Positions 1 through 64,000 of a stretch of 64,000 bases of DNA are shown one piece after another (the stretch's first letter is position 1; each line of letters starts with the position of its first letter). The notes beneath the pieces are model-generated. The model had not been told where the DNA came from and did no database searches. It worked only from the letters and a program-made list of their open reading frames with translations. Made by a program: the position numbers and the translations under genes. Where the stretch lies: IMG/VR virus record IMGVR_UViG_3300017917_001176, positions 13,052 through 77,051 of that record. One strand, given 5' to 3'. Source of the stretch: a virus.

Positions 1-1
1 T

Positions 2-889
2 GGCGACCGTATTACTGTGGTACCTATGTTGTATGAACCCAAGTACCGCGGCATGACTTCTGAAGCCATCTACGATGACTTGATGAAGAACGTTAAAGAA
101 GTCACACTGGATCAGCTGGCTGAGATGTTGCTAGATGAACACTTGGACGGCAACGGTGATGGCGACGGTGAAGGTGAAGGCGACGAAAAAGACGGCAAGG
201 GCCGTCCTAAGTTGAGCGAAGAAGAAAAGGCAGCTATCCGCGACGAGATCCGTGAAGCTGTTCTTAATGCTGCTCAACAAGCAGGTGCAGGTAATGTGCC
301 TGCAGGTGTCAAGCGCATGATTAAAGACTTAACCGAACCTGTTATTGACTGGCGTGAATTGCTACAGCAACAGATCGAAAGCACCATTAAAAGTGACTTC
401 ACTTGGATGAAGCCTAGCCGTCGAGGCTGGCACATGGATGCTGTAATGCCAGGTATGAAGCCAGGTGAGCAGATTGACGTTTGCATTGCAATTGACACTT
501 CGGGCAGTATTAGCGAACGTGACATCAAGGACTTCATGGCCGAAATCAAAGGCATTATGGAAGCCTATGATGAGTACAAGATTCATGTGTGGTGCTTTGA
601 TACTGAGATTTACAATCCACAGATTTTCACAAGTGAAAACCTAGAGGACATCTCAGCATACGAACCAGCAGGTGGTGGCGGTACTGACTTTATGGCTAAC
701 TGGGAGTTTATGAAAGAAAATCATATTGAGCCCAAGAAGTTCATTATGTTTACAGACGGTATGCCGTTTGGCGAGTGGGGTGAAGAAGAATACTGTGACA
801 CCTGCTGGATCATCAAAGGCAATCCTGATTGCGAACCACCATGGGGTGTTTGGGCACACTATGAAGAAGCAGCCAAAGGAAAGAAATAA
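2..889 (+). CDS. VWA-like domain protein (DUF2201-type, putative metallopeptidase-associated), 5'-truncated
   Basis: MIDAS-like DTSGS, GGGGTDF and FTDG motifs after an acidic Gly-rich linker; frame is open to the window edge. Confidence 0.75.
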   Translation, partial: GDRITVVPMLYEPKYRGMTSEAIYDDLMKNVKEVTLDQLAEMLLDEHLDGNGDGDGEGEGDEKDGKGRPKLSEEEKAAIRDEIREAVLNAAQQAGAGNVPAGVKRMIKDLTEPVIDWRELLQQQIESTIKSDFTWMKPSRRGWHMDAVMPGMKPGEQIDVCIAIDTSGSISERDIKDFMAEIKGIMEAYDEYKIHVWCFDTEIYNPQIFTSENLEDISAYEPAGGGGTDFMANWEFMKENHIEPKKFIMFTDGMPFGEWGEEEYCDTCWIIKGNPDCEPPWGVWAHYEEAAKGKK

Positions 890-1047
890 TGACCGACGAT
901 ATGAAATGGATCAGTTTAATCTTTATTTTTGTCTTAGGCATTCCATTGGTAGGACTTGGTATTGAAAAATACCAGATCCACCAGTGTCGCATTGAAGCAA
1001 TCAAAGCTAACATGGAGGCTGAGAAGATTTCTCAAGTGTGCAAATGA
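889..1047 (+). CDS. small single-TM hypothetical protein (52 aa, not in the ORF track)
   Basis: Hand translation MTDDMKWISLIFIFVLGIPLVGLGIEKYQIHQCRIEAIKANMEAEKISQVCK; TAATG coupling upstream, ATGA coupling downstream. Confidence 0.7.
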   Translation: MTDDMKWISLIFIFVLGIPLVGLGIEKYQIHQCRIEAIKANMEAEKISQVCK

Positions 1048-1316
1048 TGAAAGAAATCATTTATTTTTTACAGTGGCAGTGGCGTAGGTTTGAGACATGG
1101 CAGCGTATCTGGTTGTTTGCTGCCATGTGTCTAGGCGCAGCAATTACCTCAAGACCCGGCACAGCACAGAATGTATTGTATGGTATTGCTGCCGGTGTGT
1201 ACATTTTCTTTATTTGTAAATGGGTGTTCTGGGATGGCATTCACAGTGCCTGGGACAGCTATCAAAAAGAGAAACAACAGGTAGTCGATATCATGAAAGA
1301 TAGTGGAACAACATGA
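1044..1316 (+). CDS. hypothetical membrane protein (2 TM)
   Basis: Two hydrophobic segments; translationally coupled at both ends. Confidence 0.65.
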   Translation: MMKEIIYFLQWQWRRFETWQRIWLFAAMCLGAAITSRPGTAQNVLYGIAAGVYIFFICKWVFWDGIHSAWDSYQKEKQQVVDIMKDSGTT

Positions 1317-1504
1317 TCAATTGGATACAGCGTCAGCCTGCATGGTTGTGGCCATATTTGGTAGCCACTGCACTGTGCCTGGCTGGCACTGTTTCGCATG
1401 GTGTTTACACAATACTAGGTCTTGCTTTGTATCTGTTGATTATATTCCGCAAGGTGTATAATACACTATATAAGATGATACAAAAAGGATCTCATGATGT
1501 TTAG
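1313..1504 (+). CDS. hypothetical membrane protein
   Basis: 63 aa, two hydrophobic stretches, ATGA overlap. Confidence 0.6.
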   Translation: MINWIQRQPAWLWPYLVATALCLAGTVSHGVYTILGLALYLLIIFRKVYNTLYKMIQKGSHDV

Positions 1505-1679
1505 TTTTTTCAAACCAAAGTTGGTTAGATGGGAATACAAGATTCTACCCATTGGCAGTCATGAATCAGATGACTTTGCAGAAAATACACTGTTACTGGA
1601 TGCAATGGGCCAAATTGGTTGGGAAATGGTATCTGTCTATGGACAGTATGTGATATTCAAAAGACATGTTAAAGCATAA
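1494..1679 (+). CDS. DUF4177-like small protein
   Basis: WEYK...L..MG..GWEMVSV...IFKR pattern. Confidence 0.6.
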   Translation: MMFSFFKPKLVRWEYKILPIGSHESDDFAENTLLLDAMGQIGWEMVSVYGQYVIFKRHVKA

Positions 1680-1962
1680 CGAAATCAATCCTCTTAATGT
1701 TTTTGGTCTACGTAGACTGGAACATTGTCCAACGCATTTTGAAACTCTGTTGTTCGATCTGCGAGCACAAGAAAAAGACATAACCGATTGGATATACGAA
1801 AATCTTGCAGGCCGTTTTTACTTTGACGATCGGTATGCTATAAACGAAAAAGGTCAATTGGTGTTGTGCAAGTGTGTGGCGTTTGAAGATGCCAGCGAAC
1901 TCACATACTTTGCTATGTTTATGGACACAATTAACCGAAACGAGTTCCATAATCTAGTCTAA
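1666..1962 (+). CDS. phage hypothetical protein
   Basis: 98-aa ORF in an operon; W..ENL.GRF and FED.SE..YF pattern. Confidence 0.65.
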   Translation: MLKHNEINPLNVFGLRRLEHCPTHFETLLFDLRAQEKDITDWIYENLAGRFYFDDRYAINEKGQLVLCKCVAFEDASELTYFAMFMDTINRNEFHNLV

Positions 1963-1990
1963 GAAATTTTTCTCCTTGGCACACGGTCAG

Positions 1991-1996
1991 TAAATA
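1991..1996 (+). promoter_or_regulatory. putative late-promoter box TAAATA
   Basis: Intergenic GTAAATA upstream of GGAG RBS and ATG 2022. Confidence 0.5.
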
Positions 1997-2021
1997 CTAT
2001 GTGTTTATTATGGAGAAAAAC

Positions 2022-2294
2022 ATGCCCGAAGAAACAGCGCAACAGTCAGGTCCAAATTTAACCATTGGCGACTTGATCCTCACAGCTCAAATTATTCAAG
2101 CTGCTGCCGCTAAAGGTGTTTTCAAAGCTGAAGAACTACGTCCAGTAGGCGACTTCTACGAGCGTTTGGTAACTTTCCTTGAAGCCTCTGGTGCTATCTC
2201 AAGACAGCAACCTGCTGCCCCAGAATCCGCACCCGCACCAGCAACAAACCCAACACAGGAGAAAGCAAATGCTAAAACACGTAGGAAAGCATAA
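2022..2294 (+). CDS. hypothetical protein
   Basis: GGAG RBS before ATG 2022; Pro/Ala-rich C-terminal tail. Confidence 0.65.
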   Translation: MPEETAQQSGPNLTIGDLILTAQIIQAAAAKGVFKAEELRPVGDFYERLVTFLEASGAISRQQPAAPESAPAPATNPTQEKANAKTRRKA

Positions 2295-2937
2295 CGATCG
2301 TAAGATCGCAGTTTTATTTAGACAGGTACCTGGTGAAGACCATATGTGCCTATTGGTGTACAGTGACTTACTGCCACGTATAGTTCATGACGAAATCATG
2401 AAAACCATTGAAAGCCCAGCGGGCCAGGCTGCAGAAAATCTAGCCGATGCACTGTTTCGTACAGTCATGGCAGACGGACGCAACTGTCTTGAGACTCTAC
2501 ACAGAGAAGCATTTATCAAGAAGGTTCCTTGCAACCAAGTTGTAATGACTCCAACTACAAAATCAAACGTTCGTCTTGATGAACTAAATGGTATCTTAAC
2601 TGAAATGGCACAAGGTGCTGAGGCTGTTAAGCGCATGGCCGAACTTGATGCTGGTGCAGGTTATACTGGCAAACGTCGTCCAGCAGACACACGCGAAGTA
2701 GGTGTACCACGAGATAGTCGCAGCAAACCTGCAGAAGTCCCTTTAACTGAGTCTGGTGTTTTAACTGACGAGCTGATAGCACAGCAACGCATTGAACAAG
2801 CAGAAAAGATGAAAGCAAGTGCTCAACAGCTACTGGCAGAAGCAGAACGTCTAATGTCTGAAGCTACAGAGTTCAACCCTAAGTTAAAGACCAAGACAAC
2901 AAATGCCAAGAAAAAAGCCCCAGTCAAAGCGCATTAA
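2269..2937 (+). CDS. phage hypothetical protein with C-terminal coiled coil
   Basis: AGGAG RBS before ATG 2269 (MLKHVGKH); start revised from the ORF track. Confidence 0.7.
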   Translation: MLKHVGKHNDRKIAVLFRQVPGEDHMCLLVYSDLLPRIVHDEIMKTIESPAGQAAENLADALFRTVMADGRNCLETLHREAFIKKVPCNQVVMTPTTKSNVRLDELNGILTEMAQGAEAVKRMAELDAGAGYTGKRRPADTREVGVPRDSRSKPAEVPLTESGVLTDELIAQQRIEQAEKMKASAQQLLAEAERLMSEATEFNPKLKTKTTNAKKKAPVKAH

Positions 2938-3229
2938 TATTGATTCTAGAGAAAGATGGAAAAGCATACTAAAGACGGTTACCAAAGATGAAGTTCCAGT
3001 AACACTGATTCAAACTGTTACTGTGAACTTGATTGACGGCACCCGTGTTGAAATTGATATCCGAGAACTTATTGCCGAAGGCTTTGACAACGACGAAATT
3101 GAGGGTATGCTGAACAATCGTCTAAAAAAACTTGATGAAATTATTAAAGATGTTGATTTTTTTATCAATGTAGACAGTGTGGCTAGCACAGTACAACCTG
3201 TAACAGACGACATCTTGAAAAATCTATAA
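2903..3229 (+). CDS. phage hypothetical protein
   Basis: 108-aa ORF abutting dfr. Confidence 0.65.
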   Translation: MPRKKPQSKRINIDSRERWKSILKTVTKDEVPVTLIQTVTVNLIDGTRVEIDIRELIAEGFDNDEIEGMLNNRLKKLDEIIKDVDFFINVDSVASTVQPVTDDILKNL

Positions 3230-3230
3230 A

Positions 3231-3737
3231 ATGATCGCTAGTTTATTTTCCGTAGACCAAACAGGTGGAGTTGGTAATCGCGGGACCTTACCATGGAAAC
3301 ATCACCCAGAAGACATGGCGTGGTTTAAAGAACTCACTTTAAATCATGTTGTGGTAATGGGTCGTAAGACCTGGGACGATCCTGCAATGCCACATCCACT
3401 GCCCGGTCGAATCAACGTAGTAGTAACCAATAGGCCATTGGATGGCTATCGCTCAGTAAGAACCATTAGGGGCGATAGTATATGCAGTCGCATACTGGAA
3501 CTACAAACAATATATCCATCCAAAAATATTTGGATCATCGGTGGCGTTAATCTACTCATGCAGTGCATTGACATCACCGACCACGCCTATGTAACACATC
3601 GCAAAGGTAGTTTTTACTCAGACACTAGAATGCACATGAGTGATTACTTCAAAGGGTTTCGTGCTCAAAGTGCTAGACCTAGTAGCGATAAAATGTTAAA
3701 CTTTACAACATACAAAAACATAGATCCTTTTAGATAA
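3231..3737 (+). CDS. folA: dihydrofolate reductase
   Basis: LPW..PEDM.WFK, VVMGRKTW, PLPGRINVV and IIGG motifs; coupled to thyA. Confidence 0.95.
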   Translation: MIASLFSVDQTGGVGNRGTLPWKHHPEDMAWFKELTLNHVVVMGRKTWDDPAMPHPLPGRINVVVTNRPLDGYRSVRTIRGDSICSRILELQTIYPSKNIWIIGGVNLLMQCIDITDHAYVTHRKGSFYSDTRMHMSDYFKGFRAQSARPSSDKMLNFTTYKNIDPFR

Positions 3738-4648
3738 TGAAACAATATCATGACGCTCTACAAACTGTTCTACGAGACGGTACCCAACGCAGCGACCGTA
3801 CTGGCACTGGTACTATCAGTGTATTTGGTATGCAACAACGCTATAACCTGGCTGAAGGCTTTCCTGCTGTAACTACCAAGCGACTGGCCTGGCGGTCAGT
3901 GGTGTCAGAGTTGCTGTGGTTTATTGAAGGTTCAGGGGACGAAAAACGCCTGCGAGAGATACTACATGGTAGCAGGGATAGTGACAAGAAAACCATCTGG
4001 ACGGACAATGCCACAGCACCATACTGGAAACCTAGTGCTCGCTTTGATGGCGACCTAGGACGAGTATATGGTGTGCAATGGCGTCACTGGCGTACTGCTC
4101 AGCACATAAAGACTGGCAGTTTTAAAAATGAATTTGGCAGCTACTTTAGTCAACAAGGTGGTATTACAATGACCGAAGTTGATCAATTACGTGGCTTAAT
4201 TGAGGGCATAAACAGAGACCCTTACGGAAGACGACACATATTATCAGCATGGAACCCGGGCGAGTTACAAGCCATGGCCCTGCCCCCGTGTCACGTACTA
4301 GCTCAGTTCTACGTAGCTGACGGTAAACTTAGCTGCCAAATGTATCAAAGAAGTTGCGACATGTTTCTTGGAGTACCCTTTAATATCGCAAGCTACAGCC
4401 TGCTCACGGCCATGATAGCTCAAGTGTGCGACCTTAAGGTTGGGGAGTTCGTTCATGTTCTCGGCGATGCACACATCTACTCGAATCACGTTGAACAGGT
4501 AAAAGAACAGCTAACACGTGAACCATTGCCTGCGCCAACTCTTTGGCTTAACCCTGATATCAGAGACATTACCAAGTTCACCATGGATGATATTCGTTTG
4601 GACAACTATTCATGTCATGACGCTATCACTGCACCGATGGCCGTATGA
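3737..4648 (+). CDS. thyA: thymidylate synthase
   Basis: DRTGTGT, ELLWF, YGVQWR, MALPPCH, YQRSCDMFLGVPFN and HIYSNH motifs. Confidence 0.97.
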   Translation: MKQYHDALQTVLRDGTQRSDRTGTGTISVFGMQQRYNLAEGFPAVTTKRLAWRSVVSELLWFIEGSGDEKRLREILHGSRDSDKKTIWTDNATAPYWKPSARFDGDLGRVYGVQWRHWRTAQHIKTGSFKNEFGSYFSQQGGITMTEVDQLRGLIEGINRDPYGRRHILSAWNPGELQAMALPPCHVLAQFYVADGKLSCQMYQRSCDMFLGVPFNIASYSLLTAMIAQVCDLKVGEFVHVLGDAHIYSNHVEQVKEQLTREPLPAPTLWLNPDIRDITKFTMDDIRLDNYSCHDAITAPMAV

Positions 4649-4896
4649 TCGTATTCAAGACCCTGCGCATAGCGGATTGTGAAGATCCAGAAATATATGC
4701 TGCTGCTCCAATCGTTGAGTGGCAGCATACTGATGAAGGCGCTTGGGTAATGAAGCATGCAGTAGAAACTCCTAGTTATCGTATCAGAACCTGCCCCGAC
4801 ACCTGGGGCTACGTTGTAGACATCTACGGCCAGTTGAACGAAGCAGACGAAGTATTCTACAGATTAAAATATGACGTTCAAAGTTCACATCGCTGA
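4645..4896 (+). CDS. phage hypothetical protein
   Basis: 83 aa, coupled to thyA; ends in FYRLKY-type motif. Confidence 0.6.
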   Translation: MIVFKTLRIADCEDPEIYAAAPIVEWQHTDEGAWVMKHAVETPSYRIRTCPDTWGYVVDIYGQLNEADEVFYRLKYDVQSSHR

Positions 4897-5095
4897 TCCG
4901 GCACCCAACGGATACGATTACAATCAAGATTATTACGACAGCATGGATGCCTGGGCACAAGAACACTGTGCCAGTTATGTAGGATACATTGTGGTTGATG
5001 TTGCAGATGTCAGCGCCTTTTGGGACGAAATTGGCGAATACGAATTTCGTGACCCAAAAGATGCAATGGCTTTTACATTAAAATTTAAACACTGA
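4871..5095 (+). CDS. phage hypothetical protein
   Basis: 74 aa; C-terminal [14 protein letters not shown]. Confidence 0.6.
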
Positions 5096-5390
5096 AGCTG
5101 CTGCCGCAACCACAGGTTGTTTGTGCGTTGGGATTCTTGATTACAAACTGACTGCCCATATCGTTTTCTTCGTAGTCTAACACTGCACCAGTTAGGTACT
5201 GCATGCTCATGCTGTCTACTAGAACTTTGCCTAATTCAAAGTCATCTTCTTCTTTGGCTTGTTCAAAATCAAACACATAGTTGAATCCTGAACATCCGCC
5301 GCCTTGAATTGATATACGCAGATAAGGTTCTGCATTTTCTGCAAGGCCCATGTCAATTTCTTTGACTGCTGTTTCTGTAATTGTGATCAT
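5085..5390 (-). CDS. erpA: A-type Fe-S cluster carrier, ErpA-like
   Basis: GGGCSGF.Y.F and [14 protein letters not shown]; true start MITITE at 5390 overlaps the iscU stop (ATGA). Confidence 0.88.
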
Positions 5391-5764
5391 TGGTGTTTTC
5401 CTTTGTAGTCTGCAATTGCTGCTTTGATTGCGTCTTCTGCTAGAATGCTGCAATGTATCTTAACAGGAGGCAATGCCAGTTCTTCTGCAATAACAGAATT
5501 TTTAATGGTCTGCGCCTCATCCAAGGACATGCCTTTTAGCATTTCTGTTACCAGGCTCGAACTGGCAATGGCACTACCGCAACCGTATGTTTTAAACTTT
5601 GCATCTTCAATGATACCTGCATCGTTTACTTTAATTTGTAGTTTCATTACGTCACCACACGCAGGCGCACCTACCATGCCTGTGCCAATGCTGTCGTCAA
5701 TGTCGAACTTGCCCACGTTACGTGGATTTTCATAATGGTCAATCACTTGATTTGAATATGCCAT
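5387..5764 (-). CDS. iscU: Fe-S cluster scaffold IscU
   Basis: [27 protein letters not shown] and LPPVKIHC. Confidence 0.96.
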
Positions 5765-5766
5765 AG

Positions 5767-6087
5767 TTATACCCTAAAACTTTCTCCGCATCCGCAGCGG
5801 TCACGTTCATTTGGATTCTTAAAATCAAATCCTTCATTAAGTCCCTGGCGTATGTAATCCATTTCCAGACCCGACACGTATGCTAGACTCTTAGGGTCAA
5901 CAAAAATATTCACGTCGTATGATGTGTATTGTACATCCTCTGGATCGGGGGTGTCAACGTATTCGAGTTTGTATGCAAGTCCGCTACAGCCTGTGGTGCG
6001 AACTCCTACCCTAATGCCCACACCGTGTCCGCGATGGGCGATAGTTTTCATGACCTTTTCGGCCGCTTTTTGAGTTAATGTTATCAT
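5767..6087 (-). CDS. iscA: Fe-S cluster assembly protein IscA
   Basis: TTGCSGLAY.LEYVD, GLNEGF.F.NPN and CGCGESF. Confidence 0.93.
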   Translation of the reverse strand: MITLTQKAAEKVMKTIAHRGHGVGIRVGVRTTGCSGLAYKLEYVDTPDPEDVQYTSYDVNIFVDPKSLAYVSGLEMDYIRQGLNEGFDFKNPNERDRCGCGESFRV

Positions 6088-6126
6088 GTTGTCTGGGTGT
6101 CCTATTGTAAATTAGTGCCAGCTTTG

Positions 6127-6141
6127 TATTTATTGTAAATA
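6127..6141. promoter_or_regulatory. back-to-back late-promoter boxes (TATTTA-ttg-TAAATA)
   Basis: Minus-strand TAAATA at 6127-6132 faces iscA; plus-strand TAAATA at 6136-6141 is 5 nt before ATG 6147. Confidence 0.6.
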
Positions 6142-6146
6142 TTCAT

Positions 6147-6722
6147 ATGAAGCCTGTTTTAATGATTCACGAAATGAGTGAGTCTATTTTAGCACTGCCC
6201 TTGAAGAATTATGTGCTAACATTTGACGATGCTCTTTACAGCCAGTACTACTATTGGCCGCAATTGCGTGATATACCCACGCAAAAATACTTCTTTGTAA
6301 GCTCAGACATACTGTGTGTAAATGGCATACAAAGTCAAGAATTCCCTTCTTGTACCGCAGCACATGCCAAAGCAGCCACGGGCAACTACGAAGATTACAT
6401 GACCTTGTCGCAGTTAAAAGAACTAGCACAAGACCCCAGAGTAACCATTGGCGGGCACGGGCATGTTCATAAAGATCTACGCAAAACACAAGGTCTACAA
6501 AATCGTATCACTTTCATGCTAGAAGACACAGAACGCATGCTCAACTGGTTTGACACTAATCTTCAATTTAGACCAACTGCATTCTGCTATCCTTACAACA
6601 ACGATGTGGATCAATTGTACACTGCGGTTTTACAACGTGCTGGCTTCAAGCAATTTTTCGGTCGTGAGCGAACACCAGTTGAAACGCTTCTGCAAAACAC
6701 GCACCTATCTGAGTGCCTCTGA
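6147..6722 (+). CDS. polysaccharide deacetylase (NodB/CE4-like)
   Basis: LTFDD, GGHGHVH and FCYPY motifs. Confidence 0.85.
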   Translation: MKPVLMIHEMSESILALPLKNYVLTFDDALYSQYYYWPQLRDIPTQKYFFVSSDILCVNGIQSQEFPSCTAAHAKAATGNYEDYMTLSQLKELAQDPRVTIGGHGHVHKDLRKTQGLQNRITFMLEDTERMLNWFDTNLQFRPTAFCYPYNNDVDQLYTAVLQRAGFKQFFGRERTPVETLLQNTHLSECL

Positions 6723-7296
6723 GCACTGCCAGTGCTTCCATACTTTCAACTGATCTAGCATCAGGATACTCATAGGTCTCGGTGTCATACCATGACAGTA
6801 CAGTTCTTTTGGTGTCCATGTAATCTGTTATATCCACCCACTGATTGGCCTGCATGATTGTGCCTGTGGCCCAGTTAACTGAGTTTTCACACATGTACAA
6901 TCTTTTTACTGTGCAATCTGCTTTTGGTCTGCATGCAACCAGCGCAGCTTCTGCTGTTAACTTATGATCTCTATGCAGGTCATCACGATGATGTGTGTAC
7001 ACTACATCAATATCCAACTGCTGTACCAACTGAGATATGTGTTCAACTGCATGTGTATAATCTAGATGCACATCATCAGCTTCACCAATCACAGAGTTTG
7101 CCCCCAACATCTGACACACACGTTGAAATGTTTGTTGCCGTGCTTCCTCAACGTATTCTGCATTTGGTCTATTACCTCTGCACAAGCTGGCTATCCATAC
7201 TCTATGCCCATCTGCGGTTAGTTTTCTAATGGTACCGGCTGGCCCAAACGCTTCATCATCTGGGTGTGCAAATACAAACAGTATGTTCTGTTTCAT
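6646..7296 (-). CDS. PIG-L/LmbE family deacetylase
   Basis: AHPDDE and H..D.HRDH motifs; C-terminal AEAF. Confidence 0.9.
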   Translation of the reverse strand: MKQNILFVFAHPDDEAFGPAGTIRKLTADGHRVWIASLCRGNRPNAEYVEEARQQTFQRVCQMLGANSVIGEADDVHLDYTHAVEHISQLVQQLDIDVVYTHHRDDLHRDHKLTAEAALVACRPKADCTVKRLYMCENSVNWATGTIMQANQWVDITDYMDTKRTVLSWYDTETYEYPDARSVESMEALAVLRGTQIGACFAEAFQLVFAHDRKIA

Positions 7297-8222
7297 AGCA
7301 TGTCCTTGATAATACTGTCTAGGTCGTATGCGGGCACGTATCCTGTTACTGTTTTAATCTTGCTTAGATCCGGAACACGCATGTCAATGTCACCGTGATT
7401 CTTGCTGAATGCTTGTTCATAGGGTACATGCACTATTTTGCTACCTGAACCACTGAGTTCAATCACACGTTCAGCCAATTGATTTATAGTAACAGGCTGG
7501 TCGTTGCCAATGTTAAACAGCTCTCCATTTACAGTGGATACTTTGAGCAATGCGTTCATGGCATCTTTAACATGACAAAAACTGCGCACCTGTGTGCCAC
7601 TGCCGTATATGATCAAGTCTTCATTGCGTTTGGCTGCATTAACAAAGCGTGGCAGTACCATACCGTAGTCGCCCAACTGTCCAGGTCCTGTTACATTAAA
7701 GAATCGTACCAGTGTGAACGGAAAGTTACTGGCGCGAATCTGAAACTCAGTCATTAGTTTTGCTGTGGCATACCCCCAACGCAGTTTGCTACTGGGGCCA
7801 ATGCTGGCATTGGCTTCTTCGTGGAACGGACCGTTGCCGTATATCTCACTGGTGCTGGAGAATACCACATGACGTTTGGCTTTTTGAAAGAATGGAATTA
7901 GTTTATTGTTTAGTGCAATGTTGTTGAACAGTGTGCCACTAGGGTCTTTGTCAATGTGTTCTACTCCAACACTGCCTGCCAGGTGCCAGATCTTGTCGTG
8001 CTTGCGCACAATCTGTAACAGTTCATCTTCACTCATGGCAGTTAAATCGCCTTCGATAAAGCGATACAGGTTCTTATGCACAGCAAACTCCTCGCGAGGA
8101 TCGCTGCTGGTAGCTAGATTATCAATCACAGTAACGCCCACATGGCGTTCACGTTGATTAAACAGTGTGTGAGTCAGGTGCCGACCAATGAAGCCCGCGC
8201 CGCCCAGAATTAAATGATTCAT
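7293..8222 (-). CDS. NAD-dependent nucleotide-sugar epimerase/dehydratase (ArnA/UXS-like SDR)
   Basis: GGAGFIG, SSTSEIYG, RWGYATAK (YxxxK), RFFNVTGP, G.G.QVRSF; start taken at ATG 8222. Confidence 0.9.
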   Translation of the reverse strand: MNHLILGGAGFIGRHLTHTLFNQRERHVGVTVIDNLATSSDPREEFAVHKNLYRFIEGDLTAMSEDELLQIVRKHDKIWHLAGSVGVEHIDKDPSGTLFNNIALNNKLIPFFQKAKRHVVFSSTSEIYGNGPFHEEANASIGPSSKLRWGYATAKLMTEFQIRASNFPFTLVRFFNVTGPGQLGDYGMVLPRFVNAAKRNEDLIIYGSGTQVRSFCHVKDAMNALLKVSTVNGELFNIGNDQPVTINQLAERVIELSGSGSKIVHVPYEQAFSKNHGDIDMRVPDLSKIKTVTGYVPAYDLDSIIKDML

Positions 8223-8772
8223 ATATTTCACCTAGTGTTATTGCTTCTGAAAATACAGGTCTAAGATCTGCCATGGCTCTTACTACATCTCGTACATGTG
8301 CAATGGCATGCAGCTGATCCGGATTCTCAGGTTTGTGTGCAGTACCCATCACGCAGCGTTTAACAAAGCTGTCCGGATCTGCATCTTCACCGTATACAGA
8401 TGGCAAGCGATAGTTTACACATTCGCGTCCTGTGTGCTTTAGATAGATTTCCATGCACCGCTTGGCTACATTATACGCACCTTGCGCCGTTTCTGCAATA
8501 TGTTCAGCACCAAAACTGCTGGCATTAACAAACACTGCATCGGAGTCAATGGCAAGAGCTTTTCGAGTTAGATCCATGATAGTATCCATTACACCTGTGG
8601 TATCTTCTTTGATACGTGCAGTTGTAGCAGGGCAAGCCAGGTGATAGATTCTTTCGCATGATACAGGCGTGAAATCACGGTCAATCAGCACCACGTGGTG
8701 GCCTCTACGCTGCAATTCCACCACTAAATGTCGGCCTATAAAGCCAGTGTGCCCTGTTACTGCGATTTCCAT
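8158..8772 (-). CDS. short NAD-dependent epimerase/dehydratase (UXS-like N-terminal region)
   Basis: GHTGFIG, IYHLACPA, YNVAK, RLPSVYG. Confidence 0.8.
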   Translation of the reverse strand: MEIAVTGHTGFIGRHLVVELQRRGHHVVLIDRDFTPVSCERIYHLACPATTARIKEDTTGVMDTIMDLTRKALAIDSDAVFVNASSFGAEHIAETAQGAYNVAKRCMEIYLKHTGRECVNYRLPSVYGEDADPDSFVKRCVMGTAHKPENPDQLHAIAHVRDVVRAMADLRPVFSEAITLGEIYESFNSGRRGLHWSAPDSHTV

Positions 8773-9236
8773 ACTGCGTTATCCCATCCTAATCGAATAA
8801 ATCGTACACCAGGTTTTTGTAATCCTTCTTTGACTGCGCGAACAAAACTGCTGCAATCTTCTGGTTCATACAGTGGTATGTCTAGCGCATCCATAAGTGC
8901 GGCATCATCGGCAACAAGGTGGCCACGCCCACAGATGCTATAACAGCCATTATGTCCAGCATTAACAAAAATAATACTGCCCGTGTTTTCGGCCCAACCT
9001 TTGATATTAAGTTTAATTTGCTCATATGCTTTGTAGATAACGAATCCTGCGACTCCGTATATAATTACTTTCTTTCCTTGACTAGCCAGCCCTGCTGCAA
9101 TGTTAACCATGTTGGGTTCTTGCACACCGCAATTGATTTGTTTATAATCACCGTCGGTCCACTTCCACATGTCTCCATGCAAGAAATAAACTTCGCCCGG
9201 GTAGCGTGAAAGAAACTTATGTAAGGTTGCTCGCAT
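8757..9236 (-). CDS. split transketolase, pyrimidine-binding subunit (no C-terminal domain)
   Basis: NCGVQEPNMVNIAAGLA and AYEQIK; only 159 aa. Confidence 0.8.
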   Translation of the reverse strand: MRATLHKFLSRYPGEVYFLHGDMWKWTDGDYKQINCGVQEPNMVNIAAGLASQGKKVIIYGVAGFVIYKAYEQIKLNIKGWAENTGSIIFVNAGHNGCYSICGRGHLVADDAALMDALDIPLYEPEDCSSFVRAVKEGLQKPGVRFIRLGWDNAVWKSQ

Positions 9237-10488
9237 CTGCTAACCATTCATGATAGATTTTGCCACGGTGAATATTAATTAATTCATAAGGATCAATTTG
9301 TTCCCGTGGAGCCTGCGCCATGCCAAAACCGCTAAGAACATATTCCCAGGCTTCAGCAGGAAAAATATCAGTTTCTTTGTAGGGTTCAATTGACAGTGTT
9401 TTAAAATGATCCCAATACTCATTGCTGCGCTCTGAATATCTATAGTGTGCAGCAATAAAATTAACAATGGCATCAAAGTTCTCGTTGATCTGTTGATTGT
9501 ATTCTGCCTCAGTTAACTTACCATCAATGTATGCACCAATCTTTTCAATGCTGCTGATGATCAAATAGATGCCTGTGCTTTCCAATGGTTCAATAAAGGT
9601 TGCAGCAAGACCAATGCCAACCACGTTGTCCTGTAGATGCACACGATTGCGACCTGTAATAAAGTTCACTGTGTTAACTTCGGGTGGCTCAACTCCTGTG
9701 TAGTCTTTTACGTGGGCAACAAACTCCTGGTGTACATCAAACCGTTTGTCATGCACATACCCAAATGCTAGCCTATCGCCCAGTGGAATATGCCAGCACC
9801 AACCATGTTCCATTGCCTTAAACATACTGTAGGGCTTGCACTGTTTAGCACGGTCAGTGTACAGTACACGAGTGGTCAATGCGCAATTGTTTGGAATGAT
9901 ATGACTGAAGTCTTCAAAGTTGTTTTCACGTTTGCTTACATGTCTAGCAAAGCCTGTGCTGTCGATCAGTAGATCGTAAGTGCCAGCCAGTTCTTCTTTG
10001 GTTGCAGTCTTACGGATCACTGTTAGATTGGGCATTTCGTGTAAACGTGTGTCTAGATATGCTGCCATTTCAGTTGTGCGGAAATGTGTGGCAATGTCTG
10101 GGTATTGTAAAATCTCATCCGGTATACGTTCTGTTTCAATGATACGATTGATACTAGCGGTATTGTGTTTTCCAATTTCACCAATGCCAAAAGGAAAACT
10201 AAAACGCTCACCAGGTCTGTTGAACCCATCAAACACAATGCCCAACTTTAACGTACCGTTGCAATGCTTGATAATATTTTCGTGTGTGATATCAATGCTT
10301 TTTAAAAAGTGACTGCTCTTGGGCACTAATGCTTCGCCCACGCCAATTGGATCATTCACCTCAGGAAATATCCAGGTGATAGATTTGTCTTTGTAGGTTT
10401 TTGCAAAGTAAAAGGCTGCTAGGTAGCCGCTAGTTCCGCCACCAACGATTGTAATTCTGTTGATGTCTCGATCTTTTTGTAGTGCCAT
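9217..10488 (-). CDS. flavin-dependent halogenase (tryptophan halogenase family)
   Basis: GGGTSG, GVGEA, GTLKLGI.F (catalytic Lys region), WCWHIP (WxWxIP), FIEPLESTG. Confidence 0.88.
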   Translation of the reverse strand: MALQKDRDINRITIVGGGTSGYLAAFYFAKTYKDKSITWIFPEVNDPIGVGEALVPKSSHFLKSIDITHENIIKHCNGTLKLGIVFDGFNRPGERFSFPFGIGEIGKHNTASINRIIETERIPDEILQYPDIATHFRTTEMAAYLDTRLHEMPNLTVIRKTATKEELAGTYDLLIDSTGFARHVSKRENNFEDFSHIIPNNCALTTRVLYTDRAKQCKPYSMFKAMEHGWCWHIPLGDRLAFGYVHDKRFDVHQEFVAHVKDYTGVEPPEVNTVNFITGRNRVHLQDNVVGIGLAATFIEPLESTGIYLIISSIEKIGAYIDGKLTEAEYNQQINENFDAIVNFIAAHYRYSERSNEYWDHFKTLSIEPYKETDIFPAEAWEYVLSGFGMAQAPREQIDPYELINIHRGKIYHEWLADASNLT

Positions 10489-11138
10489 TTTTTGATATCC
10501 TCTGTCATTGATTTTACGCCATGCCCTTTTTGTGTTTTACAAAACACTATGTTAGGAATATTGTCCACCAGGTTAGCAAACGCCTGTCCTAGTTTTTGTT
10601 TGTCGTGTCCATTGACTTCTTGTACCCACCAATGGTAGTGTCTACAAAAGTCTTTAACCGGGTTTACCTTAAGCACGTCAGACACTGTTCCTGTAACCTG
10701 TGCGTTATTGTAGTCCACAGTAACAAATATGTTGCTGATCTGATGATGCCCAATAAACTGTAGTGCTTCCAGCGTATTGCCCATTTGCAGTGTGGCGTCT
10801 GTGATGTTTACCCACACACGTTGCCCAGGGTCTGCTAGTGCGATCCCAATGGCAACACCTAGTGCATTGCCCATGGTTTCTTCACCGTAGTCCACAAACA
10901 ACAACTCGTCGTGCTTGACTCCTACGCTTAAATCTTCTATTGTTCCTAGGTAGCCCAGCTTGCGCCACACTAGATAGTATGCTTGTGAACCAAAAGGCTT
11001 GCCAATAACAATGTGGTCCTTATAAGGTTTCACAATGCCGTCTGTGAACAACACATCCACATAGTCCAGCATGCTCAGGGCACTAGGAATATGACTCAGT
11101 TGCTGCTGATAGGAATATTCTAACAGTTCCTTTTTCAT
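10419..11138 (-). CDS. split transketolase, N-terminal ThDP-binding subunit
   Basis: HIPSALS..D, MGNALGVAIGIAL, variant ThDP motif TDATLQMG...DYNN, VNGHD, TQKGHG, KWHY. Confidence 0.8.
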   Translation of the reverse strand: MKKELLEYSYQQQLSHIPSALSMLDYVDVLFTDGIVKPYKDHIVIGKPFGSQAYYLVWRKLGYLGTIEDLSVGVKHDELLFVDYGEETMGNALGVAIGIALADPGQRVWVNITDATLQMGNTLEALQFIGHHQISNIFVTVDYNNAQVTGTVSDVLKVNPVKDFCRHYHWWVQEVNGHDKQKLGQAFANLVDNIPNIVFCKTQKGHGVKSMTEDIKKWHYKKIETSTELQSLVAELAAT

Positions 11139-11851
11139 ACAAACAACTCCTTGGGCAAATTACCATTCATCATTCTAATGCTGATCTGTTCTCGCTGTAC
11201 GTCAAATTTACCAAACTGAAAAACTCGTTCAGGAGTATCACCGTTCATTATGTACTTGGGTACTTCGTAACTCCACCGCCAGCTGTTCCAAATTGGATAT
11301 AACATTTTGATTTCATTGTTAACAAATCCGTAGTAGGAAACATCGTTCACTGGAAACAGATATAATCGAACGCCATCACGCCAGGTGTACTCTTTTGTTT
11401 TAGCATACAGTTGACTGAAACGATGTGCTGCCACTGCGGTTAACTGTGCAGGTGTTGCCTGCTGTTCTAGATTTGTATAGTAGATAAAATTATCATCTTC
11501 GTATTCAATTGGCGGCATGATATCAAATTCGTCACTGCGAGTGATCTGCTCAAAACGATTGATTATAAGAGCTCGCTGCTCGAGGTCCAGCGCATCACCA
11601 AACTCTGCTGGTAGTACTCTATTCCATCCAGACTGCATTCTAGCAAAGTATTCTGGATTGTGTTGATTGATTAAATGTATGTACTTGAATGTAAAATTAA
11701 TTGACCGTGGAACAATTACCTGCTGCGCTGTTCTAAAATGAAAATGATAATAACTGTTGTTGCGTTTGGCTTCCTCTACCGTTGCATCAGGTAACAAGGA
11801 AGCCAATTGTTCAAACGTTTGAACTAGAAAGTAATTGTCCTGATCAAACAT
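11135..11851 (-). CDS. hypothetical protein in modification cluster
   Basis: 238-aa ORF coupled to both neighbours. Confidence 0.65.
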   Translation of the reverse strand: MFDQDNYFLVQTFEQLASLLPDATVEEAKRNNSYYHFHFRTAQQVIVPRSINFTFKYIHLINQHNPEYFARMQSGWNRVLPAEFGDALDLEQRALIINRFEQITRSDEFDIMPPIEYEDDNFIYYTNLEQQATPAQLTAVAAHRFSQLYAKTKEYTWRDGVRLYLFPVNDVSYYGFVNNEIKMLYPIWNSWRWSYEVPKYIMNGDTPERVFQFGKFDVQREQISIRMMNGNLPKELFV

Positions 11852-12939
11852 TATTCTTTTACGTGTCGGCTTAGGTAGAAGTCACCGCCGCAGTAGTCCC
11901 AGCGACAAGTGGTTCCTGTTTTATACAAGATAGACAATTTTGTTACGGCTAACTTGTCATGCACTAAATTTGTATACGGCGTCTCGGGCTGACTTTCGCG
12001 AATGAAGTTGGTCATGTGTATTCCACAATGAAAAACATTGCCATCACCGTTGATAGTAATTGATTCCTGCCCAGCAGCACACTGCCACCCACGAGCATCT
12101 ACGCCCAATTTAAACAAGTCGTTGGTTGTGTATATCTTACCATCAATGTCGTACCGCTGCTCTGTCTTGTTATTTTCTTTATAAAACTCCATGTGCTTCG
12201 CCGCAACATCTTCTGGATACACATAGTGACAGAACCCGTATATCATTTCGCAATTTACTATCTTGTCGTAGGTAAGGTAATACTTAACTCTCTCGTAGAA
12301 TTCTTCTGGAACTATCTTGATTATTTTGCCCTGATGCCAACGATCACCTCGTTCAACATTCTCCATCATGACATCCATGTTGTGTATCTCTACACCCAGT
12401 TCTTTTAAAACTTCCCAATTGTGGTCAAAGTTCTTGAGTTTGTTCAATCTCTTTAATTCAAGATAGTGAAAGCTGGCATTAAACTGATCGCAATACGGCA
12501 ACATCTCACGCAACTTATCTTCGCCAATGGTGAGATTGGTTTGCATTTCGTTGTATGCCTTAATATCTGTTTCTTTGCCCTTTTGATGTATGTACTTTAG
12601 AATGTCTAAGCAACGAGGATGTCTAGTAGGTTCCCCGCCGTGATAATAAAATAGCACAGACTTAAATTGTTGTTTGACAAAAAATTCAAATAGTCTATCT
12701 ATGGTTGTTATTATATCTTGATATTCATAGTGTCTACCGCTGTGCCAGTGACAGTAGTTGCATTTTAGATCACACGCTTCAGTTATACGAAACGTAACCA
12801 TGTACTGATATTCAACTCCGCCGCTTTGTTCAGCGGGAGACAAGACTTTATAGTGATGCTGAGGAACGATCTGCCCAACTTGCATATCCTCTTTATCTCT
12901 AATAACTTTGATTTTGCCTAGTTTATCTTTCATGGTCAT
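11851..12939 (-). CDS. radical SAM enzyme with C-terminal Twitch-like Cys motif
   Basis: CDLKCNYC, HGGEPT, ASFH, C-terminal CAAG...C...CRWDYC. Confidence 0.9.
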   Translation of the reverse strand: MTMKDKLGKIKVIRDKEDMQVGQIVPQHHYKVLSPAEQSGGVEYQYMVTFRITEACDLKCNYCHWHSGRHYEYQDIITTIDRLFEFFVKQQFKSVLFYYHGGEPTRHPRCLDILKYIHQKGKETDIKAYNEMQTNLTIGEDKLREMLPYCDQFNASFHYLELKRLNKLKNFDHNWEVLKELGVEIHNMDVMMENVERGDRWHQGKIIKIVPEEFYERVKYYLTYDKIVNCEMIYGFCHYVYPEDVAAKHMEFYKENNKTEQRYDIDGKIYTTNDLFKLGVDARGWQCAAGQESITINGDGNVFHCGIHMTNFIRESQPETPYTNLVHDKLAVTKLSILYKTGTTCRWDYCGGDFYLSRHVKE

Positions 12940-13762
12940 CCATTATACTACGTTTGCTTTGCGCAGTCAAGCTACGATTAATGAATCGCATGAGCTCACC
13001 GTAATATTGATTGTCATCCATTTCACGACCAGTAATTTTAAAACTGGTCACACCCATATCTATTAGACGTCGCATGTTATCGGGTTTGATGTCCATGCAA
13101 TCGTGCTTGCTGTCTTTACTATAGTCAAATTTTGGAATCCAGCATTCTTCAACTTCTCTTGAATAAGGGTTGCCCGCTGTGTTTTCGTCTGCAATGGCTT
13201 TGAAGTGCTGATCCCAATACTTGCACCCATACACACAGGTATCGTTTAACATCACTTCCCATTTGGTTGCATCCAGTTCGTTGCTGCGAGGATCAAAGAT
13301 ATGTTCAAATCTTGGCACTATCCAATCGTAGTCCTGCTCCAACTGTTTGTAAAATGCAATGTCACTGTCCTGTAGTGGAATGTTCAACAGGCCCATGCCT
13401 GTGATACTGTAGATCAAATCATAGTCGGGATAGTGAGTGCGCACATACTTGCGCAGATCTTCATTCACAATGATCAGTGCGTTGCCCTTGCGATGAAACT
13501 TTTCCAACAGTTGATTGCCCAGTTCATCTGTTAGGTCTATCTTGTAGTTGCTCATGGTCAGTGCAATGCTTATGCCCTTGCTGTAGTAGAACTCCATGAG
13601 TCCTTCGTTGTAGTACACACTGCGATTGATACGGCCACCATTCCAACGGCATTTGTTTATGCCATCGTACACAACCAGCTGAGTGTTGTCCACCAATTGG
13701 TTGCTCAAAAACTTTATGATTGGCACGCTCTTACTAAAGGCACCAGCGATTAAATATCTCAT
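12923..13762 (-). CDS. peptidase U32-like (Fe-S hydroxylase-type) protein
   Basis: EVMLNDTCVYGC...H...C cluster and SFKITGR (cf. U32 SLKIEGR); start revised to ATG 13762. Confidence 0.65.
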   Translation of the reverse strand: MRYLIAGAFSKSVPIIKFLSNQLVDNTQLVVYDGINKCRWNGGRINRSVYYNEGLMEFYYSKGISIALTMSNYKIDLTDELGNQLLEKFHRKGNALIIVNEDLRKYVRTHYPDYDLIYSITGMGLLNIPLQDSDIAFYKQLEQDYDWIVPRFEHIFDPRSNELDATKWEVMLNDTCVYGCKYWDQHFKAIADENTAGNPYSREVEECWIPKFDYSKDSKHDCMDIKPDNMRRLIDMGVTSFKITGREMDDNQYYGELMRFINRSLTAQSKRSIMDDHER

Positions 13763-14697
13763 TTTAAATTTTCTTTGGGAAAGTTGAACATATTCTCGCA
13801 TTTGCAGCAGTCCAACGGGCAAACTTCTTGTTGTATAAAATCCACTGCCTTGGGCATCAGCTTCCCAACCTTGCGTCCTGTACAGATATTTTCAATCTCT
13901 CCGTTTACACTGATTTCGTAAAACAACGGGGTACAGGTAAATCCTTTGAACCGATCGAATCGTTTCTCATAGATTTGAAAATCATTTAGATACTCTACTG
14001 TGCCATCGTTGAATTCATATTTATGAGTTAAATTGATGTGACTGGCTCTTTGCGACATGTCAGCAAATGACCAATCCAACTCAGACTGAAACAGCTCGTA
14101 AAATTCTTTGGAGTAGGCCGATGTCCAATGGCTAGTGTCTGACAGAATCTGCAAACTATAATTGACTCCATTTTCTTTCAGTAGTTTAATTCGTTCCAAC
14201 GTAACGGGCCAATGTTTGCTTTCGTCGCTCATGATCAGCGTGACAGAAAACTTTATGTACTGTGAGTCTTTGAGTGACAATGCTTTGTCTATAAACTTGT
14301 TGTCTACAAAGTCAGGGTGCAAGGATGCTGCAATTTCAACACCCGTTAACTCTGGCCTATCTAATTTTTTGTAATAGTTTAAACTGCGAGATAAGTTTGT
14401 AGCAACCAGTACACCTTTACAGTGCGGAATACTTTTTACTTCTAACAGTATGTCTGCCATCTTAGGATGCAGTGTAGGTTCACCGCCTACCATGTCTATT
14501 TCAAAATCTGTGTCTAATTTTTTCAATCTAGCCAGAGTGAACTTGTACTGGCTCATGCTGTCTTCGTGTTGCCAATTCTCTGTCATCTTGCCAGCACTGG
14601 CACAATAGTTACAGCTGAAGTTACACCAATTGGTTAGATACCAACTGAAGTGTATGGTTTTGTATTCAGGATTGCCTGCACGAATTATTGAGCGCAT
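13759..14697 (-). CDS. radical SAM enzyme (paralogue family A)
   Basis: CNFSCNYC, GGEPTLHP, TNLSR, SLHP, C-terminal C..C..CPLDCCKC; AAGGAGG RBS before ATG 14697. Confidence 0.9.
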   Translation of the reverse strand: MRSIIRAGNPEYKTIHFSWYLTNWCNFSCNYCASAGKMTENWQHEDSMSQYKFTLARLKKLDTDFEIDMVGGEPTLHPKMADILLEVKSIPHCKGVLVATNLSRSLNYYKKLDRPELTGVEIAASLHPDFVDNKFIDKALSLKDSQYIKFSVTLIMSDESKHWPVTLERIKLLKENGVNYSLQILSDTSHWTSAYSKEFYELFQSELDWSFADMSQRASHINLTHKYEFNDGTVEYLNDFQIYEKRFDRFKGFTCTPLFYEISVNGEIENICTGRKVGKLMPKAVDFIQQEVCPLDCCKCENMFNFPKENLK

Positions 14698-15590
14698 GGT
14701 GCCTCCTTGTAAAAATTCAGCATGCTTTCGCACACACAACAATCTCTAGGACAGCTGACCTTGCGCAGCAGTTGTTCCTGTTTTAAAAACAAACCATTGA
14801 ATCTTTGTCCTGTGCAGGTGTTGGCCACAGTGCCATCGAAGTATATTTCAAAGAACTGCGGAGTACAGGTGTACCCAGTTAGTCTGTGTAGGTTTTGATT
14901 GTACACTTCCAGACTGCTCAACTGCTGTGGTCCGCTATCAAACTCATATGAGAATCTAGCATCTGCTGGTGTCTCAAACTGTTGAAACAAAGCAAAACAT
15001 TCTGGCGTGTAATCGGGTGTCCAGTCTGTGCTTTCGTGTAACCAATGCAGTCCGTAGCTGATGTTGCGACTGGACAATTGTTCAATCAATTCCAGCGTGA
15101 CAGGCCAGTGTGCTGGGTCATCTGATATGTTCACACTCACGCGAATATTTAGATGCTGCATGCGATTAATGGCATCAGCTTTTTCTATAAAGTCTTGATT
15201 GTAATATTCAGGATGAAAACTAGCAGTCACAGTCATGCGACTCAATGACGCTTGATCCAAGTCTGAAAAGTAACTTAGTGGTCTGGATAGATTGGTGAAC
15301 AATTCAATTCGTTGGCAAAGCTCAATGCTGCACAGTTCAGTTAGTATCTCTGTCAACTGCGGATGCAGTGTAGGCTCGCCGCCTAGCAGTTCAATTTCAA
15401 AGGGTGCGTCAAACTTTTTCAGTTTGGTCAGTGTTAGTTTGTAGTTGCTTGAGCTTTGTTCTTTTTGCCATTTGTCTACCATGACCAATTGTTCATAGCA
15501 ATAGCTGCACTGGTAATTGCACCAATTGGTCAAGGTCCATGCAAAATGGAACTTGTTGTATTCAGGATTGCCTGCACGTAGTATCTGCAT
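14685..15590 (-). CDS. radical SAM enzyme (paralogue family A)
   Basis: CNYQCSYC, GGEPTLHP, TNLSR, SFHP, CPRDCCVC; start taken at MQILRAG. Confidence 0.9.
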   Translation of the reverse strand: MQILRAGNPEYNKFHFAWTLTNWCNYQCSYCYEQLVMVDKWQKEQSSSNYKLTLTKLKKFDAPFEIELLGGEPTLHPQLTEILTELCSIELCQRIELFTNLSRPLSYFSDLDQASLSRMTVTASFHPEYYNQDFIEKADAINRMQHLNIRVSVNISDDPAHWPVTLELIEQLSSRNISYGLHWLHESTDWTPDYTPECFALFQQFETPADARFSYEFDSGPQQLSSLEVYNQNLHRLTGYTCTPQFFEIYFDGTVANTCTGQRFNGLFLKQEQLLRKVSCPRDCCVCESMLNFYKEAPCAQ

Positions 15591-16345
15591 CACATCAAAA
15601 AGCACTTGTCATGGTTGCAAATACCATTGTGCTTTTCCCTATAGCAACAGTTGTACAGCTCTAAATTAGGACCATATAAAAAGTACTTGTCATTGTACAA
15701 ACATGGTTTGCCCCGCGGACTAAATTCTGGATCGTCCCAGAGCTCTGATCTATCTTTGCCCAATCGTTTGACTTCTTCAAAACGCACCAACTTTTGATAC
15801 GCAGGATCCTTGCGCATTTTATTGTACAACGCAGTAGACCAATTGCTCACTCCATCACCAAAGTCAGCGATAGGAGTCAGAAACACGTTCACATCAGGGT
15901 GTACCAACTCTTTGATTTTGAAATAGTAGATCAATGCTTCCTTGCCTGTGAACATAACATCAATGGTTCTTATGGTAGCTGTAACGCTGGACAGCACATC
16001 CATGAATTCTTCAACTGACACTTCAGTTGGATGCACACTGACCTGCAACAGGTACGGGTCTGTGATTGTTTTCATCACCCGAGCACTGTGCGCAGACAGG
16101 TTGGTTTGTATTACAAAAGGTATAGAAAACTCATTGAAGCATTGTATGATCCACTGAATGTCTGGATGAACAAATGGTTCGCCACCAAACACAAAAACTT
16201 CCACACCAGGGTATTGCTCTCCAAGGCCGCGCACAAAGTCACGCACCACATCACGATCCAGAACTGGATGTATGGTTTTATCTAGGTTCGTGCAATACAC
16301 ACATGAGTAATTGCACTTGAGTGTAATTTCCCATTCAACCTGCAT
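15590..16345 (-). CDS. radical SAM enzyme
   Basis: CNYSCVYC, GGEPFVHP, SVHP, C-terminal C..CC..C...C. Confidence 0.9.
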   Translation of the reverse strand: MQVEWEITLKCNYSCVYCTNLDKTIHPVLDRDVVRDFVRGLGEQYPGVEVFVFGGEPFVHPDIQWIIQCFNEFSIPFVIQTNLSAHSARVMKTITDPYLLQVSVHPTEVSVEEFMDVLSSVTATIRTIDVMFTGKEALIYYFKIKELVHPDVNVFLTPIADFGDGVSNWSTALYNKMRKDPAYQKLVRFEEVKRLGKDRSELWDDPEFSPRGKPCLYNDKYFLYGPNLELYNCCYREKHNGICNHDKCFLM

Positions 16346-17240
16346 CTTTTACCTTTAGCTGTTTGAGCAAGCCATCGCAGTTGCATGCCCGATGTGGACA
16401 TATCATTGGAACTGTTTTTGTAATGTTCTTAAAGAAGTCAGGTTGTTGCAATAGGTTAACGTGATTGCATTTATCTAAACAAAACTTAACCACGTTACCA
16501 TTGACATCAATTTCGTAATTGTTGTTATAGCAACTCCACCCTTGGAAATTGGTTAGTTTGTCACGGAACACTATGAAGTCATTGAACAACTGATCGTCGT
16601 ACACTAGATCCTTCTCATAGTGTTCAAGAAAAGCAAAGTATTCCCAGAAGTCCTTGCGATAGTTGAACAGTTTGCTGATACTGTTACCGTATAGAAAGTG
16701 CGGATGTATCTTGAGTCCATCTATACCCTCACAGATATCAAACATTTCTTTAATCAAAGGCCATAGCTTCTTATCATGATGCAACATGATGTTGACTTTG
16801 CACTGATACCCGCGACTGATCATTAACTTCATGTTGGCAATAAACCGTTCACGATTGGTACAGTCTGCAGGATGATAACTGAACAAAAAGGCCAACCCTG
16901 GATAGTCAGGATGATCTGTAAAATCTTTTTCTGCATTGGTTACCACGTACACACGATTGTATGTGGGCAACTGAGTTATCTGTTCCAGTATGTAATGATA
17001 GTATGGACCAAGAGTAGGCTCACCACCTAGCAGTCCTAGGTTAAAGCTCAGGCTACTGCGGCGCAAGGATTCCACAACACCATCAATGATTTCTTTGCTG
17101 CTCAACTTGCCCCATTCTTTACCGTATTCATTTCTAGCATAGCAGTAGGAACATTGCAGTTGACAAATGGTCAGGCTGTCCCAATGCACATTTATGTGAT
17201 CTGGGTTCTGCTGAATGTGATGTTGTCTACTGTAGTTCAT
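16335..17240 (-). CDS. radical SAM enzyme
   Basis: CQLQCSYC, GGEPT, SYHP, CPHRACNC; start taken at ATG 17240 (ATGA coupling). Confidence 0.9.
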   Translation of the reverse strand: MNYSRQHHIQQNPDHINVHWDSLTICQLQCSYCYARNEYGKEWGKLSSKEIIDGVVESLRRSSLSFNLGLLGGEPTLGPYYHYILEQITQLPTYNRVYVVTNAEKDFTDHPDYPGLAFLFSYHPADCTNRERFIANMKLMISRGYQCKVNIMLHHDKKLWPLIKEMFDICEGIDGLKIHPHFLYGNSISKLFNYRKDFWEYFAFLEHYEKDLVYDDQLFNDFIVFRDKLTNFQGWSCYNNNYEIDVNGNVVKFCLDKCNHVNLLQQPDFFKNITKTVPMICPHRACNCDGLLKQLKVKDAG

Positions 17241-18154
17241 AATTTCTTTTTTGGAAACTCTAATGTTTGTTTGCTCAAGCATACTTCACGTGGGCAGATT
17301 TCTTTTCTAACCAAATTGTTATCGCCCAAACTCAGTCCCACTTCTCTATTGGTACATAGATTAGTTATCACTCCTTCGCGGCTGATTGAGTAATAAACCG
17401 GAGTGCATTCATAACCCTGGAATTTATTCCAATGGTTTATTTCTATTTCGTGGTCTTTGAGCATGGCGTGGGTGCCATCTTCAAACTCCACTGGAATCTC
17501 AAAAGGATGATCTGTGTCATCAAAGTACTGCCCGAACCTCTCATGAAATTCTGATGTATAATTGGCAGTGAAGTTTTGATTGCTGATCAAGAGATTCAAA
17601 CGTGTTTTTACTTTTTTCTCCAGCAAACGCTCAATTACCAACTGTGTGCTATCCCAGGTGTCGGGTTGATCTTTAAGATTCAACTGTACCACAAACTCGC
17701 GACAGTGTTGATGCAGCTCAATGGCTTTTTCTAAAAACTTGTCCTTGTAGTACTCTGGATGATATGCTGCCATGATCAGCAACTTGTTTTCATTGAACTT
17801 GTTGAGCACGTTCAATGCTTCTACTTGTTTATAGAAGTCCACGCTGCGTGACAGGTTGGTCATCACTGCTATCTGTACACAGTTGTCTATAGCAGACATC
17901 TTGTTAACAATATCCAAGAACTGTGGGTGTAGTGTGGGCTCGCCACCGCTTAGGCACATCTGAAAGTTTCTTTGCACTGTGCCCAATCTAGCCAGGACCA
18001 TTTTGTAATCAGCATGTCTGGGCTGTGTGAAGTCATTGGTTACCACGTGCAGCACTGGACAATAGCTGCACTTGTAATTGCACCAGTCAGTCAGGTGCCA
18101 TGCAAATTCAATGCGTTGAAAGTTTGGATCGCCGCAGCTCTTAATTGGATTCAT
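17237..18154 (-). CDS. radical SAM enzyme (paralogue family A)
   Basis: CNYKCSYC, GGEPTLHP, TNLSR, AYHP, CPREVC. Confidence 0.9.
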   Translation of the reverse strand: MNPIKSCGDPNFQRIEFAWHLTDWCNYKCSYCPVLHVVTNDFTQPRHADYKMVLARLGTVQRNFQMCLSGGEPTLHPQFLDIVNKMSAIDNCVQIAVMTNLSRSVDFYKQVEALNVLNKFNENKLLIMAAYHPEYYKDKFLEKAIELHQHCREFVVQLNLKDQPDTWDSTQLVIERLLEKKVKTRLNLLISNQNFTANYTSEFHERFGQYFDDTDHPFEIPVEFEDGTHAMLKDHEIEINHWNKFQGYECTPVYYSISREGVITNLCTNREVGLSLGDNNLVRKEICPREVCLSKQTLEFPKKKL

Positions 18155-18800
18155 GTAAAAAGTCCATGGATGCTGTGGTGTTCACTGAGCTGTTGCTGTC
18201 CGGAAAGGATATGTTATCGCCACCGTCTGTGGTTTGAAAGTACAGTACCCGGTTAGTAGTGCGTATGAGTTTGCTACGTGCTGCTGAGTGCATGACCAGA
18301 GCAATGTCGTTGTGAATGTTGTTGTCCATTGGAAATGCGAAATCCACAATAGTACTCTTTTTAAATATATGCTGCCCCAATTGCAAACGCTCCAGATCCA
18401 GTTGCAGACAAAACTCTCGCGCATCAGTCCACAATTGCTCTTGGTGCATGCTCAAACATTTGACCCAATTTGGCTGTTGTGCTGGCATGTAATTGCCAAC
18501 TATGAGATCTGCGTTCAGCTCTAGCTTGTTAAAGAAGTCTGCAGACACATAGTCATCATCTTCAAGATAGTACACATACTCGCCTGTGGCCTGTTGCAAC
18601 AAAAATTCATATATCATGCTCAAGTTGTCAAACTTCTGATAATGGTACTGTACCCGGGCATGAGGTATTTCCACAATGTCGTTGCTGTCATTGTTCACAA
18701 TAACTTCAACGTCAGTAGGCAATTGTCTTAGCACACTGTTTAGACAACGTTGGAATAGATCAGGACGCTGATGCGTCAATATCAAAATGCTCAGTTTCAT
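18141..18800 (-). CDS. glycosyltransferase family 2
   Basis: LSILILT..R, ATGEYVYYLEDDD (DxD motif). Confidence 0.85.
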   Translation of the reverse strand: MKLSILILTHQRPDLFQRCLNSVLRQLPTDVEVIVNNDSNDIVEIPHARVQYHYQKFDNLSMIYEFLLQQATGEYVYYLEDDDYVSADFFNKLELNADLIVGNYMPAQQPNWVKCLSMHQEQLWTDAREFCLQLDLERLQLGQHIFKKSTIVDFAFPMDNNIHNDIALVMHSAARSKLIRTTNRVLYFQTTDGGDNISFPDSNSSVNTTASMDFLHESN

Positions 18801-19873
18801 TTGAAGTGATTCTTTCTATAGAAAGTCACTTGGGTGATCTTTTCGCCTTCTTCTGGAAACACTGGAACATTCTTTAGTTCGCGCTCTACACCATCGCAGA
18901 TGTAAAAATGTTTGCATTTCAAGCAGTCCACTTCTTTGCGATAGAATCGTACCCGGTGGTCCGCACAGTGATCGTGTGCAAACTTTAACTTCTCTTCTGT
19001 TGTGTACTCACGGCTTACATCAATCTTGACGCCACGCTCGTCAATGTACATTTCCTTGTTCCAGTCATACAGGTCGTAGATGTGTTGGTATTGATCACAC
19101 ACATACTGTTCGTAACCTTTCATGTAGCAGTAAGGAACATAGCGCACATTGATCAACATGTTCTTGTTCAAGAGGTCAATGCACTTTTTGATGTTGTCTG
19201 TCATGTCCTTGTAGCTGACATTGTCTGTGTCAATCTCCACTTGGTCCCAGTAGTTCAAGGTAATAAAGTTAACTTCCAATGGAGCAATATCATTGATCAG
19301 TTGTGCGTACACATTGTCCAACTGAAAGTAATTCTTGTAATATACTGTGCAGTTGATCCGTACAATCATGCCCAGTTCCTGTGCATTCTTGATACCTTGT
19401 AGAATACGTTTGAAACTGCCTTTGCGATTGGTAATGGCATCATGTGTTTCTGCTGTGCCACCGTGTAGACTGAACAGCACTTCTTTGAGTCCATGTGCTT
19501 GTGATTCTCTCAGGAACTCTATGTTGGCAAATTTGCCGCCATGGCTCAAACAACTCACATGCTCAAATCGTTCGTTACAGTAGTCCAGTATTTCAAACCA
19601 GTCTGGACTCACACTGCTTTCACCGCCGCTGAGATCCACTTGTGTGATCCCGTATGCTTTTAAATAGTCTGCTCGTTGCTTGACCACTTCCACCGGTGTC
19701 TTTACATCCAGCTGATCACGATAGTAACAGAACTCACAATCATAGTTGCAAAAGGTTCCTGTGTCTAGCTTGGCTCGATTACAACGAGGAGTTTGGTAAT
19801 CAATTTCAATGCCGTGCGTACTCAACTCATTCAATGAGTTAGCATTAGCGTTGAGTACTATTGGCATTTTCAT
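18797..19873 (-). CDS. radical SAM enzyme with PYC and C-terminal CxxCx5C motif
   Basis: CNYDCEFC, SGGE, FSLHG..AETHD.IT, VPYC, CLKCKHFYICDG. Confidence 0.9.
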   Translation of the reverse strand: MKMPIVLNANANSLNELSTHGIEIDYQTPRCNRAKLDTGTFCNYDCEFCYYRDQLDVKTPVEVVKQRADYLKAYGITQVDLSGGESSVSPDWFEILDYCNERFEHVSCLSHGGKFANIEFLRESQAHGLKEVLFSLHGGTAETHDAITNRKGSFKRILQGIKNAQELGMIVRINCTVYYKNYFQLDNVYAQLINDIAPLEVNFITLNYWDQVEIDTDNVSYKDMTDNIKKCIDLLNKNMLINVRYVPYCYMKGYEQYVCDQYQHIYDLYDWNKEMYIDERGVKIDVSREYTTEEKLKFAHDHCADHRVRFYRKEVDCLKCKHFYICDGVERELKNVPVFPEEGEKITQVTFYRKNHFK

Positions 19874-20793
19874 AATGCTTTAACCAATTCTAAAAAGTAA
19901 TCATTGTTGGTTAACAACAATGAATTCAGGTCCTGTGCTATTGCACGTTTTCTTGCTTCAATACCAGCGTCCACATAATCAATTTCATACTGCACCTGTT
20001 TGCCAAACACAGCGCATTCTACAATGAACCGAGGACTGCAATCAAATTGATTAGGAATCGCAGTATATATGTAGGTATCAAATCTGTTAAAAATATCCTG
20101 TACAGGCACCTGTGCCAGTGTTACATTGGGTGCAGTCAATGACTGATATAGATCAACATTGTTTGTGAGAATCAAATAGTTCTCGTGCTCTTTTCTATCA
20201 ATGATAGCCTGTATTGTGCGTGGATCCAGTCCACGACAGTTGGTAGTCAGATACAATAGTGCGGTGTTGGTTGCAACTGACTGCGGCTGTTGATACCGAT
20301 TCCATAATATCTTTTTGTTGTAGTCAACCACAGTGATGTCTAGATCGCAGTAGCGTTCGTCATACACATTAAAATCCTGTAACAACCAGGTGTGCTTGAT
20401 TGTTTTGTGTTGATGAAAATAATCAAACTCATATGCTGCACATCTTAATAGTATAACATGATCAGCATAGATTGTGCAAGAATCAAAACGTGGTGCTCCA
20501 TCAACTACACACAGAGCGTGAGTTATAATAACTTTGGGTTGAGCACACTCAATGGTATGAGTTGCAAACTGCTCCAGTTCGGGCTCAGTGAAGTTGTATT
20601 TGTCTTGAATTGCTTGTATCAGTGTTGTTTTGGTTGTACCATCTGATAACAGTATTGCACAGTTGATTTGATTTTGTCTGCACACATGAAAGTAGTCAAT
20701 CATTTCGTACAAATGACCAGACACCCCGTGAGTGTTTTCAAACGAGGTGGTGAAGACTAGATCATATTCTTTCAGTTGAAGGATCTTAGACAC
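19870..20793 (-). CDS. putative GT-B-fold glycosyltransferase-like protein
   Basis: N-terminal HGVSGH loop; C-terminal FDCSPRFIVECAVFGK resembles the GT-B donor-binding E-x7-E region. Confidence 0.45.
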   Translation of the reverse strand: MSKILQLKEYDLVFTTSFENTHGVSGHLYEMIDYFHVCRQNQINCAILLSDGTTKTTLIQAIQDKYNFTEPELEQFATHTIECAQPKVIITHALCVVDGAPRFDSCTIYADHVILLRCAAYEFDYFHQHKTIKHTWLLQDFNVYDERYCDLDITVVDYNKKILWNRYQQPQSVATNTALLYLTTNCRGLDPRTIQAIIDRKEHENYLILTNNVDLYQSLTAPNVTLAQVPVQDIFNRFDTYIYTAIPNQFDCSPRFIVECAVFGKQVQYEIDYVDAGIEARKRAIAQDLNSLLLTNNDYFLELVKAL

Positions 20794-20811
20794 AATGAAC
20801 TTACATTGCTG

Positions 20812-21918
20812 TTAAGCAGTAATTTCAGCGTAGGTTAATGGAGTATATCCTAATTCAGCAAAGATGTCTTTGGGTACGCGAGCAAGATCTTCTACTGTCA
20901 GGTTACCCTTCATTTGCAATGCGCCAGGACGCCATTGCTTTTTAAGAATCAGATCTTCAAGAGTAACATATATTAGATCTGTCATCTCTGGATTCCACTT
21001 GATCTCACCCGGAACATAGTCTTGGAATCTTCTGTTGAATGTGTCTACGTCTGCTGAGGTTGTTGGAGAAATTGGAATATGTACATCCTTCTCCCAGGCT
21101 GTTAGATACTGATTGCCACCTTCATTCATAGTAGGCGGACATTTGATATTACTACCGTTGAAGGTAAATGTTTTATCTCTTAAGATGTCTTCGTATCGTA
21201 CTGTTTGTACTCCAGGAGTATTCTTAAGAATCATTGCATTAAGAATAGAATAGTTCAGCTTGGTAGCATCATCTTCTCTGTTCTGAATTTCACCAGGCGG
21301 TACAGAATTTTCGTAATGGGCAGCAGATTTGGCATGCAATAAAGATACCACTGATGGATTACGAATGATGTTTAGTACCGAAACATTTTGCTCGCCTAGA
21401 TCTTGGCGCAAACGTTCAATAAAGAATCTACCAAACATGCCAGTGATGACTTGCACAGGGTATGTGCGTTTCTCATATTGTTTTAGTATGTGTTCGTAAT
21501 CGTGCGGAGTAGGTATATTGTACGTTAGATTGCGTTCTGGAAATGGTGCATCTACGTCTTTAATAAATCCATGGTCATACCATACGTCTGCAAATACATC
21601 GTAGTAGTGATTGGTACCAGTACCCCGTTGAAATAAGATGTCGCGAATCTTTTTTGCTTTATCAATGATATCAATTCGAGGACTCACGTTTTCAATTGTG
21701 TCTCCAGGAATAGCCAAACCTGCCAATGGATTACCCTCCATGTCAGTGTCTGAGCTTTCGTTTACTACCAGTCGTCCAGCTGGGTCATAGATTTTAAAAT
21801 TATTATCAGTAAAGTCAATGGTATATCCGCCCAGTACAAACGTGTTTAACTGCGCCAGCAGTTGACGGGCGAAAAACATTTTATTTACGGTTTCTGTTCC
21901 GCTTAGGACAACTAGCAT
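20812..21918 (-). CDS. P-loop/sulfotransferase-fold-like protein
   Basis: Degenerate N-terminal VVLSGTETVNK..AR.L, IIRNP and VRYEDIL. Confidence 0.4.
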   Translation of the reverse strand: MLVVLSGTETVNKMFFARQLLAQLNTFVLGGYTIDFTDNNFKIYDPAGRLVVNESSDTDMEGNPLAGLAIPGDTIENVSPRIDIIDKAKKIRDILFQRGTGTNHYYDVFADVWYDHGFIKDVDAPFPERNLTYNIPTPHDYEHILKQYEKRTYPVQVITGMFGRFFIERLRQDLGEQNVSVLNIIRNPSVVSLLHAKSAAHYENSVPPGEIQNREDDATKLNYSILNAMILKNTPGVQTVRYEDILRDKTFTFNGSNIKCPPTMNEGGNQYLTAWEKDVHIPISPTTSADVDTFNRRFQDYVPGEIKWNPEMTDLIYVTLEDLILKKQWRPGALQMKGNLTVEDLARVPKDIFAELGYTPLTYAEITA

Positions 21919-21920
21919 CC

Positions 21921-22322
21921 TTATCTCCTTAGGTACTCTTCTACTATGCTATTTACGCCGGCTTGATCATTATGATCTGCCAGTCTCTGTAGTTTAGTAA
22001 TAATATCTTGGTACTCTTGCTTTTTGTGTTCAATCTTTTTCATATTGTCAGCAAGAGTAATATAACGCTCTAGGTCAATGATCAGACTTTCGTCGCCCGA
22101 TTCGATAACTTTGATATAGCATTCTTCTCTGTTGTTATCGGTAATAAAAATACCTTTGCTGGCAAACTTGTTGTTCAATTGCATAAACGAAACAAAATCA
22201 AGCAAAGTAAAAATTAACAGCTCATCACCCATGATTCCACGAGCTTTGACTTTGACCGCTACTGCTGCTTTGCCTGCATAGGTGGTGCCATCAATTCCTT
22301 CTATTTCTTTTACTTCTTTCAT
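21921..22322 (-). CDS. small accessory protein downstream of the Cys-repeat protein
   Basis: 133-aa helical ORF, 1 nt from the neighbouring gene. Confidence 0.65.
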   Translation of the reverse strand: MKEVKEIEGIDGTTYAGKAAVAVKVKARGIMGDELLIFTLLDFVSFMQLNNKFASKGIFITDNNREECYIKVIESGDESLIIDLERYITLADNMKKIEHKKQEYQDIITKLQRLADHNDQAGVNSIVEEYLRR

Positions 22323-22323
22323 G

Positions 22324-22974
22324 TTATCCTTCGATCATGTTCACTGGTAGTTGAGAATAGTCAACAAAGTAATACCCACCGCGGTCGGTACCAAGTGCTG
22401 ACTCATATTTTGTTCCAAGTAGTTCTTGTGCAATTACACCAATATACTTTTTGTCTTTGTTCCACTTGTAGGTATATGAATACACATTCAAGTCACCTTC
22501 TGTACGCAGGAACTCAACATTGTCTTTTAGACGTTGGTCACTGTAGTTACAGTTACAGGTACAAGCATAGTTACAGTTACAGGTACAGTAGTTACAGTTA
22601 CAGGTACAGTAGTTACAGTTACACAAACACACTGCGCCAGCAGTTTTAACTTTCTGAATCATTGCATTAATATTAGCAGCGTACACAATACCATCTACGG
22701 CAACGTTGGTAAATCCTGCTGCGTATGGATAACTGCCAGTGGACAAATTTCCCTGCATGAGATTCAAATGTCTAGCAAGGATGTTTCCATCTGTGTACAC
22801 TGTTTGTACTGCTCTTGCGGCATTACCTCTGCGAGCAAGTTCAGAGTTTACAATTCCGGCCAACTCTGCCATCTTAGATGCTAGTACCCTGCTGTCAACT
22901 GCTGCATTAGCTGTTGTGTAGGTTACTGCATCGTTGATTGCAGTTCCACCTTGTTGTTCTGGTCCAATTGGCAT
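22324..22974 (-). CDS. Cys-repeat protein with C-terminal S74-type intramolecular chaperone; candidate radical SAM substrate / fibre protein
   Basis: CLCNCNYCTCNCNYCTCNCNYACTCNCNY immediately followed by SDQRLK..V, VYSYTYK, GVIAQEL and VDYSQL. Confidence 0.85.
   Translation of the reverse strand: MPIGPEQQGGTAINDAVTYTTANAAVDSRVLASKMAELAGIVNSELARRGNAARAVQTVYTDGNILARHLNLMQGNLSTGSYPYAAGFTNVAVDGIVYAANINAMIQKVKTAGAVCLCNCNYCTCNCNYCTCNCNYACTCNCNYSDQRLKDNVEFLRTEGDLNVYSYTYKWNKDKKYIGVIAQELLGTKYESALGTDRGGYYFVDYSQLPVNMIEG
22543..22629 (-). repeat. coding tandem repeat, 4 x 21 nt (one 3-nt insertion)
   Basis: Plus-strand unit gtagttacagttacaggtaca encodes CTCNCNY on the minus strand. Confidence 0.95.
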
Positions 22975-22986
22975 TTCTATTTCCTT

Positions 22987-23370
22987 TTAAATTTCTTTTT
23001 TAAGAAAATCTAAACTGTCAGCTGCTTTGGTCTGCGCTAAAAACTTTTCGTAGTCGTCTAGATCTGATGTAATAAATTCCAAGGTGGCTGCGTCTGGCAC
23101 TTTAGTACTCAAAATTTCAGTTTCGGTCTGCAAGGAATTGGTTAGAATATGACTGACCAATTGCTCTAGGTCGTATCCCAGTGCCTTGGACACAAAGTCA
23201 ACCTGCTGTGTGAGATCCACTGTTTCGCGTTTGCCAGCTTCTGCAACTGCTTGAATGGTATTCACTGTGATGCCAAATCCTTCTAGTAGCAGCGCACCAA
23301 CAGTTGGATCCTCATCGCTGATCTCTTTGATAAGTGCATAAATTTGTTCGATTTTTTCAACGATAGTCAT
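22987..23370 (-). CDS. small acidic accessory protein
   Basis: 127-aa ORF between the Cys-repeat gene and a radical SAM gene. Confidence 0.65.
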   Translation of the reverse strand: MTIVEKIEQIYALIKEISDEDPTVGALLLEGFGITVNTIQAVAEAGKRETVDLTQQVDFVSKALGYDLEQLVSHILTNSLQTETEILSTKVPDAATLEFITSDLDDYEKFLAQTKAADSLDFLKKEI

Positions 23371-24266
23371 GTTAGTTCCTTGTCTTTAAAGTCATGAAAT
23401 TTTGGAGAGTTTTCGTAATTCTCGTACGTTGTGACATTACCTTCGTCCGTATAATACGTTTTGAGCTCTTTTCTTTCACCACAACCACTGCACATGTCGC
23501 AGAAAAGCTCGCAAACAGGCGTGGATATAGTCTTATTTATCCAGTCCTGACGCAGCAGCTTTTTTGCATCTTGCAGCTTTTGCATGTCTTCGGGCTGTAG
23601 TGTGCTCCAGGCCACGCTGGTGATCAGGCGCCCTGGGCGGAATGTTTTAATAACACGAGTCATGTCTTCATACAGGTGATTTATGTTGCCCTGCTGTATG
23701 GTATATCTAATGCGGAATTTTACTCCGTTTTTTAACAGATTGCGAAACACCTGTATCATCATAGGAGTGGACTCTGTTCCAGCATGTGTTACTCTGTCCT
23801 GATTACCAATACCGTCAAAACTAACATCAATGCTCAACAGTCCACGCTGGTAGAAAAACGTGTTTTTAACTTCGTCAATAAACCGCTGACTTAGGAATTT
23901 GATGCCATTGGTTTCCAAATTAAAATGCACATTGTTCTTTTTATTGTATGCGTATTCCATTGCATAGCACACGTTCTCCCATTCCAATGTGGCTTCGCCG
24001 CCAAACAGTACAATCAATGTTTGGTTATCTGGATTTTCTCTAGCCAGTATCGAATCAATGGAGTCTCGTATGTTTTGCTTTGATAGTATCTGCGGAGGCC
24101 GACCTGGCAAATCCTCGTAGCAGTAGGTACACGCCAAATTGCACTTGTTGGTAAAGTATAGAACATTAACGCCAGATCCTGCGGGTGTAGGAAGATCTGT
24201 TTTATCGCCTACATAAAAGTTTAGGCCAGGGTTCGCACCAACAAAGGATCCAACAATCTGACTCAT
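23367..24266 (-). CDS. radical SAM enzyme, peptide-maturase-like, short C-terminal Cys cluster
   Basis: CNLACTYC, FGGE, TNG, SFDG, CELFCDMCSGC. Confidence 0.9.
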   Translation of the reverse strand: MSQIVGSFVGANPGLNFYVGDKTDLPTPAGSGVNVLYFTNKCNLACTYCYEDLPGRPPQILSKQNIRDSIDSILARENPDNQTLIVLFGGEATLEWENVCYAMEYAYNKKNNVHFNLETNGIKFLSQRFIDEVKNTFFYQRGLLSIDVSFDGIGNQDRVTHAGTESTPMMIQVFRNLLKNGVKFRIRYTIQQGNINHLYEDMTRVIKTFRPGRLITSVAWSTLQPEDMQKLQDAKKLLRQDWINKTISTPVCELFCDMCSGCGERKELKTYYTDEGNVTTYENYENSPKFHDFKDKELT

Positions 24267-24583
24267 TGTATAATCATCTTATGTTTGTTTTTGTATCGCT
24301 CTTCTTCACGCATGGCTTTTGCTTGTTTGATTATATGACTCATGTTTTCTAAAAAACGCACATAGTCATATTTGTAGTCAAACAGATGTCCACGCTCGTC
24401 GAGTTCAAAGCCAACATACTGACTGTCTACCTTGGCTTTACCTTTACGTGCTTCATCAATCTGCGCTTGTAACTCTTCTGTGGTTAACACTCGATTGCTT
24501 GCATGCTCAACAGGCTGCATCTCAACCTTGATAGGTACAGCAATAATACTCTTAAAAGATTTTTTTGGTTTTAGTTCCGACAT
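24263..24583 (-). CDS. small accessory protein
   Basis: 106-aa ORF coupled between two radical SAM genes. Confidence 0.6.
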   Translation of the reverse strand: MSELKPKKSFKSIIAVPIKVEMQPVEHASNRVLTTEELQAQIDEARKGKAKVDSQYVGFELDERGHLFDYKYDYVRFLENMSHIIKQAKAMREEERYKNKHKMIIQ

Positions 24584-25695
24584 TCCACACCCTCGTTTTC
24601 TACACCAACGTTTTCAATGTAATGCAATATCAAGTCTTGGAACAATGGTTCATCGCGGCATTCTTCAACCACACGCATGGCCTGTTCATAATAGATATGA
24701 AACAGTTCGCAGATACTGTCCAATGGCTTGTTATCATTCATAACCTGACTATAGGTACAGCCTGCATTACATACCTGCTTGAGATCGCAAGGCTCGCACT
24801 TGTCATAGCTGCCTGGATTGAAAATCTTTTGATAGTACTTGAAGTCGTATGCTTCGTCCATCTTCATGATCTTCTTGCTGGCAAAACGAGCACAGGGATA
24901 AAACTCTCCTGAACTCATTAGCACACCGCCATTGGTTCCTGCGAAGCAACCAAACTGTCGCTTGCCTTTGACCAAGCCGTATAGAATATCTAGTATGGCC
25001 AATCTTAAAAATCCAACACTGCACGGAACGCCTTCTTTGATCTTCTTGATCCAGAATGTTGCTAGACGTTCGCATTCATAGCGGAATTCAACAATGTCTT
25101 CTCTGGTCCATACGTCATCTCTTACGATAGAGAAGTCAGGATGCTCGATGCCCCAGCTTAATAGGAACTCAAAGTTCTCTACCATGTCCTTGGTGTTGCC
25201 AGGCCAAATCATCACCTTGCATCCGTTGGTAAGACCAGTGATCAATTCCTTCTTGTAATTGTACATGTCCAGAATACCGTCAAACAGTTCACCTGTTTCT
25301 GGATTGGTATTTTCCAACAGCGGCAACAAAGGTCGTGTTTCGTTAGAGCTCATACCGTCAAAGCTCCAACTAACACCCACACCGTTTTCTCTAAGATAAG
25401 TGGCTTTTTCCTCATCAATCATGGTGAGGTTGGTAATGATGTTAATACCCTTACACTTTTTGTCTGCTCTGAGTTTAGGTACTGCATGTTTGATCAAATC
25501 AAAGTTCAACAGCGGCTCGCCACCAAAGAAACTCACGTGATACTCTGCATCACCTGATCGTAACATCAGCTTGTGCAGATCCACTAGACCTTTGTCAAAT
25601 ATTTCGTTGGTCATCCAAGTAGGACGGTTGGCCACATAACAATACGGGCAACCTAAATTACATTTTTCTGTTACGCTTACTTCTAGAGTGAACAT
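24571..25695 (-). CDS. radical SAM/SPASM peptide-maturase-like enzyme
   Basis: CNLGCPYC, FFGGEPLL, SFDG; SPASM CFAG..G.FYPC..CEPC....CNAGC...C. Confidence 0.92.
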   Translation of the reverse strand: MFTLEVSVTEKCNLGCPYCYVANRPTWMTNEIFDKGLVDLHKLMLRSGDAEYHVSFFGGEPLLNFDLIKHAVPKLRADKKCKGINIITNLTMIDEEKATYLRENGVGVSWSFDGMSSNETRPLLPLLENTNPETGELFDGILDMYNYKKELITGLTNGCKVMIWPGNTKDMVENFEFLLSWGIEHPDFSIVRDDVWTREDIVEFRYECERLATFWIKKIKEGVPCSVGFLRLAILDILYGLVKGKRQFGCFAGTNGGVLMSSGEFYPCARFASKKIMKMDEAYDFKYYQKIFNPGSYDKCEPCDLKQVCNAGCTYSQVMNDNKPLDSICELFHIYYEQAMRVVEECRDEPLFQDLILHYIENVGVENEGVECRN

Positions 25696-26789
25696 TGCTC
25701 TGCCTCAAATTTAATCACTGGCTTTTTATAACTCTTGAGTGCAGTACGCAGTGCATGATGAACGATCTCATTGCTTTTGAATACTTTGCAAACCTGCCAG
25801 TTACTGGTGTGGTCGCTCCACTTCTCAAGGTATGTATCTTTCTCAGACTTTTCATATGTGGCTGCATTACATTTCATACAGAACTGACTGTCGCAGCTAA
25901 TACAGTCCAGCGGCTGATTCTTCAGCGCATCTCTGTACATGTCTGTTTTTTCTTTAATCAGTGCATCTAGGTCTGGTGCCTTAAAGATGTTGCCAATCAC
26001 GTGTGCATGAGATTCTTTGTACATACAACCGTGGCAAGGACTGATATCGCCATTCAAGTCTACGCTGATATAGTTGATACCAGATGCACACAAGGCACGA
26101 CTTTGTGTGAACCAACCAAACTTTTCCGGAGGCAGTTTGTTTACATAGATGTACTTGGCAATCTTGGTCAAGCCTTCTTTAAGCACTTCCAGGCGCGGCA
26201 TGAACTCTTCTTCAGTTAACTGTGAGTACATGTCGGGTGTTGGAAAGTAGTTTTCGTCTAGTTCAATTACATCAAGAAACGCTTCGTAGATCAAATGAAA
26301 GTGTTCTGCTGTGAGTACGCTTTTCATGCGCACGTTCAAGCCTGCTTGCTTGGCAGCAAGGTAGTTTGATTTAACCAATGTAGAACTTGGATTGCCTGCC
26401 TTGTCAATACGAGTAATATCGTTTACTGGCTTGCCATCATAGCTGACCTGAATATTCAAACGATTTGGCATAGCTTCGTGCAAACGCACTAGATCCTTAA
26501 GATACTTTTTCAAGTATACGCCATTGGTGTAAAAGAAAAAGCTGTAGTTGGTGTCGTCTTTGTATTTCTCCATTACGCCACGGCAGAAGTCATAGTTAAC
26601 AAATGGCTCGCCGCCCCAGAAGTAAATATCCTTCTTGGGATCGCTGATTTTGTTCATGAACTCTTCGATGTTTTCCAAGGTTACTTCTGTGTTTTCCTCG
26701 TATGCTGTGCTCAGACCGCACTCAAATCCTTCTGAACAGTAGGTGCAAGCTAGATTGCAAGTACTGGTTACATTAATATCAATTACCAT
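25683..26789 (-). CDS. radical SAM/SPASM peptide-maturase-like enzyme
   Basis: CNLACTYC, WGGEP, TNG, SYDG; CASG..GDISPCHGC..CISC...CMKC...C. Confidence 0.92.
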   Translation of the reverse strand: MVIDINVTSTCNLACTYCSEGFECGLSTAYEENTEVTLENIEEFMNKISDPKKDIYFWGGEPFVNYDFCRGVMEKYKDDTNYSFFFYTNGVYLKKYLKDLVRLHEAMPNRLNIQVSYDGKPVNDITRIDKAGNPSSTLVKSNYLAAKQAGLNVRMKSVLTAEHFHLIYEAFLDVIELDENYFPTPDMYSQLTEEEFMPRLEVLKEGLTKIAKYIYVNKLPPEKFGWFTQSRALCASGINYISVDLNGDISPCHGCMYKESHAHVIGNIFKAPDLDALIKEKTDMYRDALKNQPLDCISCDSQFCMKCNAATYEKSEKDTYLEKWSDHTSNWQVCKVFKSNEIVHHALRTALKSYKKPVIKFEAEQCSL

Positions 26790-27516
26790 TTCTATACCCT
26801 TTGTTAAGTTCTAATACGGTGTCCAACAATGCTAGTTTGTATTTATGGGTTAAAGCCTGCGTGTCTTTGGGCAAGCAAGGGCCGCCAAATCCTCGCTGGC
26901 CGTCTGGCCCAGGAACTGCAAAGTGATGTGAACCCATCCACGGATGCGTGGACAAAATCTCTGCCGCAGTAGCATAATCTGCACCCATATCCTGGGCAAC
27001 ATCATAAATGGAATTCATGTATGTTACTTTGAGCGCATAGAATGTATTCATTGTGTATTTTATAAGAGATGCCGTGGGAATGTCAACCAAATAACAGTTT
27101 GATGTGTCCACAGTTGATTCTCTAGCATACAGATCCAGCAGCTCTTGCCCACGCCGGCCGCCAATGATCAGGTATTCTGGATTAACAAAATCCTCTAGAG
27201 AAGTGCTGCGAGTTAAAAACTCTGGGTTGTACAGCACATCAAACCCTGCGAGATGCTCTGGCAGCACTGTGCTTTTGACCACCACTAGACCTGTGTAGTT
27301 GGAGTCTTTGATTTCTTGTAAAACTGATTTGAGCAGTGCGTAGTCTGTGCCATCCGAGGGTGTAGGAACGCACACAAAGATTGCATCCAGCTCCATTTTG
27401 CAAAGGTGCTTGACGCTTACTGTGTTATATTTAGGGTCTGAGTAAAATACTTGAGTTTTGGAAAAGCCGTGTTTGACGGCTCTTCCAACCATGCCGTAGC
27501 CAATAATTCCGATCAT
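26779..27516 (-). CDS. ugd: UDP-glucose/GDP-mannose 6-dehydrogenase (short form)
   Basis: GYGMVG, CVPTP, KST, NPEFL, KY..N.F.A.K, GFGGPCLPKD. Confidence 0.88.
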   Translation of the reverse strand: MIGIIGYGMVGRAVKHGFSKTQVFYSDPKYNTVSVKHLCKMELDAIFVCVPTPSDGTDYALLKSVLQEIKDSNYTGLVVVKSTVLPEHLAGFDVLYNPEFLTRSTSLEDFVNPEYLIIGGRRGQELLDLYARESTVDTSNCYLVDIPTASLIKYTMNTFYALKVTYMNSIYDVAQDMGADYATAAEILSTHPWMGSHHFAVPGPDGQRGFGGPCLPKDTQALTHKYKLALLDTVLELNKGYRNGN

Positions 27517-27521
27517 AACAA

Positions 27522-27527
27522 TATGTA
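27522..27527 (-). promoter_or_regulatory. variant late-promoter box TACATA
   Basis: 5 nt before the ugd ATG, the same spacing as three TAAATA boxes elsewhere. Confidence 0.45.
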
Positions 27528-27546
27528 TGCGGCGCTAGGGCCGCAT
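27527..27546 (-). terminator. GC-rich hairpin after the fibre gene (weak terminator or stability element)
   Basis: ATGCGGC-6 nt loop-GCCGCAT perfect 7-bp stem; no clear U-tract. Confidence 0.45.
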
Positions 27547-27552
27547 CCAATA

Positions 27553-29622
27553 TTATCTAACCTGAACTACGGACATTACCAATGCTTCTTCGGCAGTTTC
27601 TTTGTTTTCTAGTGCGCGACCAAGTACATTGAATGCAGTTGCTTCGCCATCAGCAGCAGCACGAGCACATCCGTTGCCAGCTGATACCAATCGCTGTCCT
27701 TTGGTTACTTGTCCTACCACACGAACATTAACACGACCAGTTAGTGCAATAGGTGGATGTGTGTCATTGTCTCCTGCACCTTCATTCATCAGGTACGCAA
27801 AGTTATGACTTACTACACCAAACACTGTTTCGCTGGCATCTGTGTTTTCTTGTGTGACTTCGTGTGTGCCACCAATAGTAACCACAGTTCCTTCTGGGTA
27901 CGCAGCATCAGCAGCAAAACGTTCTGCCAAGTCAGCGTATGTTGCACGGAAGGTTGCGCCCGATGCCAATTGCCATGTACCAGTAACAATACTGGTACTC
28001 AAGCCTGAGTGAATACCTTTAACGTAAGCATTACCAAACATCTGTGCGCTGCTACCAATGTCACCTGTTCCGCTGGTGCCACCTTTAACCACACTGTGAA
28101 CGTTTGCAGCAGTCACATACACAGTACCAAATCGCATGTCTGGCTGGCCAATATCACCAATACCTGGGGTTGTGCCAGATGTTGCGCCATGCACAATACT
28201 GTGTACGTTGGCTGTGTTGGCGTAGAAATCTCTAAAGCGGTTGCCTTCGTTAGCTAGGTCACGAATGTTGTTTTGGTCAGGTGCTAGTACACCCAAGATA
28301 CTGGAAGTACCGTCACGTAACAATGATCCGGTGCTCAATGTGCCCAGTGTGCTTTGAATTGATCTAACGTTAGAGAACATACTGGCTGTTGCAGCAGGTG
28401 CAATACCAGGATTACTCAACACGTTGGCATGAATAGCAGCAACGTTGGCCCACAGTGCAACCACGTTGGCTGCAAAGTTTTGACCAGAATTCATAATCTG
28501 ATTCCACTGAGTGCTGTTGCCCAACAATGAACCAGCTGTGTAAATGCCCAACTCGCTTTGTAGTACACGAACGTTACCGTACACTGAATTGGTGTTTGCT
28601 GTCAACGCAGTGATAGATGAGTTGATAGTGTTGGTGTTAGACGCAATAAAACCTTTGATAGCATTATCAGCAGTATCCACATAACCTTTGGTAGCAATAC
28701 CAAGTACGCCAGTTGGGTCTGCGTTCACTGTGATCAAGCCAGTGTTTCTATCAACAGTTAATACGTTAACGGAAGTACCGCCTGCATTTTCTGGTTTGGT
28801 TGCAATAATAAAACCATTGCCGCGATATACGCTGGACAGTGTTAGGTTGTTGTCGTTAACACTGATTTCTGCATAATCAATTGTACCACCAGTTTCTGTA
28901 ATCTTGATACCGTCAGTGTTCTGAATTTCAATCTGCGCATCAACCACTGGTGTGGTTTTGGTTAGATAGTTTGCTGCAAGAATACCGCCTAGGTAAGAGG
29001 TGTTGTTTGCATTCTCATAGTACACCAGAGCTGGAATACGATCAGTTGCTAGGTTGAAACCTGGCTTGACTGTTAGGAATCCTGGAATAGCAGGGCTTGG
29101 AGTAAACGCTGTGTCCTTGCTTAGAATAGCAACCAAGTTGTTCTGTACAAAGAACTTAACAACCACGTGGCTAACCAAGCCGCTGTCAATAATGGTGTCA
29201 GCAATCGCGCCTGACGTACCAGTGGTGGCAGTAAAGCTAGGACCAATAACAATCCAGCTTGCGCCTGAATATGTTTTCAACTGTTGATTAACTGTGTCAA
29301 ACCACAAGTCGCCTGCAATGGCATTGCTTGGGGCATCGCTGGTGCTTTGTGCTCCAGAGATAGTTTTCCAGTTACCAAACTTGTCGTATACCTGTAGTAA
29401 ACGAGTATCAGTTCTCCACCAAAGTTGTCCGACAATTGGGTTCAGTGGCGCCGATGACGATGCAAAGTTTTCTAGCAGTCGTATAAAGTTCTCATTAAGG
29501 AACGTGCCATAACCAGCATAGTTTTTCCCAATCAGTGTCAAGCTACTAGCAGAACTGTTGGTTTGTCCATCTGCTACTGTAGCTAACGGTGTTCCATCCG
29601 TTTTAATAATGTTATAACTCAT
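27553..29622 (-). CDS. tail fibre/appendage protein with C-terminal G2-type (ADLAE) autochaperone domain
   Basis: N-terminal virion anchor shared with 29659..32073; ATKGYVD fibre motif; C-terminal YADLAERF..GVVS..IALTGRV.V.V.G. Confidence 0.75.
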   Translation of the reverse strand: MSYNIIKTDGTPLATVADGQTNSSASSLTLIGKNYAGYGTFLNENFIRLLENFASSSAPLNPIVGQLWWRTDTRLLQVYDKFGNWKTISGAQSTSDAPSNAIAGDLWFDTVNQQLKTYSGASWIVIGPSFTATTGTSGAIADTIIDSGLVSHVVVKFFVQNNLVAILSKDTAFTPSPAIPGFLTVKPGFNLATDRIPALVYYENANNTSYLGGILAANYLTKTTPVVDAQIEIQNTDGIKITETGGTIDYAEISVNDNNLTLSSVYRGNGFIIATKPENAGGTSVNVLTVDRNTGLITVNADPTGVLGIATKGYVDTADNAIKGFIASNTNTINSSITALTANTNSVYGNVRVLQSELGIYTAGSLLGNSTQWNQIMNSGQNFAANVVALWANVAAIHANVLSNPGIAPAATASMFSNVRSIQSTLGTLSTGSLLRDGTSSILGVLAPDQNNIRDLANEGNRFRDFYANTANVHSIVHGATSGTTPGIGDIGQPDMRFGTVYVTAANVHSVVKGGTSGTGDIGSSAQMFGNAYVKGIHSGLSTSIVTGTWQLASGATFRATYADLAERFAADAAYPEGTVVTIGGTHEVTQENTDASETVFGVVSHNFAYLMNEGAGDNDTHPPIALTGRVNVRVVGQVTKGQRLVSAGNGCARAAADGEATAFNVLGRALENKETAEEALVMSVVQVR

Positions 29623-29647
29623 TCCTTAAACTCCAATTTGTTTTTAA

Positions 29648-29654
29648 TATTTAT
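29648..29654 (-). promoter_or_regulatory. late-promoter box ATAAATA
   Basis: Intergenic, upstream of the fibre gene start at 29622. Confidence 0.6.
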
Positions 29655-29658
29655 GGTA

Positions 29659-32073
29659 TTAAATTACCTTCATGATGTAGCAAAGCGCATAGTATGGAGG
29701 TATAGTGGATACCACAACACTGTGAGTATGTGCGCCATCAGATGAAATAGTGTGATCGTGCCCTTGCCCGCCACCAGTGTTTGCTACCAATGTGCTTGTG
29801 CCGCCAGTTTGTTGACCAGCCTGGTGTATAAAGTACCCAGTTCCAGAAACGGTTAGCACTGTGCCAGACGCTGGGTGAGTATGGTTTGGCATTTGTGCAA
29901 TGCTCAGTGCTGTATTTCCAGTGATGCCTGCATGGCTGTGTGCGCCATTGCTGGCTGTAATTGCTGTGTTACTAGCTGCACCGCCCTGAGTATTAGTGTT
30001 GTATGCTGCACCTGCTCCAATTACAAATCTGTCACGCAGATCGGGTGTACCGTTGTCTCCGTTACATAGCTGCCAACCATATGGTACATTGCTGGTAGTT
30101 CCGTACCACATCATGATCATGCCAACTGGTAACACTGTGTGTACAAACGCTGTGGTTGCCAACTGTGTGGTGTTAGCTGAAATGTTTGCAGTTGGTGCTG
30201 CGGGTGTGTTTGTAAAGGTTGGACTTGACAGTGTTGCATACTGGCTCAGGTCCAGATTAGCAATAGTACTGTTGACCCAGAATGTGCTAGCAATCTGTCC
30301 AGAGCTGTCGCCTGGAGCAGCATTTGGTGTTAGAGGAACTCCTGTAAATGAAGGGTTCAGTATTGTGGCTCTTAATCCAATTTGTGTGTTTGCTGCATTA
30401 AGACTTGCTGTTGTTGCTGATAGATCTGTGTCTGCTCTTGCGGTCACAAATGCTGTTGTAGCAATCATGGTATTGGCTGTGCCAGTTGGTGCAGTTGGTG
30501 CAGTTGGTGAGCCAGTTAGTGCAGCATCTTGTGCATAAGGTCTTAGAGCCACGCTTTGTGTTAGTGCTCCAAGATTGCCGTACACGTCAGTGATTATGGT
30601 ACTTACTTGTCCAAATGTTTGTCTGCCAGCTGGTGCAGAATCAATCAGCGCAGTTACGTTACTGGCTAGATAGCTTCTTGTGGTGTTATCAACTGTGTCT
30701 ACATAACCTTTGGTTGCAATACCTAAAGTTGCAGTTGGGTTAGCTAACACTGTGGCCAAGCCATCAACGCCGCTGATAGTTAATACTGGTGCAGCAACGT
30801 TGGTTGAGATGTTGCTAACAAAAGCAATTCCGCCATCTCTAACAATGTTCTTTACTGTTACATTACCGTTTAAAGAATTGATCTGCAAATTACCAGCACC
30901 AAGTTCTACGTTGCCTTCAAACGTGGTCTTGCCTTCAAAACTGTTGTCAATGGATAGTTGCGCAAATGCGTCTGCTGCTAATCCACCTAACTGTTGAGAG
31001 TTTGTTGCAGTTCCGTTGAATAAAGTAACTGCACCAGCGCCTCGTTGGAATGTAACTGGTTCATTCTCATACACTGTGGTTGAAGTAGCCACGGTAACTG
31101 CATTGTTTCCGTACAGTGCAGAAACAGTAATACCGGCACTCAAACTCACGTTAGCTGATGTAAAGTAGTCTCCGGTCTGTAAATTCTCAATTGATCCAAC
31201 TGTGAATGTGGTCGAGCCACCTGCGCCAGTTGCAAAAGCATCAACAGTTTTTGCAATCTGAACACCGCTGGATGCTCTTGTCTGAATACCAGGCTTGATT
31301 GAACTAAAGTTTTCAATCTCGTAAGCTGGTGCTAGAGTGTATTCTAAGTCTTTGCTGATTGTGGCAACAATGGTGCCATCTGCATACACTAGATCCAACA
31401 CATGTGAAATGCCGTTGACATCTAGTACTGTGGTAGGAATAATACCATTGATTCTTTGTGCGCGAGTGTAAATTGGACCAACTGTGTACCAACCAGATCC
31501 ACGAGTGAATGTGATGGTGTCGTTTAAAATTACGTTTGCACTGGTAGTCAAACGCAACTGGTTGGTATTTAAAACCTGAGCAATTCGTACATCGTTTAGT
31601 GCAGGAATATTCGCATGCGTCACTGTGTCGTTGACCAACAGATCTGATGTACTGGTTATAGTAACTGTGTTGCCGGTGCTGTTTGATGTGATGTTTCTAG
31701 TGAATACTGTTTCACCTGTCCAGATTTTCAATTGATAGTTTTCTGTGTCCCACCAAAAATTACCAACTTTGGCAGTGACCGTGCTAGGTGCGCTGCTGCT
31801 AGAGGTCAAATGACTGATCAATTTCCAGCTGGTTCCAGTCCATAGACTTAGGTCGCCTGTGGTAGTTGAGAACCATAGTTGTCCACTCAGTGGGCTAGCT
31901 GGAGCAGTGCCATTGGCAAAGTTTTCCATTAACTTGACAAAGTTGTCGTTTAAGAAAACACCATATCCTGAATAGTTACGACCTACCAGCGTTACGCTGT
32001 AGTCATCATTTCTTTCAGTATCTGGTACTGTTAGTAAAGTGTCGCCATTGGTTTTTGTAATTATGTAGGCCAT
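29659..32073 (-). CDS. tail fibre protein with tail-collar domain
   Basis: Three (F/L)T..P..P...ATTAFV-type repeats; LPVGMIMMW..P.GWQLCNG.NGTPDLRDRF collar; HxH motifs; PPYYALCYIMK end. Confidence 0.85.
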   Translation of the reverse strand: MAYIITKTNGDTLLTVPDTERNDDYSVTLVGRNYSGYGVFLNDNFVKLMENFANGTAPASPLSGQLWFSTTTGDLSLWTGTSWKLISHLTSSSSAPSTVTAKVGNFWWDTENYQLKIWTGETVFTRNITSNSTGNTVTITSTSDLLVNDTVTHANIPALNDVRIAQVLNTNQLRLTTSANVILNDTITFTRGSGWYTVGPIYTRAQRINGIIPTTVLDVNGISHVLDLVYADGTIVATISKDLEYTLAPAYEIENFSSIKPGIQTRASSGVQIAKTVDAFATGAGGSTTFTVGSIENLQTGDYFTSANVSLSAGITVSALYGNNAVTVATSTTVYENEPVTFQRGAGAVTLFNGTATNSQQLGGLAADAFAQLSIDNSFEGKTTFEGNVELGAGNLQINSLNGNVTVKNIVRDGGIAFVSNISTNVAAPVLTISGVDGLATVLANPTATLGIATKGYVDTVDNTTRSYLASNVTALIDSAPAGRQTFGQVSTIITDVYGNLGALTQSVALRPYAQDAALTGSPTAPTAPTGTANTMIATTAFVTARADTDLSATTASLNAANTQIGLRATILNPSFTGVPLTPNAAPGDSSGQIASTFWVNSTIANLDLSQYATLSSPTFTNTPAAPTANISANTTQLATTAFVHTVLPVGMIMMWYGTTSNVPYGWQLCNGDNGTPDLRDRFVIGAGAAYNTNTQGGAASNTAITASNGAHSHAGITGNTALSIAQMPNHTHPASGTVLTVSGTGYFIHQAGQQTGGTSTLVANTGGGQGHDHTISSDGAHTHSVVVSTIPPYYALCYIMKVI

Positions 32074-32079
32074 TTGCTA

Positions 32080-32760
32080 TTATCCTATTGCACTCAAATT
32101 GGTCAGCGTCTGAATACGCACAGTGTAATCAATTTGAATCAGTCGATTCAAACTCTTTTGCACTGGATGGAAAATCACGTGAGTAAGTAATTTTCCTGTA
32201 CCTGCGGTACCGTCAATTGCACGAGCTTTGATTCCTAGCTCGTCAAAGGTAAATGTGTCGTTTAGTGTGGTGCTGTTGTCAAACACGCTTTGAGTTGCAG
32301 GCTCACCGTAGTCCAGTAAGCAGCTGATAATGATATCGCTGTATGCGTTGCCTGGCACGTGTCGCACCTGCATTTTGTTGTTGGTTGGATCAGAATTGTT
32401 GCTGTCTGTGTCGTCTACAATTTTGTAATAAGTTGGGTTGTACAGGGTAGCATTTACCGAAGTGGTGTTTGGAATCAAATATGTGATCACCCCAGTGCTG
32501 TCCACAGCACTACCACCGTTTCCAAAGTGCATTTCGTACATGTACTGTTGGTCTCTGTGACTCAGTGCATACGCAATTGCTTCACTCATATTTTCATAGT
32601 GAATAGCGTTGGCCTTGTCCACTAGCACAACAGGTGCATCTTTGTCGGTTACGTCTGAAATTTTAATGTGCCCACGCACATAAATTCCGCCAAATTCGTT
32701 TGGGCGTTGAGATTTTTCCATTGGTGCCTCGGGCTGCTTATTTTCTGATAAATTGTTCAT
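32080..32760 (-). CDS. putative baseplate/fibre-attachment structural protein
   Basis: NAIHYEN, FGNGG, FDELG, LLTHVIFHPVQKS.NR.IQIDY; start revised to 32760, 5 nt after TAAATA. Confidence 0.65.
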   Translation of the reverse strand: MNNLSENKQPEAPMEKSQRPNEFGGIYVRGHIKISDVTDKDAPVVLVDKANAIHYENMSEAIAYALSHRDQQYMYEMHFGNGGSAVDSTGVITYLIPNTTSVNATLYNPTYYKIVDDTDSNNSDPTNNKMQVRHVPGNAYSDIIISCLLDYGEPATQSVFDNSTTLNDTFTFDELGIKARAIDGTAGTGKLLTHVIFHPVQKSLNRLIQIDYTVRIQTLTNLSAIG

Positions 32761-32765
32761 ATCCT

Positions 32766-32771
32766 TATTTA
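32766..32771 (-). promoter_or_regulatory. late-promoter box TAAATA
   Basis: TAAATA-AGGAT-ATG. Confidence 0.55.
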
Positions 32772-32786
32772 GCATGACTATCAATC

Positions 32787-33662
32787 CTAAGAACTAAGTG
32801 TTTGTAAGCCTAAAATACTAATCAAGTTTCCAGCGGTTAAATTGCCAGAAATTGTGCTGTTTGTGGTTCCGCCCACAGTTCGCGTGAGATTAGTTAGGGT
32901 GCTGTTTGCTGTCCATACTTTTTCATACCAAATTACTTCTGCTCGTACCCGTACAGCTCCCACAGTGGGACGGCTGTTGAATTCTATATATTCGCCGGCA
33001 GCAAAAGTAACGTTGCCCGTGAGCCCAGATACTTGTACCACGCTGTTTTGAGAAAATATTTTGGATACTTTAACTAGATTTGGCAGGTCAATTTCAGCAG
33101 CAACATTTGCAGTACTCAGCACTGATCCAATGTAAACATTGTCCAAGGTCTCTAAGGGTAGCAGTATAGTATTTGCAGTGATGCTGCTGGATGTAGTACG
33201 TATGGTTCTAATAAATGCTGTTTTTGGGTACAGGTATAATGTTTCGCCTGATGTAATAGTAGCATTGCCCACACTACCTTGTAGCAATATATTGCTGTTT
33301 GAAAATATCTTGACCACTGAAACATTTGCAGCAGTGGTGATATTTGCTGTCACAGCCTGACTGCCCAAAGTGATTGTGGAAGTAGACGATACAGGAACCA
33401 GTAGCACATTTGATAGCAGACTGTTAGCGGTAACTGTGCTGTTGGCAGTAATCCCGCTGGGATCCGGAAACAGCGAAATATTGCTCACAATAATCTCAGC
33501 GTTTGCAAAATTGGTTAAGTTGCCTGCAAGGTAATCGTACTTGGGCAATCTTGGATCTGTATTCGTGGTGTACGCAGGGTATGTACGCAAGAATATGCTT
33601 TCCAGCGTATTGCTTGCATACAAGCCTGTTCCAGTTACAGTAACGTTATTGGTTAATGCCAT
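32787..33662 (-). CDS. virion structural protein, beta-rich
   Basis: Thr/Asn/Val-rich, two internal modules; resembles the C-terminus of the 6190-aa protein. Confidence 0.65.
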   Translation of the reverse strand: MALTNNVTVTGTGLYASNTLESIFLRTYPAYTTNTDPRLPKYDYLAGNLTNFANAEIIVSNISLFPDPSGITANSTVTANSLLSNVLLVPVSSTSTITLGSQAVTANITTAANVSVVKIFSNSNILLQGSVGNATITSGETLYLYPKTAFIRTIRTTSSSITANTILLPLETLDNVYIGSVLSTANVAAEIDLPNLVKVSKIFSQNSVVQVSGLTGNVTFAAGEYIEFNSRPTVGAVRVRAEVIWYEKVWTANSTLTNLTRTVGGTTNSTISGNLTAGNLISILGLQTLSS

Positions 33663-33669
33663 TTTTCAC

Positions 33670-36600
33670 CTAGGGTCTTTCAAGCCAGATAGTACCTTGT
33701 GGTACACTGGAGATTATTGTGCTTTGATACGTTGCAGTATTTGCATTACCAGAGAAGCCATTGTTGACTTCAAGGTCTTGTGTAATACTCAACACCGTAT
33801 CACGAGTGATAATTTGTTCAGCACTTGCATCAGTAATTATGCTGCCCACAGGGTGAGCTAACGGAATACTGGTTCTTGCAGCACCACGTCTGATATCAGT
33901 CAGTACATTGCGTCCATAATCAATACCAAAGTAATTGATCTTTTCTGCATTGATCCAAATAGATCCAGGCTGGTTCTGAGAAGCATTTGGCTCTGGCAGC
34001 TTGGCCACATCGTCGACTGCAACTTCTTCTGAATCGTAACTGAGTTCGCTGGTCAGTATCACTGTGTTAGCAGCTGGCAAACGATAATACACTGTTGGCA
34101 ATTTGTAATCTGTGAATGCTTTGTAAGCAATCACATTACCGTAGTCAACATTACCATTTACAACATTGGCCGTGAACACGTTCATTTGCAGACTATCAAT
34201 CACTTGTCCAGGTACCAGTTCTTCTGGTGCATGGCTGCTGAATGTGTCAATGTACTTGCCGCCGTTGATGGTAATATCTTCAGGGCGTGTGCCTAGTTCG
34301 TTATCAGTGTAAACGCTGGTGATCTGTGTATCCAGGCTCAGAATGTCTGTTGCTGTTTCTGTATACGGTTGTCCAATTACTCGTGCGCCTGGATAACTGG
34401 TACCTGGAACTAGATCTGGAATATCCTTTGCCAGATGATCCAGTACACCACCAATGGTATAAGACTTGGTGCTGGTAATTGCCACACCACCTAGTATGCC
34501 CAGTGTAGTGTTAGCTTCCAATGTGTACCCTGCACCCAGTGTGGCAGTATTTGCAAACGCCAGTGTGTAGGTATCCTTGTTCAAGAACTGTGTGGTTCTC
34601 AATTGCAGTTTGGTACCAGTGGTGTCAAAGAATGTTACCAATGCACCAGCTGGAATATTTGCTGTGAACGGTGTGTTCAGTTGCACTGTGGTTGTGTTCA
34701 CACTCACGCTGTTGTAGTCAATGTTAACATCTTTACCACTGCTTCGTGCATACTGCCATGTAAAGTTTGCAAAGCGACCAACTTGTTTAACTCTTGCACC
34801 AGTTGGCATGCCTGTACCTGAAATGGTCCAGTTGCCTAATACTTTGGTATAATTGTCTACATAGACAATGTTGTCGCCTTTGCTTGCAGCTCTACTGGTT
34901 ACCAACTGTATGCTTGCACTGTTTGGTCCAGTGAATGTTAGTGTTGTTCCAGATGGAATATCATCAACAAATCCGTAACTGAATGACACACGTTGATTAA
35001 CGCCTGCAGAAACTGTGGCTGTTGCAAATGCAATGGCAATTGACCACAGTGTGGTTTCTGCATTGTAACTGACTCCTGTTACCAAACTATCGTCTGGTAG
35101 CAAGGATGCAGTGACTGTCATGCCTGCAAATACTTCGCCTGCTAGGTCTGTGGATGGAATCAGCACGGTCAACGATGTTGCATCTGTTACTGCGTCCCAG
35201 TCAGCTGATGGAGTTCTTGTACCTGCAGACAACACAGGATTAACTGCGCCCAGCTCAATGTAAGCTTCACTTTGTACGCCCGGGTAACCCCAGATGATTG
35301 TACTTTCGTTGCCTACAACCACAAACTTTTCACCGTCCCAGGTTACGTCTGAGAAGTTGATAGTCTTAACTGCGGCAGGACTCAGTGGGCTGATAAAATT
35401 ATCAGCGTTGAATGCTCTGAAGTTTTTAAACACTTCAATACCGTAGTTAACCACAGTTTTACCAATAGTGTCACTGCCTAGTTCTGCTGCGCCTGATCTG
35501 AGTTGTACTGGACTATCTAACTTGTTCCAGATCAGTGTACCAGCTGAACCAACTGCCACCAACCAACGATCTGTTTCGCCACTGAGTGCAATAGCATTGA
35601 TCTGTTGTCCACTTACACCATCGCCTTGTCCAATTACATCAATTGGGGCTTTCATTTCAATCCATGGGTAAGCACTGTCTCCAGCTTTGCCTGCATCGTA
35701 GTTGTAGCCTTTGGCATAACCCAACAGCGCATCTTCTAATCTAGCATAGCTGGTAATAAAGAAGTTACCGTTGTTGCCTGCTGCAATTACAAAACCTTGT
35801 TGCAAGCGATTGTTGCTGGTACCACTGGTTGTAAAGTATCCTGAGTCTTGCAGATCCACTGCATAGGTTGTTCCGTTGTTGTCAGTTAGGTCGCCAAATG
35901 ATTGAGAGAACAATGTCAGGAACTGTATTGGAGTTCCATAAATTGTAGGCTGTGGTTTCGCACTGTACCAACCTTGATCCAGATCCAATGAAGTATCATA
36001 CGGATTCATCAGTATGTTGCTACCGTTACCTGCTGCAATCACGTAGTTGCCTCTGGTGCCAGTTACTTCGGCCACTGCTGTAAAGTCAATTGCCTGACTT
36101 GCATTCAACAGTGTACTACCAGAAGTGTTGTCAATGGTTGGTGAGAACTGATATTCAGTTACAACTTCTTTTGACCAATCCACTGCATTATCACTGGTGA
36201 GCAGTGTGGCTTGATTACCAACTGCAATCCAAGTGGTTCCATTGAACAAACAAGCATCGCGAAGATTAATTTGGTTCTCTGAAATAAATGCAACTACCCA
36301 GTTTGTGCTGTTCTTGCTCAGTGCGATCAGTCCGCGATTACCAACAGCAATGTATTGATATTCGTGTGTTGCTGGAACAACACCGCTGTGTTTTACTGCG
36401 TTCCACTCATTGCCCTGCGAGCTAACTGCGTCATTGGTATTACTGTCATCCAAACGATTGGTATCTGGACTGCTGTACAATGTAGCAATATCTGGAGTAC
36501 CAGGTTGATTGTATGCAGCCACACGGTCAATTGCATTGTCAATGTCTGAACCACGTAATTTTTGTACTACAGTTTCATCGTCAAAAATATTCAAGTTCAG

Positions 36601-39600
36601 AGTATCTGTGCCCAACACAGTTTTTATTGCTAGGTACACGTTGTTGTAACGTGGTAGCAATTGGTCTGGCAAGTTAGCAAACAGTGTTTTTGTAACATCT
36701 GGTACCACAATGATGTCCCCAGGATGATATGTGGTGTATGGCTTCCACATACGTACTTTGGAAACATAAGTGGTTCTATCAAAACTCAATGTGGTTGTGA
36801 TAGTTCTCACAGTCTTGTTTTGAGTAGAAATGTTCACGTTTGCAGAACTTCCACTCAGTACCACATAAGCACGAGCACCAAATCCGCCGCCGCCAGTGAA
36901 TGTCACAGTTGGGGTTGTGGTGTAACCTGATCCGGCTGTTACAATATCAATTTCTGTAACTTGTCCAGCTGGGTTAATGATTGCGGTTGCGGTTGCACCT
37001 GTACCATTACCGCTGATAGTAACAGTTGGAGCTCTTACATATCCTTCGCCGCCGTCTATAACAATAATAGACTGTACGCTGTATTTGTAATTGTTTAACC
37101 AATTAACTGATGCTGAAGCTGCAATAGCGTTAGCATCGCGAGGTACGTTGATGTTCAGTGGACGATAGGTTCCAGTTATGCTGTCATACACTGATGGGAA
37201 GTCAAAGTCGGTGCTGTCAGCCACTGCATATTCAAGGCCTTCATAATCTAATAGATACTCACGCACCTGTGTACGATATGGTTTAACTTCGTTAATATAC
37301 TGTTCAAAGTAATCCTGTTGATCTCTGGTGTATGCTGCAAACTGTTCCAGTTTACGAATCTTATGAACCACAGATACAAAGCTGGTCTTAATTAACCAAT
37401 CTACATTTTTCTGTTCACTTAAGATGTAGTTGATTAATACAAAGAACAATTTGTTAATTTCAACGCTGTCTGTGTTGGTTAATATTCCATCAAACATGCC
37501 TTGAATAATATTGCGCAGTTCAATGGCATTGGTCTTGGCAAAACCAATGTTATCAAAACCAGTGTTGTCAAATCCAACCAATGACAGGTCAGTGTTATAC
37601 AACGATTCGTTCAGTTGTATTGTTCCGTTTTGAGCACCAACAATTACTGGAGCAAGTGTAGAGTCAATTGCATATAATTCAAAGTTACCGTTGCCATCAT
37701 CCAGTACCTTGATAACATCGCCTTCTGCTGCTGATGTTACTGTGGCAATATCCTTGAATTCCTGCACAATGTAGTCCACTTGTGTTTGGTCGTTGTAACC
37801 GGTTGTGTACCAGTTAGCATAACTCCAGTATCGGTTAGAGTCATAACTTTGAATTCTGTTCAAACTCCACTGAGGAGTGTTGGCTTCTGTAAATTCGTAT
37901 ATGGTCCAGTAGCCTTCGTTTTCGCCGTCGTTCAATACCAATACCTTGTAGCCGTCAATCAAGCCAGCAACCGGAATATAGTTTAATTCATCATAGGTAT
38001 TCACAACCTGGTTATAGAAACCAGCTGCATCTGGAGGAACTGGTTCCTGTGCTTGTAGTCCTGTTAGATCTTTGGATCTAACAATTAGATTTTCTGCAAG
38101 GAATCGGTTCAAGTAACCTACAAAAATTTGAATTGCTTTTGCAGGATTCTTTATCATGGTCTGACGAGGACGAACACCAACGCCAACCTGATTGTTTTCT
38201 TTCAGACGTAGATCAGGAACAACTTCACCCACACTGTTTTCGCCGCTGAGACTGTCAATCAGTTTGCTGATGTATTTCTCTGGAACTTGACTCAACGGGT
38301 TATTCTGTTGTACCAGCTCGTACTCGCTGTGTGCAATGTTCTCATTGAGAGTGCGAGCATATTCAATCTTTAAGATAATATCACTTGCACTCAAGTAATT
38401 GTTTACATTGTACAAGCTGAATGCGTTAGATGCCACAACCGCAACGTAAGGAATATCTTGTCCACGTGGATCTTGAATAAAGTCTGCAATCGCAGCCACA
38501 CTGCTGGTACGAGTGGTATATGACGACTCAATGTTGGTCTTGTTCTTTACCCAATAGTAGTACTTGGTTTTAATCAACCCAGACTGACTATCGTAGAACG
38601 ACTGCTCCACATACGCACTGTCATCTGCATATTTGGCTTCTCCGTTGTTTGTGGCAGCGTACTGACTAGGCAGTACTAGGCTCTCAACCCACTCACATAC
38701 TTCAATTGTGCTGCCTGGGAACAATTGACCCCAGTAGGTCACACGATAGTTGATGTCACCTTGCTCGTAATCAATATAACGACATGTGTCTAGATTCCAC
38801 CAGGTTCTACCAACTTGAACTTCATTCCAAGAACTGTTGGTGTCGTATGTTACTGCTGACACTGTGGTACGGTTGTACACTGCTGGGTCATATGCGGTTT
38901 TGTAATCTAGGTCTTGATCTGCTACGCCTAGTATTTTGCCTTTGACTGGATCAAAATAATCTAGGTCAGTTACAATCAGCTGAGTGTTTTGATCATACAA
39001 GAACGCCTGGTTGATGTAGTCAATGTCTACCTTGTCTCCACGCTCACGCAGTTTTACCCAACCTTTGCTCAGTGTTGGGTTAGTAAACAGATGCACTGCA
39101 CCTGCATCTTCACGATAGTAATCGCTGCGAGTTGAACCAACCACAACCCAATCGTTGTTAATTGCAATACCAGAACCAAAGTTATCATTGAACAAGATCA
39201 ATGAGTTTTGTAGAACTTGATTGTATAGATACTGACTTGGCTCAGACAGTGTTTCGCCAGGAATTGGCAAATAATCATACACGTATACTGCACCAGAGTT
39301 CTTTAGTACGTCAATGAATCGTGTGGTATCACGATCAAACAGGGTACTTAGATTATCAAATGTACTGGTTTTCAGTGTTGCGCCGCCCAAGCTGCTTACT
39401 AATAAAGATTCTCCAGTGGTATTATCTACTTTTACAATAGTACCAAACTTTTCAGGAGTTCCAGAATCTGGGTGCTCAAATATCTGCACCTGTTTGTAGA
39501 TCTTTAATCCTAGGTCTGATAGGCCTGTTCCTACGCCTGGTAAAATATTAATGCGCTTGTCTTTAGAACGCTCGGTTGTATAGATTTTCAACGGCGAACG

Positions 39601-42600
39601 ACTCACTGTAACTGTTGCCAGTGCTGTGGTTGTATTTGCGCCAGTGATTGCTACATTTGGTGCGAAGGTGTATCCTGAACCAGGATCGGTTACTTGATAG
39701 GTGTTAATTGCGCCATTTGCAAACAATGTGAAATTGCTAATAACTGCCTGACGTCCTTCAGTCTGGTCAGGTGGATCAATTACCGCAGCAATGTTTGCTT
39801 CAAAGTAGCCAGTTCCAAGCACTGGACGATTGTTTTCATCACGCAAAAATTCTAATCCGCTGATACCGTCAGTCCTTGCTGCAACGCCAGTGATGTTCTT
39901 ACTGTTCAGGTTCTTAACAGCACGTTCAGTTACTCCGCCAGTTGATGTTAATACCACTTCGACATCGTTGATTCTAATGGTGTCACCTAGAGTTGCATTT
40001 GGGCTACTGGTTTCAGCTGAGATTGCTCCAAAATTCAAGGCTTGATTTAGATATCTGTAAACTCTACCATTGTAGTAATTAACGTTTCTATATCCTGGTG
40101 CACCAACAAAGATGTTAAGATTGTTAGGACTGATTGCCACTGTGGCACCATAGAATGCTCGTGCAACAGGATCTGGATTCTCTATGTCTTGAATCAAGTT
40201 GAAATGATTGGTATCAACTTTGATTCTTGCGCCGTTACGTGGAACAATATTAAATGCAATAGTTGCACCTGACACTGTGAAGTCAATGCCTTCAAATACT
40301 TCAATATCATCAATCGTAACCTTGGCCACTTGGTTAACTGTTTGTGTAGCAGTAAAGATTGCACCGCTAACACCCGAGCCTGTGAACACCTGATAGGATC
40401 TATCAAATACCCAAACTTTTCCAGCTTTGGCAATATCGTCTGTGCCATCGTTCACAGTGACCTCTGGTGCTCCAACCACAACCTGATATCCGCTTTCTGT
40501 TGTGGCAATAGAAGATCCAAACTTACCAATTCTGGTAATGGCTCGATTTTCTACACCGCGTAACCCAAACCCTGGCGTTGACAATTTTGCATAGATTTCA
40601 AAATCATCAAATGTACCATCTGCTTGCTTGTTTAACACCTTGATCAGATCGTTTGTGGTCCAGGTGCCCGCTTCCATGTCCGCATAGGTATCCACAGTTC
40701 CAGCCAGTGGAATTCTATCATAATCGCTTGCACTGTAACCATTTTCCCACAATACCTGTCCGCTTGGTTCTAGTGTATCTACTAGCACATAGTATGAATT
40801 TAGAACAATAACTGAAACAGATGCCTGCCCTGCAAATTCTTTGGTCAAGAAGGTTAATGTTACACCAGCAATATTATAGTCAAGACCTTTTACATACACA
40901 CGACCATCGGCACCAACCACGCTCAGCTGGTCGATTTCAATCGGAGTAGTGTTCAATACGTATGATGTTTGTAGTACACCACGAATTGTAGTTGGCACTA
41001 TAACTGTGGTTGGATACAACTGAGAAACATAAATTGCTGTTTCGTTTGCAATGGTTTCAAAATTTGTAAATGTCAATGAACCAGCTACAACAACATAGTC
41101 AAATCCTGGCTCATATTTCTTTCCTGAGCCACCAACCACTTTAACTTCGGCATTGGTCTTTACTAATACAAAATTAGTCAGGTAACTGAACTCGCCTGGC
41201 ACCACTGTGATTTTTTGTGAGTTAGTTGGAGTGAGCTTACGTGCATACACATACACACGGTTGGCACCTGGTGCGCCAACATACAACCAACGTTGATCTT
41301 TGGTAGTAGCAAGTGCATGCCCATAACGATCCTCTGGATTCAGTTCCAGTGGGTGTAGTACCTGCGTTGGTTGCCATACTGTTCCGCCGTTTTGTGCAAT
41401 TGACACTGCACCTTTGCCGTCAAATGATCCTGGCGCACCTACAAATGCAACGTCGTATCCAATATCTAATGTGTACCCAAACTCGCTGGCATCAGGGCCA
41501 AACGATGGAACGTTTTGAATTTGAGTGAATGTTCCTTCGCCGTATTGGAATGCTTTAACAAGACCTGTACTGAAAATAACGTCTAGTTCAACTCCTGTTC
41601 CGGTAGCATCGTTACTGGTGTCAGTGACTGTAACACTAGGTGCCGCGGTATAGCCAAGACCATATGCTCTAATTGTAACACTGGTAATAGACTGATTGGT
41701 TACGTTTACATTACCAGATGCACCTGTTCCGGTGTTGTCGTTGGTATGTGTGCTAACCAGCAATCGTGGATGACGATAGTCTCTACCTTCGCCTGCTACT
41801 ACAAAGTCTTTTACAGTGCTAGGAGTAAGTCTAGCTTCTAATATGGCGCCATGGTTTACGTTTGTAGTAATCAAATTAACTGTAGGAGGATATGTATAAC
41901 CTGAGCCTGCAGAAGTAAGAATTACTTCGTCAATTGCACCATTTTGATCCAGCGTCACATAACCTGCTGCGCCAGATCCGTCGCCGCCAATCAGTTCAAT
42001 GATTGGGTTTGTTGTGAAGCCACCACCGCCATTGATCACCACAATGTTGGCCAGTGTGGTTGGAGTTAGTCTAGCCTGTACATTACCACCAGTACCTCTA
42101 GTGAACGTTAAGGTGCCGCCACTGCGATAACTGATATTTGAGTTCAGTACAACAGAACTGCTACCAGTTCCAACTTCTTTAACAGTGGTACTGATAGTGT
42201 TACCAAATCCGTCGGATCCAGTAACTGTGTCGTTTACATACACGCGACTGTGCGTGAATGCCAGTGTTTGTGTGTTTACGTTGGACCAAGTGACATTACT
42301 GGTCAGTGTGATCACGTTGGTTGCATAGTTAATGTTTGCAACCAATACTGTAACTGGTATAGTGTTTCCGGTGCCATCATTACCAAACACTGTGTCACCA
42401 ACCCATAGATCATTAACACTGTTTAATGTAAGATTTTTAGATTCACTGGCATTGGTTAAAGGAGTCTTGTTAACCGACACTGTCAACGAACTCAAAGTCA
42501 CAACGTTAGAATTAATAACATTGCCATTCACAGTTCCTGTGCTGGTATCATAAACTTCTACGTTTGGAGTCAGCTGGTAACCACTGCCTGAGGTATTTGT

Positions 42601-45600
42601 ACGACCATACAACAAGGTACCGCTGGTTTCGTTGAAATCTGCTACAGCAGTCTGTCCGCTCAGTGCCGATAGATCAGGTGGGCTAAATTCTCCGTCTGCT
42701 ACTTTATACAGGAATCCTGGATACAGCACACGCACCGTGGTAATTGATCCAGGGGTAGAATCTTTTGCGCCAGCAAGTACTAGGGTATTGTTGTTGTTGA
42801 TCTTTAATGCTTCGCCGTAGCCTTCATTGGTACGTGCATCGCCATCTCTTAGTGGCAATAATTTGTCAAATTGCCAACCTTGACTCTTTTCGAACACTGC
42901 CCATTGGTCAGTGGCAGTATCGTTGTCGATCCAAACTTTATCAGCTGATCTCCAACCTTTGATAGGAGTAGTAGTTACTAGATCATTAACACGATCAAAT
43001 CTTACTGAAGACAAGGTTAACAGAATACCAACGCCGGTGATACTCTGTGCGGAACGCAGTCTTTGAAGATTTCTGTAGCCCAAAACTTTAAATGTGCTTG
43101 ATCCAGCAACACTCAAAACTTTGTAAAAACCATTGTAGTCTGGATCAAAGTTCTTGATCACAATCAATTGATCCACTGCTACATTGTGCGGTTTGTTGCA
43201 CACAATGGTAATTTGACTGTCAAGGCCAATCTGTATCTCGTCAACCAATACATCTGTTTCGTTTGCACGATACACATTCCAACTCTTGTTAAAGTCTTTT
43301 GCTACCCAGATTTTAAATCCTGCACCAATACGATCCACTAGAGTATAGTTGTTCTGGAAGTCGGTGATATCAAACAGTGTAGCATCAACATCATCCAGAC
43401 GTGGATAGCCTGCGGTTACTGCATCGCCTACTCGTGCTTTGATATCATCTCTATTGATAATAGGATTACGGTTAAATGTGTCTTCGCTGGTTCTATACAA
43501 TGCACCTGGGTCTACGTTAATATAGCCCTCAGTTGGTGTTTCATCACGATTGATCAACAGCAGTGTCGAAGGGTTGTCAGCAAAATCTTGCTCATTCAAT
43601 TCAAACTCAATGCTTTGGTCGCTGCCAATTGCACCGTAGTCGCCAATGCGCAATGCCCATTCTTCGTATAGAGTAATACTGCTGGATAGGTTTCTAAACT
43701 GTGCAGTGGTCAACGCATCGATCGAATTGATTGTACCTTTTTGTTTAATAAATCCTTGATAGAATTTGGCCTGGCTGGTTAAATCTAAATCAAAGTCTTG
43801 GAAGTAACTGCGGTCACGATAACCAGTTACACCTTGTCCTAACAGATTAAATGTGGTATCAGTTGGACGATTGTCTATGTCATAGATGTTGTTAAACTTT
43901 TCTGCATTGTACGCAAAGTTTGGTAGTAAGCCTGTTTTGATATTGTTCTTATCAACCTGTGACCAATCAGCAAAATTAAATTCTTCGCTGGCAGTTACGT
44001 CAGAGATTGCATAGTAATATTTTTCTTTGTAGCTAACCAAACTGCCTTTTCTATAGTTGCGTCCACTGATCCACTCGTCAATGGCATCACTGTTATAGAT
44101 AAATCCAGCTGGATTCAACTGCCCTGTCCAGTTGCCTGTCTTGTTACCAATCAAGCGTAAACGATACTGTCTATTGCCCAGTTCTGGTTGATATACTACA
44201 TCTCCAAACACTGTGGAGTTGTCCATCAACAGCACATGTTCATACTGAACAACATTTAAACTTGCCAGTGCAATTGTTTGTCCAAATATTGATGTTAATG
44301 AAAATGCGTTTTCATCTCTGATAATAGTGTACTGGCTAGGTTTAATGATGTTGAAGTTTTGATCCAACACTCTGCTGCCAGTGATAGATGTACCAACTTG
44401 ATCAATGATACCAGCACTGTTATTAAATTTAAGTACATTATAGATTGGACTTAGAATCAACAAACTACCAGAGCTCCAGCCTTGCTGTGCCCAGGTCATA
44501 AATTCTCTTGCACTTAATATCCAATCCTGACGCACTTCCATGTCAGAGTTGAATGTGTCAAACACCATGCCTTGACCAATGAGATATCTACCATAGCTGA
44601 CCAAGAAGTCTACCACCTGTTGAATGGAATCAAATTCATAGCCATATGGCACAGTTACTTTGACTGGGTCAAAATCTCTGTACACTGTTGCACTGCGATT
44701 AATTGCAGTGATATTAAATCTATTCTGATTGACCTTGCTTGGAATAATAGTAAAGTAAGGTTGTTCTAGATCGTAGCCAGTTACGCTGTACCCTGTGGCA
44801 CTGCGTTCAATTACCACTGCACTGTAGGTCAGTCTTGTGATCGGAGCACTCTTGTTCAAGAAAATCTTGTAGTTTTCTTGTGGTAGCACAATGCTGCTGC
44901 TACTGCTCACTGGAGAGCTTTGATCAGCAACCACGTTCAGGAATTTAGGATCGCTGTACCCAGCCATCTTATAACTCAGCTTGACTTCTACATTCTTAAT
45001 CAATTGAGATATTTTAGCAGTACCGTCGATGGCTTTGTTTGTAAACCAATCTCGTACCCAATTGATGTAGCCTGCTGTTAGATTCACAGTACCAGAAACT
45101 AAACCATCATCAGGGATACTGAAGTTATACTTGGTAACTCGCTGTTTGCTATCTTTTAAAATTAATTGATCAATGTCTGCGTCACGTGCGTAGTCAACTG
45201 TGTTAAACATCTGACCAAAGTAGAATGCAGGACGACTTAGTGCAATTGCAATCTGTAGTGCATACGGATATTCGCTGCTGCGGCGCCATGCTGTTTCAGC
45301 TGGTGCTTGATCTCCAACTGCCCAGCCTGAACTTAATCTGCCTGAATCAAATGCTTTTGGAGCAAACTTTTCTGGACTCTTTAGTGCGCCAGTATCGTCC
45401 ACTGGAATAATTTTGCTCAGCCCTGGGCGAGCAAAACGTGCGTCGTATCCTTCACGAACTCCGCCAGCAATAAATCCTAGTTCTAGATCGTCCCATAGCA
45501 CCGAGTTAGTACCAGTGTACGGAGCAGGACCGTAGCGTTCAGTCCACCAGTCTGGCATTTCATAGAAGCCCAACATTTCCCATGGCGCTGTGTGTGGACG

Positions 45601-48600
45601 GTCTGTATCAAAATAGTATTGATAGATGCCGCGCCAGAATCCTGGCAAATTTTCACCACTGGCATCTTTAAGATATTTGTAATTCCATGTCCATGGGTTA
45701 TTGCCCTGGAATGTGGTATTGTCGTTGTAATCAATCTTGTTGTTACCGGCCCAGCGCAAGAAGTTTCTAGTCAACAGTCTGTTGAACTCTGCTCTTGTGT
45801 ACCCAGTATCTCTGAACTTGCCTGGTATGCTGTCAATTACATCCAACAGTGTGTTCTGGTAATCGACCTTGATGTTGTTGTAGATACGCAGTTCAAGTTC
45901 CAACAGCAACTGGTCACGGTAGTCACCAAAGGTTGGAGTAATGCTGCCATCGTGTCCAATCAATACTTCTGTTGGCACTTGGTACGTGTTGTCAGTATAG
46001 ATACGTGGAACAAAACGAGGATACAATCCCAGCTTGGTTGGAGTTTCTGGAACATAGCTGCCAACAGTACTTGGACGATCAATAACATCTAATCGTTGTG
46101 TGTATGACAGTGTCACAGTTGATGCAATGTCAATTGCAGAAATATTTTGATTAAATGTAAAGTCAATGCCCTTGATCAACTGTTGACGCAGGCCAATTGA
46201 ATCATCAATCAGATAAACCAACACGCTACGACGACTTGGAACTGTGTCGTAATAGATGCTTGGAATCTGATAGCGACGTTGGCGAATGTCAAGAATAGGA
46301 ATTGATGTTGTGGTATTTGCAGTGCCATATGGAACCATGTCGCTGTCGTACCATGGCATGGTGGTATTGCGACCCACATTAACAATATTCATCAGCTGGT
46401 CAACTGCTGCTGGAATATTCTTAACATTAATTTCTTGTCTAATAGCCTGGTCTAAGAACTTGTTTTTAAACTTGGTGTATTCTTTTTGTGCAAATTCTGC
46501 TGCTTCAATAAACTCAAGTCCTTGATCACCAAAGAACAGCGCACTGTACATTGCAGGCGCTGCATGTTGCATCACTGCACCACTCCAACCTTTTATGTCA
46601 ATGTCGCGCAGGTTATTGGTGCCTAGCACTGTGCCAGTTAATCCATAATGATTTTCTGACATGGTCACCAGGTGCTGTCGTAACTGTCCCAGTGTCAGAG
46701 AAGTAAAGTTTGTGTTCTCTGTGTTTAAATCAATATTGGTTGGAATTTGATAGTAGCCCAACGATGACACTTGATCACTGTATATCAGTATGTCTACTTT
46801 GCTCAACGGAGCATCTACCAACAGGTCCGCATCAATAATAATAACCTTACGTTCTTGGAATGTGGTTATTTGATACTGAGTTTCATCAATCAACACATTG
46901 TCAACATATACCTTGATGTAGGGAATTGTTGCACTGACCTTAGGGAATATATCAATTTCAAAGTAATTGGTATTGCCGTCAAAGAACTTGGTGATGATCT
47001 GATACTGTTTGGTTAACTCTGTTGCACGAGTCCAAATGTTTCTAAACTTGAATCCTGTAGCAGTCTTTTGCTTAAAGAAAAACTCATTGATTGGATTCAA
47101 TACTTCAATCTTGTTTGACAGGTATGCAAAAGATTCTGTATCATAATTGTTTTCGAACACAATATCGCCAACGTTTTGGAAATTACGATAGCTCAGTGGG
47201 AATCCCAATTGCGGATCATTGCTGCCTGTGCCGGACTTGTATGAGAAAATCTTTGTTCCAAAGAATTTGCTACCTTGATACACTGTGGTATCAGAAGCAC
47301 TTGCGCCGTTCTTGTTAAACACATCAAACAGTGGTGCTTGGTTGTACTTGCTCTTCTGCTGCGCAGGCAACCAATTGGTACCATCGTACCAGTACTGGTT
47401 AAATGTATTAACTCCAACTTGACGCTGTTTGAGTGAGGACACACCTGTGGTAGGCAGTGCAATAATAACAGTATCGTCTGCTTCGTATGTGTCAGGGGTT
47501 TCGTCTGCGGTGATAGTTTGTGTTACGTTCAGACTTTGAATCTGCGCCAATGCTTTAGCCGACAGGGTAAAGGTCAGCAACAGACTTTCAAATGCAGGCT
47601 GTGTTTGATTTAGATCCACAAAGTAATCAAATGTGTCTGTACCAGTTTGTACACTAATCAAATCAATAATACGAGGAACTTGTGAGCCAGTGGTAACGCC
47701 ATCACCGGCCACGCTAAATTCACTGTTCACGCTCATGCCAATTTCAAGACCGTCTAGATCATTGACCTGTAGTCTAGCAGTGCCTGTGGAAGTAGCCACT
47801 TTAACAATTGCTGGAATTGCAGGTTCAATTGTGATGGTTGGCGCTGAAGTGTACTCGGCACCAGCATTTTCAATTTGAATGCTTTGAATCTTGGTTGAGT
47901 TCAAATTGGTAGTAACTGCGCCCACTGAGCTGAAAGACAACGGAACGCCTGTGTCAACATTAATACGTTGACTAATAGTAATGCTCTTGTTCACTTGGTC
48001 AACAGATACAACTTTGATAACTGATGTTGCTAGTGCTTCAGACAACACACGCACAGTCATGCCATGCTGTAGTCCTTCAACTGATGTCAGTGACACTCTT
48101 GTGGTATCAAACACTGGCAAACGTGTATAATACGTTGCCTTGATTTCGCCTGCAGGAGCACTGTCGCCTGTGTAATCTTCTGTAAAGTATCTGCTCTTGG
48201 CAGTAAAGAATATGTTGCTGTTAGATGGCAAGTTGATAATTTCGCCGTCCGAGTCCAAAGAATTGATGTCGCCCGACAGTGTGATTTGCCATTGTGTTTC
48301 TAGATTTTCTTCTATCTGTTCAATGCCAACCACAGTTAGTATTGTGGCTTCAGATAGACCAACGTCCATGTAGTATCTGTAGTTGTTAGGATCTGGACCA
48401 GTGATACTGGTGCTGGCATACGGAATTTGTCCAAAGTCAGTGTACTTGGGCTGTAGATTGTCTACCACTATCAAGAAAGCTCTCCAACCTTCTTTAATGT
48501 AGCGAATTTCTTCTGAGTCTGCAAATGTCAGTACTCTTGTTCCATAGGTAACTTCTTTAATGGTAGTAGCAGTTGCAGAGCTGATGATTTCTGTGGTAAT

Positions 48601-51600
48601 GTTGTTTGCAATTTCATATCCGCTGCCTGCGTCAACAATTTTAAAGTATTCAATTACATTGTCATTTAAGATTGCAGTAGCAGTTGGGGTTACTGTGCCA
48701 CCAACTGCGGTAATTGTTATATTAGGTGCAGTTGTATATCCAGCACCGTGTTCGGTTACCTTGATAGCATACACTTCTGTACCGTCTGCAGACACAGTGG
48801 CAGCAGCTCTGATACCCACAAAAGATACCACAGTACCAGCACGTATGCTGATAGCCTCACTTAATTCCAGTGTGTTTTCGTCAATGATCTTGGTAACTGT
48901 TACTCCGTACTCAATGGTGTATGATGCTAGCACACCGCTGTCAAGGTAATCAGTATAGTTTCTACCGTCTAGTGTGATCTGTAGGGCATCGTCAGCATAC
49001 AGTCTCACTTGAGTTAGACTAACTACTTTGATCCAATAGGTCTTATTATTAAGTTCTTCTGTTCCGTTAACACCACGAATAACAATTTGATCGCCATCAA
49101 TTAGGCCATGCGGATTCTCAGTGGTTACTACAACTGGATTATCTGTTTCAACTCCAACAATGTTCACTGGCTGTTGTCCGCCAGTGATATACATGTCTGG
49201 GCTTGCAGTGCTGGTGCTGTCCACATTCAGTGTGGTGCTAAAACGCACTGTTTCAACTGCTACCGCTGTGCTAACTCCGTCTGGTTTAAATGTATATTGT
49301 CTTCCGTTCTTTACCAGTATAGAAGAACTCATCAATACACTGGCGTTACCAAACACTGTGCTCACTGTGGCGCCAACTGGTACACCTTCACCAAACACAC
49401 GCCATCCGGTTGCAATGGTACCAACTGCACTCAATGAAACAATGTCTGTACTGAATACTACACTGTTAGAGTACACTGCGGTAGCCACTTCCACTGTGGA
49501 AGTTGACGGCTTGAACACATATTTGGTTTCATCTAATACAGCAGCAGGGCTGCTTAATCGTACAGCAGATCCAACCACTTCTTCAACTGTGGTACCACCT
49601 GTTACACCATTGGCAAAAACCAATTGGCCAGCACTTACACCGCTGGTGCTGTCTAGCGTTACTAGGTTACTGGTGAATACCACTGAGTTTGCATAACTTG
49701 CAAACTTCTCAAGACTGTTTGGACTTTCAATGCTGATACTTGCAGCGCCAATACCAGATCCAGCATTGGTAATACGAATATAATCCACATACTTGTAGGC
49801 ACTGTACACAGGAGTAACCACTGCTGTTGATGTGCTGGTAGTAGAGATTTTAACATATGGGTCAGCAATATAGTTAATACCGCCATATGACACGCTAACG
49901 TTTGCAACAGAAGTTGGGCGCATGATTGCGCTGCCGGTTGTCTGTACTGCGCCAATACTTGGTACAGGACGGCTGAATGTCACAGTAGGAACGAAGCCGT
50001 ACACCGGAGCAACTGAGTAACCAGAACCACCAGTTACCAATTGGTAATTATAAATTTCGCCGTTTAACAGTTCAATATCAATTTGTGCGCCTGATCCAAT
50101 ACCACCACCAACAAATGTTACTTCAGGCTTGCTGCGATAACCTGCACCACGATCACTAAATGTAATGTCTAAAATTTCGCCTGTGATAGAATCCACACTC
50201 AGTGTGGCTGCTGCAGGACGGTCAGGATTTCCGCCAACAAAGGCTACACTAACGTCTTCAACTAGCTGTGCGCCATTAACATAGTATGTTGGCAATAGTT
50301 CTGTGTTTTGACTTACCAAGTGAATCTTGGTACGTTCTGCCACAGTGATAAAGTCCACACGATAAATTCTGTTGCGAACTTCGGGGTTAGTGTCTGCGGC
50401 AAAAATAATACGTGTGCCAGCAGTCAACGGACGGCTTACGTTGTTTGGCAGTTGAATAACATAGCTTTCCTGTCCTTCAACTTCCTTGAACGCATCAGTC
50501 ACTGAATAGTCAAGTATTTCAACTGGTGCTTTGGCCAGTTGTCCATAATTGTACAAATACAGGTCTGGCTCAAATTCAATAATTGGTCTTGATGCACGAG
50601 TTGCAATTGTTTCACGAATGGTTGGATCGTTGTTGTAGGTCGCTGCTAGATCAATCAGTTCGCTGTGGAACCAACGATTGCTACGTGACCATGCGTTTAG
50701 ATCCAAACTGCCACGACTCACAGTGATGTAGTCTGGAGTGCTTAGGTTGTCATCTAGTGCATACTGCTCCGGAACAATAAGGTTACCAGCACTGACCAGA
50801 CGAATACTCTTGCCTACACCTTCAACAATGTACACATTGTTAGTATAGCTAACAGGAGTAACTGTGCCATCAAAGCGAATCTTCATGCCATTGGTAAACT
50901 TAACACCGTTAGGACTGGTATAGTTTGTTCTGCCAATGATGTCTGTTTCTACATCAATCACAGCAGAGTCTGGCTCTACCAAACGAATGATGCCGCCGTA
51001 GCTGTTGCTGTTACCGTCTTGGTAGTACAGTTCTGTCAATTGCGCTGTCAGCGGCTGTACTGGCTCCCAGTAGCCTTCTGAATTTTTAAGATATTCAACT
51101 CCAGCGTTTGATGTTCCGCTGGTAATAAAAACTTTCTTGCCTTTTTCAACCACTTGCACACGCTCTAAGCGCAGCAGTCCGTTGGTGGTGCCCACTGGCA
51201 GCACACGGATTCTCCAGATATCAAATCTGTCTACGCCTGGTACTGTATCGCCGGCTTCAAATCCGTATGTAGTAAATGCGTCGGCTTGATCAAACGACTC
51301 GTAGTCAAATACTCCTTGATCTGTCCAAGCATCGTTCTCCATGGTTTGATTCAAGAAGATCAGTGTACGGCCATCTAGTGCTCTGGACACCGAGCCATCA
51401 ATGCCCCCAGAGTTTCTAATAGCTGTTAGCAGATGATTTTGTATCTGTGTATAAGTCAGCGAAGTAGCATAGTCAACGCTGGCCACACGCTCTGCAAATC
51501 TAAAACTGTCTTGTGCATTTGAAGCAGGTACTCTAAAAATCACTGTACCGTTGTCGTCACCGTTGTTGGTTACACCAAGAATTGTACGTGACAGTTCTTC

Positions 51601-52242
51601 TGCTTCACTGCTACGAGTGCCAGTGGCGCCCGGTTCTGTTTGAATCCAGAAAGGATTACCAGTCTGGCCAATATTGAATCTATAGGTAGTGCCTTTGATT
51701 AATGTGATAATAGGATTAGGGTCTGTGCCGTATCCTGTGAATGTGTATGCTGTACGAGTGGCATCACGTACTACATTAAAATTCAAATTAGTAGTGGTTT
51801 GATTTGCACTCACAGTAACTTCAGGAGGACCATCAGGCAACCAATAGTACTGATTAAAATTTACAAACTTGTCAAAGTCAAACAGTCCGTTGAAGTTATA
51901 GCTTTCGTTTTCAAACAGTCTACTGTGGTCGTTGGTAATACCGCCGTAATGAGCAATTTTCTGAATCAGATCTAGATAGCTGGAATAGAACAACACATTG
52001 TTGCTGGCATCTTGCACAACAAAACTTGGTTCCAATTGATAATTTTGACGATCGGATGTGGGTTCTTCAAGATAGCTGTCTCCTGACTTGTAGGTAGGAG
52101 CAAATTTTCTACCAATGAATCCATCTACACGACGAAAGTCTGGTTCTGATACCAGCTGATCAACCGTAGCTGCCAAGAACTTTTTGTTAACATCTGTTCT
52201 AAATATTTCTGGTAGCAGGTTAATGCTTTTGATTGCGGCCAT
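33670..52242 (-). CDS. giant (6190 aa) virion/baseplate protein with adhesin-like domains
   Basis: Uninterrupted ORF next to the gp6-like gene; many G.GY..AP.V repeats, FG-GAP-like blades and BNR-like blades. Confidence 0.8.
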
Positions 52243-52270
52243 ATTTCTATTCTCTCAAGATCTATTTTTA

Positions 52271-52276
52271 TATTTA
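52271..52276 (-). promoter_or_regulatory. late-promoter box TAAATA
   Basis: Intergenic, upstream of the giant gene start. Confidence 0.6.
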
Positions 52277-52286
52277 CCGTAAAAAA

Positions 52287-55200
52287 TTACACCAGTTGCG
52301 CGGCAGTGATAGCAGAAATAATTTCCACGTTGTCCACTGTTGCGGCACTGACCATGATTTCGTCTGGTTCTGCATTGATTTGGTACAGGTTACCAAAGCC
52401 CAAACTTGTACTGGTTGGAACAATGATAATACTGGAAATTTTTGGAGTTAGAACGCTGTGCAAATATGCACTCAGTTCACTGAAGAAAAATGCTTCGCCA
52501 AAGTCCCAATTACCAATATCAAAGTAAGTGTTGATAGCAGAAATAACTGCTGTCTTGATATCGTTATCGCTTACAACCACATTGGGATTCTTAACAACCT
52601 TGAACTTGGCTTGCAGTGCAGCTTCGGCCTTTGGTCCAAACAATGGTTTGAATCTTGCGCTGGCAAAAATCAATGTGTCACTGATAGCTTTGTAGTTGTC
52701 TAAAGTGCCGTACTGTAATTGTAATTCTTCTGTGGTTGGCTCTATAGGCTTGGTTAATCTATTGGTAGTATCTTGCACCCAGGCCTGATAGTCTGTAGAA
52801 TATTGCTTGGTCAGCACAAACAGGTCAATGATGTTGTTTGGACTTGGATCAATTCTGCGATTGGCAGGACTGGTATGACGGTATTGGAAATACAGATTCT
52901 GACGTCCAGGCAATAGCAAGTAGGCATCACCGTTCACACTTTCTGTTAAACTACGAGTGGTCACAGTGTTTTGCACAGTCACACTCAATGTATAAAATCT
53001 ATTCTCGCCCGACGCATAAAAGATCTGGCCATTGTTGTACTGATCGTACACTGCCACAATGTCTGCTTGGCTTAGAAACGCTGTTTCAACTGCACCTTCG
53101 TCAATGATTTCATACTGTACATAGTTGTTGCTGTTGTAAATCTTTTTAAAGAACACGTTTTTGTTCTGTGCATTCACAGTGGGATTTACAATTTCAGCAA
53201 ACAGGTCAGGATTATCTGGAACTCCATCGCGGTTTGAGTCTGGGTACTTGAGCAACACCTTGCTGGTGTTTTCAAAACCGTCAGCATCAATGATCATCTT
53301 GTAGATAAAATATATCTTGTCATCGTATAGACTATCTGTCAAATCTGGTGCAGAGTTGCTGCGCAGCACTTTAATTTGGTCGTTGATAACCTGTGCGCTC
53401 TTAGGATCGTACACTCGCACCTTGGGATCAAAGTAAAATTTGGTTTCTCTTTTACTTTCAAAGATATAGTTCAACTGACGGTAATAAACCTTGTAGCCAA
53501 AATTGGTACTTACAAATGCAATGAACCAGCTGGCGTCCAAACTACTTGCAGTAGCATTGCCTGCATTGGCTTCACTGTACTCGGCATTCACTGCACCGTT
53601 GCCAATCAAGGCACTGTTAGTTTGTATAAGTTTCAAATCCTGTGGCTGAATCACTGCCCAGGTCTTGTTCAGCTGATCAAATCTTAATCCAAAATTCTTT
53701 TTACTGTTGATCAAGGTAGCAGTGGTACGCAGAATATCAACTGGAATAATGTTATAGATCTGTGGAATAATTTCTTCAATGTATGCGCCACTAGGAACAA
53801 ATGTTGACAGTATGATTGGACCTTCAATGCTGTTATTGATAACACCAGAGTTTGTACCATCACCGTTAACTTGCACCACGGTAGCATACAGATACACACG
53901 ATCGCCTGCTACACCTGGTGAACCAAATTTAATGTCGTTGGTTTTGTCAAAGTAAGCAGGTGTAGTCAACAGCTCAGGAGATGCACGGAACTTGATGATT
54001 GCACCCTTGGTAATAAATCGCATGGCTGTGGAACTGGCAGATCCAACTTTGATTGGGGTAGCATAGGTATTGTTTACCACAGAATTCACGTAGTTGCCAG
54101 AGGTAGCAAAGAATCCTGTGCTTTGATTTGTACCAACAGTCAATCGTGTCCATGCTACATCAAAGATACTTCCGTTAACTGCAACGTCTCTGGTATTGTA
54201 ACGTGGTAACTTTTCGTAGAACAATTGTGTAAAGGGAACATAATTGTCAACCAACAATTGGTTGTTAATTGCATCATTCAAACTGCCCACAATGTCACCG
54301 TTGGTTGGTGGTACGTAGTCTTGTACCTCCACAGACTCTTGACGATATAACACACCGTCTTCTCCAAATACATTGGTTGATGAATACTTGCCTGTGATAT
54401 CAATGGTATCCAGGTAACGGCTTACGCCTGAACTGGAACGGTTAGTGGCCTTGATTTTTAAAATGTTGCTGAACAGTGTGAATGGCAAGATGTTATAATC
54501 TTCGCCAGTGATCATACGGTTCTGAGTATAATACTGCTGTGGTGCCTTGGTTTTGATTTCGTCCAAGGTTTCGCGAGTGTTGGCGTTGTTTACTGTGTAC
54601 TGTAAACTGGCTCTTAGTGTGATAGTTTCTGCTCTGCCAGTGCGGCTCACATACACAATAGGAATTGTGACAGCCTGCATTTCTTCTGGAGTGATTTTAT
54701 AGCTGAGTGCATTACTGGTTCTATAGTACACACGGAAACTGCCAATTGGAATGTTAGCAAATGCACCATCACCAAACACAATGTCCACTTGGTCATTGGC
54801 ACGGGTGTTCACTTGGAAAATGTTACGCTCAATTGATGTATTATAGATAACGTTGAAGCCGGCCACGTTTGGCACCTGAGTCCATTTTTCTGTTGGAGTG
54901 CCGGCGCTGTCTAACTTAAACAACCAGATGTCTGTGTTGTTGATGTTGTCAATGTTAATAGACACCACACGATTAGGCAAGCTGTCTGTTACAGTAAAGT
55001 CCAGAGTGTTGATATCACCTTGTTTAAAATAAGTGAACCAACCTGTGTTGTTGCTGGCATTGCCTAGATTATCGTTACGATACAGAATGTTAAAAATACG
55101 TGTAGGGTTAGGATCACGCTCATAGATATAACTTTGATCCACGCTGGTAGGGCTCACAACCTCAAAGGTCATGTTAGCAGTTTCCACAACACTCTGAAAT

Positions 55201-55799
55201 TTGAATGCAGGAATAATGTTAGGCAAAAGATTAATACTGTATTCTTCTGTGCGCACTCCGCTGATGGTAGCGGTGTGTCCGGGCTTGCCCACTACCTGGC
55301 TGTTCACAAATGCGCTGTTCATGATAATGGCAAACTGTTCTTGCCAGTTGTCATTGCCTGGATCATTAAAGTTCACAGGAATATTGCTTAGGTTTAGTCC
55401 TGTGCTGTCAAACACATTTTCTGTGGTGCTCACTGCTTCAATTTTCATGAGTCCAGTGGCGTTGGTATTACGCTTGGGGTTGTAGCTGATCAAGCGAGCC
55501 AACTTCAACACGCTATCACGACGCTCTGCTGTGTCTAGGAAGTTTTCGCGAGCATTTAGGTCTGTGCGGAAAGCCAGGGCCTGCCCCAGGAATGCAATTA
55601 GGTCAATGAGCGCAATGTACTCACTGCTCTCCAGGAAGTCATTGAAGTCTTCTGGATAGTAAGTGCGCAAGTAATCAATCATGCTCTTGCGCAGAGTTTC
55701 AAAGTCATAGCTTTGGAAGTCAGCGTTTTGGAAGCTCTGATAGATTTTTTTCCAGTCCTGCTGGATTAATAAGTTTGTTTGTCTTGTGATAGCGGCCAT
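52287..55799 (-). CDS. baseplate wedge subunit, T4 gp6-like
   Basis: DFETLRKSMIDYL, FNDF.ESS, ENFLDTAERRDSVLKLARLISYNPKR, FGDG, AP..YYTQNRMITGEDY. Confidence 0.85.
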   Translation of the reverse strand: MAAITRQTNLLIQQDWKKIYQSFQNADFQSYDFETLRKSMIDYLRTYYPEDFNDFLESSEYIALIDLIAFLGQALAFRTDLNARENFLDTAERRDSVLKLARLISYNPKRNTNATGLMKIEAVSTTENVFDSTGLNLSNIPVNFNDPGNDNWQEQFAIIMNSAFVNSQVVGKPGHTATISGVRTEEYSINLLPNIIPAFKFQSVVETANMTFEVVSPTSVDQSYIYERDPNPTRIFNILYRNDNLGNASNNTGWFTYFKQGDINTLDFTVTDSLPNRVVSINIDNINNTDIWLFKLDSAGTPTEKWTQVPNVAGFNVIYNTSIERNIFQVNTRANDQVDIVFGDGAFANIPIGSFRVYYRTSNALSYKITPEEMQAVTIPIVYVSRTGRAETITLRASLQYTVNNANTRETLDEIKTKAPQQYYTQNRMITGEDYNILPFTLFSNILKIKATNRSSSGVSRYLDTIDITGKYSSTNVFGEDGVLYRQESVEVQDYVPPTNGDIVGSLNDAINNQLLVDNYVPFTQLFYEKLPRYNTRDVAVNGSIFDVAWTRLTVGTNQSTGFFATSGNYVNSVVNNTYATPIKVGSASSTAMRFITKGAIIKFRASPELLTTPAYFDKTNDIKFGSPGVAGDRVYLYATVVQVNGDGTNSGVINNSIEGPIILSTFVPSGAYIEEIIPQIYNIIPVDILRTTATLINSKKNFGLRFDQLNKTWAVIQPQDLKLIQTNSALIGNGAVNAEYSEANAGNATASSLDASWFIAFVSTNFGYKVYYRQLNYIFESKRETKFYFDPKVRVYDPKSAQVINDQIKVLRSNSAPDLTDSLYDDKIYFIYKMIIDADGFENTSKVLLKYPDSNRDGVPDNPDLFAEIVNPTVNAQNKNVFFKKIYNSNNYVQYEIIDEGAVETAFLSQADIVAVYDQYNNGQIFYASGENRFYTLSVTVQNTVTTRSLTESVNGDAYLLLPGRQNLYFQYRHTSPANRRIDPSPNNIIDLFVLTKQYSTDYQAWVQDTTNRLTKPIEPTTEELQLQYGTLDNYKAISDTLIFASARFKPLFGPKAEAALQAKFKVVKNPNVVVSDNDIKTAVISAINTYFDIGNWDFGEAFFFSELSAYLHSVLTPKISSIIIVPTSTSLGFGNLYQINAEPDEIMVSAATVDNVEIISAITAAQLV

Positions 55800-55819
55800 G
55801 TGATTTTACCCATTTCAAG

Positions 55820-55826
55820 TATTTAT
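55820..55826 (-). promoter_or_regulatory. late-promoter box ATAAATA
   Basis: Intergenic, upstream of the gp6-like gene. Confidence 0.6.
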
Positions 55827-55851
55827 TCACATGAAAAACACCCAGTTTTAA

Positions 55852-56256
55852 TTAGGCGTTGTTGTTGGAATTGCCACTGATTATGCCGGCACTAAGGGTG
55901 CGGCTGTCACGGTCAAAATTCATATCCACTGTGGTTGTTTTGTTTTGCACAAGATATGTTATGGTGACACGTATGTTGATGCCCTGCTCAAACTCGTTGA
56001 TTTGTATGTTTTCCACTGCAATGCGTGGATCGTATGTGGTAATACGTTTTACATCGTCTGTGATGGCCTTGCGAACATCATCTGTAAATGGCTCAAACAG
56101 CATGCCCCAGATAATGGTGCCAAAGTTTGGGTTCATCAGTTTCTCACCCTTGCGAATATTAAAGTGATTGAACAGATTCTGTTGAATCAACTCAAAGTCC
56201 GTTAGGTGAAACTTCTTGTACCTGTTATAAGTGCTGAATCCGTGATAAAGTGCCAT
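55852..56256 (-). CDS. baseplate wedge subunit, T4 gp25-like
   Basis: RKGEKLMNPNFGT.IW..LFEP and YDPRI. Confidence 0.88.
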   Translation of the reverse strand: MALYHGFSTYNRYKKFHLTDFELIQQNLFNHFNIRKGEKLMNPNFGTIIWGMLFEPFTDDVRKAITDDVKRITTYDPRIAVENIQINEFEQGINIRVTITYLVQNKTTTVDMNFDRDSRTLSAGIISGNSNNNA

Positions 56257-56261
56257 AATAA

Positions 56262-56268
56262 TATTTAT
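56262..56268 (-). promoter_or_regulatory. late-promoter box ATAAATA
   Basis: TAAATA-TTATT-ATG; overlaps the upstream stop codon. Confidence 0.55.
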
Positions 56269-57041
56269 CCATTGGTTCTCGCTGCCAGTACGTCCACTGC
56301 GTAACGTCCCAACGAGAAAAAGTTAGTTCCAAAAAATCCGTTGGTATCTCTACCGCCACCACTGGCACGCCAGCGTTTTGCACCTGGATTCTTTTCTGTA
56401 CCGTCGCCTGGGCCCAGTATGTGCGCCACACACAACATGCCTGCAATTGTGCAGAGATTGTCATCGCTCTTTATAGCATTGTTTCTGCTCATGATCTCAT
56501 AGTTTGATTGTAGCAAATCGTACATTACTTTTTCCTGTACTCCTGCACTGCCAAACCAATTGCGCAAACTAAAAATACCATCTTTGCCTGTCCAGGCTGC
56601 ATCTTTTTTAACTGCTGCACGTCCAAACTTTGTTACAAACTCTGGTTTCAAGTATCCCAGCGTTTTTAATGTTTCTGCTTCCAGCTGATACTTGCCCACA
56701 AAGTCAGCTGGGCCTATTAGGTCGTAACTGAAGCCACTTACTGTTTGCCCAATCATGGTCATAACAGCCTTGATGTGCAGTGTGCTCAGTCGTCCTATTC
56801 CCCCAGGCGGATTAGGATTGTCAACGCTGACTAAAAAACTTTTAGGAATCTGTTGTATTGTGGTTAGTCCTTGCACCTTGGCTGCTTGCGGACCTGTGTC
56901 TAGCTTTTCCTCGCCGGATGTTTTATAGGATCCGTCTTCGTTGTAAACAGGAAAGCCGCGGGTATCACGTACCACATTGTTAGGAATGCACTCGTCTTCG
57001 GTGCGAACTACAACATTAACAGGAGCGGTGTTTAAATCCAT
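56265..57041 (-). CDS. putative tail-associated lysozyme-fold protein
   Basis: GKYQL...TL...G, QE..M..L...N and AHILGPG motifs; directly after the gp5-like gene. Confidence 0.55.
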   Translation of the reverse strand: MDLNTAPVNVVVRTEDECIPNNVVRDTRGFPVYNEDGSYKTSGEEKLDTGPQAAKVQGLTTIQQIPKSFLVSVDNPNPPGGIGRLSTLHIKAVMTMIGQTVSGFSYDLIGPADFVGKYQLEAETLKTLGYLKPEFVTKFGRAAVKKDAAWTGKDGIFSLRNWFGSAGVQEKVMYDLLQSNYEIMSRNNAIKSDDNLCTIAGMLCVAHILGPGDGTEKNPGAKRWRASGGGRDTNGFFGTNFFSLGRYAVDVLAARTNG

Positions 57042-58504
57042 TACAGTGCTCCTGACACGCTATCGCTTTCGTTTGCACCCAACACACGTTCCCATGGTTC
57101 ATGTGTAGGCGCCACTGCCACAATGGTATTCAATTTACCTGGCTGTATTTCCCAGAGCAGTGTTCCAGGATTGTATGTGGTGTCACTGTGCAGGTACTTG
57201 GTAATTGGAGCTGGTTTGCTCACTACTGGTGCAGGACTGGTATTAAGGTGTATTGGGCCACCACTGAATATCAGTGTGCCACCGGCTTTGAAACTGCCTG
57301 TACTACTTGCAGAAATATTCACATCACTGCTGCCACCAATTTGCACTGTGCTGGCATAAATTTTTGTTAGGTCAGCACTGGTTTGATTAAACACCTTGGT
57401 GTTAATATCAAATTTATTACCAGCGTACATGTTGATTTCATCCTCGGCGTGCATGTTGATTTTTTGATCGCTGTGAATGTTGATGTCGCCTTGACTGCGC
57501 ATGTTAAGACCGCCGCTGCTAAAAATGTGCAGCTGACCGCTTTTTGCCAACTCTATCCAACAGGTGCCTTCGCTGTTGATAATGTAGGTCATGCCATTGG
57601 TGTCATCCATTAGAATCTGATGACCATCTGTGGTACGCAATCTTAGCAGTTTGCTTTTTCCAAAGAAGTCGCCATCGTCCATGACAAAGCTGTGCCCACC
57701 TTTGCGCCCTAGTCCCAGTGGAATATCGCTGTCCTCGATGTCGCTGTTGGTAACCTTGTCCTGTAATGTTTTATTATCGCCAGTATCGCCAATGGCAGGA
57801 CGTCCTGGTGTGCTGATTCCGAACACTGCGCTGGTTATGTTGCGCTGTACTGAACTGGTTTGTGCTCCACGCATTTGATCACGATCCAGTCCTTGCTGAA
57901 TATATCTCAGCGTTTGGTACTCATGCACAGGCTTTTTCTTTTCAAGAAAGTCCGAGCTAACGTTTTCACCATCGTTTTCGTTTGTTTCTGTTAACGGCCA
58001 AAAACTTTCATCTGTTAGTGCTTTGTCTAGCCCGTTGCCTAAAATGCCAGTATCCATCTTGGATCTATTTCCGCCAGCAATGGCAGGAATCATGTTCACG
58101 CCCAGTTTGTTCACTGTGCAGGCAAACCAATAGCCACGCTGCGGGTCACCGTTGATAAAAATTACCAGCACAGTGTTGCCAATGTCTGGTGGTACTGCCC
58201 AGAAACCATAGGTGTGCTGCACAAACAACCAGTTGTTCAGCGCAGTGGCGTCATATCCTTCGGGCTGATAAGATGTGCCAGCAAATGGACTTGCATAAGA
58301 AACAGTGTACCAGTTTTGTGGATCATCTTGATCACCTGCGCCCATGTCTGGAATCCAAACCTGTAAACGTCCAGCACGAGTAGAGTCTTTGGCATTTTTA
58401 ACCACAGCTTCATACGGACCAGGGTTGATATTCTGGCCATTGGCCTCACCGGCCTTGACTCGTTTTGGTACTTTACTTCCGTATATCTTATCTGATGATC
58501 CCAT
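57041..58504 (-). CDS. baseplate central spike, T4 gp5/VgrG-like (OB fold plus beta-helix, no lysozyme domain)
   Basis: D..RAGRLQVWIP, VPPDIG..VLVIF..GDP, GHSFVMDD, GHQILMDDT, beta-helix repeats. Confidence 0.85.
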   Translation of the reverse strand: MGSSDKIYGSKVPKRVKAGEANGQNINPGPYEAVVKNAKDSTRAGRLQVWIPDMGAGDQDDPQNWYTVSYASPFAGTSYQPEGYDATALNNWLFVQHTYGFWAVPPDIGNTVLVIFINGDPQRGYWFACTVNKLGVNMIPAIAGGNRSKMDTGILGNGLDKALTDESFWPLTETNENDGENVSSDFLEKKKPVHEYQTLRYIQQGLDRDQMRGAQTSSVQRNITSAVFGISTPGRPAIGDTGDNKTLQDKVTNSDIEDSDIPLGLGRKGGHSFVMDDGDFFGKSKLLRLRTTDGHQILMDDTNGMTYIINSEGTCWIELAKSGQLHIFSSGGLNMRSQGDINIHSDQKINMHAEDEINMYAGNKFDINTKVFNQTSADLTKIYASTVQIGGSSDVNISASSTGSFKAGGTLIFSGGPIHLNTSPAPVVSKPAPITKYLHSDTTYNPGTLLWEIQPGKLNTIVAVAPTHEPWERVLGANESDSVSGAL

Positions 58505-58525
58505 GGGTGTTTCCTAGTTATACAC

Positions 58526-58532
58526 TATGTAT
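58526..58532 (-). promoter_or_regulatory. variant late-promoter box ATACATA
   Basis: Intergenic, upstream of the gp5-like gene. Confidence 0.4.
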
Positions 58533-58538
58533 CTGTTG

Positions 58539-61500
58539 TTAGGCAGTGCCAAGTTGTTCTTCAATGTCATTGGCTTCATTTTCTAGCTTGATAGTTTCAG
58601 CTGCAAACGAGTCGGTGACTGCCACTGCATCTCTAAATTTCTTATCGTACGGTTCTCTAGCAGCCTTGGCTCTGTCCACTCGTGCCTGTTCTGCATCAAG
58701 TGTTGCTTTCAACGAAGCATTACTTGGGTCTGCTTGAGACGCTGCACGAGCTCTAGCTAGATTTGCAAGTCTAATAGGATTCTCTGCTTGTACAGCACGT
58801 AGTTCTTCCAGTACTGCATTTTCTTTGGCCTTGGCTTCTGCTTGTTTGGCTTTGGCAGCTGGAATTAATTTATCGTCAAGTTCTGTTAACCTAGCTCTAA
58901 GCGCCGGTGCATTAGCTGGCGGATTCTTAGGAGCCGGCGAATTCTTTTGATCCAATGGTGCCACTTGTCCAGGATTCTCGTTGTTCTGTCCATAGTAATC
59001 ACTGGCTTCTTGTGTTTCGCCTGTTTCAGCTGCTGATTTTAATTTGTCTGACTGCGGGTCTTTTTCTTCGTTTTGTTCTTCTGTGGCATCCACATCAGAC
59101 ACGCTCTTGTTTGGCTCAGTTTCTCCTGGAGGATACTTTTTACCCATTAGCGCACCCAAGATCAATGTCTTTTGTTGTTCATTGAATGCGTTACTGTCCA
59201 CAGCCTTATAACTGGTACTGCCATCGCCGGATACCAGCTTTGGTAAATCGTCTTTGCGTTCACTCGAGCTGTCGCCTAGTGCATTGTCGTAGTCCTGAGG
59301 TTGATCTGGCAAGCGAATACACGAAAGTGTTTGCTCAAACTTACCACCACTGAATGTACTCTCCACAGTGAGCACACGATATATTCCGCTGAACTTACTG
59401 ACCTTGTAGTTGCTGTTTTCTCTCAAGCCGCCTGTTTCCTCATCAATGTCCACTGGCGTTCTCCAAGACAGCAGCACGTGAATTTCACCTGCGTCCATGG
59501 AAATACTACTGTCTGGGCCTGCTACATAATCACCGGGCACTGTGCCTGTTTCAGCATAACGTCTGGCATTGGGATTGTAATAAATTTCATCCTGCTTGAT
59601 AAACTGTGGATCACCAAAGATTTTTAAATTAACAGCCAATTGGTCTGCACCACCACCATTGTTTTGCTGCTCAGCAAATGATGCCGTGGCCATACTTTTG
59701 CTGTCTTTACGTTGGTTACCAGTTGCAGTTGTTTGCGGGCTGTCGCCTTTTGGCTCTGTACGAAGTGCTTGAATTGGACTGCCAGCAGCACGGTCTGGTT
59801 TTTTATCCTTGGCAATTTGTTCAGAGTTCTCATCCTGATCTTTTCCAGGCTGTGGTCCTGCAACTGCTGTTACTTTACCGCGGTCAATGTTGACTGCTGT
59901 ATAAAATGCAGAATCAAATTCAATTTGAAAATCAATGATGTCACTGTTCTTGCCAGTGTACAAGTAAAAGTATTCCTTATGCCACCCAGTTGGCAAATCC
60001 TTAGGAGCATTAGGGTGTGTACGATTGTACACTGTGTAAGGAACCACATTGTAGGTTATATCCATGTACCACTTGCTGGTTTGCGTACAGAACTTGCGCA
60101 ACTTAACACTGGTAGTAACTTTCCACCAGTTGATTGGTTTTTCTGATGCGTTTGCCTGTTCCTGTAGATCCTTGGTTGGATCAATCATCTGGGATCGTAT
60201 GTATTGGCTGGATGCCATCATGGTGTTGATAACCTGCACCACGCTGGTTCCACTGTTAACTGGAAACTTACCTGTTTTAAAATTTGGTTGAGCAGTTGGC
60301 TTGCCTGCGTCTGCTTTTATGAGATTTTTACGGTCTTTGGCATTTGTAGGATCTTTTTCTGCAACCTGTTTAGATGACTGTGCTTGCTCGGCAATAATTT
60401 TGCCGCCTTCGTTGTTATTGGCACCGGTGATTGCTTTATCAAAGACCACGTTGATGGTATTGTAGTCTGTTGCATTGTTGTTTGTGACCAGTCGCTCTTG
60501 CCAGGCATTATATGCTGCAACAAAACTGCGCACGTTGTAGGTTGGCACACTGTCGTCTTCGCCAGTGGGACTGCTTTTTTCTTTTTCAGTTTTTCTTGTG
60601 TTAGTGGTTTTATTTGGATCTTTTTTCTCGTCGTCTTCTTTTTTCTTCTTTTCACTTTCAATGCGCTGATTTTCTTTTGCTGCGGCAGCGGCTGCGGTAC
60701 CATTTTCGTCAGTATTCAAAAAGAACTCTGTTAGTGTGCCTGCTGTGACTTCAAAGTTAGCAGGTGTTGCTGCCACACTTTCAGTGAATCCACTGTGTGC
60801 ATACGGCACTGCGGTTATTGAATATTCAGCTCCTCTAATGGATGCTTTGATACCGCAGGATAACAGTTTTATTGGTATGAACTTTCTTTGCCCAATTAAA
60901 TGAATTGGAACTCCTTCATCACTGTATCCGTAAAAGTTAATCTCAATCAAGTAAGGAGCTTCTAGATAATTCTTTCCGTCTACTGCTGGATCTTTACAGC
61001 AGTCAATCAATCTATCAATCAGCGTGATGCCGTACGGTTCTATCAGTGTCCAGCTGAGTTCAACTGCGTTGGTTCCTTGATTGCCTGCGGTGCTACCAAT
61101 AATGGTGGTCATTTTGAAGTTGTCAAAGTAAAAATCATCTTCAAAGTTTTTGTCTCTGAAATATCCAGAGTTTTGATCTCCGTAGCGACCTGCTCCACCA
61201 ATCAGTGTTTTGCTTGGCTTCCATCCTTTGTCTGGGTCACTGCCCATTGCATTAAAGTCGTCTTTGCTCAGCATGTGCAAGCTGATGTTATAGGTATAGG
61301 ACGAAAACTGTCCCAGTAGATTAGGAGTTGGAACAATACGAGGACGACGATCCTTGGTCAGCACAATCTTAGCAGCATCTACTACTTCAGTATTACTGGC
61401 ACCTTGTGCCTGAAATACACCGGCACCAAGTTTGACTTTTGAACTGTTACCAAACGCATCGTCTTGACTTGGGCCACCAGGTGGTCTGGTATCTTCGGCT

Positions 61501-61991
61501 GCGGCACCAGGTTCTGCTTCTTGGCTCTTTCCTGCGTCGTTGATATTTTTTGTTTCGGTAGGTGTAGCTGGTGTTTCCTCTACTGTGCCTGTTTTGTTTT
61601 CTATGCTACCTGCTGCGGTATCTGGCGGAGTAGTGGTTGCTGGTTTAACGCCTTGAGTGTTCTTGAGTTCACGCTTTTCTTGACGTAGGTCATAATTTAC
61701 AACTTCAATGTTATTGCTAGTGGTTGCTATTAATTTGTCTAGGTCTTTGATTAATACTGGATCAAAAGGTTCTGCAAGGCCTGCTTCTTCACGCAGTTTA
61801 GTTAAATTACCAGAAGAACTAGCCAGCTCTTGATATAACTGTTCAAGCGCAGTAATGTTCTCAGCGGTGTCACCTTTGCCTGCACGAACACTGTCTGAAA
61901 GCTCAGACACTTTGTCAATCAACGGGTTGAACTGAGTTTTGACGATTTCGTTGCGTCTGTCACGCAACGGTCTGTTTTCACCTACAGCCAT
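58539..61991 (-). CDS. baseplate hub protein (gp27-like) with helical terminal extensions
   Basis: IEPYG.TL, L.I.GDP.F, FSGIYRV..VES.FSGGKFEQTL; position between gp53- and gp5-like genes. Confidence 0.65.
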   Translation of the reverse strand: MAVGENRPLRDRRNEIVKTQFNPLIDKVSELSDSVRAGKGDTAENITALEQLYQELASSSGNLTKLREEAGLAEPFDPVLIKDLDKLIATTSNNIEVVNYDLRQEKRELKNTQGVKPATTTPPDTAAGSIENKTGTVEETPATPTETKNINDAGKSQEAEPGAAAEDTRPPGGPSQDDAFGNSSKVKLGAGVFQAQGASNTEVVDAAKIVLTKDRRPRIVPTPNLLGQFSSYTYNISLHMLSKDDFNAMGSDPDKGWKPSKTLIGGAGRYGDQNSGYFRDKNFEDDFYFDNFKMTTIIGSTAGNQGTNAVELSWTLIEPYGITLIDRLIDCCKDPAVDGKNYLEAPYLIEINFYGYSDEGVPIHLIGQRKFIPIKLLSCGIKASIRGAEYSITAVPYAHSGFTESVAATPANFEVTAGTLTEFFLNTDENGTAAAAAAKENQRIESEKKKKEDDEKKDPNKTTNTRKTEKEKSSPTGEDDSVPTYNVRSFVAAYNAWQERLVTNNNATDYNTINVVFDKAITGANNNEGGKIIAEQAQSSKQVAEKDPTNAKDRKNLIKADAGKPTAQPNFKTGKFPVNSGTSVVQVINTMMASSQYIRSQMIDPTKDLQEQANASEKPINWWKVTTSVKLRKFCTQTSKWYMDITYNVVPYTVYNRTHPNAPKDLPTGWHKEYFYLYTGKNSDIIDFQIEFDSAFYTAVNIDRGKVTAVAGPQPGKDQDENSEQIAKDKKPDRAAGSPIQALRTEPKGDSPQTTATGNQRKDSKSMATASFAEQQNNGGGADQLAVNLKIFGDPQFIKQDEIYYNPNARRYAETGTVPGDYVAGPDSSISMDAGEIHVLLSWRTPVDIDEETGGLRENSNYKVSKFSGIYRVLTVESTFSGGKFEQTLSCIRLPDQPQDYDNALGDSSSERKDDLPKLVSGDGSTSYKAVDSNAFNEQQKTLILGALMGKKYPPGETEPNKSVSDVDATEEQNEEKDPQSDKLKSAAETGETQEASDYYGQNNENPGQVAPLDQKNSPAPKNPPANAPALRARLTELDDKLIPAAKAKQAEAKAKENAVLEELRAVQAENPIRLANLARARAASQADPSNASLKATLDAEQARVDRAKAAREPYDKKFRDAVAVTDSFAAETIKLENEANDIEEQLGTA

Positions 61992-61994
61992 AGA

Positions 61995-62303
61995 TTATAG
62001 CCCCAACGCCTGAACCAACGTTTCTTTCTTTGGTATGCTGATCTGTACCCCAGGAATAAAATCACCTAGGGGATTTTTTAATGTGTTAGGATTACGTGCA
62101 GCAAATACCCACCATAGTTTGGCATCACCGTACAGGTCGTATGCCAATAGATCCGGGCGATTCTTGTACACGCGGTCAATGATATATTGTACATCATCAG
62201 GACGAGCAGGAATTGATCGATAGCTCAATACGTCCAGAAAGTTACCAAACTTGCCTGTGGTAAAATAAGGACTGCTTTTTGAATATTCAACTTTAGTAGC
62301 CAT
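61995..62303 (-). CDS. baseplate wedge subunit, gp53/LysM-like
   Basis: RPDLLAYDLYGD..LWWVFA.RNP...I.IP. Confidence 0.85.
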   Translation of the reverse strand: MATKVEYSKSSPYFTTGKFGNFLDVLSYRSIPARPDDVQYIIDRVYKNRPDLLAYDLYGDAKLWWVFAARNPNTLKNPLGDFIPGVQISIPKKETLVQALGL

Positions 62304-62305
62304 GA

Positions 62306-63262
62306 TTATAAAATTCCCCCAATGCCGCGGATGTCGTTCATGCCAGTCAACTGTCCACGTGCATAGTCATCAAGATTAAACTCTTGGTGAATGCGACTGC
62401 GACTGTACACTGGTTGTAGGGTCACACTCATGGTGCTGATTGTAGGCATGCGCTGTCCTAGATACATGTCGCCAGTTAACGGAATATAGTCAACGTCCGG
62501 CGGCATGGTATGTGTGAAGTTGGTTACCACACAGCTCACATGAGGCAGATACACTTTGCCGTAGCCATCTAGATACACAATCGGCGGTGGTGTACCCACT
62601 GGTGCTGTCCAGCTGGTACCAAAGAACATCTTGGTGCATGCACGTAGGAAGTAGATACAGGCCAGTACGTACTCGCCTTCTACTTCATTCTGTACGGTAA
62701 ACTCACCACTGATAGTAATTGATCCAACATCACTGCCTTCATAGAAGTAGTTTTTAAAATTGCTGTGTGTCAGTGCTTGCTCTTGATATCTTGCATTGTG
62801 CGTGATCTGTATGCTAGGAGTGTACGGAAATACCACACCATTGATTCCACTGTTAAGCAAGGGTGCAGTAATACCACCACCAAAGGGATCTTTGTAAAAA
62901 GACATGCTCTTGGGTGGCATGGTAATACGCACACGCCAGTCTTGATCTGGCGCAACTAAAGTAGAACTGCTGACTCCAGGTATTTCCACTGGGTCTGGTG
63001 TTCTAACTGATGTTGAGTTTACACCGCCTTCGTGTAGTCCTGCGTTTGATCTACGCTGGTCGCTGGGATTGAATCCAAAGAATCCTTTGGCTGTGGAATT
63101 TACAAACGACTTGGCCCACGGTGGTGGCGCTGCTGGTTCTTTTCCTGCTTGCCCGTCATTGGGCTTGCGCATGCCAAAGGGTCCGGACTCGGCTGCAATT
63201 TCGTCATCGGTACGGGTTCTAAGATTAGTGGCCCTACCTTCGCTGTCGGTTACTACTGGCAT
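62306..63262 (-). CDS. tail tube initiator/baseplate protein (gp48/gp54-like)
   Basis: FPYTPSI, G.PPPIV.L.GYG, CVVTNF.HT.P.DVDY, P....MSVTLQP. Confidence 0.7.
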   Translation of the reverse strand: MPVVTDSEGRATNLRTRTDDEIAAESGPFGMRKPNDGQAGKEPAAPPPWAKSFVNSTAKGFFGFNPSDQRRSNAGLHEGGVNSTSVRTPDPVEIPGVSSSTLVAPDQDWRVRITMPPKSMSFYKDPFGGGITAPLLNSGINGVVFPYTPSIQITHNARYQEQALTHSNFKNYFYEGSDVGSITISGEFTVQNEVEGEYVLACIYFLRACTKMFFGTSWTAPVGTPPPIVYLDGYGKVYLPHVSCVVTNFTHTMPPDVDYIPLTGDMYLGQRMPTISTMSVTLQPVYSRSRIHQEFNLDDYARGQLTGMNDIRGIGGIL

Positions 63263-63276
63263 AAGTACAATTCCTC

Positions 63277-63305
63277 TTGCTTTTTTATTATTTATTCGTT
63301 ACAAT
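63277..63305 (+). promoter_or_regulatory. sigma70-type promoter for the late sigma gene
   Basis: TTGCTT (63277-63282), 17-nt spacer, TACAAT (63300-63305). Confidence 0.6.
63289..63295 (-). promoter_or_regulatory. late-promoter box ATAAATA for the baseplate operon
   Basis: Upstream of ATG 63262; lies in the spacer of the opposite-strand sigma70 promoter. Confidence 0.6.
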
Positions 63306-63338
63306 ATCTGGGTAGTTTTATAAAGGATATCCAAACAC

Positions 63339-64000
63339 ATGAAACACAATTATCTTAACAACAAAGACATTTTGAAGGAGATACACCGTAGCAAAAACAC
63401 ATACTGTTGGTACGCAAATCCAGAAGATTCGGATTACGATATCATTGTAACCGTAAACAACAAAGGTGCTATTGCCAAGAAAGATGTACTGCAAGGGCGT
63501 AAAAATCGTGCCGAACGTCTGGCCAAAGTGGCATTAGAAGCAGCAAATGCTGATGGAAGCAAGCACAAGCTGGACGAGTTTGAAATCAAGTACACCAAGA
63601 TTCCAGAAACTGATGTGGTATTTCGGGTCATGACCTGGGCACACATTCCAGTGGATGACATCAAGACCAAGAAAGCCATGGAGGCTGCTGCTCTGTTAGA
63701 AGAAGAAAGTCCTACAGAAACAGAGTACGATGTAGACAACGAAGAATTGGTAAAATCTTCAACCAAGTACGTAAAAGTAAACTTCCCACCGTTTCAACAC
63801 TGGAAAGTTGGACCCGAAGGCGAATATCTTGTGGTCGGCATCAGTCATTGGCAGGGCGATCCAGAAACCGGCAACTACTCACGTGATCACGGTACTATGA
63901 CCAAAAAGCTGGCTTTGATGTTTATGAAGCTGTGCGAACGCTATGCTACCCGTAGTAACTGGCGCGGTTACACTTACAATGATGAAATGCGCAGCCAAGC
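63339..64000 (+). CDS. late-transcription sigma factor, T4 gp55-like (3'-truncated; missing from the ORF track)
   Basis: Hand translation MKHNYLNNKDILKEIH...LALMFMKLCERYATRSNWRGYTYNDEMRSQ; YxNNK and NxxGYT..EM match gp55; AAGGA RBS. Confidence 0.8.
   Translation, partial: MKHNYLNNKDILKEIHRSKNTYCWYANPEDSDYDIIVTVNNKGAIAKKDVLQGRKNRAERLAKVALEAANADGSKHKLDEFEIKYTKIPETDVVFRVMTWAHIPVDDIKTKKAMEAAALLEEESPTETEYDVDNEELVKSSTKYVKVNFPPFQHWKVGPEGEYLVVGISHWQGDPETGNYSRDHGTMTKKLALMFMKLCERYATRSNWRGYTYNDEMRSQ

Follow-up and report, generated by a model that had tools for sequence, protein, structure and literature searches.

Radical SAM genes beside the tail-fibre genes of a giant phage suggest enzymatic finishing of a cysteine-repeat virion protein

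Why would a giant, T4-like phage carry ten radical SAM (rSAM) enzymes next to its tail-fibre genes? The question is raised by the window analysed here, a stretch of 64,000 nucleotides from IMG/VR virus record IMGVR_UViG_3300017917_001176. In a preliminary description, about 27 tightly coupled minus-strand genes were proposed to form a new system that decorates a part of the virion. The ORF listing of the window gives 30 minus-strand ORFs (5085-29622), with junctions of -74 to +36 nt apart from a single 558-nt gap (6088-6645). The genes are thus tightly spaced and co-directional as described, but the run is broken once: the gap contains a plus-strand polysaccharide-deacetylase-like ORF (6147..6722; PF01522, 24.5 bits), which separates an isc cassette from the remaining genes. 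Directly upstream of the block, on the same strand, lie the genes of a 689-aa fibre or spike protein (fib689, 27553..29622), a tail fibre of 804 aa (fib804, 29659..32073; phrog_5795, E 2e-31) and a 6190-aa virion protein, as well as T4-type baseplate genes, so the block indeed runs on from the tail-fibre genes. A terminator-like hairpin (27527..27546) separates fib689 from the enzyme block. All features given below with coordinates are on the minus strand.

The count of ten rSAM enzymes was confirmed, as all ten match PF04055 above the cut-off, and every one has a CxxxCxxC motif and 4-8 C-terminal Cys. Seven of them are rSAM1 (11851..12939), with a C-terminal match to TIGR04084 and a SPASM/twitch-like C-terminus; rSAM2 (13759..14742), rSAM3 (14685..15605; 42% identical to rSAM2) and rSAM6 (17237..18154), which form one paralogue family; rSAM4 (15590..16345); rSAM5 (16335..17282); and the AlbA/HxsC/NirJ-like rSAM7 (18797..19873), 45% identical to its orthologue in Campylobacter phage CPt10. 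The other three are candidate core maturases, and PapB is the top NCBIfam match for each of them: rSAM8 (23367..24266; 74 bits), which has a CxxxCxxCxxC tail and its own orthologue clade, and the SPASM-type candidates rSAM9 (24571..25695; 125.7 bits) and rSAM10 (25683..26789; 68.9 bits, with PF13186 SPASM). The rSAM9 profile matches the SCIFF thioether synthase CteB (5WGG, E 8e-34) across both the core and the SPASM region, and the full SPASM set CX2CX5CX3C is conserved in this enzyme, with seven conserved SPASM Cys. None of the three reaches the curated family cut-offs (PapB 125.7 of 340, SCIFF 73.6 of 425, CrpC family 24 of 525). An RRE domain was looked for in rSAM8/9/10 and none was found; rSAM9 and rSAM10 begin at the radical SAM motif.

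The single Cys-repeat protein of the preliminary description is present as a fibre-type protein of 216 aa (22324..22974), consisting of an N-domain (residues 1-115), four heptads C-[T/L]-C-N-C-N-Y (CTCNCNY repeats) with 12 Cys within residues 116-144 (DNA 22543-22629), and an S74 chaperone (residues 145-216). Part of the heptad stretch is encoded by a 21-bp DNA repeat at 22543-22623. The heptads stop exactly at the S74 self-cleavage motif S-D-Q-R-L-K, which is followed by the PF13884 domain; because this self-cleaving chaperone comes directly after the last heptad, cleavage should leave the repeats as the exposed C-terminus of the protein in this phage. The family comprises at least 638 proteins, and of 585 heptads 99% have N or D at position 4, 94% have N at position 6 and 97% have Y at position 7. 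An S-D-x-R-L-K motif occurs in 101 of 120 relatives among the matches listed, and the heptads of the Campylobacter phages are internal in the protein, without an S74 domain. AlphaFold leaves the heptad repeat without structure (pLDDT ~30).

We compared 82 heptad loci and found rSAM10-type enzymes in 78, rSAM9-type in 74 and rSAM8-type in 70; loci found via the Cys protein all had rSAM8/9/10 homologues where the flank was long enough. In the reverse direction, the rSAM9 profile retrieved 54 loci (L039-L092, 34-90% identity), and in 46 of them a heptad ORF of at least three units shares the strand of rSAM9 and lies no more than a few kb from it, usually 2-4 kb downstream. The exceptions are contig ends, Campylobacter phages, whose repeat protein is encoded at another place in the genome, and two degenerate cases. 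Among loci in genome contigs, 3-6 CxxxCxxC ORFs lie near six of seven heptad loci, in contrast to none of 20 S74-only control loci (Fisher p ~2e-5). A linkage of the Cys-repeat protein and SPASM-type enzymes by synteny across very divergent phages is supported by these gene neighbourhoods. In a quick ML tree, rSAM8 (SH-aLRT 97), rSAM9 (100) and rSAM10 (94) form distinct clades, and since each clade holds the window, the minimal lineages and CPt10, the three enzymes are old and not redundant. The minimal lineages (e.g. L014, L066, L083) keep the three core enzymes and lack every sugar gene, as well as the other seven rSAM, halogenase and U32 genes. The ten rSAM enzymes, described as one set, therefore divide: three co-vary with the repeat protein, together with small partner ORFs, while seven are optional. 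By comparison, the core is a small protein in which C-[T]-C-[N/D]-C-N-Y heptads come after a helical N-terminal domain, with three rSAM enzymes travelling along. In L056, a close relative, the enzymes are kept and the Cys protein is reduced to an S74 remnant, for which a deletion or a collapse in the assembly may be responsible. Conserved gene order is no proof that the heptad protein is the substrate of rSAM8/9/10.

Around these core genes lie many others. The fibre gene fib689 is found in 48 of the 82 heptad loci, as is a 307-aa protein (19870..20793; phrog_24441), which also occurs in CPt10; a 106-aa protein (24263..24583) is in 42, and an acidic 127-aa protein (22987..23370) is restricted to the window's clade. 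A helical 133-aa partner protein (unk133, 21921..22322; phrog_25260) is a conserved neighbour; it was ruled out as an RRE, being all-helical and without a PDB match. The sugar enzymes that had been described are present: a PIG-L/LmbE-type deacetylase (6646..7296; PF02585, 73 bits), an NAD-dependent sugar epimerase/dehydratase (7293..8231; PF01370, 143 bits), a short SDR epimerase-like protein (8158..8772; PF01370, 54 bits), a split, transketolase-like TPP enzyme with a pyrimidine-binding half (8757..9236; weak PF02779, 39% identical to CPt10 gp146) and a diphosphate-binding half (10419..11138; PF00456, PF02775), a GT2 glycosyltransferase (18141..18800; PF00535, 37.7 bits) and a truncated UDP-glucose-dehydrogenase-like protein (26779..27516), which retains GGPCLPKD and is missing the UDP-binding domain. 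The halogenase is equally clear (9217..10488; PF04820, 219 bits), flavin-dependent and with GGGTSG and WCWHIP motifs. The U32-like protein (12923..13822; likely start M21 at 13762) can be kept only as a distant relative: its match of 16.7 bits is below the cut-off of 22.4, but the same weak match recurs in eight of ten orthologues, an Atlas feature search returns 'collagenase and related proteases', and four Cys are invariant. For the protein at 20812..21918 (Atlas score 0.95; invariant R186 and P188 in IIRNPS), the ten best Atlas family matches are all sulfotransferases, and we take the assignment as sulfotransferase-like as a lead only. A 238-aa protein without Cys (11135..11851) has no Pfam or PHROG match.

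At the far end, the isc genes are as had been described, with IscU (5387..5764; PF01592, 173 bits; three ligand Cys present) between two A-type Fe-S carriers, one IscA/ErpA-like (5085..5453; PF01521, 60.5 bits; C...CGC motif; likely true start M22 at 5390, where it overlaps the stop of IscU) and the other at 5767..6087 (PF01521, 68.2 bits). They do not belong to the cluster itself: in the window they are set apart from the block by the opposite-strand gene and have their own ATAAATA box, in a complete relative they are 75 kb away from the cluster, and in CPt10 there are none. Judged by gene order, the isc genes are a separate, movable module; the additional C-terminal Cys found in each of the ten rSAM enzymes give them a rationale here. 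No cysteine desulfurase was found in the virus record. The promoter-like boxes said to be common to the cluster, the isc cassette and the structural genes are in part as claimed. ATAAATA occurs eight times, always on the minus strand, and five copies lie in rare intergenic gaps, upstream of IscA2 (the late-promoter-like box of the isc cassette, 6127..6133), of fib689 (29648..29654) and of three baseplate or structural genes. Yet the total is not above chance (8 observed, 10.2 expected), and within the enzyme block the box is found only inside coding sequence, so that late promoters common to the block and the structural genes are at most plausible.

The same gene set, scattered, is found in the cultured Campylobacter Firehammerviruses CP220, CPt10 and IBB_35. 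ESI-MS/MS of purified virions detected the IBB_35 gene 3-9 product, with a coverage of only 2.6% (PMC3322345 Table S2), which agrees with the view of the repeat protein as a virion part; this product is 92.5% identical to CPt10 gp145, the CTCDCNY protein. Taken together, these data suggest that a conserved phage module serves the enzymatic finishing of a virion protein that the phage itself encodes.

Could the heptads be a structural motif instead? They might form a trimeric fibre segment in which the Cys bind metal or form disulfides, with the enzymes making a separate product (e.g. a tailored sugar or glycan meant for the virion or for the host surface) and sitting beside the fibre genes merely as fellow late functions. 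The T4 gp37 tip has His-x-His iron sites, Cys at i, i+2 and i+4 would share one face of a beta-strand, and S74 chaperones, matched here by PF13884, fold trimeric fibre ends; many genes of the block are, moreover, sugar enzymes, the accessory genes can be missing where the Cys protein is present, and the genes are scattered in CPt10. We nevertheless consider this rather unlikely, as it accounts neither for three CteB/PapB-like enzymes that track the heptads without any sugar gene (L014, L066, L083) nor for S74-only fibre loci being without such enzymes, and the near-invariant Asn/Asp and Thr beside each Cys are acceptors of thioether synthases, not metal ligands.

There are three further readings. 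That the genes are auxiliary metabolic genes, boosting the anaerobic or Fe-S metabolism of the infected host, is the published view for CP220/CPt10 and marine T4-like phages (PMC2853527, PMC5332604) and would suit the presence of isc genes. It is very unlikely for this block, which sits in a baseplate-fibre gene run and co-varies tightly with a virion protein, and none of the ten rSAM enzymes reaches a metabolic equivalog cut-off (MoaA, QueE, NrdG etc.). Deazaguanine and thymidine hypermodification pathways do include radical SAM steps, ThyA and DHFR adjoin the block on the other strand, and there are weak QueE and viperin-like matches among the rSAM enzymes, all of which would fit hypermodification of phage DNA or nucleotides, as would the resistance of Firehammervirus DNA to enzymes (PMC3322345). 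The chances of this reading are slighter still, because QueC, QueD, DpdA, hydroxymethyl-kinase and DNA glycosyltransferase genes are absent among the scanned ORFs, the best rSAM matches are peptide maturases, and the reading does not account for a linkage to the heptad protein. Just as improbable is the release of the Cys-repeat segment as a RiPP-like peptide that would act as a toxin, signal or metal chelator, despite a leader-plus-core layout like that of a RiPP precursor and PapB, SCIFF and nif11-type maturases as the nearest families: judging by the motif, S74 cleavage takes off the C-terminal chaperone and leaves the repeats on the N-domain, neither a protease for the N-terminal side nor an exporter was found, and an orthologue was detected in virions.

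We return to the virion protein as the target, and think it somewhat probable that rSAM8/9/10 install thioether-type cross-links on it, the other 20-odd genes being an optional tailoring or glycan set and isc a separate, movable module. Heptad positions 2, 4 and 6 are Thr, Asn/Asp and Asn, acceptor types known from CteB, PapB and NxxcB. In the reducing cytoplasm, before assembly, the three enzymes would abstract hydrogen from these side chains, which would then be joined to the three Cys thiols of the heptad in thioether (ranthionine-type) bridges, giving a rigid tip that withstands both reduction and proteases. The seven further rSAM enzymes, the U32-like, halogenase and sulfotransferase-like proteins, GT2 and the nucleotide-sugar enzymes may add further decoration; their most likely product, on weaker grounds, is a tailored glycan, or else additional chemistry at side chains, on the Cys-heptad or another virion protein, and the link that would make them act on the same target as the core enzymes is weak. 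If the extra C-terminal Cys bind auxiliary clusters, IscU and the two A-type carriers could help to load an estimated 20-30 clusters, with sulfur supplied by a host desulfurase. The proposal of a RiPP-like system directed at the virion is thereby retained in its linkage of SPASM rSAM enzymes to a Cys-repeat protein and its virion target, but not in the classical features: RRE, leader protease and exporter were all looked for and none was found. The lack of an exporter or secretion gene itself makes a virion target more likely than a secreted metabolite.

If true, this could explain why Campylobacter phages have rSAM genes, a puzzle since 2010. Contrary to what had been suggested, the system is only partly new: the rSAM sets of CP220/CPt10 were published in 2010 and those of a marine T4-like phage, with 12 rSAM genes besides a carrier gene, in 2017, both unexplained, and in 2026 the Cys-repeat protein CrpA was reported to receive ranthionine bridges from CrpC (PMC13692751, an article that also cites QhpD/QhpC). 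No link between the rSAM genes and the repeat protein was found in the searchable literature. The rSAM8/9/10 enzymes of the window resemble CteB and PapB but are without an RRE domain, and CrpC/CrpA, in which a Cys-repeat protein is cross-linked by ranthionine bridges at the protein level, offers a precedent for the chemistry that we propose.

The four C-x-C-x-C-N-Y heptads of the window's Cys protein, a 216-aa fibre-type protein (22324-22974, minus strand), lie at residues 116-144 and read C-L-C-N-C-N-Y, C-T-C-N-C-N-Y, C-T-C-N-C-N-Y and A-C-T-C-N-C-N-Y. They are encoded by a 21-bp DNA repeat and are directly followed by S-D-Q-R-L-K and the S74 chaperone domain (PF13884, 29.7 bits, cut-off 22), whose predicted cleavage motif (S145, D146, R148, L149 and K150) is invariant across 68 sequences. 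A protein 97% identical to it was found on a 353-kb contig, and the family, searched at lengths of 118-378 aa, comprises at least 638 proteins with E values up to 1e-3. The heptad grammar was determined from 585 heptads of the best 120 of these 638 members: position 2 is Thr in 76% and otherwise mainly Leu, Val or Ile, position 4 is Asn or Asp in 99%, position 6 is Asn in 94% and position 7 is Tyr in 97%. Repeats follow each other with a period of 7, extended to 8 where an Ala or Ser is inserted. Copy number ranges from 3 to 18 in the 120 best members, with 4 the commonest, and reaches 28 regular copies in the fetched loci of relatives. S-D-x-R-L-K stands after the repeats in 101 of the 120 best members, and proteins that lack S74 often end right after the repeats (loci L010 and L136); a C-terminal repeat end is therefore the common theme of the family.

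An AlphaFold monomer of the Cys protein has a helical N-domain with pLDDT 70-90 and a modelled S74 domain, and gives no structure for the repeat (pLDDT about 30). A Foldseek search with this model gave no match, and tblastn with the protein returned the S74 match only, the repeat probably being masked by the low-complexity filter. In some relatives the chaperone is encoded in a separate ORF or is absent. In four loci (L012:10400-10900, L013:10380-10900, L019:10250-10750 and L023:10380-10900) the heptad ORF ends right after S-D-x-R-L-K-x-x-I-x-Y-[LMFI], and the remaining S74 chaperone forms its own ORF, past an in-frame stop or in another frame; two others (L026 and L027) keep the 12-residue tail with no chaperone remainder nearby. 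Judged from these reading frames, the pattern suggests an intramolecular chaperone that has been split, acts in trans or has been lost. In the phages CP21 and vB_CjeM_WX1 the orthologue is annotated as 'putative N-acetylneuraminate pyruvate lyase' (HE815464.1 / NC_019507.1 74991-76592; OP654737.1 20183-21742), a name for which we saw no support in this analysis. Heptad proteins with radical SAM (rSAM) neighbours are also carried by contigs binned into bacterial or archaeal MAGs (L136, PAAV01000055.1, 161 kb; L120/L126, a Thermoplasmata MAG; L123; L130; L133), which are probably mis-binned phage contigs, or prophages.

The preliminary description proposed looking for co-occurrence of proteins combining Cys repeats and S74 with SPASM enzymes, and such an association was found from both sides. 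A search from the Cys protein retrieved 27 IMG/VR loci, in which homologues of rSAM8, rSAM9 and rSAM10, the three core maturase candidates among the window's ten rSAM enzymes (rSAM1-rSAM10), are present wherever the flank permits; about a dozen of these loci contain an almost complete enzyme block. A search with the rSAM9 profile (A2) gave the loci L039-L092 (34-90% identity), and in 46 of these 54 rSAM9 has a same-strand heptad ORF of at least three units no more than a few kb away, in most cases 2-4 kb downstream. Three of the eight exceptions are contig ends (L059, L070, L079) and three are loci of Campylobacter phages (L087-L089), where the repeat protein is found elsewhere in the genome. 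The seventh, L090, has two heptads plus degenerate units, and the eighth, L056, a close relative with rSAM9 74% identical, keeps the whole enzyme set and has only a 73-aa S74 remnant at the position of the heptad protein (L056:12648-13094); either the sequence was deleted naturally or the repeat collapsed in assembly. In a control using the genome collection, 3-6 CxxxCxxC ORFs were located nearby in six of seven heptad contigs, while neither Cys heptads nor rSAM-like neighbours were found in any of 20 S74-only contigs (Fisher p about 2e-5).

Across 82 fetched heptad loci, a count that includes some contigs fetched twice, 78 have an rSAM10-type enzyme, 74 an rSAM9-type and 70 an rSAM8-type one. 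The unknown ORFs unk133 (21921-22322), unk307 (19870-20793) and unk106 (24263-24583), all on the minus strand of the window, recur in 54, 48 and 42 of these loci, respectively, the 689-aa fibre in 48 and accessory genes in 30-39. Minimal lineages (L014, L066, L083) have only the three enzymes and small partners. In a quick maximum-likelihood tree (IQ-TREE), rSAM7, rSAM8, rSAM9 and rSAM10 form separate clades (SH-aLRT 94-100), each containing the window, minimal lineages and Campylobacter phage CPt10. We conclude that the feature is real and conserved. Remoter rSAM9 relatives (25-33% identity) are mostly without heptads, some having degenerate Cys/Asn/Asp/His repeats at the same position, and beyond these no other tandem-repeat substrate was found in the remote rSAM-rich phage loci of this identity range. 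Other Cys grammars adjoin several remote relatives (L098, L095, L102/L105, L103 and L096), namely CHS[ND] tetrads, CTCNVD hexads and FCPCNCN heptads, in the last of which Phe and Pro replace Tyr and Thr. Three remote phage loci (L100, L110, L116) hold 8-10 CxxxCxxC ORFs and no repeat protein within 10 kb.

The 77-kb IMG/VR record has a CheckV completeness of 17%. Nearly all genes from 63262 down to 5085 are on the minus strand and, in the direction of transcription, T4-type baseplate genes (gp6-, gp25-, gp5- and gp53-like PHROGs) are followed by a 6190-aa protein, two unknown genes, an 804-aa tail fibre, a 689-aa fibre/spike and then the enzyme block. The gene cluster reported at 5085-29654 was borne out with small corrections: ten rSAM genes exceed the Pfam cut-off, every one with CxxxCxxC and 4-8 additional C-terminal Cys, and they are accompanied by a halogenase, a distant U32-like protein, sugar enzymes and isc genes, with junctions that for the most part are overlaps. 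No match to the block was obtained by megablast against 50,697 phage records. The 6190-aa protein is a single ORF (33670-52242, minus strand) whose C-terminal 2000 aa match phrog_10938 'virion structural protein' (E 3.5e-88). On the other side of the block, just before it, plus-strand genes (2-889, 3231-4648) encode a DUF2201 VWA-like or putative metallopeptidase protein, a dihydrofolate reductase and a thymidylate synthase.

The flavin-dependent halogenase is well matched (PF04820, 219 bits), with the FAD motif GGGTSG at residue 16 and WCWHIP at residue 230. The U32-like protein matches PF01136 weakly (16.7 bits, cut-off 22.4), as do eight of ten orthologues (best E 7e-4), in which four Cys are invariant; its Atlas neighbours are 'collagenase and related proteases' (score 0.95), and neither its profile nor that of unk307 gave a usable match to PDB sequences. 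A sulfotransferase-like protein was recognized by Atlas feature search (0.95), where all ten named matches are sulfotransferases, which serves as a lead only; it has no match in Pfam (PF13469 / PF00685), its TM-scores by query to sulfotransferase clusters are 0.39-0.45, and R186 and P188 are invariant. Also encoded in the block are a GT2 glycosyltransferase, a PIG-L protein, a split TPP enzyme and two sugar enzymes of the SDR type. The UDP-glucose dehydrogenase homologue (26779-27516, minus strand) has only 245 aa and ends after the catalytic Cys, keeping the Rossmann motif and GGPCLPKD and lacking the C-terminal UDP-sugar-binding domain. This short form adjoins rSAM10/9 in relatives and is also kept in CPt10 (gp019, 30% identity), and it may therefore have a role other than sugar oxidation. 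Five rSAM genes are consecutive at 13759-18154 (minus strand); rSAM2, rSAM3 and rSAM6 are paralogues (33-42% identical) with rSAM5 as a distant fourth member, and among NCBIfam models this set best matches the uncharacterised STM4011 family, with E values as low as 4e-12.

The block and the isc cassette were originally suggested to share promoter-like boxes with the structural genes. All eight copies of ATAAATA are on the coding strand, and five of them lie in intergenic gaps, of which there are few, ahead of IscA2, the 689-aa fibre gene and three structural genes. The total is not above chance, the T4 late box TATAAATA has no match in the window, leaving the pattern to the shorter ATAAATA, and a sigma-70 promoter scan gave counts at chance level. 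Between the fibre gene and the enzyme block lies a terminator-like hairpin. IscU (PF01592, 173 bits) and two A-type carriers (PF01521, 60.5 and 68.2 bits) are indeed present at the far end of the block, where they were interpreted as its own Fe-S supply, but they stand apart from it: an opposite-strand deacetylase-like gene lies between, the cassette is preceded by its own ATAAATA box, and in the relative genome G002 the isc genes are 75 kb from the cluster. Among the complete or large relative genomes, A-type carriers occur in G001, G002 and G003 and IscU in G002 and G003, with neither seen in G004 or CPt10; no cysteine desulfurase (IscS-type, PF00266) was matched in the 77-kb record, which is a fragment. 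The most fitting view of the isc cassette is that of a movable support module outside the operon.

In rSAM9, C12/C16/C19 and the C-terminal C250, C268, C300-x2-C303-x5-C309-x3-C313 and C329, which include a full SPASM set, are all conserved in 18 sequences; rSAM10 matches PF13186 and rSAM8 has a CxxxCxxCxxC tail. The best solved relative of rSAM9 is CteB, the SCIFF thioether synthase (PDB 5WGG, E 8e-34). The alignment begins at CteB residue 101, so rSAM9 is without the RRE domain, and in both rSAM9 and rSAM10 the radical SAM motif stands at the very start. All three core enzymes have PapB as their top NCBIfam match, with scores far below the cut-off (NF047865, 340 bits; rSAM9 125.7, rSAM8 74.1, rSAM10 68.9); rSAM9 is likewise below the cut-off of the SCIFF maturase (TIGR03974, 73.6 against 425 bits), and the phage enzymes score 22-24 bits, 24.1 at best, against the CrpC family (TIGR04463, rSAM_vs_C_rich, cut-off 525 bits). 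A PqqD-like RRE, fused or discrete, was not found in rSAM9, rSAM10 or unk133. As a discrete RRE, unk133 was rejected: its profile gave weak winged-helix matches only (E 0.1-0.6), and its AlphaFold model (pLDDT 90) is all-helical, with five helices and no Foldseek match in PDB. Neither a leader protease nor an exporter was detected, as no protease or transporter family was matched among 35 ORFs scanned. Rather than being a short precursor, the candidate substrate is 216 aa long and has a folded N-domain as well as an S74 domain. The RiPP-like character proposed for the cluster is supported by the SPASM-type maturases, with no RRE, short precursor, leader protease or exporter found among the proteins examined. 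The system would work like a ranthipeptide or CrpA-type one, yet falls outside every curated family and outside the classical RiPP cluster.

Cultured group II phages of Campylobacter carry a related set. The Firehammervirus members CP220, CPt10, CP21 and IBB_35, which are T4-like myoviruses, have orthologues of rSAM7 (45% identity to the window), rSAM9 (36-37%), rSAM10 (29%) and rSAM8 (28%). By tblastn of the window proteins against its full genome, CPt10 also shares the rSAM2/3/6 type, the mini UDP-glucose dehydrogenase, unk133, unk307, both TPP halves, an epimerase, PIG-L and a CTCDCNY heptad protein, gp145; homologues of the halogenase, isc, GT2 and U32-like genes were not found there. In contrast to the window, the genes are scattered over the genome, and gp145, a 534-aa protein that lacks an S74 domain, has its repeat in the interior. 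It was previously noted that gp145 holds the "sole intragenic 21-bp repeat" and that 11-12 rSAM genes per genome are unexplained, with a metabolic benefit suggested (Timms 2010, PMC2853527). These genes were regarded as metabolic helpers there and in Carvalho 2012, with no link to the repeat protein (PMC2853527, PMC3322345). The IBB_35 orthologue of gp145 is 92.5% identical and its coordinates fall exactly on gene 3-9, whose product is among 38 IBB_35 virion proteins identified by ESI-MS/MS (coverage 2.6%, PMC3322345).

The best-supported mechanism is that the three core rSAM enzymes cross-link the virion fibre-type protein, a reading that we consider, from the sequence comparisons, to have a somewhat better than even chance of being right. 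The core enzymes are accompanied by an optional tailoring/glycan set and a separate Fe-S support module. CteB- and PapB-type chemistry forms thioethers from Cys to Thr, Asp, Glu or Asn side chains, and the known acceptors include Thr for CteB, Asp for PapB and Asn for NxxcB. Thr, Asn/Asp and Asn occupy heptad positions 2, 4 and 6, beside three Cys, and the conserved core enzymes are also three; by analogy, this correspondence of acceptor residues, Cys donors and enzymes is suggestive. We speculate, as an improbable elaboration, that each CTC(N/D)CNY heptad would be stapled three times, each ancient, non-redundant rSAM enzyme serving one Cys position, and that the other seven rSAM enzymes, the halogenase, the sulfotransferase-like protein and the glycosyltransferase would decorate the polycyclic C-terminal rod further. 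The outcome would be a natural-product-like, heavily cross-linked tip on the virion fibre, possibly its receptor-binding end. In a still stranger variant, the phage IscU and carriers would load a rod of iron-sulfur or metal-thiolate type on the Cys ladder of the trimer.

If the three core enzymes do cross-link the fibre-type protein, tailed phages finish a structural protein of the particle by the radical chemistry of peptide antibiotics (RiPPs), which is not described for a virus in the literature that could be searched. Triple stapling, if true, would as far as found be the first case of RiPP-class chemistry applied to a virus particle, and would answer the puzzle of the Campylobacter phage rSAM genes, 11-12 per genome, which have been without explanation since 2010. 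The module is widespread, occurring in many ~200-kb T4-like metagenomic phages and in cultured Campylobacter phages, and the cross-linking question is therefore directly testable with existing phage stocks. Campylobacter phages are studied as biocontrol agents (PMC12398825). The module would also offer new enzymes acting on repeat proteins, and it may matter for how stable virions are or how hosts are recognized in anaerobic or gut environments. Phage "Fe-S auxiliary metabolic genes" would appear in a new light, as serving the phage's own enzyme load.

Among known systems, fibres and spikes with S74 ('Chaperone of endosialidase', PF13884) resemble the Cys protein in their C-terminal domain, with invariant S-D-x-R-L-K directly after the functional part; examples are the endosialidase of phage K1F and the L-shaped fibre of T5. 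One T4-like marine viral genome combines 12 radical SAM genes with an A-type carrier, a set that was read as Fe-S-related auxiliary metabolism only, with no substrate proposed (Nishimura 2017, PMC5332604). A cyanophage paper from the literature search mentions a single unrelated maturase, and no link of rSAM enzymes to a virion or repeat protein was seen in the literature that could be searched. The nearest sequence relatives of rSAM8, rSAM9 and rSAM10 are the maturases of CteB/SCIFF and PapB/freyrasin, with a common SPASM Cys set; unlike the ranthi- and sactipeptide systems, the phage set has no RRE domain, short precursor or exporter, has three enzymes per candidate substrate, and would leave its product in the virus particle. 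In the QhpD/QhpC system, cited in PMC13692751, QhpD acts on a protein subunit. The closest functional precedent is CrpC/CrpA, from Methanococcus voltae (Dieter et al. 2026): there, a SPASM rSAM enzyme that carries three [4Fe-4S] clusters was shown to install ranthionine thioethers on a large protein whose C-terminal part is a tandem Cys-containing repeat and whose N-terminal part is leader-like (PMC13692751). That system differs in being archaeal rather than viral, in its 17-residue repeat unit and in its single enzyme with an RRE (PMC13692751).

Follow-up and report, generated by a model that had tools for sequence, protein, structure and literature searches.

The window analysed here is a stretch of 64,000 nucleotides from a 77-kb IMG/VR virus record (IMGVR_UViG_3300017917_001176, 17% complete according to CheckV), which contains T4-type baseplate genes (gp6-like, phrog_10646, E 2e-288; gp25-like; gp5-like) together with tail-fibre-like genes and an ORF of 6190 amino acids. 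Adjoining the tail-fibre and baseplate genes is a minus-strand ORF of 216 amino acids (22324..22974), present in one copy in the 77-kb record and here called CYS. It consists of an N-terminal domain (residues 1–115; 22630..22974), an array of four heptads of the form C-x-C-N-C-N-Y (residues 116–144; 22543..22629), which is the proposed site of modification, and a Peptidase_S74 intramolecular chaperone domain (residues 145–216 and the stop codon; 22324..22542). The heptads read CLCNCNY, CTCNCNY, CTCNCNY and CTCNCNY, with a single extra Ala before the fourth, and each of them comprises two C-x-x-N motifs (C1 to N4 and C3 to N6). The array is directly abutted by S145-D-Q-R-L-K150, and the original prediction of 12 Cys in 29 residues ending exactly at SDQRLK described the translated ORF exactly. 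In the DNA, Tandem Repeats Finder reported a 21-bp unit in 3.7 copies (22543–22623), and the maximum in the other frames of the 64-kb window was 10 Cys per 29 residues, in non-coding frames and with no period.

CYS belongs to a block of 20 kb on the minus strand that includes ten radical SAM genes, each encoding the CX3CX2C motif, and the block also carries genes for a GT2 glycosyltransferase, epimerases, a PIG-L deacetylase, split transketolase-like proteins and a flavin halogenase-like protein. The head of this cassette is formed by a UDP-glucose/GDP-mannose dehydrogenase-like gene (26779..27516; Pfam; 10 loci), upstream of which lies the tail-fibre-like gene TF689 (27553..29622; 13 loci), assigned to PHROG virion structural and fibre families and weakly matching the Peptidase_G2 IMC, below the cut-off. 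Three radical SAM genes, rS1, rS2 and rS3, sit 0.4–4 kb upstream of CYS. Between rS2 and rS3 there is a small conserved gene, a106 (24263..24583; 13 loci), whose product has no Cys and no family match above threshold, and directly upstream of CYS there is a127 (22987..23370), encoding an acidic protein of 127 amino acids with no Pfam or PHROG match, found in 11 loci of the close clade only. The gene directly downstream of CYS, b133 (21921..22322; phrog_25260, unknown function), is the most widely conserved non-enzyme partner and occurs in 18 loci, among them those of distant clades and of MAG contigs; its AF2 model is all helical (pLDDT 90.6) and gave no fold match, with none in the ESM Atlas either. 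The second half of the cassette (11851..21918; Pfam and NCBIfam) comprises b368, b307, rS4 (an AlbA-like radical SAM gene), GT2, rS5–rS9, x299 and rS10, and its gene order is kept in loci L001–L009, L022 and L024. All the genes named here are on the minus strand.

Among the three upstream enzymes, rS1 (368 residues; 25683..26789; Pfam Radical_SAM) is found in 24 of 26 related loci. Its SPASM match of 21.4 bits lies just under the Pfam cut-off of 21.5, and its best NCBIfam models, for none of which the cut-off is reached, are PapB, nif11, SCIFF, DynA and CXXX-repeat maturases. No gene of the cassette is better conserved than rS2 (374 residues; 24571..25695; 22 of 26 loci), in which CX3CX2C is combined with the full 7-Cys SPASM signature (C..G....C, CX2CX5CX3C, C); C12/C16/C19, C250, G253, C268, C300/C303/C309/C313 and C329 are invariant in 18 diverse homologues. 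The PapB-family model (NF047865) ranks first for rS2 and covers it nearly over the full length (125.7 bits, E 2e-36), and the cut-off of 340 is not reached. The top rank and end-to-end coverage, with a score below the cut-off, suggest that rS2 works like a PapB-type maturase but stands outside the PapB family. The product of rS3 (299 residues; 23367..24266; 21 of 26 loci) is a radical SAM protein with a C-terminal, twitch-like CX3CX2CX2C motif. Taken over rS1–3, the best family matches are thioether-forming maturases (PapB, nif11-type, SCIFF, QhpD, CcpM and the CXXX-repeat family); in no case is the curated threshold of a characterised family reached. Furthermore, the searches detected no RRE or PqqD-like domain in the enzymes or the small neighbours.

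A structure model of the CYS monomer was built with AF2 from a 70-sequence alignment. It gives three helices in the N-terminal domain, with pLDDT of about 90 for residues 20–115, and the same alignment has near-invariant E45/R48/R49 and A99/N103 motifs in this domain. The S74 part is modelled with pLDDT above 90 and the heptads with pLDDT of 33–39; such low values would fit an enzyme substrate and a fold formed only in the oligomer alike. The N-terminal domain is weakly conserved in sequence and alone gave only 3 matches at E<=1e-3 among 1.8 billion representatives, which revealed no other context for it. With the model of the whole CYS, Foldseek found no convincing match (E>0.4), and the best Z in VIA was 5.7, to unrelated helical proteins, the MyRF ICA following weakly with Z 3.6. 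A sequence search of the PDB aligned CYS only weakly (E 0.46) with 3gud, the neck appendage chaperone of GA-1, starting from its SDERHK.

Conservation of the heptads and their linkage to radical SAM genes

Among 5.8 billion proteins searched, 652 matched CYS at E<=1e-3, nearly all of them metagenomic, on contigs of up to 376 kb, the best homologues having E values from 1e-139 to 1e-47. The heptad statistics were taken from the best 120 of the 652 matches. In this set C1, C3 and C5 are conserved at 100%, T2 at 76%, N4 at 93% (the exceptions being D or Q), N6 at 95% and Y7 at 98%. Four heptads are present in 103 of the 120, one extra residue, mostly S or A, precedes the last heptad in 118, no Cys occurs outside the heptads in 90, and the array ends at the S74 Ser in all 120 (S..K in 115, and an extra Ser before SD.RLK in 5). 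In the same proteins the N-terminal domain is about 45–55% identical to that of CYS. Moreover, the codons at the heptad positions differ synonymously among loci (TGT/TGC; AAC/AAT at about 1:1; TAT/TAC; ACT/ACA/ACC), which indicates selection on the peptide and not on a DNA repeat; chance or a DNA-repeat artefact is ruled out by this synonymous drift together with the conservation at the protein level. As every heptad position is conserved while the N-terminal domain and the codons drift, very strong selection must act on the peptide itself, and judged from these alignments the constraint on the heptads is apparently greater than what a structural stalk alone would need.

The number of heptads ranges from 3 to 28 in the family, two to four tandem paralogues are present at some loci, and one member has 90 Cys in 346 amino acids. 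Tandem paralogues and a variable number of repeats are likewise known from RiPP precursor arrays. The tip of a long tail fibre was considered as the usual form of the protein and rejected, since only 26 relatives exceed 378 amino acids against more than 650 near the length of CYS. Among 185,579 species genomes the motif was found in only 4, all of them on MAG contigs from unrelated phyla; the cassette of rS1–3 and CYS is present on three of these contigs, b133 too on two, and the other (L031) has none of the partners. A bacterial origin was rejected because the motif occurs only on these 4 MAG contigs, three of which carry the cassette in its phage type. In the phage collection, tblastn matched Roseobacter phage CRP-235 in the S74 part only, and a megablast search with 13 kb gave no match.

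The radical SAM genes are tightly linked to CYS. In the loci found with CYS, homologues of rS1–3 lie within about 5 kb of it in 25 of 27 viral cases, usually in the order rS1-rS2-(a106)-rS3-(a127)-CYS-b133, to which the close clade adds b368-b307-rS4-GT2-rS6-rS7-x299-rS10. The order in distant clades (26–40% identity in CYS) is TF-rS2-rS3-rS1-CYS-b133, and the only exceptions to order are contig-edge cases and Campylobacter phages. In the reverse direction, loci were fetched with rS2 alone and a gene with at least three heptads within 8 kb was counted. Such a gene was present in 21 of 23 loci at an rS2 identity of at least 70% and in 12 of 14 at 45–70% (33 of 37 together), in 16 of 22 at 33–45% and in 1 of 19 below 33%; several of the misses have incomplete flanks, and in L051 the gene is broken at the repeat. 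Altogether, the CYS gene adjoins radical-SAM/SPASM genes across more than 60 distinct viral contigs. Distant relatives of rS2 adjoin other repeats, namely CHSN/CHSD tetrads in a protein with the CYS N-domain motif, CTCNVD units and, in Campylobacter phages, C-x-[NDE] triads. From these cases it follows that Cys plus Asn/Asp is the constant component, and across the whole set a SPASM radical SAM gene stands beside a periodic array of Cys and Asn/Asp. The term RiPP-like, as used in the original prediction, gains from this reciprocal linkage to genes like those of SPASM maturases, an argument that had not been cited there, and it is less likely to apply in the sense of a leader and core peptide.

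Fused, split and absent S74 domains

The expected S74 domain behind the heptads was recovered by the Pfam profile search: Peptidase_S74 (PF13884) matches residues 145–185 with 29.7 bits against a gathering cut-off of 22 (E 7.8e-7; profile positions 1–49 of 58). The catalytic residues of S74 proteins are a Ser and a Lys at +5 (S911/K916 in endoNF, S587/K592 in MyRF), with an Arg at +3 (PMC8326128). The proposed dyad is present in CYS as S145/K150, with R148 at +3, and S145, D146, R148, L149 and K150 are all invariant in 70 of 70 aligned homologues. The predicted scissile bond Y144|S145 corresponds to nucleotides 22542/22543. The K1F endosialidase, T5 pb1, GA-1 gp12 and the MyRF ICA share with CYS the SD.R.K start, the Ser/Lys(+5) dyad, the C-terminal place right after a short-period repeat and the predicted cut on the N-terminal side of the Ser. 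The differences lie in size and client: the S74 domain of CYS (72 residues) is much shorter than the chaperone of T5 pb1 (133 residues), and it would serve a 29-residue Cys repeat on a protein of 144 residues and not a long spike. Moreover, the AF2 monomer of CYS ends after the beta part and has no C-terminal coiled coil, which in MyRF drives trimerisation (PMC8326128).

Three forms of the tail exist in the family. In the first, to which CYS of the window belongs, an S74 domain of 65–79 residues is fused to the heptads. In the second, the heptads are followed by a tail of only 12 residues, SD.(R/Q/E)(L/V)K..(I/V).Y(M/I/L/F), and a stop codon; in L012, L013, L019, L023 and L032 the next gene encodes the remainder of S74. 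In L023, for example, the tailed homologue lies at 9953-10501 and the gene of the S74 body at 10531-10824. A programmed frameshift or readthrough can be discarded for this split, as the gene for the remainder is preceded by a Shine-Dalgarno sequence and starts at an ATG of its own. The free bodies of L012, L013, L019 and L023 match positions 16–57 of the Pfam S74 profile with 22–38 bits. With an HMM of the S74 body, a free S74-body ORF was detected in most loci with 12-residue tails and in none of the loci with only fused or bare CYS, and it is present too in L030, where CYS has a different tail of 31 residues. The free S74-body ORFs end in a coiled-coil-like stretch. In the MyRF ICA, the scissile 'cable' passes through the beta 'donut' of the adjacent subunit, and the trimer is required for cleavage (PMC8326128); in the light of this structure the 12-residue tail may be interpreted as such a cable, on which the free body would act in trans. 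In the third form there is no tail at all: the stop codon directly follows ...CNCNY or ...CNCNYS, and the phages concerned have an rS2 72–86% identical to that of the window.

Since genes of the third form stop at ...CNCNY, the end predicted for CYS after cleavage at Y144|S145 would be a functional C-terminus, and the relatives thereby lend support to the earlier proposal that cleavage leaves ...CNCNY as the free C-terminal end. The same relatives indicate that S74 is dispensable for the system. From the gene structures, S74 is best described as a movable helper, fused, split or absent as the case may be, and not as a defining part; the view of it as an integral follower protease overstates its role, as it is split in some members and missing even in close relatives. 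A division of S74 into a 12-residue cable and a separate gene, or its absence, distinguishes the CYS family from the known S74 systems.

Heptad proteins of Campylobacter phages

Through phrog_26958 the family extends to the Campylobacter phages CP220, CPt10, CP21 and IBB_35. The protein gp145/CPT_0180 (CPt10_1891) has 534 residues with 6–7 heptads of the form C-[TL]-C-[DN]-C-N-Y and lacks S74; its gene is followed 2.3 kb downstream by one for a SPASM radical SAM enzyme, and the radical SAM gene gp141 is adjacent to gp145. In an earlier genome analysis, 11–12 radical SAM genes and a 21-bp intragenic repeat were reported for these phages, and the two were not connected there (Timms et al. 2010, PMC2853527). 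CP220 and CPt10 (Firehammerviruses) are T4-like myoviruses, and like the window they have the heptads with a 21-bp repeat, a nearby SPASM gene, many radical SAM genes and a UDP-glucose dehydrogenase. They differ in that gp145 has a Cys-rich C-terminal extension of 200 residues in place of S74, and in that the genes are scattered, whereas those of the window form one cassette. In IBB_35, gene 3-9 (1605 bp) is the orthologue, as the matching reverse-complement coordinates in HM246722 and a nucleotide identity of 92% show, and it is included in a mass-spectrometric list of virion proteins with 2.6% sequence coverage (PMC3322345 supplement). A UDP-glucose dehydrogenase gene of IBB_35 likewise lies beside a radical SAM gene.

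Proposed modification of a probable virion protein and competing readings

The closest biochemical precedent is the CrpA/CrpC pair of Methanococcus voltae, in which ranthionine links are introduced by the SPASM radical SAM enzyme CrpC into the C-x-x-Q/D repeats of CrpA, a protein of 29 kDa (PMC13692751). As in CYS, the Cys-rich repeats are C-terminal on a sizeable protein whose gene lies beside that of a SPASM enzyme, and the C-x-x-(Q/D) acceptors are comparable to the C-x-x-N/D of CYS; the N-terminal part of CrpA engages the enzyme, and the product remains a protein (PMC13692751). The archaeal pair is cellular, with 17-residue repeats, one enzyme with an RRE and no S74, whereas the CYS system is viral, with 7-residue repeats of three Cys, at least three enzymes in which no RRE was detected, a putative modification and a predicted self-processing at the C-terminus. 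The ranthipeptide and sactipeptide systems (PapA/PapB, SCIFF/CteB, the CXXX-repeat family and CefB with Cys at every fifth position) likewise combine periodic Cys with a SPASM maturase. They differ in that the enzymes of the cassette score far below their cut-offs, the putative substrate here has 216 residues with a folded N-terminal domain, neither a leader protease nor an exporter accompanies it, and the setting is that of phage structural genes. Full-text literature searches found no paper describing the heptad family, its layout or its link to radical SAM enzymes, which agrees with the earlier statement that the layout was not recognised among characterised RiPP classes. S74 chaperones, SPASM maturases and protein-level ranthionines are already known; their combination in a widespread phage cassette, the heptad motif and the natural split of S74 appear to be undescribed.

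Considering these data together, we lean moderately towards a protein-level, RiPP-like modification, probably by Cys-to-Asn/Asp thioethers, of a fibre-like virion protein, which the fused S74 would assemble and trim to ...CNCNY. CYS would be a small structural protein (fibre- or whisker-like) of a T4-like myovirus, and its heptads would be the substrate of rS1, rS2 and rS3 encoded upstream, perhaps also of further enzymes encoded downstream. The likeliest chemistry would be the radical formation of Cys-to-Asn/Asp thioether cross-links of the ranthionine or sactionine type, a RiPP-type modification placed on a protein and not on a leader/core peptide. The S74 domain would assemble CYS as it does in tail spikes, most likely as a trimer, and the Ser145/Lys150 dyad would cut between Tyr144 and Ser145, so that the mature protein of about 15 kDa would end in ...CNCNY. 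We infer the substrate role of the Cys array, the type of cross-link, the trimer and the cleavage from sequence; the proposal that the virion protein is probably modified by enzymes follows from the position of its gene, on more than 60 viral contigs, beside those of radical-SAM/SPASM enzymes resembling the ones by which cysteines in peptides are cross-linked. The product is more likely a virion protein, folded, about 15 kDa in size and with a modified repeat, than a natural product of the leader/core type, given the confident helical model of the N-terminal domain and the virion-detected orthologue of the Campylobacter phages. In this respect the original prediction gave too little weight to CYS being a protein and not a peptide. 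A short precursor with a disordered, removable leader and a liberated peptide does not agree with its 216 residues and folded N-terminal domain, with the lack of a conserved leader protease or exporter in the cassette, or with the detection of the orthologue in virions.

Several observations argue against modification. The enzymes stay below family cut-offs, they come with no RRE or PqqD-like domain, and the N-terminal domain is folded, unlike a typical leader. The detection in IBB_35 rests on 2.6% coverage, and the Campylobacter phages have only one SPASM gene near the heptad gene. Repeats of Cys, His, Asp and Asn also resemble a metal-binding array. Furthermore, a thioether from residue i to i+3 is difficult to fit into the extended strands of a triple beta-helix, the usual client of S74, and for this reason a cross-linked repeat and a beta-helical stalk may be mutually exclusive.

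The alternative that survives best, and which we regard as rather unlikely, is a ladder of unmodified Cys: a short trimeric beta-helical stalk folded by S74, in which the Cys, together with Asn and Tyr, would be packed in the core or bind metal (Fe, Zn or Fe-S-like). The enzymes would then act elsewhere, for example in sugar or cofactor chemistry with the GT2, UDP-glucose dehydrogenase and epimerase genes, and these sugar-pathway genes are indeed in the same cassette; the minimal cassette of distant phages, however, consists of rS1–3 and CYS (with or without b133) and lacks sugar genes, and the enzymes resemble peptide maturases and not sugar-modifying radical SAM proteins. In T4, the His-x-His ladder of gp37 binds iron, and repeats related to the heptads contain His and Asp, both of them classic ligands of metals. 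In a strand, the alternation of C1, C3 and C5 would make every Cys point to the same side, but the outward positions are conserved as strongly as the inward ones. S74 normally follows triple beta-helices of short repeats, with cleavage coupled to the trimer (PMC8326128), and in the tailspike of P22 a C-terminal annulus of cysteines is functional (PMC3357383); against this stand the complete absence of S74 from close relatives and the very tight reciprocal linkage. The modification and the unmodified ladder may also be partly combined.

Two further explanations fit the data poorly. A diffusible RiPP, in which the N-terminal domain would be a removed leader and the 29-residue Cys peptide would be released as a toxin, signal or metallophore, is improbable: RiPP clusters have a similar gene order, similar arrays of paralogues and a similarly variable number of repeats, and the enzymes are maturase-like, but there is no conserved protease or exporter in the cassette, the N-terminal domain is a confident fold in AF2, the gene lies among tail and baseplate genes, the orthologue is virion-associated and S74 is a domain of fibres and spikes. 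Even less credible is an Fe-S or iron reservoir or scaffold that would supply the cassette's ten radical-SAM enzymes while the phage infects its host, as the extreme Cys density beside so many Fe-S enzymes might suggest, since CYS has no similarity to the IscU, NfuA and SufA families, this function leaves without a role the S74 processing and the conserved ...CNCNY end, and the orthologue is associated with virions.

Returning to the modified virion protein, a fuller picture can be put forward tentatively, in which phages staple a virion protein by RiPP chemistry: a battery of radical-SAM/SPASM enzymes encoded by the phage would turn the heptad ladder into a thioether-cross-linked, possibly metal-loaded tip, the C-terminus of which would be exposed by an S74 that evolution has fused, split or discarded. 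If true, no earlier case of such enzymatic cross-linking would be known among viral structural proteins, and, if the linkage is that of enzyme and substrate, viruses would use RiPP-type radical chemistry on their own particle proteins. Such chemistry would then occur in very many environmental and gut phages and make a new class of cross-links in proteins accessible to study. A further consequence would be to explain the swarms of radical-SAM genes in many environmental myoviruses and, in phages that can be cultured, the 11–12 radical-SAM genes of the Campylobacter phages, which have been puzzling since 2010. The enzymes, if they act on this simple repeat of seven residues, may serve peptide stapling, and the fused, split and absent forms of S74 would provide a natural series in which chaperone and autoprotease can be dissected in cis and in trans.

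Division of the S74 chaperone between two genes

The S74 chaperone, which is fused to the Cys-heptad protein in the window, is naturally split between two genes in five of the related loci (L012, L013, L019, L023 and L032). In these loci, the Cys-heptad gene ends with a 12-residue tail, SD.RLK..I.Y., and the rest of the S74 body together with a coiled coil is encoded by a separate gene, which has a ribosome-binding site of its own (L012:10564-10842, L013:10518-10790, L019:10406-10714, L023:10531-10824 and L032:2751-3047). The forms with the 12-residue tail are in most loci accompanied by such a free S74 body ORF, and no such ORF was found in the loci with exclusively fused or bare Cys-heptad genes. 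The Cys-heptad gene of L051 (L051:10638-11100) is disrupted at the repeat: it lacks the heptads, and its N-domain and S74 pieces do not share a reading frame. The 21-bp repeat was probably collapsed during assembly, which calls for caution with metagenomic counts of the family.

Cys-repeat proteins of Campylobacter phages and other rS2 relatives

In two Campylobacter phage records, the heptad-protein orthologue (NC_019507.1 74991-76595, CP21_105; OP654737.1 20183-21745) is labelled 'putative N-acetylneuraminate pyruvate lyase', a label without support in the sequence of the CPt10 orthologue, for which a Pfam scan returned no family. The Firehammerviruses also carry a second type of Cys-repeat protein, 123-219 residues long, in which every third residue is Cys (C-x-[N/D/E]), giving 27-61 Cys in total. 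The genes, found in two loci of the CP220/CP21 group (L082:15842-16210; L083:15834-16349 and 16417-17073), lie about 7 kb downstream of the gene for an SPASM enzyme like rS2, one of the radical SAM/SPASM enzymes of the window, and their products may be another substrate class. Further repeat variants adjoin rS2 relatives at L093:12576-13076, L097:10334-11119, L090:10430-10894, L062:5898-6488 and L078:11418-12509. The repeat types at these five loci are CHSN/CHSD tetrads, CRSN/CICD/CACN units, CTCNVD units, CPCNC[ND]F (12 copies) and CICDCNH[AD] octads, the octad protein having 86 Cys in 364 residues, and several of the variants carry the N-domain motif (..E..RRG..).

Other genes of the cassette and its surroundings

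Six more short radical SAM genes, rS5-rS10 (window 11851-18154, minus strand), have no clear SPASM domain; rS5, rS8 and rS9 are paralogues (33-42% identity). The 299-residue protein x299 (12923-13822, minus strand), to which no family was assigned, is very conserved, with 64-80% identity in most close-clade loci. A flavin-dependent Trp-halogenase-like gene (window 9217-10488, minus strand; Pfam E 1.4e-64) lies at the cassette's far end, and its homologues (59% identical) occupy the same position in L004, L007 and L008; the invariant Tyr of the heptads would be a possible target of its product. The gene is flanked on either side by separate genes for the N- and C-terminal halves of a transketolase/DXP-synthase-like protein (window 8757-9236 and 10419-11138, minus strand), with homologues in L004, L005, L007, L008, L013 and the Campylobacter phages. 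The C-terminus of a tail-fibre-like protein (window 27553-29622, minus strand) shows a weak match to the autoproteolytic domain Peptidase_G2 IMC (20.3 bits, below cut-off), which would place another self-cleaving chaperone, of a different kind, beside the cassette. A single ORF of 6190 residues (window 33670-52242, minus strand) separates the baseplate genes from the tail-fibre genes.

Follow-up and report, generated by a model that had tools for sequence, protein, structure and literature searches.

The radical SAM (rSAM) enzyme CteB (SCIFF, thermocellin) forms a thioether from Cys to a non-alpha carbon in a 45-residue peptide, and the ~100-residue N-terminal part of its structure is an RRE. 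QhpD, an rSAM/SPASM enzyme, introduces several Cys-Asp/Glu thioethers into QhpC, the gamma-subunit of quinohemoprotein amine dehydrogenase, and anSME, an RRE-less SPASM enzyme with eight ligating Cys, acts on whole proteins at Cys, with C/S-x-P/A-x-R as its target. In the PapB/PapA (freyrasin) and NxxcB/NxxcA systems, Cys-acceptor motifs occur as repeats, and beta-thioether links are made to Asp/Glu or Asn/Gln/Asp; NxxcB tolerates Asn, Gln, or Asp. In Methanococcus voltae, the SPASM rSAM CrpC (TIGR04463) acts on CrpA, an adjacently encoded 28.8-kDa Cys-repeat protein. The CrpA repeat carries C-X-X-Q/D, its ranthionine links were shown by MS, and the 7-Cys arrangement of CrpC was read as leaving one iron of auxiliary cluster I open to the substrate Cys (Dieter et al. 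2026, PMC13692751). The Campylobacter phages CP220 and CPt10 have 11 to 12 rSAM genes and a 21-bp intragenic repeat in CPT_0180/CPt10_1891, and the two features were left unconnected in that report (Timms et al. 2010, PMC2853527).

The locus described here belongs to a large uncultivated phage in which a trio of rSAM enzymes, of the Cys-cross-linking kind, adjoins a small fiber-type protein that ends, ahead of an S74 chaperone, in Cys repeats. A literature search returned no paper describing this pairing of an rSAM trio with a Cys-repeat fiber, and no report of RiPP-type chemistry in a structural protein of any virus.

Gene layout of the locus

The window, i.e., the whole 64,000-nucleotide stretch analyzed, holds 10 radical SAM genes, of which the trio is a subset distinct from the other seven (pairwise scores of <=48 bits). 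The trio occupies positions 23367-26789, all on the minus strand, with the 216-aa Cys-repeat gene (22324-22974) downstream of it, which is the arrangement that the earlier note had described. The features are as follows.

26779..27516, minus strand: UDP-glucose/GDP-mannose dehydrogenase-like protein, truncated, 245 aa (Pfam UDPG_MGDP_dh central and N-terminal domains)
25683..26789, minus strand: rSAM A, radical SAM/SPASM, 368 aa, without RRE (PF04055 and SPASM)
24571..25695, minus strand: rSAM B, radical SAM/SPASM, 374 aa, without RRE (PF04055 and 7 auxiliary Cys)
24263..24583, minus strand: p106, 106 aa, small and conserved, lying between B and C (homologues)
23367..24266, minus strand: rSAM C, radical SAM, 299 aa, single 4-Cys auxiliary motif (PF04055)
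22987..23370, minus strand: p127, small, acidic, and helical, encoded immediately upstream of the Cys-repeat gene
22324..22974, minus strand: Cys-repeat fiber-type protein, 216 aa, presumed substrate (Pfam Peptidase_S74)
22543..22629, minus strand: (C-x-C-N-C-N-Y) x4 repeat (21-bp tandem DNA repeat)
21921..22322, minus strand: p133, conserved, follows the substrate gene at almost every locus (tblastn, PHROG 25260)
5085..6087, minus strand: IscA-like, IscU, IscA-like cassette (Pfam), supporting and outside the core

The run begins with the dehydrogenase-like gene, which shares 11 nt with rSAM A. Since overlaps between neighboring genes of the run measure 4 to 13 nt, the genes look translationally coupled. 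Pfam finds no UDPG_MGDP_dh C-terminal domain in the dehydrogenase-like protein, whose gene immediately precedes the rSAM pair, at 45-65% identity, in near as well as in distant loci.

Neither of the small proteins flanking rSAM C contains a PqqD family domain according to Pfam. Homologues of p106, which matches no Pfam family, occur in close loci, with short forms in two of them (L016 and L028); its AF2 model (pLDDT of 61, two helices) is too poor to show an RRE fold. No Pfam or PHROG family and no ESM Atlas match was found for p127; in distant loci, rSAM B is followed by a comparable small acidic ORF, the homology being judged by eye only. The protein after the substrate gene, p133, belongs to a PHROG family of unknown function and has tblastn matches in near and distant loci, including CP220 gp015, which adjoins the baseplate hub. 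In the Isc cassette, two Fe-S_biosyn domains score 60.5 and 68.2 bits and a NifU_N domain scores 173.3 bits; judging from these domains, the IscU and IscA-like proteins are likely to supply Fe-S clusters to the ten rSAM enzymes.

Motifs and family relationships of enzymes A, B, and C

All three enzymes are members of the radical SAM superfamily, with Pfam Radical_SAM (PF04055) scores of 52.6 (A), 44.9 (B), and 47.7 bits (C) against a gathering cut-off of 29.5. Their CxxxCxxC motifs lie at residues 11-18 (C11/15/18), 12-19 (C12/16/19), and 42-49 (C42/46/49), respectively, and the motif Cys are kept in 92-100% of homologues. We judged the conservation of auxiliary Cys across 22 to 26 homologues per enzyme and took the pattern C-x(9-17)-G-x4-C ... 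C-x2-C-x5-C-x3-C ... C, corresponding to two auxiliary 4Fe-4S clusters, as diagnostic of SPASM. Seven auxiliary Cys are conserved in A (C234, C252, C296, C299, C304, C307, and C334) and seven in B (C250, C268, C300, C303, C309, C313, and C329, including the canonical Cx2Cx5Cx3C), and both enzymes show the 7-Cys motif. The motif is missing from C, where the only conserved auxiliary Cys are C252-x3-C256-x2-C259-x2-C262 (kept in 95% of 22 homologues), a Cx3Cx2Cx2C tail that would suffice for at most one auxiliary cluster. The count of 7, 7, and 4 conserved auxiliary Cys bears out the earlier description of two full SPASM enzymes and one with a short CxxxCxxCxxC tail. The Pfam SPASM model (PF13186, cut-off 21.5) gives 25.7 bits for A at the DNA level and 21.4 on the protein, and no match to B; the alignment of B to CteB 102-430 nonetheless spans GC..G(x4)C and Cx2Cx5Cx3C, i.e., the whole SPASM domain together with the rSAM core.

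Of the PDB entries, CteB (5WGG) matches each of the three enzymes best (for A, E = 4e-12, from residue 101). The alignments begin only at CteB residue ~101, which indicates that the recognition (RRE) part is absent from A, B, and C. No N-terminal PqqD-like RRE of ~80-100 residues was found in any of them, the cluster motif starting at residue 11, 12, or 42; the previous observation that the SAM motif of the SPASM pair begins about 10 residues from the N terminus, leaving no room for an RRE, thus holds.

Among NCBIfam models, the best match for each enzyme is PapB (NF047865), at 125.7 bits for B, 74.1 for C, and 68.9 for A, against a curated cut-off of 340, so that none is a member of that family. 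The scores are likewise below the cut-off for the SCIFF maturases (TIGR03974, CteB; 73.6, 54.5, and 45.8 bits versus 425), and the neighbor is the 216-aa protein rather than a SCIFF-type peptide. They are also below it for rSAM_vs_C_rich (TIGR04463, CrpC; 24.1, 22.6, and 22.5 bits versus 525), for QhpD (TIGR03906, among the top matches; 51-72 bits versus 453), and for the anaerobic sulfatase maturases (TIGR03942; 54.9 bits for B and 41.7 and 40.2 for the others versus 349). All three enzymes fall far below every curated cut-off, and none belongs to the PapB, CteB, NxxcB-type, or CrpC families, so no family assignment tells what chemistry they perform. The similarity scores support placing A, B, and C nearest to the thioether-forming RiPP maturases, PapB (NCBIfam) and CteB (PDB) being the best matches; anSME, MoaA, and the cofactor enzymes come after them.

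A, B, and C are only 42-48 bits alike, which makes more than one chemistry plausible. The repeat protein could be modified by something other than thioether formation, such as Cys-to-formylglycine conversion, a Tyr/Phe7 C-C cyclophane, epimerization, or inter-chain trimer cross-links, and we consider this quite unlikely. The anSME model aligns full-length to B, and anSME resembles the enzymes here in lacking an RRE, bearing SPASM, and acting on whole proteins; models of the cyclophane-forming YhhB and AmcB score as well. However, the PapB, SCIFF, nif11, and QhpD models all outscore anSME, and A and B show the 7-Cys pattern of CteB and CrpC. No sulfatase gene was found, and the anSME target motif is absent from the neighboring protein.

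The Cys-repeat protein and its linkage to the enzymes

The presumed substrate is composed of an N-domain (residues 12-119), the repeat (116-144), and an S74 chaperone (145-216). Its four Cys-Thr-Cys-Asn-Cys-Asn-Tyr repeats, encoded by DNA with a period of 21 (TRF; 3.7 copies, 91% matches), stop at Tyr144, and the S74 Ser145 is the next residue. The protein scores 29.7 bits against Peptidase S74 (PF13884; cut-off 22), and S145, D146, R148, L149, and K150 do not vary across 95 homologues, with S145/K150 as the Ser...Lys pair. There are 652 homologues of the 216-aa protein, none of them named. In its AF2 model, the pLDDT is ~90 for the N-domain, 38 for the repeat, and 95 for S74, and the Cys repeat is accordingly left disordered in the model, with a confident domain on either side.

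Across 733 heptad units, position 2 is Thr in 79%, position 4 is Asn in 81%, Asp in 15%, and Gln in 3%, position 6 is Asn in 95%, and position 7 is Tyr in 98%. The sole feature common to all repeat types is CxCN, with N, D, or Q at position 4. C-x-x-[N/D/Q], a type of motif used by thioether-forming rSAMs, occurs twice per heptad. Position 7 is always aromatic, as a cyclophane or other non-thioether link might have it, but what stays invariant in the repeat is Cys and Asn, not the aromatic residue alone. The earlier note had proposed Cys-Asn/Thr thioethers or Tyr cross-links on CTCNCNY; the presence of Phe at position 7 in some lineages makes a hydroxyl-dependent Tyr link less likely, and that part of the proposal loses ground.

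A search via the repeat gave 27 loci, and A-like and B-like genes lie directly upstream in all those with enough flank, the A/B pairing being kept even at 30-40% identity and with the gene order shuffled. A search with a profile of B alone gave 78 phage loci, 64 of which have a Cys-rich CxC[N/D] repeat ORF adjoining the A/B pair; the remaining 14 are mostly contig ends, or Campylobacter phages with the repeat protein elsewhere in the genome. The recurrence of the arrangement in >60 phage loci is more than chance. The repeat is essentially confined to phages, with 3 matches in ~185,000 species genomes, each on a MAG contig; A/C-like rSAM genes are present on one (L041), and long Campylobacter-phage-type repeat proteins are encoded on the others (L042 and L043).

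Heptad-type loci whose flanking dehydrogenase-like gene is 55-65% identical have A at 69-88% and B at 72-87% identity, whereas in hexad-type (CxCNxD) loci, with the dehydrogenase-like gene also at 55-65%, A/B are just 26-29% identical. A and B thus diverge with the repeat type, while the flanking genes stay conserved. Taken together, the comparative genomics supports a tight tie between the A/B pair and the Cys-repeat protein. Two heptad-type contigs (L013 and L020) have no rSAM C, and the hexad-type relatives have the A-like and B-like pair only. With C missing in some heptad lineages, the earlier suggestion that three enzymes divide the work must be regarded as speculation.

Large-phage tail-fiber neighborhoods collect accessory genes, and the ten rSAMs of the window are of several kinds, so the enzymes might merely have hitch-hiked in a hypervariable tail-fiber region and be functionally unrelated to the repeat protein. 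We regard this as very improbable: the pairing persists at 26-40% enzyme identity, in shuffled order, and in freshwater, gut, and Campylobacter phages, and the enzymes co-diverge with the repeat type. The two-way co-occurrence in these sequence comparisons already disfavors hitch-hiking.

The metal-binding fiber tip of T4, the gp37 needle, has HxH iron sites, and the Cys heptads could similarly be a metal or disulfide motif of a trimeric fiber tip, with the rSAMs acting on a glycan or sugar nucleotide that decorates the fiber. The operon includes sugar enzymes (the dehydrogenase-like protein, GT2, and epimerases), PIG-L, and a transketolase-like protein along with the seven other rSAMs, which makes a non-protein substrate possible, and the dehydrogenase-like gene, directly upstream of A, is better conserved across loci than the rSAMs. 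The alternating C-x-C-x-C-x-Y would fit a beta-strand with one Cys face, and the repeat resists AF2 modeling as a monomer. Nevertheless, we find this explanation unlikely. A, B, and C are closer to SPASM enzymes that modify peptides or proteins than to BtrN or MoaA types, which act on sugars. Divergence with the repeat type is seen in A and B but not in the dehydrogenase-like gene, and the minimal module conserved in distant loci (rSAM pair, small protein, and repeat protein) is without sugar genes.

The closest cultured relative of rSAM B is the rSAM of Campylobacter phage CP220 type, at 37% identity. CP220 and CPt10 also have an A-like rSAM (29% identity) and a 534-aa protein with 6 to 7 CTC[D/N]CNY repeats. 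In the Campylobacter phages, the B-like gene is ~30 kb from the repeat gene and adjoins the dehydrogenase-like gene, an arrangement that would suit a sugar substrate. The repeat-protein homologue of Campylobacter phage IBB_35 has a mass of 60,317 Da, which matches the entry "gene 3-9, 60,318" in the published MS table of IBB_35 virions and indicates that the homologue is present in virions.

A candidate fiber-maturation cassette and its relation to known systems

The recurrence of the pairing in dozens of distant phages suggests that the enzymes probably staple the virus's own structural protein. On balance, we lean toward reading the rSAM trio as a virus-encoded protein-maturation cassette with the adjacent 216-aa fiber-type protein as its substrate. 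In such a cassette, the operon, with its observed gene overlaps, would be co-translated, and the Cys heptads, modeled as a flexible linker, would have the folded N-domain on one side and the S74 chaperone on the other. A and B, as RRE-less 7-Cys SPASM enzymes, may use the folded N-domain, the small partner proteins, or both to bind the substrate. By analogy with NxxcB, PapB, QhpD, and CrpC, SAM-derived 5'-dA radicals would abstract a side-chain H from Asn/Asp/Gln at i+3 while the Cys thiolate is held on auxiliary cluster I, and the expected products would be Cys-S-C-beta thioether (ranthionine) rings in registers C1-N4 and C3-N6. C, with its single auxiliary cluster, might speculatively perform a further lineage-specific step, perhaps at the third Cys. 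The S74 domain, assigned by Pfam, would drive trimerization and then, as its family does, self-cleave at Ser145, and the stapled repeats would remain as the C-terminal tip of the virion fiber.

More tentatively, and with somewhat less than even confidence, we suggest that a virion fiber is handled like a RiPP in a widespread class of tailed phages: RRE-less SPASM rSAMs would recognize a folded domain and thioether-staple a Cys-Asn repeat, which becomes the exposed fiber tip after S74 self-cleavage. If so, no earlier case would be known in which enzymes cross-link a virus structural protein by radical chemistry, the recognition mode would be new for SPASM rSAMs, and phage particles with a stapled repeat would have RiPP-type chemistry built into one of their structural proteins. 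Such a system would join the very few rSAM thioether cases on whole proteins (QhpC and CrpA) and supply cross-linking enzymes that work independently of an RRE on a short, portable motif of 7 residues. It could also explain the many rSAM genes of Campylobacter and large aquatic phages, which have been an open question since 2010. The reading is directly testable with cultured Campylobacter phages, whose virions contain the repeat protein.

One of the closest systems is CrpC/CrpA, with which the present one shares seven auxiliary Cys in A and B, a full-size Cys-repeat protein next door, and a C-x-x-[N/D/Q] motif that matches C-X-X-Q/D. CrpC, however, has an N-terminal RRE and A, B, and C have none, and the present system differs further in its phage origin, its three enzymes, its 7-residue repeat, and its presumably self-cleaving S74 chaperone. 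CteB (PDB 5WGG/5WHY) is the best solved-structure match, although its ~100-residue N-terminal part is without a counterpart in the phage enzymes. As in the PapB and NxxcB systems, Cys-acceptor motifs are repeated, and the N/D/Q found here corresponds to the NxxcB acceptor range, but the substrates of those enzymes are leader-containing peptides and their registers are CX3D and NxxC rather than CxxN. As for QhpD/QhpC, the presumed target is a protein subunit and not an exported peptide, without the dehydrogenase-operon context of QhpC. The 7-Cys pattern of A and B differs from the 8-Cys pattern of anSME. In CP220/CPt10, unlike here, the genes are dispersed and the repeat protein is larger and lacks an S74 domain.

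Gene run and enzyme family

The three radical SAM (rSAM) enzymes A, B, and C sit among overlapping genes that form a single minus-strand run, listed here in order of reading:

26779-27516, minus strand: dehydrogenase-like gene, first in the run
25683-26789, minus strand: rSAM A (368 aa), second in the run
24571-25695, minus strand: rSAM B (374 aa), third in the run
24263-24583, minus strand: p106, a small protein encoded between B and C
23367-24266, minus strand: rSAM C (299 aa), after p106
22987-23370, minus strand: p127, a small protein encoded between C and the Cys-repeat gene
22324-22974, minus strand: Cys-repeat protein (216 aa), the presumed substrate, after p127
21921-22322, minus strand: p133, a small protein, last in the run

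All three enzymes exceed the Pfam radical SAM cut-off, and the cluster motif starts at residue 11 in A, 12 in B, and 42 in C. Alignments of 22 to 26 homologs showed that A and B each keep seven additional cysteines in the SPASM pattern, and that C keeps only a Cx3Cx2Cx2C tail. The Pfam SPASM model matched A above its cut-off at the DNA level and gave no hit to B, which aligned to residues 102-430 of the thioether maturase CteB with GC...GxxxxC and Cx2Cx5Cx3C in register. CteB is the top PDB match for all three, and the alignments always begin near its residue 101; the N-terminal recognition part is therefore absent from A, B, and C. These Cys and CteB alignments bear out the initial description of two SPASM enzymes with an early motif and one short-tailed enzyme, all lacking an N-terminal recognition element (RRE). 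The top NCBIfam model for each is PapB, followed by the nif11-type, SCIFF, QhpD, and HxsB/C maturases, with the sulfatase maturase and MoaA models scoring below these. None of the scores reaches a family cut-off (PapB, 69-126 against 340; SCIFF, 46-74 against 425; CrpC, 22-24 against 525). On these profile scores, A, B, and C belong to no described family, and the scores are so far under all curated cut-offs that the reaction is not readable by homology.

The IMG/VR phage contig is ~77 kb long (completeness 17% by CheckV), and its tail-fiber-type open reading frames (ORFs), 6190-aa ORF, and baseplate spike domain fit a large T4-like myovirus. Megablast of the trio region against phage records gave no match; among cultured phages, those of Campylobacter are the closest relatives. 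The T4 late promoter TATAAATA is absent from the window, and neither sigma-70-like promoter sites (24, compared to a shuffled expectation of 28.9 ± 4.5) nor terminator-like sites (17, compared to 11.0 ± 3.7) are clearly above expectation. The contig carries 10 PF04055 genes in total; A, B, and C score 42-48 bits against each other and no higher against the other seven. An Fe-S assembly cassette at 5085-6087 encodes IscU (NifU_N, 173 bits) and two IscA-like proteins, which fits a high Fe-S demand.

Several other features of the window were observed. Apart from the trio there is a further rSAM run (11851-12939, 13759-14742, 14685-15605, 15590-16345, 16335-17282, and 17237-18154), in which R305, R306, and R327 are clear paralogs (179-271 bits), and which is followed by a GT2 gene (18141-18800) and an rSAM gene at 18797-19873 whose best model is AlbA/HxsC. 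Downstream in the same strand run, 6646-11138 encodes a PIG-L deacetylase, two epimerase/dehydratase-like proteins, a protein resembling tryptophan halogenases (219 bits), and a split transketolase-like pair. The 6190-aa ORF is a single frame (33670-52242) downstream of the tail-fiber genes. The dehydrogenase-like protein (26779-27516; also L094 and L104-L110 among the loci compared) has no C-terminal UDP-binding domain and keeps the GFGGPCLPKD catalytic-Cys motif; its gene, at 45-65% identity, is better conserved than any other in the module, also in loci whose A and B have fallen to 26-29%.

The Cys-repeat protein and its variants

AlphaFold2 gave a confident model of a three-helix N-domain (residues 12-119, pLDDT about 90) and of the Peptidase_S74 chaperone domain (residues 145-216, pLDDT 95), and left residues 120-143, which fall within the repeat, unmodeled (pLDDT 38). 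The repeat itself, CLCNCNY CTCNCNY CTCNCNY A CTCNCNY, spans residues 116-144, and its coding DNA is a 21-bp tandem repeat; Tyr144 is its last residue and Ser145 follows directly. Characterized S74 domains, such as those of endosialidase and T5 pb1, use a Ser-Lys pair to cleave the chaperone off at that Ser. All 95 homologs compared keep both S145 and K150, and after cleavage at Ser145 the repeat would form the C-terminal tip of a trimer.

At an E value threshold of 0.001 the protein family has 652 members, and no functional name is attached to any of them. Foldseek found no PDB match to the model at the same threshold, and searches of Pfam with eight repeat proteins and NCBIfam with seven, at E values up to 10, matched only S74. 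ESM Atlas groups the N-domain fold with viral clusters. For two such clusters whose N-domain is similar, it assigns PF27846 (“tSAM_targ_Cxxx_rpt,” Pfam 38.1) to a portion of the members, 58% in one of them; we regard this tie to the N-domain as a lead only.

Repeat statistics were drawn from 733 units in 151 distinct proteins, with Cys 1, 3, and 5 fixed by the search pattern. The remaining heptad positions are T2 (79%), N4 (81%, with D at 15% and Q at 3%), N6 (95%), and Y7 (98%), and Cys-x-x-[Asn/Asp/Gln] occurs twice per heptad. Copies per protein range from 3 to 28, four being found in 119 of the 151. Variant lineages have CTCNCNF or CPCNC[N/D]F, hexads of the form CxCNx[D/V] occur at greater distance, and C-x-C-N is the sole element that all types share.

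The architecture around the repeat also varies. Three loci (L023:9956-12520, L047:12696-15260, and L007:9386-11443) have three or four tandem paralogs of the substrate gene with differing N-domains and identical (CTCNCNY)x4 tails, most with only a 12-residue S74 stub. Distant relatives have a split chaperone (L013:9941-10845, L020:9836-10717, L024:9953-10827, L041:2165-3050, and L087:12308-13110): the repeat protein terminates in a 12-residue stub, SDxRLKxEIxYM, and the next ORF (90-103 aa) is the remainder of the domain (...IGVMAQD...Y.VDY..L). A trans-acting form of this “intramolecular” chaperone would be unusual. The distant repeat proteins of L013, L017, L020, L027, L071, L084, L094, and L104 have an N-terminal Cys/His/Thr-rich motif, MACxGH[T/S]N..C..H.., in up to five copies (L017 and L071); it is absent from the window's protein and is a possible second site of modification or metal binding. 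One distant locus with a 28-heptad substrate (L022:1947-2628) has an acyl-carrier-protein-like ORF (DSM motif) and more ORFs amid its rSAM genes, which hints at additional tailoring.

Against phage records, tblastn with the 216-aa protein gave no match, probably due to the low-complexity filter, and with the 534-aa Campylobacter form it matched 15 records. That form, from CP220-group phages, has six or seven CTC[D/N]CNY repeats; an A-like rSAM gene lies 3 kb from the repeat gene, and a B-like one adjoins dehydrogenase-like and p133-like genes. Timms et al. noted 11-12 rSAM genes and a 21-bp intragenic repeat in these phages and left them unconnected (PMC2853527). For the copy in phage IBB_35 the calculated mass is 60,317 Da, matching “gene 3-9, hypothetical protein, 60,318” in a published table of virion proteins identified by mass spectrometry, with the numbering offset verified on three neighboring genes; at least the IBB_35 homolog is thus a particle protein.

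Linkage of the enzymes to the repeat protein

Searching from the repeat protein recovered 27 viral loci. All those with enough flank carry B-like and A-like genes directly upstream, even at 30-40% identity and with shuffled gene order, and most carry C. Searching from the B profile alone recovered 78 loci, 64 of them with an adjacent Cys-rich CxC[N/D] ORF. Of the other 14, six lie at contig ends or on short contigs, and three are genomes of Campylobacter phages that have the repeat protein elsewhere. The remainder are L087, whose repeat variant falls outside the search pattern; L050 (12665-12880), which is closely related (A 78%, B 74%) and has three intact rSAM genes and a substrate gene reduced to a 71-codon N-terminal fragment; and three of the most distant loci, which truly have no repeat protein. 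A search of about 185,000 prokaryote species genomes for the DNA pattern of the repeat gave three hits, each on a contig of a metagenome-assembled genome: L041 has A/C-like rSAM genes, and L042 and L043 have long repeat proteins of the Campylobacter phage type.

Identity to the window's A and B follows the type of repeat: 69-88% (A) and 72-87% (B) in heptad-type loci, and only 26-29% for both in hexad-type loci. The flanking dehydrogenase-like gene does not follow it, with 55-65% identity in both types, and the enzymes and repeat protein therefore act like one evolving unit, apart from their flanks. One main rival reading gives the repeat a structural metal or disulfide role and has the enzymes act on a glycan; the co-divergence is the strongest computational argument that A and B would act on the repeat, and a functional tie between this pair and the Cys-repeat protein has good support from comparative genomics. 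C is less tightly tied, being absent from the heptad-type contigs L013 and L020 and from the hexad-type core. The earlier note's proposal that the enzymes divide the work is accordingly left unsupported, and a firm assignment of one enzyme per Cys register was rejected because L013 and L020 have heptads without C.

The p133-like proteins (window 21921-22322; motif in relatives, GYFITDxNREEKYLEIxETGD) are encoded after the substrate gene in nearly all loci, their identity dropping in step with that of the substrate (58-71% versus 30-42%). The homolog in CP220, gp015 (L001:4465-5163), adjoins a baseplate hub gene.

Recognition and likely chemistry

No discrete RRE was found: p106 and p127 match no family, the p106 model is poor (two helices, pLDDT 61), and p127 has no usable match or relatives in ESM Atlas. 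Nearly all distant loci have a small acidic ORF after the B-like gene, its relation to p127 being judged by eye only, and because this ORF recurs, a helper protein may belong to the core. The N-domain of the substrate is a candidate docking surface, since its E45, R48, and R49 are nearly invariant.

Our literature search found no paper describing an rSAM/Cys-repeat cassette. The other main rival reading is that the same protein is modified by a different chemistry. Of the Tyr cross-links once suggested, a hydroxyl-dependent link is unlikely, since some lineages have Phe, and an aromatic C-C link is possible. We infer that Cys thioether stapling of the repeat by the rSAM enzymes is most likely, and three resemblances to known maturases favor it. 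A and B share with CrpC the 7-Cys SPASM pattern, an arrangement that in CrpC has been interpreted to keep an iron of auxiliary cluster I open for a substrate Cys (PMC13692751). The C-x-x-[N/D/Q] of the window's repeat is of the same type as the C-X-X-Q/D motif of the CrpC substrate CrpA, shown to receive ranthionine links (PMC13692751). Finally, the variation among N, D, and Q at position 4 agrees with the range of acceptors that NxxcB is reported to tolerate.
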